This document shows positions 1 through 31,142 of a stretch of DNA of 31,142 nucleotides, in pieces. Below the pieces are notes generated by a model. The model did no database searches, had not been told where the DNA came from, and saw only the letters and a list, made by a program, of their open reading frames with translations. Position 1 is the first letter of the stretch. The number at the start of each line of letters is the position of its first letter. A program made the translations under genes and the position numbers. The stretch comes from Planctomycetota bacterium (GTDB lineage Bacteria; Planctomycetota; UBA11346), in NCBI GenBank assembly GCA_038213805.1, contig JBBQSO010000065.1, positions 1-31,142 on the forward strand, given 5' to 3'.

Positions 1-1
1 C

Positions 2-610
2 GGCGAGCGCGCCGCGCTGGTCGCACGCCTCGCCGCGGTCTACGCGCGCCTGCCGATCGGCGACCCGCGCCAGTCCGGCGTGCTGGTCGGCCCGCTCATC
101 GACGAGGCCGCCGCCACCACCCACGCCCACGCCCTGGCCCAGGCGCGCGCTCAAGGCGGCACGGTCAGCGGCGGCGAGCGCGTCACCGCCGGCGTGCCGG
201 CCGGCGGCGCGTACGTGCGTCCCGCGCTGGTCGCGATCGACCACGCCGCCCCGATCGTCGCCGAGGAGACCTTTGCGCCGATCCTCTACGTCTGCCCCTA
301 CGATACCCTCGACGAGGCCATCGCGCTCAACAACGCCGTGCCCCAGGGCCTGTCCTCGGCGATCGTCACCGGCGACCTGCGCGAGGCCGAGCGCTTCCTG
401 TCGCCTGCGGGTTCCGACTGCGGCATCGCCAACGTCAACCTCGGCACCAGCGGCGCCGAGATCGGCGGCGCCTTCGGCGGCGAGAAGCAGACCGGCGGTG
501 GCCGCGAGTCCGGCTCCGACGCCTGGAAGGCCTACATGCGCCGCACCACCAACACCATCAACTACGGCGCTGACCTCCCGCTCGCCCAGGGTGTGGTCTT
601 CGACCCATGA
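2..610 (+). CDS. Aldehyde dehydrogenase family 7 (antiquitin / piperideine-6-carboxylate dehydrogenase-like), 5'-truncated by the window edge
   Basis: Frame is open from position 2 ([22 protein letters not shown]). Motifs [18 protein letters not shown] and [32 protein letters not shown] are characteristic of ALDH7. Confidence 0.9.
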
Positions 611-1809
611 CCACCTGCGACTATGCCGTGATTGGCGGCGGCATCATCGGCATCGCCATCGCGCGCGAGCTCAAGATTCGCTTCCCGACGAAATCGGTGG
701 TGCTGCTCGAGAAAGAGGCAGACACCGCCGAGCATGGCAGCGGCCGCAACAGCGGCGTGCTGCACGCGGGTTTCTATTACACCGCCGACAGCATGAAGGC
801 GCGCTTCTGCCGCGATGGCAACCGCGCCCTGCGCGCCTATTGCCGGGCGCGCGGTTTGCCGCTCAACCAGTGCGGCAAGCTGGTGGTGGCCAAGCGCAGC
901 AGTGAACTGCCGGCGCTTGACGAATTGCTGCGCCGCGGTCTCGCCAACGGCGTGAACGTCGAAATGCTGTCCCTGGACGAGGCGCGGCGCATCGAACCGC
1001 GCGTGCGCACCGTCGAGCGGGCGCTGTGGTCGCCCGACACCGCCTCTGGTGACCCCGTGGCGGTGACGCGCAGCCTGGCGCGCGACGTCGAGGATCTCGG
1101 CGTTGAGATCCGTCGCGGCACCGCCTACCGCAGCGGCGGACCTGGTCGCGTGGTCACCACCCAGGGCGACCTGGCCCCCGGCTACGTGATCAACGCCGCC
1201 GGCCTCTATGCCGACCGCATTGCGCGCGATTTCGGTTTCTGCACGCGCTATTGCATCCTGCCCTTCAAGGGCCTCTACCTCTACAGCGATGAACCGGCCG
1301 GCGCGCTGCGCACGCACATCTATCCGGTGCCCGACCTCAAGTACCCATTCCTGGGCGTGCACTTCACTGTCACCGTCGACGGTCACGCCAAGATCGGTCC
1401 GACCGCCATCCCGGCGTTCTGGCGCGAGCATTACCAGGGATTCGAACGCTTCTCCCTGAGCGAGCTCGGCGAGGTGCTGTGGCGCGAGGCCACGCTGATG
1501 CTGAGCGCCGGCTTCGATTTCCGCGGCCTGGCCGTCCGGGAGCTGCGCAAGTACGACCCCTCATTCCTGGTCGCCCAGGCCACCGCCCTGGCCGAGGGTG
1601 TCGACCAGGAGCGCTACACGCGCTGGGGCCGCCCGGGCATCCGCGCCCAGCTCCTCGATCTGCAGACGCGCACGCTGGTGATGGATTTCTGCATCGAGGG
1701 CGACGCGCAGTCGCTGCACGTGCTCAACGCGGTATCGCCCGCGTGGACGTGCTCGCTGCCCTTCGCCGCGCACGTGGTCGACGAGGTCGTGCGCCTGCGC
1801 GGCGGGTGA
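607..1809 (+). CDS. lhgO: L-2-hydroxyglutarate oxidase family FAD oxidoreductase
   Basis: GGGIIG Rossmann motif, [55 protein letters not shown] overlap with the ALDH stop. Confidence 0.88.
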
Positions 1810-1826
1810 ACCCGGGAAGATACAGC

Positions 1827-2003
1827 GGACTTGCCGCAGAGACGCAGCCAGGGAAACAGAAGGCCGCAGAGGAGCTGTTTCGGACCACCACATCTGACCG
1901 CAGCGCCTTGCACATACAGGCGCCATTACATCCAGGATCAGCCCGCTCCTGTTGTCCTCTGCGGCCTCTTGCGTTCCGCCTCTGCGACCTCTGCGCTAAG
2001 TCC
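1827..2003. repeat. Imperfect inverted repeat built from CGCAGAG-type units, between convergent genes
   Basis: AGGCCGCAGAGGA (1861-1873) is the exact reverse complement of 1955-1967. Outer arms GGACTT..CGCAGAG and CTCTGCG..AAGTCC also pair. Confidence 0.75.
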
Positions 2004-2032
2004 TCTCGACGTTATCGGTGAGCCACTGAAGC

Positions 2033-3073
2033 CTACTTCGTCCCGGTGATGATCCCGCAGTCGGCGAGCGTGGGCGCGAACCCGCTACCCGGGGTCAGGC
2101 CGGCCTGGCGCAGCATGTCACGGTATTCAGCGCCGCTGTAGGCGCGGCCGGCGCAGACCGTGAACAGGCGCGCCGAGTAGAGCGCGATCGGCAGCGGGCC
2201 GCCCAGATCGTCATCGAGGAAGACGTCGTGGATGAGCAGGCGGCCGCCGGTCGGCAGGTGCGGGGCGAGGCGACCGACCAGTTCGTGGCATTCCGGAAAG
2301 TCCCAATCGTGCAGGATGTTCGACAGCAGCATGACGTCGGCCTGCGGCACCGGGTCGTTGAACATGTCGCCGGCGCGCAGTTCCAGGCGGTCACCGGCCG
2401 GGCTCTGCGCGGCCATCTCGCGCGCGACCTTCAGGACCTCTGGCCGATCCCAGACGATGGCGCGCAAGTGTGGATGGCGCTCCAGGCAGGCCAATGCGTA
2501 CAGTCCGGTGCCGCCGCCGACGTCGAGCAGCACCTTGGCCTGCTCGAGCCCCGCGTGCAGCGCCACCGCCGGCGCCACGCAGCGCGCGCGCCCGGCCAAG
2601 GCAAGGGTGAAGCGGCGCGCCGAGGCCTCCGCCTCCATAGCCGAGGCCGCGCCGGCCTTGAAGATGTAAGCCGCGCCGCCCTGGTCCGCGTCGCTGCCGG
2701 CCGGGCGGTCGGTGCGCAGGCGCGCGACAATCTCCAGCACGCCGGGTTCTTCGGCCGACAGGCCCAGGTAGTCGGCGATCGCCCATGGCGCGCCAGGCAC
2801 GAGGTGATTGCGCGCCTGCGCGGTCGGCGTCAGCCTGCCGCCCTCCAGCGCGATCATGCCCATCGCGCGCAGCGCGGTCACCAGCACCGCGGTGGGCCGC
2901 GGCGCCAGCGCCACCGCCGCACCGAGCTCCGCTTGGCTGAGCGGCCCCTGCGCCAGCGCTGCGAACACCGGGATGTGCGCGACCGCCGCGATCAGCAGTT
3001 CGGAGGCAAAGCTGCTGCGGTAGTGCAGGAAGATCGCGCCCGGATCGGTGGGGGGGATGGTCATCAGGGGCAT
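2033..3073 (-). CDS. SAM-dependent O-methyltransferase (Methyltransf_2 plus dimerisation domain; ASMT/CrtF-like)
   Basis: LLDVGGGTG, GDMF, LSNILHDW, GGRLLIHD and an N-terminal winged helix. Start moved to ATG 3073 because the upstream extension is low-complexity. Confidence 0.85.
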   Translation of the reverse strand: MPLMTIPPTDPGAIFLHYRSSFASELLIAAVAHIPVFAALAQGPLSQAELGAAVALAPRPTAVLVTALRAMGMIALEGGRLTPTAQARNHLVPGAPWAIADYLGLSAEEPGVLEIVARLRTDRPAGSDADQGGAAYIFKAGAASAMEAEASARRFTLALAGRARCVAPAVALHAGLEQAKVLLDVGGGTGLYALACLERHPHLRAIVWDRPEVLKVAREMAAQSPAGDRLELRAGDMFNDPVPQADVMLLSNILHDWDFPECHELVGRLAPHLPTGGRLLIHDVFLDDDLGGPLPIALYSARLFTVCAGRAYSGAEYRDMLRQAGLTPGSGFAPTLADCGIITGTK

Positions 3074-3279
3074 GGTGGGCTCGCGGCGGTGGGAGGGCGG
3101 AAGACCGTAAGATGGAGGGGGCAAGGTGAGGCAGGAGAGGGGAAGGGAAGAAGGAAGGTGCGCATGATCAGAAAAGAGACCCTCCACGTGCTCAGCGAAA
3201 CGGGATCTCCCAAGGCGCCAAAGGGATCATTCGCCATCGCTGGTCGAACTCCTTCCGCTCTGCATTGGCCTTCTCCCCG

Positions 3280-3304
3280 CATCCATTGCCACCGCCGTCA
3301 CGTA
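3280..3304 (+). promoter_or_regulatory. Putative ECF promoter CATCC-N16-CGTA (autoregulatory, sigma/anti-sigma unit)
   Basis: Same bipartite motif and 16-nt spacing recur at 5419 and 8762. Confidence 0.6.
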
Positions 3305-3508
3305 CCCATGACGGTGAGTAATGTCATGCCCGTCCATCCATTCCATGCCTGCCGGCCACCAGGGAGCGGCCGCCTCCGAGGTGGACGTGGGCGGCGGGCG
3401 GCCCGGCGCAGCGGGATTCCCCCTAGGCCGCGGCTGCGGGGGTGCTACCGTGCCGCGCGCAGCCGCTCCGGAACTGTTCCGGGCAGCGCCAGCCAGGAGC
3501 GCGTGGTG

Positions 3509-4114
3509 ATGCCAGTTGGGCAGCTCGAAGCGGTGGAGAGCGCCAGTGCGGAAGCCGCGCTGATGGCTCGTATCGCCGCTGGCGACCACAGCGCCATGGA
3601 AGCCCTCTACGACCGCTACAGCCGACTCGTCTACGCCATCGCCATGCGCATGCTGCATGATGCCCAGGCCGCCGAGGAGCTGCTCAGTGACATCTTCATG
3701 GAGGTATGGCGGAAGGTCGAACGTTTCGACGCGGCTCGCGGCAGCCTTCCGACGTATCTTGCCACCCTGACGCGCAGCCGTGCCATCGACCGCATGCGTT
3801 CAGCCAAGCGCCACGCGGCCGCGCCGCTCGTGGGCGATCAGGCTGCCGCGCTCGTCGATCCCGCCGCGGCCCCGTCCAGTCGGCTGTCCGGTGCCGAAGA
3901 CCGTGCGCGCGTCGCCACCGCTCTGGCCCAGCTGAGCGCCGATCAGCGCAGCAGCCTCGAACTGGCCTACTTCGACGATCTCAGCCACAGCGAGATCGCC
4001 ACCCGCCTGGGCAGGCCGCTGGGCACGGTGAAGACCCACATCCGCCAGGGCTTGATCATGTTGCGCGAAATCCTGCAGATCCGTCCGGGTGACGGCGCCG
4101 GGAGCCCGTCATGA
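3509..4114 (+). CDS. ECF RNA polymerase sigma factor, SigK-like
   Basis: Region 2 (ALYDRYSRLVY..AEELLSDIFMEVWRK..FDAARGS..RSRAIDRMR) and region 4 (LELAYFDDLSHSEIA..PLGTVKTHIRQGL). AGGAG at 3495-3499. The 628-aa ORF extension upstream is mostly antisense to the methyltransferase. Confidence 0.92.
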   Translation: MPVGQLEAVESASAEAALMARIAAGDHSAMEALYDRYSRLVYAIAMRMLHDAQAAEELLSDIFMEVWRKVERFDAARGSLPTYLATLTRSRAIDRMRSAKRHAAAPLVGDQAAALVDPAAAPSSRLSGAEDRARVATALAQLSADQRSSLELAYFDDLSHSEIATRLGRPLGTVKTHIRQGLIMLREILQIRPGDGAGSPS

Positions 4115-5286
4115 CCTGCGACCGGCGCAATGACCTCGCACTCTTCGCCGCCCTCGAGGCCCTTGAGGCCGACGAGTTGGCGGAGCTGAACGCGGCACGT
4201 GAACACGAGTGCCCCCCGCTCGCCCGGGTCGATGCCGACGCCCAGGCCGCGCTCGCCCAGCTCGGCCTCGCCCTGCCCGATGTCACCCCGCCGGCCGGCG
4301 CCAAGGCGCGCTTCCTGGCGCGTCTCGGCGCGGCGCCGGCGCCCGCCGTGGCCGCACCGGTACTCAGCGTGGTGTCCACTCCTGCCCTTGGCTCAGCTGC
4401 CGCCCCTACCACAGCTGCCGCCCCTACCACAGCTGCCGCAACCAGCCAAGTCGGCGGTCCCGGCGGCGGCATGCGTCCAGCCGGTACGCGCCCGCCGGCC
4501 CGCCGGGTCGCCAGTCTTGCTGCGGCCTTCGCGCTGCTGCTCGCCGCGCTCATCCCCGGCGTGCTGCTGTTCGAAGGTACGGCGCAGCGCAGCGACGAAC
4601 TCACCGCGCAAGCTGAACGGCAAAGCCACGCTGCCACGCGGCTGGCCGAGCGCGAGCGCACCATGGATGTCGCCACCCGGCACCTTGAGAATGCCACCCG
4701 GCAGCTCGCCGGCCTTGAGCAATCGCTGTCCGCGCGTCAGCAGGACTACGAGAACGCGCGACGCGCCGCCGCGACCGCCATCGCCGAACGCGAAGAGGCG
4801 CTCGAGCAGCTTACCGCCACCAAGGACAAGGCCAGGCTCCAGACCACGCGCGCTGACCGCGCCGAAGCCCGCCTCGCCGTCCAGCAGCAGGCCGTCGCGG
4901 ACGCGCAGAAGCGCCTCGTCACCGCCGACGCCGCGCTCGCCGCGCTGCGCTCGCCGCAGATGCGCATCATCACTCTCGCCGCTGGCCCGAAGGCCGGCAA
5001 GGCCTGGGGCCGCATTGTCTGGGACCAGCAGGCCGCCACCTGGAATCTGGTCGCCCTCGACCTGCCACCCGCAGCCGCCGGCCGCACCTACGAGCTGTGG
5101 TTCATCACCGACAAGCAGGAAAAGATCGCCGCCGGCACCTTCAACGTCAACGCCAAGGGCGAAGGCGCGCTCGCGGTCAACATCCCTGCGGGCATCGGCT
5201 CATTGGCGGTGGCCGCGGTCACCGATGAACCGGCCGGCGGTGTGGCGGCGCCGACTGGGTCGATACAGTTGGTTGGGCAATTGTGA
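4111..5286 (+). CDS. Anti-sigma factor, RskA-like (cytoplasmic N-terminus, one TM helix, coiled coil, C-terminal RskA domain)
   Basis: ATGA overlap with the sigma gene. TM segment LAAAFALLLAALIPGVLLF. C-terminal LPPAAAGRTYELWFI..AAVTDEPAGGVAAPTG is typical of RskA. Confidence 0.88.
   Translation: MTCDRRNDLALFAALEALEADELAELNAAREHECPPLARVDADAQAALAQLGLALPDVTPPAGAKARFLARLGAAPAPAVAAPVLSVVSTPALGSAAAPTTAAAPTTAAATSQVGGPGGGMRPAGTRPPARRVASLAAAFALLLAALIPGVLLFEGTAQRSDELTAQAERQSHAATRLAERERTMDVATRHLENATRQLAGLEQSLSARQQDYENARRAAATAIAEREEALEQLTATKDKARLQTTRADRAEARLAVQQQAVADAQKRLVTADAALAALRSPQMRIITLAAGPKAGKAWGRIVWDQQAATWNLVALDLPPAAAGRTYELWFITDKQEKIAAGTFNVNAKGEGALAVNIPAGIGSLAVAAVTDEPAGGVAAPTGSIQLVGQL
4394..4439 (+). 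repeat. In-frame 18-bp tandem repeat (AAAPTT, about 2.5 copies) in the anti-sigma linker
   Basis: CAGCTGCCGCCCCTACCA at 4394 and 4412, partial copy at 4430. Confidence 0.85.
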
Positions 5287-5302
5287 GTCGTAGGGCCGGC
5301 TA

Positions 5303-5498
5303 GGCTGATGGCTGATGGCTGATGGCTGATGGCTGATGGCTGATGGCTGATGGCTGATGGCTGGGAGAGCTGGCGCACTGATCTCTGTCCAGGTGCTTCA
5401 GTCGGCGATTCTTTCACAGATCCTGACACCCATCGTAATCGTATTCCTGGGAGAGACGTGAGTCTCCCGCCATCAGCCATCAGCCATCAGCCATCAGC
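5303..5498. repeat. Inverted heptamer arrays (GGCTGAT)x8.7 ... (GCCATCA)x4
   Basis: 5303-5363 and 5469-5498 are reverse-complementary. Pairing extends inward (GGGAGA/TCTCCC). Loop is about 95 nt. Confidence 0.95.
5419..5443 (+). promoter_or_regulatory. Putative ECF promoter GATCC-N16-CGTA for the oxidoreductase-DUF1365-desaturase unit
   Basis: GATCC 5419-5423 and CGTA 5440-5443; motif shared with 3280 and 8762. Confidence 0.7.
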
Positions 5499-5515
5499 AG
5501 AGGCAATCGCTTCCC

Positions 5516-6775
5516 ATGAAAATCGCCATCGTCGGTACCGGCGTCTCCGGCCTGGTCGCCGCCCACCTCCTGCATCCGCAGCACGAGCTGCAGATCTTCG
5601 AGGCCAACGACTACGCCGGTGGGCATACCAACACCGTGCCGATCGAGGCCGCTGGGCGCACCTGGCCGATCGACACCGGTTTCATCGTCTTCAACGACTG
5701 GACCTACCCGAATTTCATCCGCCTGCTCGCGCGCCTCAAGGTGGCTTCGCAGCCGACCACGATGAGTTTCAGCGTGCGCTGCGAGCGCACCGGGCTGGAA
5801 TACAACGGGCGCAACCTGAACACCCTGTTCGCGCAGCGCCGCAACCTCTTCCGCCCGTCATTCCATGGCATGATCCGCGACATCCTGCGCTTCAACCGCG
5901 AGGCGCCGGAGCTGCTGGCCGCAGGCGCCGCGGAACCCGGCCCGACGCTCGGCGCCTACCTCGCCGAACATCGCTACGGCCGCGCCTTCATCGATCACTA
6001 TATCGTGCCGATGGGCGCGGCGATCTGGTCGGCGCCGGTCGAACAGCTGCGCGCCTTCCCGGCGCGCTTCTTCGTGCGCTTTTTCGCCAACCACGGGATG
6101 CTCAGCGTCGACCACCGCCCGCAGTGGCGGGTGGTCAGCGGCGGCTCGCAAAGCTACGTGCGCGCCCTGACCGCGCCCATGCGCGAGCGCATCCGCCTGG
6201 GCGATCCGGTGCGCGCCATCACCCGCGAGCTCAGCGGCGTGCGCCTGCGTACCGCGTCCGGAGCCGAGCACACCGCCGACCACGTGATCATCGCCGTGCA
6301 CGGCGACGAAGCCCTGCCCCTGCTCACGGACCCCAGCGAGGCGGAGCGCGCGGTGCTCGGGGCTTTCAGCTATCAGGACAACGAAGCCGTCCTGCATACC
6401 GACGCCAGTGTCATGCCGCGCGCGCGGCGCGCCTGGGCGGCGTGGAATTACCACCTGCCGGCGGTACCGCACGACGACCGCCGCATCGCCCTCACCTACC
6501 ACATGAACGCCCTGCAGGGCCTAGCGGCGGACCGCGAATTCCTCGTCACCCTCAATCCCGGCCTGCCGATCGATCCGGCGCGGGTGCTGCGCCGCATCCG
6601 ATACGCGCATCCGCTCTTCACCCAGGGGGCCGTCGCCGCGCAGCGACGCCTGGGCGAAGTCAGCGGCCTGCGTTCAACCTCGTATTGCGGCGCCTACTGG
6701 GGTTACGGCTTCCACGAGGACGGCGTGGTAAGCGCACTGGCCGCCTGCCGTCCTTTCTGTGTAGGCTTGGAGTGA
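5516..6775 (+). CDS. FAD-dependent oxidoreductase (UfaD/RSP1091, Rv0449c-like)
   Basis: KIAIVGTGVSGL, GGHTNT, DTGFIVFNDWTYPNF, AAWNY, YCGAYWGYGFHEDG; adjacent to DUF1365. Confidence 0.88.
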   Translation: MKIAIVGTGVSGLVAAHLLHPQHELQIFEANDYAGGHTNTVPIEAAGRTWPIDTGFIVFNDWTYPNFIRLLARLKVASQPTTMSFSVRCERTGLEYNGRNLNTLFAQRRNLFRPSFHGMIRDILRFNREAPELLAAGAAEPGPTLGAYLAEHRYGRAFIDHYIVPMGAAIWSAPVEQLRAFPARFFVRFFANHGMLSVDHRPQWRVVSGGSQSYVRALTAPMRERIRLGDPVRAITRELSGVRLRTASGAEHTADHVIIAVHGDEALPLLTDPSEAERAVLGAFSYQDNEAVLHTDASVMPRARRAWAAWNYHLPAVPHDDRRIALTYHMNALQGLAADREFLVTLNPGLPIDPARVLRRIRYAHPLFTQGAVAAQRRLGEVSGLRSTSYCGAYWGYGFHEDGVVSALAACRPFCVGLE

Positions 6776-6777
6776 CC

Positions 6778-7575
6778 ATGCGCCCAGCCGCCGACCAGTC
6801 CCGGTTGCGCAGCTGCATTTACGAAGGCCGGGTCACGCATCGCCGCACGGCGCCCATACCGCATGCCTTCACCTACTCCTTGTTTCTGATGTACCTGGAC
6901 CTTGACGAGCTTCCGCGGGTCTTCGCCGGCAGCCGCCTGTGGCGCGTCGAACGCCCGGCGGTGGCCTCCTTCCGGCGCAGCGACTTTCTCGGCGATCCTG
7001 CCGTGCCGCTCGCCCAGGCGGTGCGCGACCTGGTTGCTGCGCGCAGCGACGCCCGGCCGGACGGCCCGGTGCGCCTGCTGACGTCGCTACGCTACTTCGG
7101 TCACTCCTTCAATCCGGTGTCGTTCTACTACTGCTTTGCGAAGGATGGCGAGACCCTGGTCGCGATTGTCGCAGAGATAACCAATACGCCGTGGCGGGAG
7201 CGCCACGCCTACGTCTTGCACGTGCGCGATCCCAAACAGAGTCTGCACCGCTTCGCGATGCCAAAAGTCTTCCACATCTCGCCATTCATGGGCATGGTCC
7301 AGGACTACGGCTGGCGTTTCACTGCCCCTGCCGAACGTCTGGCAGTCCACATGGAGAACCGTGAGCAGGGCGACAGGATGTTCACCGCCGCGCTGACCAT
7401 GCAGCGGCGCCGGATCACCCCCTCGGTGCTTGCCCGCATGCTCGTCCGCTACCCTGCCCTGACGCTCAAAGTGCTGGCCGGCATATATTTGCAGGCTGCG
7501 GCCTTGTGGTGGAAGGGTCTGCCGTTCTTTTCCAATCCGCGTTCGCTTCCACCGCTCGCCAAGGCACCCGCATGA
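6778..7575 (+). CDS. DUF1365 family protein (UfaO/RSP1090, Rv0448c-like)
   Basis: IYEGRVTHRR..HAFTY, FNPVSFYYCF, AEITNTPWRERHAY, KVFHISPFM, IYLQAAALWWKG. True start is ATG 6778 (or GTG 6772) within ORF 5350..7575. Confidence 0.9.
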   Translation: MRPAADQSRLRSCIYEGRVTHRRTAPIPHAFTYSLFLMYLDLDELPRVFAGSRLWRVERPAVASFRRSDFLGDPAVPLAQAVRDLVAARSDARPDGPVRLLTSLRYFGHSFNPVSFYYCFAKDGETLVAIVAEITNTPWRERHAYVLHVRDPKQSLHRFAMPKVFHISPFMGMVQDYGWRFTAPAERLAVHMENREQGDRMFTAALTMQRRRITPSVLARMLVRYPALTLKVLAGIYLQAAALWWKGLPFFSNPRSLPPLAKAPA

Positions 7576-8666
7576 CCCCGATGCTGCCCGACGACTCCTC
7601 CCCCACGTCCGGAAGCGATTCCGCGGTGGCCTTCGCCGAGGCCCCAGCCGTCTCCCCCGACCTCTTGCGCGCCGCCGAGGCGGCCCGTCCGCGGCCCGGT
7701 TTCCTGCGCCACCTGTGGCTGACCGTGCGGCGCTGGGTCGATGTGCACACGGGTGAGGACGAGCTCGCCAAGACCCACGAGGCCAAGGTCGACTGGCCGC
7801 GCATCATGCCCTTCCTCGGCCTGCACGTCGCCTGCCTGACCGTCTACTGGGTCGGCTTCAGCTGGGTGGCCCTGGGCGTTGCGGTGGCGCTCTACGCCGT
7901 GCGCATGTTCGCCATCACCGCCTTCTACCACCGCTACTTCTCGCACCGCGCCTACAAGACCAGCCGCGTCGCGCAGTTCATCTTCGCCTGCATCGGCAAC
8001 TCCTCGGTGCAGCGTGGACCGCTGTGGTGGGCCGCCCACCACCGCCATCACCACCGTTTCAGCGACCAGGAGCCCGACCGCCACTCGCCGCGCCAGCAGG
8101 GCCTGCTGTGGAGCCACATGGGCTGGTTCAGCTCCGAGAGCAACTTCCCGACCGACTACAAGTCGGTGCAGGACCTGGCGAAGTTCCCCGAGCTGATGTT
8201 CCTCAACCGCTTCGACGTGCTGATGCCCATCTTGCTCGGTACCAGCTGCTTCTTTCTCGGCCGCCTGCTGAATGCCATGTGGCCCGAGCTGCATACGTCA
8301 GGCCTGCAGATGCTGGTGTGGGGCTTCTGCATCTCGACCGTGGCCGTGGCGCATGCCACCTTCACCGTCAACTCGCTGACCCACGTCTTCGGCGTGCAGG
8401 ACTACGATTCCAAGGACGACAGCCGCAACAGCATGCTGATCGCCCTGCTGACCTTCGGCGAGGGATGGCACAACAACCACCACCACTACAGCGCCTCGGC
8501 GCGCCAGGGCTTCCGCTGGTGGCAGATCGACATGAGCTATTACGGCCTGTGGGTGATGTCCAAGCTGGGCATCGTGTGGGCGCTCAAGCCGGTTCCGGCC
8601 GAGGTGGTGGCACAAGCCCGACGCCAGGCGCCCAAGCCGTTCGGGAAGCGTCCGCGCAAGCCGTGA
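7572..8666 (+). CDS. Membrane fatty-acid desaturase (delta-9 / OLE1-like)
   Basis: His boxes HRYFSH, HRHHH and GEGWHNNHH; TM segments; ATGA overlap with DUF1365. Confidence 0.92.
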   Translation: MTPMLPDDSSPTSGSDSAVAFAEAPAVSPDLLRAAEAARPRPGFLRHLWLTVRRWVDVHTGEDELAKTHEAKVDWPRIMPFLGLHVACLTVYWVGFSWVALGVAVALYAVRMFAITAFYHRYFSHRAYKTSRVAQFIFACIGNSSVQRGPLWWAAHHRHHHRFSDQEPDRHSPRQQGLLWSHMGWFSSESNFPTDYKSVQDLAKFPELMFLNRFDVLMPILLGTSCFFLGRLLNAMWPELHTSGLQMLVWGFCISTVAVAHATFTVNSLTHVFGVQDYDSKDDSRNSMLIALLTFGEGWHNNHHHYSASARQGFRWWQIDMSYYGLWVMSKLGIVWALKPVPAEVVAQARRQAPKPFGKRPRKP

Positions 8667-8691
8667 TCCGGCCTTTTGGCGCAACTTATGA

Positions 8692-8724
8692 GCCGCTGCA
8701 GGTCATTGACTTGCAGCGGTTTTT
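8692..8724 (+). terminator. Intrinsic terminator after the desaturase
   Basis: Stem CCGCTGCAGGTC / GACTTGCAGCGG (one G-U pair) followed by TTTTT. Confidence 0.75.
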
Positions 8725-8761
8725 CGTTCTGAGGGGGGCCTCCTGTTGCAGCACCCCGCAA

Positions 8762-8786
8762 CATCCGATTCCCCTTGCCTGACGTA
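8762..8786 (+). promoter_or_regulatory. Putative ECF promoter CATCC-N16-CGTA for the methyltransferase unit
   Basis: Lies between the terminator and GAGGAG / ATG 8813; same motif as 3280 and 5419. Confidence 0.7.
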
Positions 8787-8812
8787 TCGCTGACGAGGAG
8801 AAGGGTGTCGCC

Positions 8813-10141
8813 ATGCCGCAAGCCAGCCTGCCCAGCTTTGAATCCGAGACCATGGAGGGCCGACCCCAGGAAGGCGGTGCGCCCGCGGTCCCGGTCGTCC
8901 ACGCCGCGACCTTGATCGAGCGCCTGGCGCGGCGCGCGGTGCTCGCCCGCTTCGCCGGCCTCACCCACGGCCGCATCGAGATCAGCGAAGGCGATCAGCG
9001 CTGGGTGCTCGGGGGCCGCGCCCCAGGGCCGGTGGCGCGCCTCACCATCCTGCATCCGCGCACCTGGGCCGACGTCGCCCTGGCCGGCACCATCGGCTCC
9101 GGCGAGGCGTTCATGGCCGGCGCCTGGACCTGCGACGACCTCACTTCACTGATCCGCATCCTGGTGCTGAACCGCGCGACCCTGGATGGTCTGGAGGGGG
9201 GCTGGGCACGTTTCAGCGCGCCGCTGTTCCGCCTCGCCCATGCCTGGAACCGCAACACCCCGGGCGGCAGCCGGCGCAACATCAGCGCGCACTACGACCT
9301 CGGAAACGAGTTCTTCGCGCTCTTCCTCGATCGCGAGATGATGTATTCCAGCGCGTATTTCCCGAGCGCCGCCGCCACCCTCGAAGAAGCCTCGACGGCC
9401 AAGCTCGAACGCATTTGCGCGCGCCTCGAACTGAAGCCCGGTGACCATCTGCTCGAGATCGGTACCGGCTGGGGCGGCATGGCCATCCACGCCGCGCGCC
9501 ATCACGGCTGCCGCGTCACCACCACCACCATCTCGAAGCGTCAGCACGAACTCGCCACTGCGCGGGTGCACGCCGCGGGCCTCGAGGACCGCGTCACGGT
9601 GCTGCTCAGCGACTATCGCGATCTCACCGGGACCTACGACAAGCTGGTGTCGATCGAGATGATCGAGGCGGTCGGCTGGCAGTTCTACGAAACCTACTTC
9701 CGCACCTGCGCGCGCCTGCTGAAGCCAGCGGGGTTGATGGTCATCCAGGCCATCACCATCGCCGACCAGCAGTACGAGACCGCCAAGCGCTGCGTCGACT
9801 TCATCCAGCGCCACATCTTCCCGGGCAGCTGCATCCCCTCGCTGACTGCGCTGGGCAACGCCATGACCCGCGCCAGCGACCTGCGCGTGGTCGCCAGCGA
9901 GGACCACGCGCCGCACTACGCGCGCACCCTGGCCTGCTGGCGCGAGCGTTTCCTGGCCAAGCGCGGCGAGGCCGCGGCGCTGGGCTGCAGCGAGACCTTC
10001 CTGCGCATGTGGGAGTTCTACCTGTGCTATTGCGAAGGCGGGTTCCACGAGCGCGTCCTTGGCCTGGTCCACCTGACCATCGCCAAGCCGGGTTACCGCC
10101 AGCCGGACCAGCTGGCGCTCGACCCCGCCCGGACGGCCTGA
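8813..10141 (+). CDS. Cyclopropane-fatty-acyl-phospholipid synthase family methyltransferase (UfaM/UfaA1-like)
   Basis: NISAHYDLGNEFF..MMYSSAYF, LLEIGTGWGG, SIEMIEAVG, FIQRHIFPG, HYARTL, RMWEFYLCYCEGGF. Confidence 0.92.
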   Translation: MPQASLPSFESETMEGRPQEGGAPAVPVVHAATLIERLARRAVLARFAGLTHGRIEISEGDQRWVLGGRAPGPVARLTILHPRTWADVALAGTIGSGEAFMAGAWTCDDLTSLIRILVLNRATLDGLEGGWARFSAPLFRLAHAWNRNTPGGSRRNISAHYDLGNEFFALFLDREMMYSSAYFPSAAATLEEASTAKLERICARLELKPGDHLLEIGTGWGGMAIHAARHHGCRVTTTTISKRQHELATARVHAAGLEDRVTVLLSDYRDLTGTYDKLVSIEMIEAVGWQFYETYFRTCARLLKPAGLMVIQAITIADQQYETAKRCVDFIQRHIFPGSCIPSLTALGNAMTRASDLRVVASEDHAPHYARTLACWRERFLAKRGEAAALGCSETFLRMWEFYLCYCEGGFHERVLGLVHLTIAKPGYRQPDQLALDPARTA

Positions 10142-10142
10142 G

Positions 10143-10739
10143 ATGGCGACGATCTTCGCCGCGTCCGGCCCCGCGCCGTTGGGAGCGCCGCGCTGGCGGC
10201 ACTTCCCACTCGTTGAGGCGGCGCTCTTCCAGGCGGGCTGGTTCGCCTGCGTGCTGGGCGCGGCACACCAGCTGTTCTGGCTGGGCCCGGTGGTGGCCGG
10301 CGCCGTGCTGCTGATCCATCTCGCCTGCATGCACCAGCCGCGCAGCGAGCTGCGCGTCGCCGGCTTCGCCTTGATGACCGGGGTGCTCGCCGACTCGCTG
10401 CTCGGGCAGGTCGGCCTGCTGCGCTGCGCGCCGTTCGCGGATGCGGTGTCGCCGCCGTGGATGGCGGTGCTGTGGCCGCTGTTCGGCATCTCGCTGCGCA
10501 CCTACTGCCGCTGGCTGCAGCGCCGCCTGGTGCTCGCCGCGCTCCTCGGCGCAGTGGCAGGGCCACTGTCCTACTGGGCCGGGGTGCGGATCGGGGTGCT
10601 GCAGCTGCCCGCGGGTACGCTGCCCGGCTTGGCGGCGATCTCCGTCGAATGGCTGATCGCGACGCCGCTGCTGGCCTGGTTCGCCGGCTGGGCGGGGCGT
10701 GCGGATCCGGCAGCGACGGCGGAGGTGTCGCGTGCCTGA
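10143..10739 (+). CDS. DUF2878 family membrane protein
   Basis: FQAGWFACVLG, PPWMAVLWPLF, GAVAGPLSYWAG; several TM helices; usual member of this cluster. Confidence 0.8.
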   Translation: MATIFAASGPAPLGAPRWRHFPLVEAALFQAGWFACVLGAAHQLFWLGPVVAGAVLLIHLACMHQPRSELRVAGFALMTGVLADSLLGQVGLLRCAPFADAVSPPWMAVLWPLFGISLRTYCRWLQRRLVLAALLGAVAGPLSYWAGVRIGVLQLPAGTLPGLAAISVEWLIATPLLAWFAGWAGRADPAATAEVSRA

Positions 10740-11541
10740 GGCGCTCATCCACCTGCTGATCATCGCCGGCGCGGCGTCGGCGCTGATGGTGGCGCTATGG
10801 CTCGTGCAGCGCGCGCGCCGCGACGCCAGCCTGGTCGACGCCGGCTGGGCCTTCGGCATCGGCGCGGGCGCGGTGCTGCTGCTCGCGCTCGGTGATGGCG
10901 ACCCCACCCGGCGCATGGTGACTGGCGCGCTCATTGCGGTGTGGTCGCTGCGCCTGACCGCTCATCTGGTGCGCGATCGGGTCATCGGAAAACCCGAGGA
11001 CGGCCGCTATCAGGAACTGCGCCAGCGCTGGGGTGCGCAGGCGAACACCTGGTTCTTTGTCTTCTTCCAGTTCCAGGCGCTGCTGGTGGTGGTGTTCACC
11101 ACGCCCTTCCTGGTGATCGCCACGGATACCGCCGCCTTCGGCGGCATCGGCGACTGGGCCGGCATCGCCATCTGGGTGGTGGCGCTGGGCGCCGAAGCGC
11201 TCGCTGACCGCGAGCTCGCCGCCTGGCGCCGCGATCCGGCCAATCGCGGCCGCACCTGCCGCGCGGGCCTGTGGCGGTATTCGCGGCACCCCAACTATTT
11301 TGGTGAGTGGCTGCACTGGTTCGCCTACGTCGCCCTGGCCGCCGCGTCGCCGTGGATGGGCGTGACCTGGCTGGTGCCGGCGCTGCTGCTCTTCCTGCTT
11401 CTGAAAGTCACCGGCATCCCGCCCACCGAGGCGCGCGCCCTGGCCAGCCGCGGCGACGACTACCGCGCGTACCAGCGTACCACCAGCGCCTTCATCCCCT
11501 GGTTCCCGAAACGGGACCCCACGCCTACGGAGTCGCCATGA
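10732..11541 (+). CDS. DUF1295 family membrane protein (steroid 5-alpha-reductase-like, Rv0446c-like)
   Basis: SLVDAGW, EDGRY, GLWRYSRHPNYFGEW, YRAYQRTTSAFIPWFP. GTG start with GGAGG at 10721. Confidence 0.9.
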   Translation: MPEALIHLLIIAGAASALMVALWLVQRARRDASLVDAGWAFGIGAGAVLLLALGDGDPTRRMVTGALIAVWSLRLTAHLVRDRVIGKPEDGRYQELRQRWGAQANTWFFVFFQFQALLVVVFTTPFLVIATDTAAFGGIGDWAGIAIWVVALGAEALADRELAAWRRDPANRGRTCRAGLWRYSRHPNYFGEWLHWFAYVALAAASPWMGVTWLVPALLLFLLLKVTGIPPTEARALASRGDDYRAYQRTTSAFIPWFPKRDPTPTESP

Positions 11542-12569
11542 GCCTTGGACTCGATCTCGCCGAACGCGGCCTGCTGCCCGACGCCGTCACCCGCCTCGGG
11601 ATCCGCCGTCTGCTGCGCGACCGCCTGCGCAGCGAATCGCACGGTGGCCCGGAAGGCGACCAGCAGCATCTCATGGGCCTGGTCGAAGAGCTCAAGCGCA
11701 GCCCGCTTGCCGTGCACACCGACGCGGCCAACGCGCAGCACTACGAGGTGCCCGCAGAGTTCTATCTCCAGGTGTTGGGGAAGCGGCTGAAGTACAGCTC
11801 GTGCTATTATCCCGAAGGCGTCACCGGCCTCGACCAGGCCGAAGAGGTCATGCTCGGCATGACCTGCGAGCGCGCTCAGCTCGCCGATGGCATGGACATC
11901 CTTGAGATCGGCTGTGGCTGGGGATCGCTGACGCTGTGGATGGCCGAGAAATACCCGCACGCGCGCATCACCGCGGTCTCGAACTCGGCCTCGCAGCGCG
12001 AATTCATCACGGCGCGGGCACGCGAGCGCGGCTTCGCCAACGTCACGGTGATCACCGCGAACATGATCGGCTTCGACACCGAGCTGCGCTTCGACCGCGT
12101 GGTCTCGGTGGAGTGCTTTGAGCACCTGCGCAACTACCACGAGCTGTTCCGGCGCATCGCGTCGTGGCTGCGGCCCGACGGCAAGCTTTTCACCCACGTC
12201 TTCAGCCACAGCCGCTTCGCCTACCCCTTCGAGACCAGCGGCACTGACGACTGGATGGGCAAGCACTTCTTCACTGGCGGCATCATGCCATCCGACCAGC
12301 TCTTCCTGTATTTCCAGGAGCACCTCGCCATCGCCGCGCACTGGCGCGTCGACGGCACCCACTACGCGCGCACCGCGCGCGGCTGGCTCGACAACCTCGA
12401 CCGCCGCCGTGACACCGTCATGGGCTTCTTCCGCCGCGACGCCGACCACAAGCTCGCCACCGTGCGCTGCGAGCGCTGGCGCATGTTCTTCATGGCCTGC
12501 GAGGAATTGTTCGGCTACGCCAAGGGACAGGAGTGGATCGTGAGCCATTACCTGTTTACGCGGCGGTAG
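11538..12569 (+). CDS. Second SAM-dependent methyltransferase, CFA synthase / coclaurine N-methyltransferase-like subfamily
   Basis: ANAQHYEVP, KYSSCYY, ILEIGCGWGSL, SVECFEHLRNY, WMGKHFFTGGIMPS, WRMFFMACEELFGY. ATGA overlap. Confidence 0.88.
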   Translation: MSLGLDLAERGLLPDAVTRLGIRRLLRDRLRSESHGGPEGDQQHLMGLVEELKRSPLAVHTDAANAQHYEVPAEFYLQVLGKRLKYSSCYYPEGVTGLDQAEEVMLGMTCERAQLADGMDILEIGCGWGSLTLWMAEKYPHARITAVSNSASQREFITARARERGFANVTVITANMIGFDTELRFDRVVSVECFEHLRNYHELFRRIASWLRPDGKLFTHVFSHSRFAYPFETSGTDDWMGKHFFTGGIMPSDQLFLYFQEHLAIAAHWRVDGTHYARTARGWLDNLDRRRDTVMGFFRRDADHKLATVRCERWRMFFMACEELFGYAKGQEWIVSHYLFTRR

Positions 12570-12572
12570 GCG

Positions 12573-12593
12573 AGGCGCGAGGCGTGAGGCGTA
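12573..12593 (+). repeat. Short heptamer array AGGCG(C/T)(G/A) x3 directly after the stop codon
   Basis: AGGCGCG AGGCGTG AGGCGTA; same unit as in 28644-28678. Confidence 0.6.
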
Positions 12594-12658
12594 TAGCATA
12601 AGATAGGCCGTCGGGCCGAGAGGCTAATGGGCGCACGCGGGCCCCGCGTCTAGCTGCC

Positions 12659-13138
12659 GATGAGACCGCGGAGCGGACGGAAGAAACCAGCCCAGGGCGC
12701 GAGCCCTGCTCATTACCCACAAGTCGCAGCACTCGGGCACTGACACTCTTATCCGCAAGGTCCTGTCCGCAGCCCGCGGAGCGGGCGACACATCGTAGCC
12801 CAGGGCGTGAGCCCTGGGAACCTCGGTTAGGGAGGAAGATCGGAGCCCGCGGAGCGGGCGGCACAGGTCCTGCCACATCGAAATGCGATGAATGCCGGGC
12901 GAGTCGTGATGATCGACGGACATCCCCAGATCGGGTCCCAATGGTCGTGCATTACCGCTGAGCCTGCTGTGTCGCCCACTCCGTGGGCTGGCCCGCAGAC
13001 ACTCCGCGCGATCCAGGGCTGGGGCCCTGGGCTACGATGTGTCGCCCGCTCCGCGGGCTCTGAGTGGCTGCGATTCGACTGACTTGTGGGTAATGGGTAG
13101 GGCTCACAGCCTGGGCTAATTTGCTCCGCAGGCTCATC
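12659..13138. repeat. Nested REP/REPIN-like palindromic element (about 480 bp, three pairs of inverted arms)
   Basis: 12771-12806 is a perfect 36-bp reverse complement of 13024-13059. CATTACCCACAAGTC (12711-12725) pairs with 13081-13095. 12844-12866 pairs with 12967-12989. Units are GCCCGC-GGA-GCGGGC and CCCAGGGC-GTGA-GCCCTGGG hairpins. Confidence 0.88.
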
Positions 13139-13188
13139 ATCGTCATTTTCAATGGCTTAAACCGACTCCTCGGAAGAAGTCGGGAATT

Positions 13189-13229
13189 AAGAAAGCACAT
13201 GCTTGCATTCTAAAAAGAAAGCACATGCT
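13189..13229 (+). promoter_or_regulatory. Duplicated putative TetR operator AAGAAAGCACATGCT
   Basis: Identical 15-mers at 13189 and 13215, each with an AGCA-CA-TGCT dyad, in an AT-rich patch upstream of tetR. Confidence 0.65.
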
Positions 13230-13267
13230 CCCAATCATGCGGGCCTCGCCCCCGCAGCGGGAGCGTC

Positions 13268-13807
13268 ATGGGTCGTCGTCCATTCGTCCGAGATCAGATC
13301 CTCGAAGCCGCCTTCCACCTGATGGCGGTCGAGGGCTACGAGGCGGTCAGCACCCGGCAGATCGCCGAGCGCGCAGGCGTCGGCGCTGCATCCATGTTCA
13401 AGCACTTCCCGACCAAGGAGGACCTCGGTCGCGAGCTTTACCGTGTCGCGCTCGCACCGCTGCAGCGCCAGTTCGCCGATCTCGCAGCCACGATGCCCGA
13501 ACCGCGCGCCGCCCTGCGCGCCGCTCTGCGCCTGCTTTATAGCGCCTACGATGAACGTCCGCGCGCCCTCGCCCTGCTGGTCTTCCCCCCGCACGAGATC
13601 ACCCCAGCCGAGGTCGATATAGCAGAGCCGGCAGCGGTGCGCGCCGTGCTGCAGCGCCTGCTCGGTGCCGATGACGACCTCGCCGCCATCATTTGGGGCG
13701 CTCTCACCGGGCCGCTCCAGGACCGCTTCCTGCGCCGCCGCGCCGGCGCCATGACCCCGCACGCCGATGAGCACGCCAAGCGCATCGTCCGCCTGCTTCC
13801 CACCTGA
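13268..13807 (+). CDS. TetR/AcrR family transcriptional regulator
   Basis: HTH RDQILEAAFHLMAVEGYEAVSTRQIAERAGVGAASMFKHFPTKEDL; GGAG upstream. Confidence 0.92.
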   Translation: MGRRPFVRDQILEAAFHLMAVEGYEAVSTRQIAERAGVGAASMFKHFPTKEDLGRELYRVALAPLQRQFADLAATMPEPRAALRAALRLLYSAYDERPRALALLVFPPHEITPAEVDIAEPAAVRAVLQRLLGADDDLAAIIWGALTGPLQDRFLRRRAGAMTPHADEHAKRIVRLLPT

Positions 13808-13820
13808 ACGGAGAACCGCC

Positions 13821-15623
13821 ATGTCCACCGCCGCCTCGCGCGCCCTGGGCCTCGCCCTCGGCGCCACACTTGCCCTGCTGCTGCCGGCCTGCGCCGAACG
13901 CAGCGGGTTCCAATATGACTCGGCCCCCCAGCGTAGGGATCACCAGGACGTTTCAGAAGCCGGCAAGGCCTCGGGCGTGACCGCGGGGGCCGTTTCCGGT
14001 GAGGGAGGGCACGACGCCAAGGAGCGGCTAACCGATCTGCGCGCGCTACCGGAGCGCGTCCGGGCGCCGACCTCCGGACAGGAACCCCAGGCGCCTTCGT
14101 CGGCCGGTCACGAGCGCGGCCCACTCCTCGCCCGGGACCTGGGCGACGGTGCGGGTGGCGAGAAGCTCGGCCGCCCGCGCGTCGCGGTCGAGGAGCGCGC
14201 CATCGACCAGCGCGACGCCTGGCGCTTCACCCGCACCGACCAGGCGGGCGGCGACGCCTCGACCTTCGGCACCGACGTCGACACCGCGTCCTACACCCAG
14301 GTGCGCGCGGTGTTGGCCGACGGCCGGCTGCCCGAGCCCGGGATCGTGCGCATCGAGGAGATGCTCAACGCCTTCCACTACGACTACCAGCGCCCGTCTG
14401 CGACCGACGTCCACCCCTTCGTCATCAGCACCGACGTGGTCACCTGCCCCTGGCAGCCGGCGCACCGCCTGGCGCGCATCGCCATCGCCGGTCGCGAGGT
14501 GGACGCCGCGCAGCGCCCGCCGGTGAACCTGGTGTTCCTGATCGATGTCAGCGGTTCGATGAGCGCGGACAACCGCCTGCCGCTGCTCAAGCGCGCCTTC
14601 GCCCTGCTCGTCGACCAGCTCGATGGACGCGATCACGTCGCCATCGTCACCTATGCGGGTCGGGCCGGCATCGTCCTGCCGCCGACTTCCGGGGCGGAGC
14701 GCGGCGCCATCATGCGCGCCATCGACGGGCTGCGCGCTGGCGGCTCGACCAATGGCGAGGCCGGCATCGCCGTCGCCTACCGCGTCGCGCGTCTGAACTT
14801 TGCGCGCGGCGCCGCCAACCGCGTGATCCTCGCGACCGACGGCGACTTCAACGTCGGCGCGACCGGGTCGGACGACCTGCTGCACTACGTGCGCCGCGAG
14901 GCCAACGCCGGCATCGGCTTGACCGCGCTCGGCGTGGGCATGGGCAACGAGCGCAACGAGGTGCTGCGCCAGCTCGCCGACCAGGGCAACGGTATCCATG
15001 CCTACCTGGACAGCGATGCCGAGGCGCGCCGCCTGTTCGTCACCGACCTGCCTGCCAGCCTGGTGACCATCGCCCAGGACGCGAAAATCCAGGTGTTCTT
15101 CAACCCTGGCGCAGTCGCTGCCTGGCGCCTGCTCGGCTATGAGAAGCGCGCTCTGGCGCGCCGCGACTTCAACGACGACCGCGTGGACGCCGGCGACCTG
15201 GGCGCCGGCCACACCGTCACTGCGCTCTACGAACTGGTGCCGGCCACCGCGTTCGCACCGGTCGCCGCCGACGCCAACCCCTTCATCGCCGACGTCCAAC
15301 CCGCGCTGGTGCACGAGGTGCTGGATCCCAGTCGCCTGATGCGCGTGCGCCTGCGCTACCAGCCGCCCGGGGGCGGCGACAGCCGGCTGCTCGAGAGCGA
15401 CGTCGCCGACCGCGTCGAGACCCAGCCTGAGCGCGACACCGCCTGGGCCGCTGCAATCGCCGGCTTCGCCATGCTGCTGCGCGGTGACGCGCCCGCCGGC
15501 CTCGACTGGGACCTGGTCGAGCGCCTCGCCCGCGCCGGCCGCGGCAGCGCGGATCCGCAGCGCGGGGAGTTCATTGATCTGGTCATGGATGCGCACCGGT
15601 TGCAGGCGCGGCGGGGGCGGTGA
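13821..15623 (+). CDS. vWA-domain lipoprotein (YfbK-like: vWF_A, VWA and DUF3520 domains)
   Basis: Signal with lipobox LLLPAC; STFGTDVDTASY, VRIEEMLNAFHYDY, MIDAS DVSGSM, ILATDGDFNVG, DFNDDRVDAGDLGAGHTVTALYE. Start ATG 13821 with GGAG. Confidence 0.88.
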   Translation: MSTAASRALGLALGATLALLLPACAERSGFQYDSAPQRRDHQDVSEAGKASGVTAGAVSGEGGHDAKERLTDLRALPERVRAPTSGQEPQAPSSAGHERGPLLARDLGDGAGGEKLGRPRVAVEERAIDQRDAWRFTRTDQAGGDASTFGTDVDTASYTQVRAVLADGRLPEPGIVRIEEMLNAFHYDYQRPSATDVHPFVISTDVVTCPWQPAHRLARIAIAGREVDAAQRPPVNLVFLIDVSGSMSADNRLPLLKRAFALLVDQLDGRDHVAIVTYAGRAGIVLPPTSGAERGAIMRAIDGLRAGGSTNGEAGIAVAYRVARLNFARGAANRVILATDGDFNVGATGSDDLLHYVRREANAGIGLTALGVGMGNERNEVLRQLADQGNGIHAYLDSDAEARRLFVTDLPASLVTIAQDAKIQVFFNPGAVAAWRLLGYEKRALARRDFNDDRVDAGDLGAGHTVTALYELVPATAFAPVAADANPFIADVQPALVHEVLDPSRLMRVRLRYQPPGGGDSRLLESDVADRVETQPERDTAWAAAIAGFAMLLRGDAPAGLDWDLVERLARAGRGSADPQRGEFIDLVMDAHRLQARRGR

Positions 15624-15635
15624 GGGGATTGGGGA

Positions 15636-15845
15636 GATGGCTGATGGCTGATGGCTGATGGCTGACGGCCAACGGACAGCGAGATTTCTCTCGCTGTCCG
15701 TTGTCGTTTGTCGCTATCAGCTATCAGCTATCAGCTATCAGCTATCAGCTATCAGCTATCAGCTATCAGCTATCAGCTATCAGCTATCAGCTATCAGCTA
15801 TCAGCCATCAGCCATCAGCCATCAGCCATCAGCTATCAGCTATCA
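15636..15845. repeat. Inverted heptamer arrays (GATGGCT)x4+ ... (GCTATCA)13(GCCATCA)4(GCTATCA)2
   Basis: Left arm 15636-15677, decaying into GACGGCC and AACGGAC. Right arm is 19 units, 15713-15845. Confidence 0.95.
15670..15710 (+). terminator. Perfect 15-bp hairpin inside the heptamer arms, terminator-like
   Basis: CAACGGACAGCGAGA-TTTC-TCTCGCTGTCCGTTG followed by TCGTTTG. Confidence 0.6.
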
Positions 15846-15907
15846 GCCCTCACCAGCCCCATGCCCACACCAGTCGCCAACGCGCCCCGCCGCGCTAGCC
15901 TCGCGGC

Positions 15908-17212
15908 ATGGAGCTGCTTCCCGGCCTCTCGCGCCTGCGTCTGCCGCCCTTCCATCTCGTGCGCCAGGCCTTCGCCGGTGACGAGGTCGGCGAGGTCGCG
16001 GCGGCCGTGCGCGCGGCCCTGGCCGCGCCCGGGATCGCCGCCAGCCTGCGCCCCGGCCTGACCGTCGCGGTGGCGGTGGGCAGCCGGGGCATCGCCGACC
16101 TGCCCACCCTGGTCGCCACTCTGGTGGCGGAGCTCATCCAGCGCGGCCTGAAGGTCTTCCTCGTCCCCGCCATGGGCAGCCACGGCGGCGGCACTGCCGA
16201 GGGACAGGCAGCGGTGCTGGCGCGCTACGGGGTGACCGCGCAGTCAGCGGGCGCGCCACTGCGCAGCGACTTGGCGACCGACGTGATCGGCGCCCTGCGT
16301 TTCGACGAGTCGGCCCAGGACTACCTCCCGGTCGCCGATCCCGATCCCGAGCATGACCTGCTGGTGCGCTGCGACCGCGTGGCGTGGCGCGAGGCCGACC
16401 TGATCATCCCGGTGGTGCGGGTGAAGCCGCACACCGGTTTCCGCGGGCCCGTCGAGAGCGGCATCTGCAAGATGCTGGCCATCGGCCTGGCCAAGCACGA
16501 GGGCTGCGCGCGGCTGCACCGCGAAGGCTACGCCCGCTTCGCGCGCCTGATCCCGGCCGCGGCCGGGCCGTTGCTGGCCAGTGGGCGCGTGCCCTTCGCG
16601 CTGGCCGTGGTAGAGAACGCGGCCGAGCGCCTCGCTGTGGTCGAGGCGGTGCCGGCAGCACGCGTGCTGGCGCGCGAACCGGCCCTGCTCGACACGGCGC
16701 GCGCCCTGCTGCCGCGCCTGCTGCTGCCGCGCATCGACGTGCTGGTGGTCGAGGAGATCGGCAAGGACATCAGCGGCACGGGCATGGACTCCAACGTCAC
16801 CGGCCGGGCAGAGGACGGCCGCCTGCCGGGCTTCACCGGGCCCGCCATCCAGCGCATCGTGGTGCTCGGCTTGTCAGCGGCGACCAAGGGCAACGCCACC
16901 GGTCTGGGCATGGCCGACCTCATCACCGAGCGCGTCTTCGCCGCCATCGATCGCAGCGTCACGGCGACCAACGTGCTGACCAGCGGCAGCCTTGAGGGCG
17001 GGCGCATCCCCATCGCCCTGCCCAGCGACGACGAGGCCATCCTGGCGGCGGCGAGCTGCGTGCCCGGCGTGCGGGCACAGGACGCGACCATCGTGCGCAT
17101 CCGCAATACGCGTAACCTGGCGCATATCGCGGTGTCAGAGAACCTGCTGCCGGTGGTGCGGGCGACGGCCGGGTGCGCTGTGGTGGGGCCGTTCGCGGGT
17201 GTTTGGCCGTGA
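15908..17212 (+). CDS. LarA-like / DUF2088 family protein (nickel-pincer lactate racemase superfamily)
   Basis: VAVAVGSRGI, VPAMGSHGGGTAEGQ, RVKPHTGFRGPVESGICKMLAIGLAKHEG, EIGKDISGTGMDSNVTGR, GNATGLGMAD. Confidence 0.75.
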   Translation: MELLPGLSRLRLPPFHLVRQAFAGDEVGEVAAAVRAALAAPGIAASLRPGLTVAVAVGSRGIADLPTLVATLVAELIQRGLKVFLVPAMGSHGGGTAEGQAAVLARYGVTAQSAGAPLRSDLATDVIGALRFDESAQDYLPVADPDPEHDLLVRCDRVAWREADLIIPVVRVKPHTGFRGPVESGICKMLAIGLAKHEGCARLHREGYARFARLIPAAAGPLLASGRVPFALAVVENAAERLAVVEAVPAARVLAREPALLDTARALLPRLLLPRIDVLVVEEIGKDISGTGMDSNVTGRAEDGRLPGFTGPAIQRIVVLGLSAATKGNATGLGMADLITERVFAAIDRSVTATNVLTSGSLEGGRIPIALPSDDEAILAAASCVPGVRAQDATIVRIRNTRNLAHIAVSENLLPVVRATAGCAVVGPFAGVWP

Positions 17213-17233
17213 TGAGGCGGCTGGCGCTGTACA

Positions 17234-17391
17234 GCTGATGGCTGATGGCGCGTGGACGTGATCGTTGGCGGACGCCGAGCGATGGCTGTCCCCTCGAAAC
17301 GACGACACCGGCGCGCAGCGCCGGTGTCGTCAGCCATCAGCCATCAGCCATCAGCCATCAGCCATCAGCCATCAGCCATCAGCCATCAGCC
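17234..17391. repeat. Inverted heptamer arrays (GCTGATG)x2 ... (TCAGCCA)x8+
   Basis: 17234-17249 and 17330-17391; the last unit supplies the TGA stop of the minus-strand gene. Confidence 0.92.
17301..17331. terminator. Perfect 14-bp hairpin between convergent genes
   Basis: GACGACACCGGCGC-GCA-GCGCCGGTGTCGTC; no clear U-tract. Confidence 0.5.
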
Positions 17392-18111
17392 CTTCGCTCC
17401 GCCCTCCGAGCCCTTCTCGCGATCGACGATGTAGAGCAGCGCGTTGGAGCGGTCGAGGACCAGCTTGCCCATGCGGATCTGCTCGACCTGGTTGTGGCTG
17501 AGGACGCTGCCGAACGCGGTGGAACGCGTCTTGGGGTCGACGCGCATCAGCGGCATCTTGTGATTGGCCTTGATCAGGCGCTCGTAGACCTCGAGGAACT
17601 TGGGGTCGACCTTGGCCTTGCGCTCGTCGTACTGGCGCTGCAGTTCGACCTCCTCGGGGGTCGCCTCGGTATCGTTGGCGGCGACCAGCTCGCCGCGCTT
17701 GGCGGAAAGCTTCCCGGCGTTCTCTTTGGCGGCGACGACCTTGGCTTCGCGTTCGGCGACGCGCGCGGCGAGGTCTTTGACGCTCTGCTCGCGATTGGCC
17801 TTCTCGGACTTGGCGGTCTCTATGCCGTTGATGATCGCCATGTACTCCTTGTTGGTCTTGGCGTTCATCTGCTTGGAGCGCAGATCGTTGATGGTCGCAT
17901 CGCAGCGCGCGACGTCGGCGGTGTACTGGCGGATCAGGGCGCCCAGCTTCTCGACCTCGGCGGCGGCGGTGGTGGTCTCGGCGGCAGCCGCGCTGGCGGA
18001 CTTCTCGGCGTCGGTGAGCCGGTTCAGCCGCTCTTCCCGCGCCCGCTTGAGCGCCAGGCGCTGCTGATCGAGCACCTGGAGGTCGAGGAGGGCGTCAATG
18101 CTGGGATTCAT
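17386..18111 (-). CDS. CT398/HP0958-like coiled-coil protein (zinc-ribbon family) lacking the ribbon cysteines
   Basis: IDALLDLQVLDQ start, AKTNKEYMAIINGIE, long coiled coil, VDPKFLEVYERL, C-terminal ..IRMGKLV..LLYI. Start ATG 18111. Confidence 0.78.
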   Translation of the reverse strand: MNPSIDALLDLQVLDQQRLALKRAREERLNRLTDAEKSASAAAAETTTAAAEVEKLGALIRQYTADVARCDATINDLRSKQMNAKTNKEYMAIINGIETAKSEKANREQSVKDLAARVAEREAKVVAAKENAGKLSAKRGELVAANDTEATPEEVELQRQYDERKAKVDPKFLEVYERLIKANHKMPLMRVDPKTRSTAFGSVLSHNQVEQIRMGKLVLDRSNALLYIVDREKGSEGGAKG

Positions 18112-18239
18112 GGCTCGGATCGCCTCCGTGGCCCTGCATCCTCGCGGGGCCTGCCGGTGGTCCAAGCGGAATTTCCGCCCGGGGTCCGGGCTGCGGTCCA
18201 GCGGGTGCCGCGCCGCACCATGATCCGCGCACGCGGCGG

Positions 18240-18268
18240 TTGACGCCTGGACCGGGGATGGCCATAGT
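18240..18268 (+). promoter_or_regulatory. Putative sigma70 promoter of the kinase gene
   Basis: TTGACG-N17-CATAGT in the divergent intergenic region. Confidence 0.45.
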
Positions 18269-18360
18269 CCGCGCAGATTCCGGCGTCGGACGCCCACCCG
18301 CGCGCCGTCCACCCTATCGGCCCGGCCTTCCGGCCGCCCGGTCGCCGGAAGCCCCTGCCC

Positions 18361-20325
<1,965 letters not shown>

Positions 20326-20380
20326 GCACTGCTCACCACCCACACGTCCGCTGGTGCAACGAAGCCGGAAGGCAACAGCA

Positions 20381-20496
20381 GGGACGCAGAGCGCCGCAAA
20401 GGGCCGCGAGGGATCGCCCCCCATCGGTTCAGGAGGGCTTCAGAAGTCGGAACCCATGGCCCATGCAGCTGTGTTCTGCGGCCCTCTGCATCTTTG
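20381..20496. repeat. Second, more degenerate CGCAGAG-type inverted element
   Basis: GACGCAGAGCGCCGCAAAGGGCCGC ... TTCTGCGGCCCTCTGCATC; resembles 1827-2003. Confidence 0.55.
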
Positions 20497-20662
20497 AGGT
20501 GCGGCACGACCATAAACAAGGTGCGTCGCGGTGGTGCGCAGGCACTGGTGGGTTATGCGTTGGGTCCAGGGCCCGGAATTTCCGTCGCGGGCGGACGTGT
20601 CCAACGTCGGACGTGCACGATGTGCCCCTTGCGGGCTCTGCAGCTGTCCAAGAATGCCGGCC

Positions 20663-21064
20663 ATGCCCGGCCCGGTCGACATCGAGGAACTCGCGCGCCA
20701 GGACGGCCGCTTCGCGGTCGATGCCTTCGCCTTCGTCGGCGAGGGGCTGCGCCACGCCGCCAAGAGGTCGGGCAAGGACCAGGCCACGGGCAGCGAGCGC
20801 CACCTGACCGCAGGTGAACTGGTGGAGGGCGTGCTCGACCTTGCGGCCGAGCGCTACGGCCTGCTCGCGGATCTGGTGCTGCGCTCCTGGGGCCTGACCG
20901 GCAGCGGCGACATCGGCAGCATCACCTTCACCCTGATCAGCCACGGCGTGTTCTCCAAGCAGCCCAGCGACCGCCTCGAAGATTTCCTCGCCGGCCCCGA
21001 CTTCGCCAGCGACCTGGTCGCGCGCTGCCGGACGCGGCTGCTGGCTGGCGCAGGGCGCGCATGA
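20663..21064 (+). CDS. Minf_1886 family (Verrucomicrobia/Planctomycetes-restricted) protein
   Basis: DGRFAVDAFAFVGEGL, RHLTAGEL, YGLLADLVLRSWG, DIGSITFTLI, DRLEDF. Start is ATG 20663 or 20654. Confidence 0.8.
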   Translation: MPGPVDIEELARQDGRFAVDAFAFVGEGLRHAAKRSGKDQATGSERHLTAGELVEGVLDLAAERYGLLADLVLRSWGLTGSGDIGSITFTLISHGVFSKQPSDRLEDFLAGPDFASDLVARCRTRLLAGAGRA

Positions 21065-21072
21065 TCGCGCCC

Positions 21073-21251
21073 GTCCGGAAGTCCATCAGGAGGGTCCGGG
21101 AGTCCGTCAGCAGGGTCCGGAAGTCCGGAAGTCCGGAAGTCCGGAAGTCTCGTGGTCCCGGGACGCGGTGCGCGTTCTCGGGCCCGGGCACACGGAATAC
21201 ACCCCAGGAGCAGAGGACTTCCGGACTTCCGGACTTCTGGACTTCCGGACT
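21073..21251. repeat. Inverted octamer arrays (GTCCGGAA)x4 ... (GGACTTCC)x4.6
   Basis: 21115-21149 (plus spaced copies at 21073 and 21094) and 21215-21251; the right arm abuts GTG 21252. Confidence 0.92.
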
Positions 21252-23060
21252 GTGAAAGATCTTCTCGACCACCCCTGGGTGCGCGTCCTGCTCCTCGCCA
21301 CCACCGTGGCGATGTGCAGCTGGGCGCTGCAGGAGACCTCCGCGCTCACCCTGCCGGTGGTGACCGCGCTCGGCGCCGTGCTGCTACCGGTGGCGATCGG
21401 CTTCACCATCGCCTACGTGTTGACCCCGGTCGTCGATGCGCTCACCCGGCGCGGGCTGCCGCGGCCGATCGCGGCCGGGGTGCTGTTCTTCCTGTTCTGC
21501 GTGTCGGCGGTGCTGGGCGTCTCGCTGGTCGTGCCGACGGTGCTCCGCCAGTCGGCCAACCTCACCACCCGCCTTTTCCAGGGTGAGTCGTTCACTGACC
21601 TCAACCACAACGGGGTGTGGGATCCGGGCGAGCCCTATGTCGATGCCAATGGCAACGGCCGCTACGACGGGCGTGGCATGCTCGACACCCTGGCGACCCG
21701 CGTCGAGGACCTGCAGGAGCGCCTGCGCCGCCTGGCCCGGCTCGACCTCGACGCGCCGGCGCTGGCCTTCCTCGACCTCTACCTCGACGAGACCGTCGCT
21801 GAACGCACCCTGATCGACGGGGCGCTCGCCGTCGCGCGCGATGGGCGCGGGCCCGAGCAGTGGCCCGCCGGCCTGCGCCGCGAACCGCCGGCCGACGCGC
21901 CGCCGGCCTGGAATCCGGCGTGGCCCGGCGCGCAGCGCAGCGACGTCGACGACGCCTATGGCCACCTGCTGCCCGAGGTGCGCGAGCGCTGGCTGCGCAA
22001 CCTCGCCGCGGCGGGCGCGGCGCTCGCCGCCAAGCAGGACCTGCTGCTCGCCGCCCTGCGCGCCGCTCGCGACCAGGGCACCCCGGACGAGCCGCGCCTC
22101 GCCGCCGCGGTCGAGCGCCTGCGCGCCTATTGGCAGCGGCCCGTCGGGCCCGAGTCGTTCAAGGTCGCCAAGGGCTTCGCCGCGCGCCTCGGCGAGGCCG
22201 TCGAGAAGGACGGCCAGCCGGCTGCCCGCCAGCTGCTCGACGGGCTGCGTGGCGGCGAGGGCGGCATCGGCACACAGTGGCTCGGCCCGCTGGTCAAGTC
22301 GCTGGAGGACGCCGTGCACAGCGAGGCAGAGACCTTGCCGGCCCGCCTCGGCGGCTGGATGCGGGGCGGCCTCGGCAATATCGATCAGCTGCTCGCCTTC
22401 ACCCTCGACGTGCTGCTCGTGCCGATCTACGCGTTCTTCATGATCCTGGCCATGCCGGCGATCCGTCGCGGGGTGAAGGAGCACATCCCGCTCAACCGCC
22501 GCGACCAGGTGCTGCGCATCGCCCACGACATCGAGCGCGTGGTCGCGGCCTTCTTCCGCGGCCGCATCGTGGTGTGCCTGATCTGCGCGGGCCTGACCTA
22601 CATCGGCTTCGTCACCATCGGCATCTTCGGCACTGGCGTGCCCTACGCCGCGCTGTTCGGACTGGCGATCGGGCTCGCCACCGCGGTGCCACTTGCCGGT
22701 ATCCTGTTCCTGGTCCCGGCGGTGGTCCTGACCATGATCGAGGGCGGCGGTCCGATCACCGCGGGCGCGGTGATCGGCGTTTACCTGGCCGTGCAGGCGC
22801 TCGAAACCGTGGTCCTGACGCCGACCATCATGGGCCGCGAGGTCGAGCTGCACCCGGTGACCCTGATCGTCGCGCTGCTGCTGTGCGGCAAGCTCATCGG
22901 CGTGCTCGGCGTGATCATGGCGGTGCCGATCGCCGCGACCTGCCGCATCCTGGCGCGCGAATACCTGTGGCCGCGCCTGCGCGTGTGGGCCGAGCGCCAT
23001 CCGCCGCGGCCATACCCGCTGCCCGAGGCCGGGTCCGGGCCGCCCCCGGCCGGGCCGTGA
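21252..23060 (+). CDS. AI-2E family transporter with a large soluble insertion
   Basis: LLPVAIGFTIAYVLTPVVD at the N-terminus; FFRGRIVVC, QALETVVLTPTIMG..LHPV..LLCGKLIGVLGVIMAVP at the C-terminus; 602 aa. GTG start inferred because the upstream frame is repeat-derived. Confidence 0.87.
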   Translation: MKDLLDHPWVRVLLLATTVAMCSWALQETSALTLPVVTALGAVLLPVAIGFTIAYVLTPVVDALTRRGLPRPIAAGVLFFLFCVSAVLGVSLVVPTVLRQSANLTTRLFQGESFTDLNHNGVWDPGEPYVDANGNGRYDGRGMLDTLATRVEDLQERLRRLARLDLDAPALAFLDLYLDETVAERTLIDGALAVARDGRGPEQWPAGLRREPPADAPPAWNPAWPGAQRSDVDDAYGHLLPEVRERWLRNLAAAGAALAAKQDLLLAALRAARDQGTPDEPRLAAAVERLRAYWQRPVGPESFKVAKGFAARLGEAVEKDGQPAARQLLDGLRGGEGGIGTQWLGPLVKSLEDAVHSEAETLPARLGGWMRGGLGNIDQLLAFTLDVLLVPIYAFFMILAMPAIRRGVKEHIPLNRRDQVLRIAHDIERVVAAFFRGRIVVCLICAGLTYIGFVTIGIFGTGVPYAALFGLAIGLATAVPLAGILFLVPAVVLTMIEGGGPITAGAVIGVYLAVQALETVVLTPTIMGREVELHPVTLIVALLLCGKLIGVLGVIMAVPIAATCRILAREYLWPRLRVWAERHPPRPYPLPEAGSGPPPAGP

Positions 23061-24097
23061 CCCGTTCCGCTCGGCGCATCCTTGACGCCAACGGCAACCG
23101 CGCCGCCGAGGGCCTGCGCGTGCTCGAGGACGTCGCGCGCTTCCTGCTCGACGATGCCGCGCTGGGCGAACGCGCCAAGCTGCTGCGCCACGACGTGCGC
23201 GGCCTGATCCCCGCCGAGGCGGTTGGCGACCGCGACACTGCCGGCGACGTCGGTACCGCCATCACGGCGCCGGACGAGCAGGCCCGCGCGCGGCCGGTCG
23301 ACCTGGTGCGCGCCAATGCCGCGCGCGTCGCCGAGGCACTGCGCGCCGGCGAGGAGGCGGCCAAGCTGCTCGGCCTGCCACGCGCCACCGCCGGGCTCGA
23401 GCAGGCGCGCTACCACGCCTACCAGCTCGAGAGCGGCCTGCTCTCGCGCCTGCCTGCCTGGCTGCTGCACCGCGTGCGCCTGTACGCCCTGGTCGACACC
23501 ACCCTGACCGCCGACCCGGTCGGCGTCGCCGGTGCGGTGGCGCGCGGCGGCGCGGGCGCGGTGCAGCTGCGCGCCAAGGGTCTGGGTGTGCGTGCCTACC
23601 GCGAGCTCGCCGCACGCGTCCAGGATGCGGTGCGCGGCGCCGGCGCGCTGTTCGTGGTCAACGACCATGTCGCGGTGGCGCGCGTGCTGGACGCCGACGC
23701 GGTGCACGTCGGCCAAGACGATCTGGCGCTGGCCGATGTGCGCGCGGTGCTCGGCGCGCGCGGTGCGGTCGGGGTCTCGGCGCACACCGCCGCCCAGGCC
23801 GAGCAGGCGCTGGCCGCCGGCGCCGACTACCTCGGCCTGGGTCCGATGCACGCCACCGCCACCAAGCCGCACGAGCCGGAGCGCGGGCCACAGCTGCTTG
23901 ATGCGGTGCGCGCGCTGCTCGCCGCCACGCGCCGCCCGAGTTACGCCATAGGCGGTCTCGACGCCGCCCGCATCACCGCGCTGCGCGCGCGCTTGCCGCA
24001 CGGCGTAGCGGTGGCCGGCGCCCTGTGCCGTGCCGCCGATCCCGAACGCGCGGCGGCGGAACTGCTGTTGCTTCTCCAGCCCGACGAGCTGGCGTGA
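23057..24097 (+). CDS. thiE: Thiamine-phosphate synthase with N-terminal ThiD2-type helical domain
   Basis: RILDANGNRAAEGLRVLED N-domain; VQLRAK, VVND, VHVGQDD, GVSAH, ADYLGLGP..TATK, AIGG. GTGA overlap with the upstream gene. Confidence 0.9.
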   Translation: MTRSARRILDANGNRAAEGLRVLEDVARFLLDDAALGERAKLLRHDVRGLIPAEAVGDRDTAGDVGTAITAPDEQARARPVDLVRANAARVAEALRAGEEAAKLLGLPRATAGLEQARYHAYQLESGLLSRLPAWLLHRVRLYALVDTTLTADPVGVAGAVARGGAGAVQLRAKGLGVRAYRELAARVQDAVRGAGALFVVNDHVAVARVLDADAVHVGQDDLALADVRAVLGARGAVGVSAHTAAQAEQALAAGADYLGLGPMHATATKPHEPERGPQLLDAVRALLAATRRPSYAIGGLDAARITALRARLPHGVAVAGALCRAADPERAAAELLLLLQPDELA

Positions 24098-24360
24098 CCG
24101 CCGCCCATCAGCCCGGTCCCTGGCCGCGCTTCGCGCTCGTCCAGCTCGCTCAGCTGCCCAGCCTCGGCCTGGCCTGCTTCGGCCAGGGCCCGTGGGCGCT
24201 GTGGACCGCCGCGTTGGTCGCCTCGCTGGTATGCTGTGCGGGGACCGACTCCCTGCCTCCCGCCGCGGGGCGCGCACTGCAGCGCTGCGTGAATGGCGTG
24301 CTGCTTGTGGAGGCGGTGCTGTGGTTGGCGATGGCGCTGGTGCTGGGGACGGCGGGGTAG
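24094..24360 (+). CDS. Small hypothetical membrane protein (88 aa)
   Basis: GTGA overlap with the thiE stop; two to three hydrophobic segments; GC3-rich codons. Confidence 0.6.
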   Translation: MTAAHQPGPWPRFALVQLAQLPSLGLACFGQGPWALWTAALVASLVCCAGTDSLPPAAGRALQRCVNGVLLVEAVLWLAMALVLGTAG

Positions 24361-24367
24361 GGGGCGC

Positions 24368-24605
24368 GGTTACGAGTTACGAGACGCGAGGGCAGCAAGC
24401 TCCGCGTCAGCACCCCTGTGGATGAGCCTGCAGAGCGGGCGGAAGAAAATAACCCAGGGCGTGAGCTATTTTCTTCCGCCCGCTCCGCGGGCTCATCGGC
24501 ACTCACCCGGCGTTCTCGGCCAAGGCACTTGTCTCACCCGTCCAACCTGATTTCCTGTGCCTCGCACTTCGCACCTCGCACCTCGCACCTCGCACCTCGC
24601 ACCTC
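24368..24605. repeat. Heptamer arrays (GGTTACG AGTTACG AGACGCG) ... (CTCGCAC)x6 enclosing a REP-like hairpin
   Basis: 24368-24390 and 24561-24605 share a CGAG/CTCG core in inverted orientation. Confidence 0.8.
24421..24497. repeat. REP-like hairpin of the same family as 12659-13138
   Basis: GATGAGCCTGCAGAGCGGGCGGAAGAAAATA pairs with TATTTTCTTCCGCCCGCTCCGCGGGCTCATC (2 mismatches); loop contains CCCAGGGCGTGAGC. Confidence 0.85.
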
Positions 24606-24628
24606 CCGCCCTCCCCCCCGGAGCCCCC

Positions 24629-25039
24629 ATGGTCACCTTCACCATCACTTATCAGGGCGATCTCCGCTGTGCGGCCGTGCATGGCCCGAGCAAGACCATG
24701 CTGCTCACCGACGCGCCGCTCGACAACCATGGCCGGGGCGAGAGCTTCTCGCCCACCGACCTCATCGCGACCGGCCTTGCGACCTGCGTGCTCACCACCA
24801 TCGGCATCGTCGCCAAGCGCGACGCCGTGGCTTTCACCGGCGCGACCGCCGAGGTCGCGAAGCACATGACCAGCGACCTGCCGCGGCGCATCGCCCGCCT
24901 GGTCGTGCACATCGCCATGCCCCTCGGCCTGGCCCACGAGGTGCGCGCCAAGCTTGAGCGCGCCGGCCACACCTGTCCGGTCAAGCTCTCGCTGCACCCA
25001 GATTTGGTCGTCGAGCTCGCCTACCGCTACGCTGATTGA
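24629..25039 (+). CDS. OsmC family protein
   Basis: TDAPLDNHGRGESFSPTDL..LATC..and CPVKLSL (two conserved Cys); GGAG upstream of ATG 24629. Confidence 0.9.
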   Translation: MVTFTITYQGDLRCAAVHGPSKTMLLTDAPLDNHGRGESFSPTDLIATGLATCVLTTIGIVAKRDAVAFTGATAEVAKHMTSDLPRRIARLVVHIAMPLGLAHEVRAKLERAGHTCPVKLSLHPDLVVELAYRYAD

Positions 25040-25040
25040 G

Positions 25041-26477
25041 CTAGCGAATCCCGAGCTGTTTCACCCGGTACCGGATCTGCCGGAAGCTGATGCCGAGCAG
25101 CTCGGCGGCGCGGGTGAGGTTGTCGTCGCTGGCGGTCAGGGCGGCGCCGAGCAGGGCGCGCTCCTGAGTCTCGAGCTCGCTGGTCAGGTCGATCTTCTCG
25201 CCGACGAAAAGCCGCGCGAGGGCTGGGCCACAGGGTGAGTCAGCGCCGGTCGCGATCGGCCGTGCCGCGCCGCCCAATTTCGCGGCGGACTGAGGGGCGC
25301 CAGCTCCGGCTGCCTGGCTGGCGACCAGGTCGGCGAACAGCGCATCATGGGCGATGTCGCCGCTGGTCGACAGGGCCACGCCGCGCTGGATGCGGTTGTC
25401 GAGCTCGCGGATGTTGCCCGGCCACGGATAGGCGAGCATGGTCGCAAGTGCGTCGCGGGTGAAGCCGGTGACGCCGCGGCGTAGCTTGACCGCGTGCCGG
25501 GCGAGCAGGTGCCCGGCCAGAACCGGAATGTCCTCGCGGCGCTCGCGCAGGGCCGGCAGGTGCAGCGGGATGACCGCCAGGCGGTAGTAGAGGTCCTCGC
25601 GGAAGGTGCCGGCCTTGACCATCACCTGCAGGTCGCGGTTGGTGGCCGCGACCAGGCGCACGTTGCAGGTGCGGGTCTCGCGGCCGCCGACCGGCACGTA
25701 TTCGCCGCTCTCCAGCACGCGCAGCAGCTTGACCTGGGTCTCGCTGGCGAGTTCGCCGACCTCGTCGAGGAACAGCGTCCCGCCATCGGCGAGCGCGAAC
25801 AGACCCGGGCGGTCCTCGATGGCGCCGGTGAAGGCGCCGCGGACGTGGCCGAACAGCTCGCTCTCAAGCAGCGAGGGGGTCAGGGCGCCGGAGTTGATGC
25901 GGATCAGCGCGCGATCGGCGCGCAGGCTGGCGTAGTGCTCGGCGCGCGAGACCAGTTCCTTGCCGGTGCCGCTCTCGCCGGTGACCAGCACCGTCGAGTC
26001 GGTGGTCGAGACCTGCTCGATGCTGGCGAGGATGGCCTGGATGCCGGGGCTGGAGCCGACCAGGTGCACTCCTGGCCCGCCCTCGCCCGCGGCGCGCGCC
26101 GCGAGCCAGTGGGCGCGGGCGTCGAGCGCGCGCGCCACCATCGCCTTGACCGCGAGGTTGTCGAAGGGCTTGCGCACGAAGTTGTAGGCGCCTTGGCGCA
26201 TAGCCCGCACCGCGGTGTCCCATTCCGCGAACGCGGTCATGATCACCACGAAGAGGTCGCTGTGGCGGCGGCGCAGCTCGGCGAGCAGGGCCAACCCGTC
26301 CATCGGTTCCATGCGTAGGTCGCTCAGCACCAGCTCGAACCCCGGCTCGGCGGCGAGGATGGCGAGCGCCTCCTGGCCGTTGGCCGCGACCGTCACCTGA
26401 TGCCCATCGCGGCGCAGGACGATGTCGAGCATCGAGCGCAGCGCCGCCTCGTCGTCCACCACCAGGATCCGGCCCAT
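25041..26477 (-). CDS. Sigma54-dependent response regulator (NtrC family, PilR-like)
   Basis: Receiver domain [69 protein letters not shown]. Confidence 0.93.
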
Positions 26478-26547
26478 GGGGTAAGGATGCGCCACAAATG
26501 GCCGGGTCTCAAGGGGCGGTATGGGGGGCGGGCAGAGAGGGTCCGCT

Positions 26548-26603
26548 GACCCTAGACCCTAGACCCTAGACCCTAGACCCTAGACGCGAGACGCGAGACG
26601 CGA
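26548..26603. repeat. Compound heptamer array (GACCCTA)x5(GACGCGA)x3
   Basis: Continuous 7-nt register across the unit switch at 26583. Confidence 0.92.
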
Positions 26604-26628
26604 GGCTGCTAGACCCTGGGGTGTGGGG

Positions 26629-26661
26629 TTAAACGCGTACGGCCGCCTCGCGGCGGCCGTA
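26629..26661 (-). terminator. Probable terminator after the beta-barrel gene
   Basis: Minus strand TACGGCCGCC-GCGA-GGCGGCCGTA (GNRA loop) followed by CGCGTTT. Confidence 0.6.
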
Positions 26662-26686
26662 GCGGGGAATCATTTCCAGGACCGGA

Positions 26687-27556
26687 CTATTCCGGGCGGT
26701 ACTCGATGCCGACGCTCAGGATGATCTCGTTGGGGTCGAGGTTGTTGGCGCGCATCGCGGTGCGGTCGGCCTTCTCGAGCCAGAAGTGGCCCTCGAGGCT
26801 GAGCGTCGTCCACAGGTCCTTCATGAAGAACGGCTGGGTGAGTTTGACGCCCAGGTCCATGGTGGTGAAGCCACGGCCGCCGGTGGTGTTGAAGGGATCG
26901 GTGAAGCGCTTGTACTGCTCGTTGCCGAAGTTGAAGAGCTGCCAGAAGACCAGGTCGACCGGAGCGTGCTGATAGAACTCGCGGGCGCCGATGCCGCCCT
27001 TGAAGTCGTGGTTCGACGCGCCGCCCGAGGAACCGTACTTGTTCTCATCGGCGTTGTAGAACGGATTGTAGGCGACGCCGCCGCCGAGTTCGACGCCCTG
27101 CAGCGGGGTCAGCCACCAGGCGTCGACGCCGAGGTAGTGCTGCTGGTCGCTGTGCGGGACGCTGCCGAGGTTCGGATAGGTGACCCACTGGTAGTAGGGG
27201 ATCACCTGGAGGAGGTTCTCGACCTCGATCAGGTAGTCGAGCTTGGCATCGAACTGGGTGGTCGTGCCGAAGGTGTTGCGCTGCCCGGTGTAGGGATTGG
27301 CGAGCTCCTCACCCAGGACCATGTAGTGGTCGAGCTTGAGGCCGATGTCGAAGTAGCGGGCCTGGAGGGTGCCCTTGGCGGTGACGCCGTCGTTGAGCAC
27401 GCGACCCTGGTCGTAGTGCTTGCTGACCATGTCCAGGCCGAGCAGGAAGTCGTCCGGGCCCTTGGCCAGCTCGGTTTCGACGGCGCAGGCGCTGCCGAGG
27501 GTGAAGGTGGCGAGGGCCACGGTGGCGAGGCTGGTGCTGAGGGCCGGGGTCTTCAT
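26687..27556 (-). CDS. Putative outer-membrane beta-barrel protein
   Basis: Signal peptide MKTPALSTSLATVALATFTLGSACA; alternating aromatic beta-strands; terminal strand IILSVGIEYRPE; ATGA overlap with the gpsA stop. Confidence 0.7.
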   Translation of the reverse strand: MKTPALSTSLATVALATFTLGSACAVETELAKGPDDFLLGLDMVSKHYDQGRVLNDGVTAKGTLQARYFDIGLKLDHYMVLGEELANPYTGQRNTFGTTTQFDAKLDYLIEVENLLQVIPYYQWVTYPNLGSVPHSDQQHYLGVDAWWLTPLQGVELGGGVAYNPFYNADENKYGSSGGASNHDFKGGIGAREFYQHAPVDLVFWQLFNFGNEQYKRFTDPFNTTGGRGFTTMDLGVKLTQPFFMKDLWTTLSLEGHFWLEKADRTAMRANNLDPNEIILSVGIEYRPE

Positions 27557-28542
27557 GCGTTTTCTTCCTTGGGGGCTCGTGAGAGGAGGTTTTCCATCGC
27601 GGTGCGCACCGGTGTAGCGGCCCACAGGACCGATGCCACCTGCGAGGCGATGGGAAGTTCAATATGGACCCGGGCGGCCAATTCAACTGCCGCGCGGCAG
27701 GTCCATGCACCTTCGGCCACCGTCCGGTGCCGCGCGAGGTGCTCGGCGGCGCTCTCGCCGAGGGCCACGGCCATGCCCAGGGCGCGGTTGCGGCCGTGCG
27801 GGGAATAGCAGGTGGCGAGCAAATCCCCGATCCCCGCCATGCCCGCGAAGGTGCTGTCCTGGGCGCCCAGGGCGCGGCCCAGGCGGCGCATCTCGGCCAG
27901 ACCACGGGTGATGACCGCGGCCTTGGTGTTGTCGCCCAGGCGCAGTCCATCGCAGATCCCGGCGGCCACCGCGATGACGTTCTTGAGCGCTCCGCCGAGT
28001 TCGACCCCGGCCAGATCGCCGGTGGTATAGAGCCGGCAGCGTGAGGAATGCAGGCGGGCGCTAGCCAGGGCGCAGCAGGTCTCGTCGCCGGCCATGGCCA
28101 GGGCCACCGGCAGGCCGGCCATGACCTCGATGGCGTGGCTGGGACCGGAGATGCTGCCGTAGGCGCGCGGACCAAGCTCGGCGGCCAGGATTTCACTGAC
28201 ACGCAGCAGCGAGCCTTGCTCCAGGCCCTTGGCCAGGGACACCACCACCGCATCGGGGGCGAGGTGGGGGCGCAGGTGCCGCGCCTGATCGCGGGTGAAT
28301 TGGGTGGGCACCGCCCACAGTACCAGATCGGCCGCCGCCAGCACACCAGGGTCGGCACTGATCACCAGTTCGGCCGGCAGGGGCAGGTCGGGCATCTGGG
28401 CATGGCGGCGGGAGGCCGCCAGGACCGCGACGCGCTCGCGGTCGCGTCCGACCAACACCACCGGCGCCTTGCCGGCGCGCACTGCCAGGGTCGCCGCCGC
28501 GGCCCCCCAGGTGCCGGTGCCGATGATCGCGGTCAGGGACAT
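27553..28542 (-). CDS. gpsA: NAD(P)H-dependent glycerol-3-phosphate dehydrogenase
   Basis: IIGTGTWG, AKGLE, SGPSHA, GVELGGALKNVIAVAAG, GDNTKAAVITRGLAEM, GIGDLLATCYS..RN. Confidence 0.95.
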   Translation of the reverse strand: MSLTAIIGTGTWGAAAATLAVRAGKAPVVLVGRDRERVAVLAASRRHAQMPDLPLPAELVISADPGVLAAADLVLWAVPTQFTRDQARHLRPHLAPDAVVVSLAKGLEQGSLLRVSEILAAELGPRAYGSISGPSHAIEVMAGLPVALAMAGDETCCALASARLHSSRCRLYTTGDLAGVELGGALKNVIAVAAGICDGLRLGDNTKAAVITRGLAEMRRLGRALGAQDSTFAGMAGIGDLLATCYSPHGRNRALGMAVALGESAAEHLARHRTVAEGAWTCRAAVELAARVHIELPIASQVASVLWAATPVRTAMENLLSRAPKEENA

Positions 28543-28587
28543 GGGGCTACCCTACGGGTGGTGTCGGGGGTGCAAAGGGGGTGGGGG

Positions 28588-28706
28588 AGGCGCGAGACTC
28601 TAGACTCTAGACCCTAGACCTTAGACCCGAGACCCGAGACCCGAGGCGCGAGGCGCGAGGCGCGAGGCGCGAGGCGCGAGGTGCGAGGTGCGAGGTGCGA
28701 GGTGCG
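28588..28706. repeat. Graded heptamer array of 17 in-register units
   Basis: AGGCGCG, AGACTCT x2, AGACCCT, AGACCTT, AGACCCG x3, AGGCGCG x5, AGGTGCG x4. Confidence 0.93.
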
Positions 28707-28718
28707 GGGAGGCGGGGG

Positions 28719-30128
28719 TCAGAGCACGGCGTCCATCAGGCGGGCGAGGTTCTGGGCGATGCGCAGGGCGGCGGGGCGTTCACGCCAGCGCGCCAGGTCG
28801 AGCTGCTCCGCTTCGGCCAGGTAGCCGTCCTCGATGCGGCGCAGGTCGGCGACCGTCGCGGGATCGGGGATCACCAGGCTGATCTCGGCGTTGAGCGCGA
28901 AGGAGCGGATGTCCATGTTGCTGGTGCCGATCAGCGCCAGATCGTCGTCGATGGTCACGTGCTTGGCGTGCAGGAAGCGCGGCTTGTAGGCGTGGATGGC
29001 GACGCCGCCCGCGAGCAGTTGGTCGTAGTACGAGCGCTGTGCCAGGCCGACCAGCAGCTGGTCGATCTGGGCGGCGACGATCAGCACCACCGCGACGCCG
29101 CGCAGGGCGGCGATGACCAGGGCGTCGAGCAGCGACTCGGTGGGGACGAAATAGGGAGTGGAGATCACCACCCGTCGGCGCGCGCCGTGGATCAGGCTGA
29201 CGAGCAGGTCGAGGGTGTTGGCGTGGCGGTAGCCCGGCCCGCTCGGCAGGGTCTGCAGCAGGGTGCCGCCCGTTTCCGGCATCTCGGGCAGCAACTCATG
29301 CAGCGGCAGTTCCTGGCCGCATTCCAGGAAGCGGTCGGCGAGCAGCACGGCCTGCAGCTGGCGCACCGCCGGACCGGCCAGGCGCACCACCAGTTCCTGA
29401 TAGACCAGGCCGCGGACGGCGTCCGGATCGATGAGATTCTGCGAGCCGATGTAGCCGATGCGCCCGTCGATGACGGCGATCTTGCGGTGGTTGCGCAGGT
29501 CAAAGCGGGCGGCGCCCCGGCGCAGTAGGCCGGTTGGCAGCAGTGCCATGACCTCGATGCCGGCGGCGCGCAGGCGCGGGGCGAGGTGGTGCAGCCCGCG
29601 CTTTGATCCTGAGCCATCCATCAGCACCCGGCAGGCCACGCCGCGCCCGGCGGCGCGCACCAGGGCGTCGGCCACCTGCCGCGCGGTGCGATCCGCTGCG
29701 ACGATGTAGTACGACAGGTGGACGTGGTGGGTGGCCGCGTCGATGTCGGCGCACAACCGGTCGATGATCCCCTGGTAGGCGGTGAGCAACTCGCAGCGAT
29801 TGCCCGCGGTCAGCGGGAAGTCGCCGAGCCGCCTGGTCAGGGCGATCGCATCCTCCCGCCCCGTGGGAGGATGCGGCACGACGCCCGCGCGCAGCTCCAC
29901 CGCGCTGCGGATGAAGTCCGAGACCCGCTGCTGGCGCTGCTGGCGCAGCGCAGGCAGCCGCGCCCGGCCGATGAGCAGATAGACCAGGACGCCAATCCAC
30001 GGCACCAGGAAGACCAGCAGCAGCCAGCTGCGCGCCGCACCCGCGCTGCGCTGCTGCGGTACGACGATGATCATGCCTGCGCAGATCAGCCAGTGCGACA
30101 GGATGCCGAGAGCTGTCCAGGTGATCAT
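28719..30128 (-). CDS. cls: Cardiolipin synthase (ClsA-type)
   Basis: Two N-terminal TM helices; two HKD motifs (RNHRKIAVID, LHAKHVTID); STPYFVP; GTSNMDIRSFALNAE. Confidence 0.93.
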   Translation of the reverse strand: MITWTALGILSHWLICAGMIIVVPQQRSAGAARSWLLLVFLVPWIGVLVYLLIGRARLPALRQQRQQRVSDFIRSAVELRAGVVPHPPTGREDAIALTRRLGDFPLTAGNRCELLTAYQGIIDRLCADIDAATHHVHLSYYIVAADRTARQVADALVRAAGRGVACRVLMDGSGSKRGLHHLAPRLRAAGIEVMALLPTGLLRRGAARFDLRNHRKIAVIDGRIGYIGSQNLIDPDAVRGLVYQELVVRLAGPAVRQLQAVLLADRFLECGQELPLHELLPEMPETGGTLLQTLPSGPGYRHANTLDLLVSLIHGARRRVVISTPYFVPTESLLDALVIAALRGVAVVLIVAAQIDQLLVGLAQRSYYDQLLAGGVAIHAYKPRFLHAKHVTIDDDLALIGTSNMDIRSFALNAEISLVIPDPATVADLRRIEDGYLAEAEQLDLARWRERPAALRIAQNLARLMDAVL

Positions 30129-30203
30129 CAGGTCCCTGGGCTTCTGCTGGGGAGCGCGATGCAGCCGGGGACGGTGCTGGTGATGGTGCGGGCGGTGGCG
30201 CGA

Positions 30204-30312
30204 AGTGCGGAGTGCGGAGTGCGGAGTGCCTGGTGCGTCGACATCAAGTCCGCATCCCTGGGTCTATGGGCTTGATTCAGATACCGCAAATCGAAGCGCA
30301 CTCCGCACTCCG
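30204..30312. repeat. Inverted heptamer arrays (AGTGCGG)x3.7 ... (CCGCACT)x2
   Basis: 30204-30229 and 30297-30312 are reverse-complementary; loop about 67 nt. Confidence 0.85.
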
Positions 30313-30338
30313 TGGCCCCCGGCGCGACCACGCCGCGC

Positions 30339-30806
30339 TCAATCCGCGGTTTCTTCCGTGGGCCGCGGCTTGGGCAGGGGTGGCGGCACCTGGTCCGCGG
30401 GCCCGGGCGTCGCCGGGGTGGGGATGGCGCCGCCATCGGAGTCCGTGGCGCGTGCCTTGCGGATGAGGTCGTCCATGCCCTGGCGGTTCTTCTCGACCTC
30501 GTCGTAGGCGAAGGACAGGATCGGCAACAGCCGGGTCTTGACCGACGGCGCGTAGGAGCGCTGCACGAAGCCGCGCGCCGATTCCAGCGCCTGCGCCGCG
30601 AGGCGCCGCTGCACCGGCGTACCGAGCACGGTGTAGTAGGCCTTCACGGTGTGCAGGTCCGAGGTCATCTCGACGCGCGTCACGGTGATGAAGCCGATGC
30701 GCGGATCCTTCAGTTCATGCTGGATGCAGGTCGCGATCTCGCGGTGCAGCAGCGACTCCAGGCGATCCTTGCGGTTCGGGCCGCGCCCCTTGGCGGTGGT
30801 GTTCAT
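30339..30806 (-). CDS. rbfA: Ribosome-binding factor A
   Basis: RKDRLESLLHREIA..ELKDPRIGFITVTRVEMTSDL..KAY..LESARGFVQ..P.LSFAYD; Pro-rich tail. Start ATG 30806. Confidence 0.93.
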   Translation of the reverse strand: MNTTAKGRGPNRKDRLESLLHREIATCIQHELKDPRIGFITVTRVEMTSDLHTVKAYYTVLGTPVQRRLAAQALESARGFVQRSYAPSVKTRLLPILSFAYDEVEKNRQGMDDLIRKARATDSDGGAIPTPATPGPADQVPPPLPKPRPTEETAD

Positions 30807-30828
30807 GGCAGGGAGACCTGGTGGGAAG

Positions 30829-30884
30829 GGAAGCGAGGAAGCGAAGAAGCGAGCGAGCGAGGAAGCGAGGAAACGAGGAAGCGA
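30829..30884. repeat. Octamer array (GGAAGCGA)x7, degenerate
   Basis: Seven in-register units ending 22 nt before the rbfA start on the minus strand. Confidence 0.8.
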
Positions 30885-30948
30885 GAGCGAATGGAGTAGC
30901 ACCCATTGCGACGCACCCAGTGGTGAAGCACCAATCCCCCAGGATCCC

Positions 30949-31000
30949 GCAGGGGTCCAGGGGCGCGCCCCTGGCGGGGCGTAGCGGGGCAGAGCCCTGC
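30949..31000. repeat. Double-hairpin palindromic element
   Basis: Perfect 18-bp palindrome CCAGGGGCGCGCCCCTGG (30957-30974), then GGGC-AGA-GCCC; the GCAGG and CCTGC ends can also pair. Confidence 0.6.
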
Positions 31001-31092
31001 GAACATTGGGTGATCCGGGCGCAGCGCAGCGAGCACGGCATCACCCAGGCGCCGCGGCTGCCGCAGGCAGCCCCACCGGCGTCCGCCGGCGG

Positions 31093-31115
31093 CTCCCGGC
31101 CGCGCCGGCCGGGAG
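31093..31115 (-). terminator. GC-rich hairpin just downstream of an upstream minus-strand stop
   Basis: CTCCCGGCCG-CGC-CGGCCGGGAG; no U-tract. Confidence 0.4.
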
Positions 31116-31126
31116 AGCGGCCCCGA

Positions 31127-31141
31127 CTAGAGCGTCCGGGC
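31127..31141 (-). CDS. infB: Possible last codons of translation initiation factor IF-2 (window edge)
   Basis: Minus strand reads A-R-T-L-stop, a common IF-2 ending, and infB usually precedes rbfA. Only 4 codons are visible. Confidence 0.35.
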   Translation of the reverse strand, partial: ARTL

Positions 31142-31142
31142 C

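Follow-up and report, generated by a model that had tools for sequence, protein, structure and literature searches.

The arrays of 7- and 8-nt tandem repeats that occupy intergenic DNA of a soil planctomycete probably represent arms of hairpin cassettes, of the type known from 23S rRNA intervening sequences (IVS). The stretch that was analyzed, here called the window, comprises positions 1 to 31,142 of contig JBBQSO010000065.1, part of a 5.5-Mb assembly in 180 contigs that is 90% complete. A preliminary description had reported arrays in ten intergenic gaps of the window; Tandem Repeats Finder recovered arrays at all ten places, each between protein-coding genes, and the array system is thereby confirmed as real (Table 1). 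In agreement with that description, the arrays of six gaps formed inverted pairs in which the G-rich arm led. All six pairs are of a loop type without a cargo gene, and the remaining four arrays, which are unpaired, would be halves or decayed forms of cassettes. The remark that no array had been noticed inside coding sequence held for 13 of 14 window arrays (period 7 or 8, at least 2.5 copies, judged against our own crude gene calls); the array at 17330-17391 overlaps the final 6 nt of an open reading frame (ORF). The promoter motifs ascribed to the loops were not recovered, since the loops within positions 5000-24999 contained no sigma-70-like site. Folding of the cassette at 5303-5498 yielded a stem of ∼30 bp (-118 kcal/mol; z of -7.9 versus shuffles), and the cassette at 21073-21251 folded with -106.7 kcal/mol (z of -10.9 versus shuffles). 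The sole Rfam match in the window was an sRNA, not rRNA.

Table 1. Repeat arrays and cassette parts in the window
Feature	Position	Strand	Description
Cassette 1, 5' arm	5303..5363		(GGCTGAT) x8.7
Cassette 1, loop	5364..5468		Single-copy, 105 nt; 64.5% identical to its orthologue in relative G010
Cassette 1, 3' arm	5469..5498		(GCCATCA) x4.3
Unpaired AG-type array	12570..12591	+	(GCGAGGC) x3.1; directly 3' of the stop codon at 12569
Cassette 2, 5' arm	15636..15669		(GATGGCT) x4.9
Cassette 2, loop	15670..15712		Perfect 15-bp hairpin at 15670-15703, kept in G010
Cassette 2, 3' arm	15713..15847		(GCTATCA/GCCATCA) x19.3; right arm almost gone in G010
Cassette 3, 5' arm	17234..17249		(GCTGATG) x2.3
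Cassette 3, loop	17250..17329		80 nt; GC-rich hairpin at end, kept in G010 and G003
Cassette 3, 3' arm	17330..17391		(TCAGCCA) x8.9
Cassette 4, 5' arm	21073..21149		Degenerate period-21 stretch, then (GTCCGGAA) x4.4
Cassette 4, loop	21150..21214		65 nt
Cassette 4, 3' arm	21215..21251		(GGACTTCC) x4.6
Cassette 5, 5' arm	24369..24390		Weak, degenerate (AGTTACG, AGTTACG, AGACGCG); Tandem Repeats Finder array 24369-24383, 2.1 copies
Cassette 5, loop	24391..24559		Long REP-like palindrome at ∼24412-24500, read from the sequence
Cassette 5, 3' arm	24560..24605		(CCTCGCA) x6.6; ends 23 nt 5' of the start at 24629
Unpaired composite array	26548..26616		(GACCCTA) x5.4, then (AGACGCG) x3.3
Unpaired composite array	28587..28706		Unit gradient: AGACTCT, AGACCCT, AGACCCG, AGGCGCG, AGGTGCG
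Cassette 6, 5' arm	30200..30229		(GCGGAGT) x4.3
Cassette 6, loop	30230..30296		67 nt
Cassette 6, 3' arm	30297..30312		(CGCACTC) x2.3; 17-nt gap in G003
Unpaired octamer array	30829..30885		(GGAAGCGA) x7.1, 83% match

The preference for periods 7 and 8 extended to the whole genome. When arrays had to reach a minimum of 3 copies and 85% match, period 7 was represented by 411 and period 8 by 177, compared to 40 for period 6 and 32 for period 9. In 1 Mb simulated with a first-order Markov model, no period-7 or period-8 array arose, whereas 1 Mb of real sequence contained 70 and 43, respectively. Although 85% of the genome was called coding, 375/411 period-7 and 134/177 period-8 arrays were intergenic, and most of those scored as lying in coding sequence sat at ORF ends of our own gene caller, whose calls are crude and make distances to start codons approximate. 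A few units recurred over hundreds of sites (179, 140, 42, and 39 arrays). Inverted pairs separated by at most 400 nt numbered 105, with a median loop of 89 nt; the modal arm length was 31 nt for period 7 and 35 nt for period 8. Copy number peaked at 4 to 5 units (61 of 112 arms), the commonest length being 31 nt; because several contigs begin in arrays, the number of copies in long arrays is uncertain. Polarity was not random but constant inside each unit family (38/38, 43/43, 8/8, and 11/11 pairs). The G-rich arm came first in 93 of the 105 pairs, so this part of the preliminary description applies widely but not to the AGACCCT family, in which the C-rich arm preceded in 11/11 pairs. Similarly, the proposed AG in every unit is a real signal that nevertheless does not cover GGCTGAT, the commonest family (38 pairs), whose 5' arm is free of AG.

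Of the 101 pairs whose flanking genes could be placed, 66 lay in codirectional, 24 in convergent, and 11 in divergent gaps, compared to 876, 236, and 483, respectively, among the 1,595 background gaps of at least 150 nt. The 5' arm began at a median of 11 nt 3' of the upstream stop codon. One right arm was translated as a new N terminus. For 96 of the 105 loops the genome held no second copy, and one pair of loops shared 78% identity; copy-and-paste spread has thus left almost no donor-recipient pairs. Arm mismatches in 66 cassettes comprised 112 G-U and 120 A-C combinations, and the lack of a sense-strand G-U bias gives no support for selection on sense RNA alone.

Comparison with related genomes revealed both filled and empty orthologous sites and showed that cassettes differ in presence or absence as whole units between close relatives. 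The regions 15624-15907, 21065-21251, and 30129-30338 of the window correspond to only 60, 29, and 17 nt, respectively, in G003, which lacks cassette 2 (15636-15847) entirely and keeps TCCGGACTCCCGGA in the 29 nt at the 21215-21251 site. The gap orthologous to 28587-28706 held different cassettes in L001 and L002. A cassette with a four-helix-bundle gene (G000:C19) was missing from 6/6 evaluable same-genus genomes. The listed junctions showed no target-site duplication. When 223 orthologous gaps were scored, arrays were exclusive to G000 in 15 and to G003 in 9; both genomes had them in 10 gaps, the other 189 were free of arrays, and co-occupancy of the two genomes was significant (Fisher p = 2e-6). 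Within retained cassettes, the arms stay perfect and swap unit variants jointly on both sides, while the loops diverge fast. Orthologues of cassette 3 in G010 and G003 had a GAC/GTC unit variant on both arms, an instance of the GAC-versus-GAT change in orthologous cassettes, and their loops were 69 to 70% identical to that at 17250-17329. Likewise, the loop at 21150-21214 shared 56% identity (ungapped) with its G010 counterpart, although the octamer arms were near-identical in both genomes. The G003 site orthologous to 24560-24605 also used the CCTCGCA unit.

Some of these comparisons would also fit simple-sequence repeats that grew in situ by slippage of chance seeds, with no cassette and no mobility, an arm copy being inverted by intrastrand template switching and selection acting on the products as terminators or transcript stabilizers. 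Copy number indeed varied among close relatives (19 versus almost none at 15713-15847; 8.9 versus 4 and 15 at 17330), variant units graded along arrays, and at three of six junctions examined the empty site already carried a few nucleotides matching the arm unit (TGATGG, TCCGGACTCCCGGA, cattccgc); GAC to GAT is a CpG transition, so mutation bias could yield this change in parallel at numerous sites. However, arms, loop, and gene were absent together in relatives, leaving gaps down to 4 to 29 nt, and independent growth is hard to reconcile with the few units common to hundreds of sites, the constant polarity per family, or the flanking of one conserved gene family by a like design across phyla with its AGT/AGG polarity (46 units versus 1). 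We therefore regard growth in situ as distinctly unlikely. The earlier argument that plain slippage falls short of explaining a fixed period together with varied units and matched arms is supported; as causes, that description had offered RNA stems, a protein that reads AG every 7 nt, or the sites of a small mobile cassette. An assembly artifact, to which contigs that start or end in arrays might point, has a negligible probability: orthologous arrays with shared loops were present in three independently assembled relatives, and a like design recurred at 110 loci outside this genome, in assemblies that include complete chromosomes.

Further evidence for IVS-type cassettes came from cargo genes. 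The preliminary description had named two candidate gene families near such repeats, the TIGR02436 (PF05635) four-helix bundle and GxxExxY (TIGR04256), and genes of both were present in this genome. None of the window loops (43 to 176 nt) can hold a TIGR02436 ORF of ∼107 codons; elsewhere in the genome, three of five TIGR02436 genes lay between inverted arrays. The association was borne out more widely. Among the 30 best TIGR02436 loci from 30 Planctomycetota genomes, arrays were found on both sides of 21, on one side of 7, and at neither side of 2, and they were inverted, allowing at most one mismatch per unit, at 18. At 80 cross-phylum TIGR02436 loci the corresponding numbers were 48, 25, and 7, with 38 inverted. 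GxxExxY loci (n = 30) had arrays on both sides in 14 cases, on one side in 13, and on none in 3, with arms of 8- to 9-mers in ∼3 copies. The interior of four-helix-bundle cassettes between the arms had a median of 410 nt. In 56 cross-phylum cassettes, a single AG(T/G) in each unit of the 5' arm was a strong signal (AGT, 26 versus 0; AGG, 20 versus 1).

This AG signal, found in otherwise unrelated units, could also mean that the arrays are phased protein-binding sites in single-stranded RNA or DNA, read by a four-helix-bundle pentamer with one subunit per AG(T/G), the hairpin being secondary. Avd is a nucleic-acid-binding pentamer, and the solved relative 2gsc was deposited with 5 chains. The PF05635 protein resembles Avd, according to a passage of PMC10053308. 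The arm lengths would suit such a protein, a 31-nt arm offering five AG positions in line with the 4- to 5-copy mode. Two genomes that lacked four-helix-bundle matches were also almost devoid of arrays (densities of 0 and 0.5 per 100 kb), compared to 2.7 and 17.0 per 100 kb in two genomes with 12 to 13 matches, for which contigs had been picked for the four-helix-bundle gene; this relation between array density and gene likewise speaks for IVS-type cassettes. Nevertheless, we consider this explanation unlikely, given the AG-free 5' arm of the GGCTGAT family, the different arms of GxxExxY cassettes, and the presence of only five four-helix-bundle genes for ∼590 arrays.

A possible but doubtful joint reading combines such a protein with the cassettes. 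Heptamer arrays across bacteria would then be the ends of one selfish hairpin element, whose five AG(T/G) marks per arm at 7-nt spacing would be read by the cassette's own Avd-like pentamer. Protein-bound arms might let the cassette copy into seed-bearing sites or resident arrays, gene-less cassettes using the protein in trans, while host RNase III would strip the element from transcripts; loops might mutate several-fold faster than adjoining DNA because they are held single stranded.

For IVS-type hairpin cassettes as such, which we favor, a full cassette would comprise a 5' arm of ∼4.4 tandem 7/8-mers (31 to 35 nt), usually with one AG(T/G) per unit, a 3' arm that is its exact inverse, and an interior formed by a single-copy loop of 50 to 140 nt or a small gene for a TIGR02436/PF05635 four-helix-bundle protein (S23p, Avd-like; interior of ∼410 nt) or a GxxExxY protein. 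In a read-through transcript, the arms are predicted to pair into a perfect RNA stem of 28 to 35 bp. By analogy to rRNA intervening sequences, RNase III would cut this stem, and the cassette would either leave the transcript or split it, which would account for its tolerance in operons and rRNA. The genome contains an RNase III-like gene that scored 147.9 bits, under the family's curated cutoff (166). The repetitive arms may mediate spread and replacement when they anneal to short seeds that match them or to resident arrays, and slippage and conversion may hold the arms uniform. No mobility enzyme for the cassettes was identified in this analysis, and the small number of four-helix-bundle genes (five) relative to the ∼590 arrays also weighs against this reading.

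To our knowledge, heptamer repeats such as the STRR of cyanobacteria and the arrays of Xanthomonas, Beggiatoa, and others have been on record for decades, but no explanation of their origin or function has gained acceptance. The repeat class itself, including the inverted pairs of Xanthomonas, was already known; in the published literature searched, we found no general account that ties heptamer arrays to cargo cassettes. A long-unexplained repeat class is now tied to a specific insertable cassette design seen in many bacteria, with a recurrent cargo gene, a presence or absence that can be scored between strains, and a published RNA-level fate in rRNA. In such genomes, cassettes break assemblies, shift gene starts, and split operons.

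Several known systems resemble the cassettes in part. REPINs are inverted doublets in intergenic DNA, and like miniature elements of the MITE and REPIN types, the cassettes are short, intergenic, and enzyme-less, with inverted hairpin-forming ends. The genome contains five Y1_Tnp matches, of which four exceed the family cutoff, and mobilization as REP/REPIN elements by a RAYT-type Y1 transposase was considered. This is very unlikely: the strongest Y1_Tnp gene (C48) was flanked by another palindrome, no 7/8-mer array lay within 2.5 kb of the two strongest Y1_Tnp genes except an octamer array 1.3 kb off (C97), the arms are tandem rather than single palindromes, and the loops lack conservation. 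The tandem arms, the nonconserved interiors, and the junctions lacking a duplication also distinguish the cassettes from MITEs and REPINs. A diversity-generating retroelement (Avd plus RT) was not supported, with no RVT_1 match in the 90%-complete assembly.

Heptamer repeats are also known from cyanobacteria as STRR. The arrays share with them and with those of Xanthomonas and Nostoc the period of 7 and the enrichment in noncoding DNA. G-quadruplexes were the explanation proposed for the heptamers of Xanthomonas (GGGAATC) and Nostoc (GGGGAYT) in passages of PMC4692102, which also describe 70 to 75 convergent inverted pairs in Xanthomonas, a mode of about four units, and rarity between divergent ORFs. 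The genomic behavior of our arrays fits this pattern (period-7 excess, 105 inverted pairs, 11/101 divergent, 4- to 5-copy mode). However, quadruplex heptamers (Rehm et al. 2015) have G-tracts of at least 3, whereas the main units here (GGCTGAT, GTCCGGAA, GCGGAGT) contain no GGG and provide no four G-tracts despite that copy mode, which renders quadruplex-forming repeats highly improbable. Those passages of PMC4692102 tie the heptamers neither to a cargo gene nor to cassette gain and loss, and the present genome has octamer families as well. The TAACTGA repeats found in Beggiatoaceae, cyanobacteria, and Bacteroidetes are intergenic heptamers in 2 to 6 copies that are missing from orthologous gaps of close relatives, as stated in parts of PMC4679880; the same parts describe nearly all of them as direct repeats just 5' of start codons, with one inverted in 170 sets, whereas the arrays here are mostly inverted or half pairs.

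The closest resemblance is to the S23p IVS. In Coxiella burnetii, passages of PMC4990558 describe a 428-nt IVS in 23S rRNA, foreign to its site, with a 28-bp stem of tandem heptamers that vary in copy number by strain and in which RNase III cuts. Its tandem-heptamer stem and its interior of ∼430 nt with a PF05635/TIGR02436 gene are matched here by a median interior of 410 nt in four-helix-bundle cassettes and by arms of 31 to 35 nt that fold, comparable to its terminal inverted repeats of ∼28 bp. Those passages document RNase III excision of the rRNA IVS, which would apply here by analogy. The S23p IVS occupies helix 9, 25, or 45 of 23S rRNA, whereas the sites described here lie between protein-coding genes; the PF05635/TIGR02436 cargo is absent from the window cassettes and present at three other loci of the genome, and most cassettes here are gene-less, number in the hundreds per genome, and belong to several unit families.

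Tandem Repeats Finder recovered an array at all ten places in the window where the preliminary description had put one, with sequences matching that description, and the six gaps in which an array faces its own inverse were found as stated. Here, a cassette denotes two inverted 7- or 8-mer arrays (5' arm and 3' arm) around a single-copy loop or a small gene. The neighbors of the window cassettes were ordinary housekeeping and regulatory genes.

Positions of arrays, compared gaps and other features in the window. G003 is a same-genus relative.
Feature	Position	Strand	Length in window (nt)	Length in G003 (nt)	Remark
Inverted pair	5303-5498				Tandem Repeats Finder
Inverted pair	15636-15847				Tandem Repeats Finder
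Inverted pair	17234-17391				Tandem Repeats Finder
Inverted pair	21073-21251				Tandem Repeats Finder
Inverted pair	24369-24605				Tandem Repeats Finder; left arm weak, degenerate
Inverted pair	30200-30312				Tandem Repeats Finder
Unpaired array	12570				Tandem Repeats Finder
Unpaired array	26548				Tandem Repeats Finder
Unpaired array	28587				Tandem Repeats Finder
Unpaired array	30829				Tandem Repeats Finder
Gap	15624-15907		284	60	
Gap	21065-21251		187	29	
Gap	30129-30338		210	17	
Long REP-like palindrome	~24412-24500				Inside loop of pair 24369-24605
Dispersed element	12654-13151				~400-500 bp; at least 12 further genomic copies, 84-96% identical
Acido-Lenti-1 RNA	12771-12818	minus			Sole Rfam match in window; inside dispersed element

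Throughout the genome (5.5 Mb, 69% G+C, 180 contigs), 411 arrays of period 7 and 177 of period 8 were counted when a minimum of 3 copies and 85% match was required, versus 40 of period 6 and 32 of period 9. When 1 Mb was simulated with a first-order Markov model, no array of period 7 or 8 appeared, compared with 70 and 43, respectively, in 1 Mb of real sequence. Judged by our own simple codon-usage gene caller (3862 genes, 85% coding; crude), the arrays lay chiefly outside coding sequences, as had been noticed in the window: 375 of the 411 period-7 and 134 of the 177 period-8 arrays fell within the intergenic 15% of the genome, and most of the listed "in-gene" cases were at the termini of called ORFs. 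Arrays of periods 6 and 9 were mainly inside called genes. The 588 arrays comprised 87 canonical units, with four predominating: AGCCATC/GATGGCT (179 arrays), AAGTCCGG (140), ACCCTAG (42) and ACTCCGC (39). Three contigs (C1, C21 and C98) start within an array. The assembly is thus interrupted by arrays, and the copy number counted for a long array is a minimum.

Inverted pairs of one unit spaced by no more than 400 nt numbered 105. Their arms were most commonly 31 nt (period 7) or 35 nt (period 8) long, equivalent to 4.4 copies, and the loop had a median length of 89 nt (interquartile range, 76-136, over 125 pairs within 3 kb). Arm polarity was invariant within each unit family, the leading arm being GGCTGAT in 38/38 pairs, GTCCGGAA in 43/43, AGACCCT in 11/11 and GCGGAGT in 8/8. 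Since an inverted pair reads alike on either strand, this polarity is a genuine property of the pair. The proposed rule that the G-rich arm leads held for 93 of the 105 pairs and failed for the AGACCCT family. Predicted folds contained perfect stems of 30 to 36 bp, with -118 kcal/mol (z -7.9) for the cassette at 5303-5498 and -106.7 kcal/mol (z -10.9) for that at 21073-21251. Large genes as cargo were rejected, as pairs more than 500 nt apart had canonical and reversed polarity about equally often (16 versus 15) and hence represent chance neighbors. The loops themselves were unique: all-against-all BLAST and BLAST against the genome gave no other match for 96 of the 105, and the remaining matches were nested arrays, short GC-rich, REP-like hairpins and one loop pair at 78%, which argues against loops being copies of one element or remnants of the four-helix-bundle gene. 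The promoter motif reported in loops was not recovered by a sigma-70 consensus scan of window positions 5000-24999, a consensus that may not fit this phylum. Small GC-rich hairpins, e.g., GCCGGCCTGGGGGCCGGC, often lay directly outside the 5' arm in the left flanks of many cassettes.

Gaps holding pairs were co-directional in 66 cases, convergent in 24 and divergent in 11, with 4 further pairs at contig edges. For comparison, gaps measuring 150 nt or more comprised, in total, 876 co-directional, 236 convergent and 483 divergent ones. In co-directional gaps, the 5' arm started a median of 11 nt past the upstream stop codon (interquartile range, 2.5-22), and the 3' arm ended a median of 51 nt ahead of the called start, starts from our caller being approximate. 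Unpaired arrays of the 5'-arm type began a median of 8 nt past the stop (n=61), and those of the 3'-arm type were closer to the next start (n=47); because they hold arm-typical places, many unpaired arrays were read as half cassettes. By analogy to described elements, a read-through transcript would fold the arms into a stem, which RNase III would then cut. Such cutting would account for why operon junctions tolerate insertions and why insertions are scarce in gaps that hold only promoters. The genome encodes an RNase III homologue, scoring under the curated cut-off. Among arm mismatches, no sense-strand G-U bias was seen (112 G-U versus 120 A-C), giving no support for selection on the RNA.

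Two same-genus relatives, G003 (~89% identity) and G010 (~93%), were syntenic with the window. Filled and empty orthologous sites, which the preliminary description had envisaged for a small mobile cassette, were indeed found: three window cassettes were absent from G003, where gaps of 17 to 60 nt remained, and outside the window, a 138-nt cassette gap corresponded to 4 nt between stop and ATG. At 21065-21251, the gaps in G002, G004, G005 and G007 were short as well, as judged by alignment block coordinates, which suggests that this cassette was gained in the line of G010 and the genome under study. A cassette of ~500 nt on contig C19, carrying a gene of the four-helix-bundle (4HB) family TIGR02436/PF05635, was absent from all six same-genus genomes with both flanks aligned, out of eight searched (no match was obtained in one, and in another the two flanks fell on separate contigs). 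The empty site carries TGATGG exactly at the start position of the (TGATGGC) arm. Upon insertion, ~20 nt of the old site was lost, including the start of the downstream ABC-transporter ATPase gene, which now starts inside the cassette (1826-1900 of extracted locus L070), with the right arm (GCCATCA x4.4) translated as its new N terminus.

Comparison of 223 orthologous gaps with 422 kb of G003 revealed arrays only in the genome under study in 15 gaps, only in G003 in 9, in both in 10 and in neither in 189. Co-occupancy was far beyond expectation (odds ratio 14, p = 2e-6), with gap length as a confounder, and units in the 10 doubly occupied gaps were mostly unlike. At one orthologous gap, the cassette of G010 had the unit GGCTGAC and that of the genome under study AGACCCT, and the gap 3' of the cardiolipin synthase gene had three different fillings in three genomes.

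In cassettes shared by descent, the arms remained perfect while the unit switched on both sides. The cassette at 17234-17391 had GAT/ATC in the window and GAC/GTC in G010 and G003; the same GAT versus GAC difference affected both arms at 5303-5498, and more cases were found at other orthologous cassettes. Counts of (GGCTGAT)3 and (GGCTGAC)3 were 802 and 21 in the genome under study, 81 and 87 in G010, and 13 and 30 in G003; among the eight further same-genus genomes, G002 had a single (GGCTGAT)3 match and the remaining seven had neither string. As the change is a CpG transition, mutation bias together with homogenization within arrays could suffice, with no trans-acting template needed. Loop identity between the window and G010 was 64.5% at 5364-5468, 56.1% (ungapped) at 21150-21214 and 70.1% at 17250-17329, compared with 86.8% at third codon positions and 88 to 98% in three array-free intergenic stretches. 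The loops (n=3) thus diverge much faster than their surroundings.

Two gene families, TIGR02436 and TIGR04256 (GxxExxY), had been named as candidates near such repeats, and both associations hold. The genome encodes five TIGR02436 genes, three of them enclosed by inverted arrays, each with a different unit, and one GxxExxY gene. Among 30 TIGR02436 loci from 30 Planctomycetota genomes (G+C 43-69%), arrays lay within 200 nt on both sides in 21, on one in 7 and on none in 2, and were inverted with at most 1 mismatch per unit in 18. In 80 loci from many phyla, retrieved with an alignment of 4HB proteins, the respective numbers were 48, 25 and 7, with 38 inverted at that stringency (37 heptamers); by record titles, these included Acidobacteriota, Bacteroidota, Proteobacteria, Verrucomicrobiota, Firmicutes, Chloroflexi and one archaeal bin. 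The arm unit of TIGR02436 cassettes varied between genomes, arms had 4 to 5 copies in 61/112, and the interior had a median of 410 nt. For 30 GxxExxY loci (L180-L209), arrays were found on both sides in 14, on one in 13 and on none in 3, with 10 inverted at up to 1 mismatch per unit; their arms were 8-9-mers of ~3 copies, the type CRCAGAGR recurring across genera. This arm style also forms a gene-less pair (L001, 1555-1680) between cls and gpsA in a 95% relative.

The 4HB protein matched the solved structure 2gsc (E = 1e-21), and PF05635 has been described as resembling the Avd protein of diversity-generating retroelements (PMC10053308). Alignment of 12 4HB proteins (A4) displayed invariant polar residues Q30, R33, S37, N41, E44, S64 and E67, including the motif SNIAEG, which look like a putative binding or active site. 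Array density was 0 and 0.5 per 100 kb in two same-family genomes without a 4HB match, 10.7 in the genome under study, and 2.7 and 17.0 in two genomes with 12 to 13 matches, whose contigs were chosen for holding the gene; in this small and biased sample, density is consistent with dependence on the 4HB protein.

In 56 4HB cassettes with clearly inverted arms, AG occurred in the 5' arm unit in 49 and in its complement in 11, with AGT at 26 versus 0 and AGG at 20 versus 1. Base counts of the 5' arm units were G 139, T 102, A 100 and C 56. An AGNNNNN arm of 31 nt offers five AG positions. In the genome under study, AGTCCGGA, AGTGCGG, AGACCCT, AGGCGCG and AGGTGCG obey this rule and GGCTGAT breaks it, AG being confined to the 3' arm in 40/105 pairs. 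Stop codons in all frames were considered as a cause of polarity; the difference was weak (32 left-arm versus 22 right-arm units) and mostly a by-product of AG in TAG.

A short match to the arm unit was present at 3/6 empty sites examined, and no target-site duplication was seen in a listing of cassette junctions. Together with the replacement of one cassette by another within the same gap, these seeds and the lack of duplication point to spread through the arms themselves. Searches of the genome for reverse transcriptase and Y1 transposase identified no mobility enzyme for the cassettes. Synthesis by a reverse transcriptase, whether telomerase-like or DGR-like, was dropped as a main reading, no RVT_1 gene having been found in the assembly, which is 90% complete. 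A RAYT/REPIN origin was likewise rejected: the two strongest Y1 transposase genes had no flanking 7/8-mer array, and the strongest was bordered by another palindrome. Both flanks of this gene (C48, 21166-21507) carry a long palindrome unlike the one in the window; palindromes on both sides of a Y1 transposase gene are typical of RAYT-REP systems. The earlier interpretation, in which a dedicated mechanism or selection underlies the arrays, is supported in its main line; for the RNA fate of the cassettes, we infer RNase III cutting by analogy.

Within a literature scope that left aside most subscription journals and curators' notes, we found no report joining general intergenic heptamer arrays to the 4HB gene and no account of the cross-phylum AG polarity. 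Intergenic heptamers of Xanthomonas have been described with a mode of four units, as convergent inverted pairs and as depleted between divergent ORFs, and were explained by quadruplexes (PMC4692102); in contrast, the main units found here are unable to form quadruplexes. The closest described counterpart of the cassettes is the S23p-carrying intervening sequence (IVS) of 23S rRNA. In Coxiella, the IVS is described as a 428-nt element with terminal inverted repeats forming a 28-bp stem and with tandem GACAGAT heptamers of strain-dependent copy number (PMC4990558). The cassettes are built alike, but lie outside rRNA and are mostly gene-less. The feature belongs with two kinds of element already described: heptamer repeats and the intervening sequences of rRNA.
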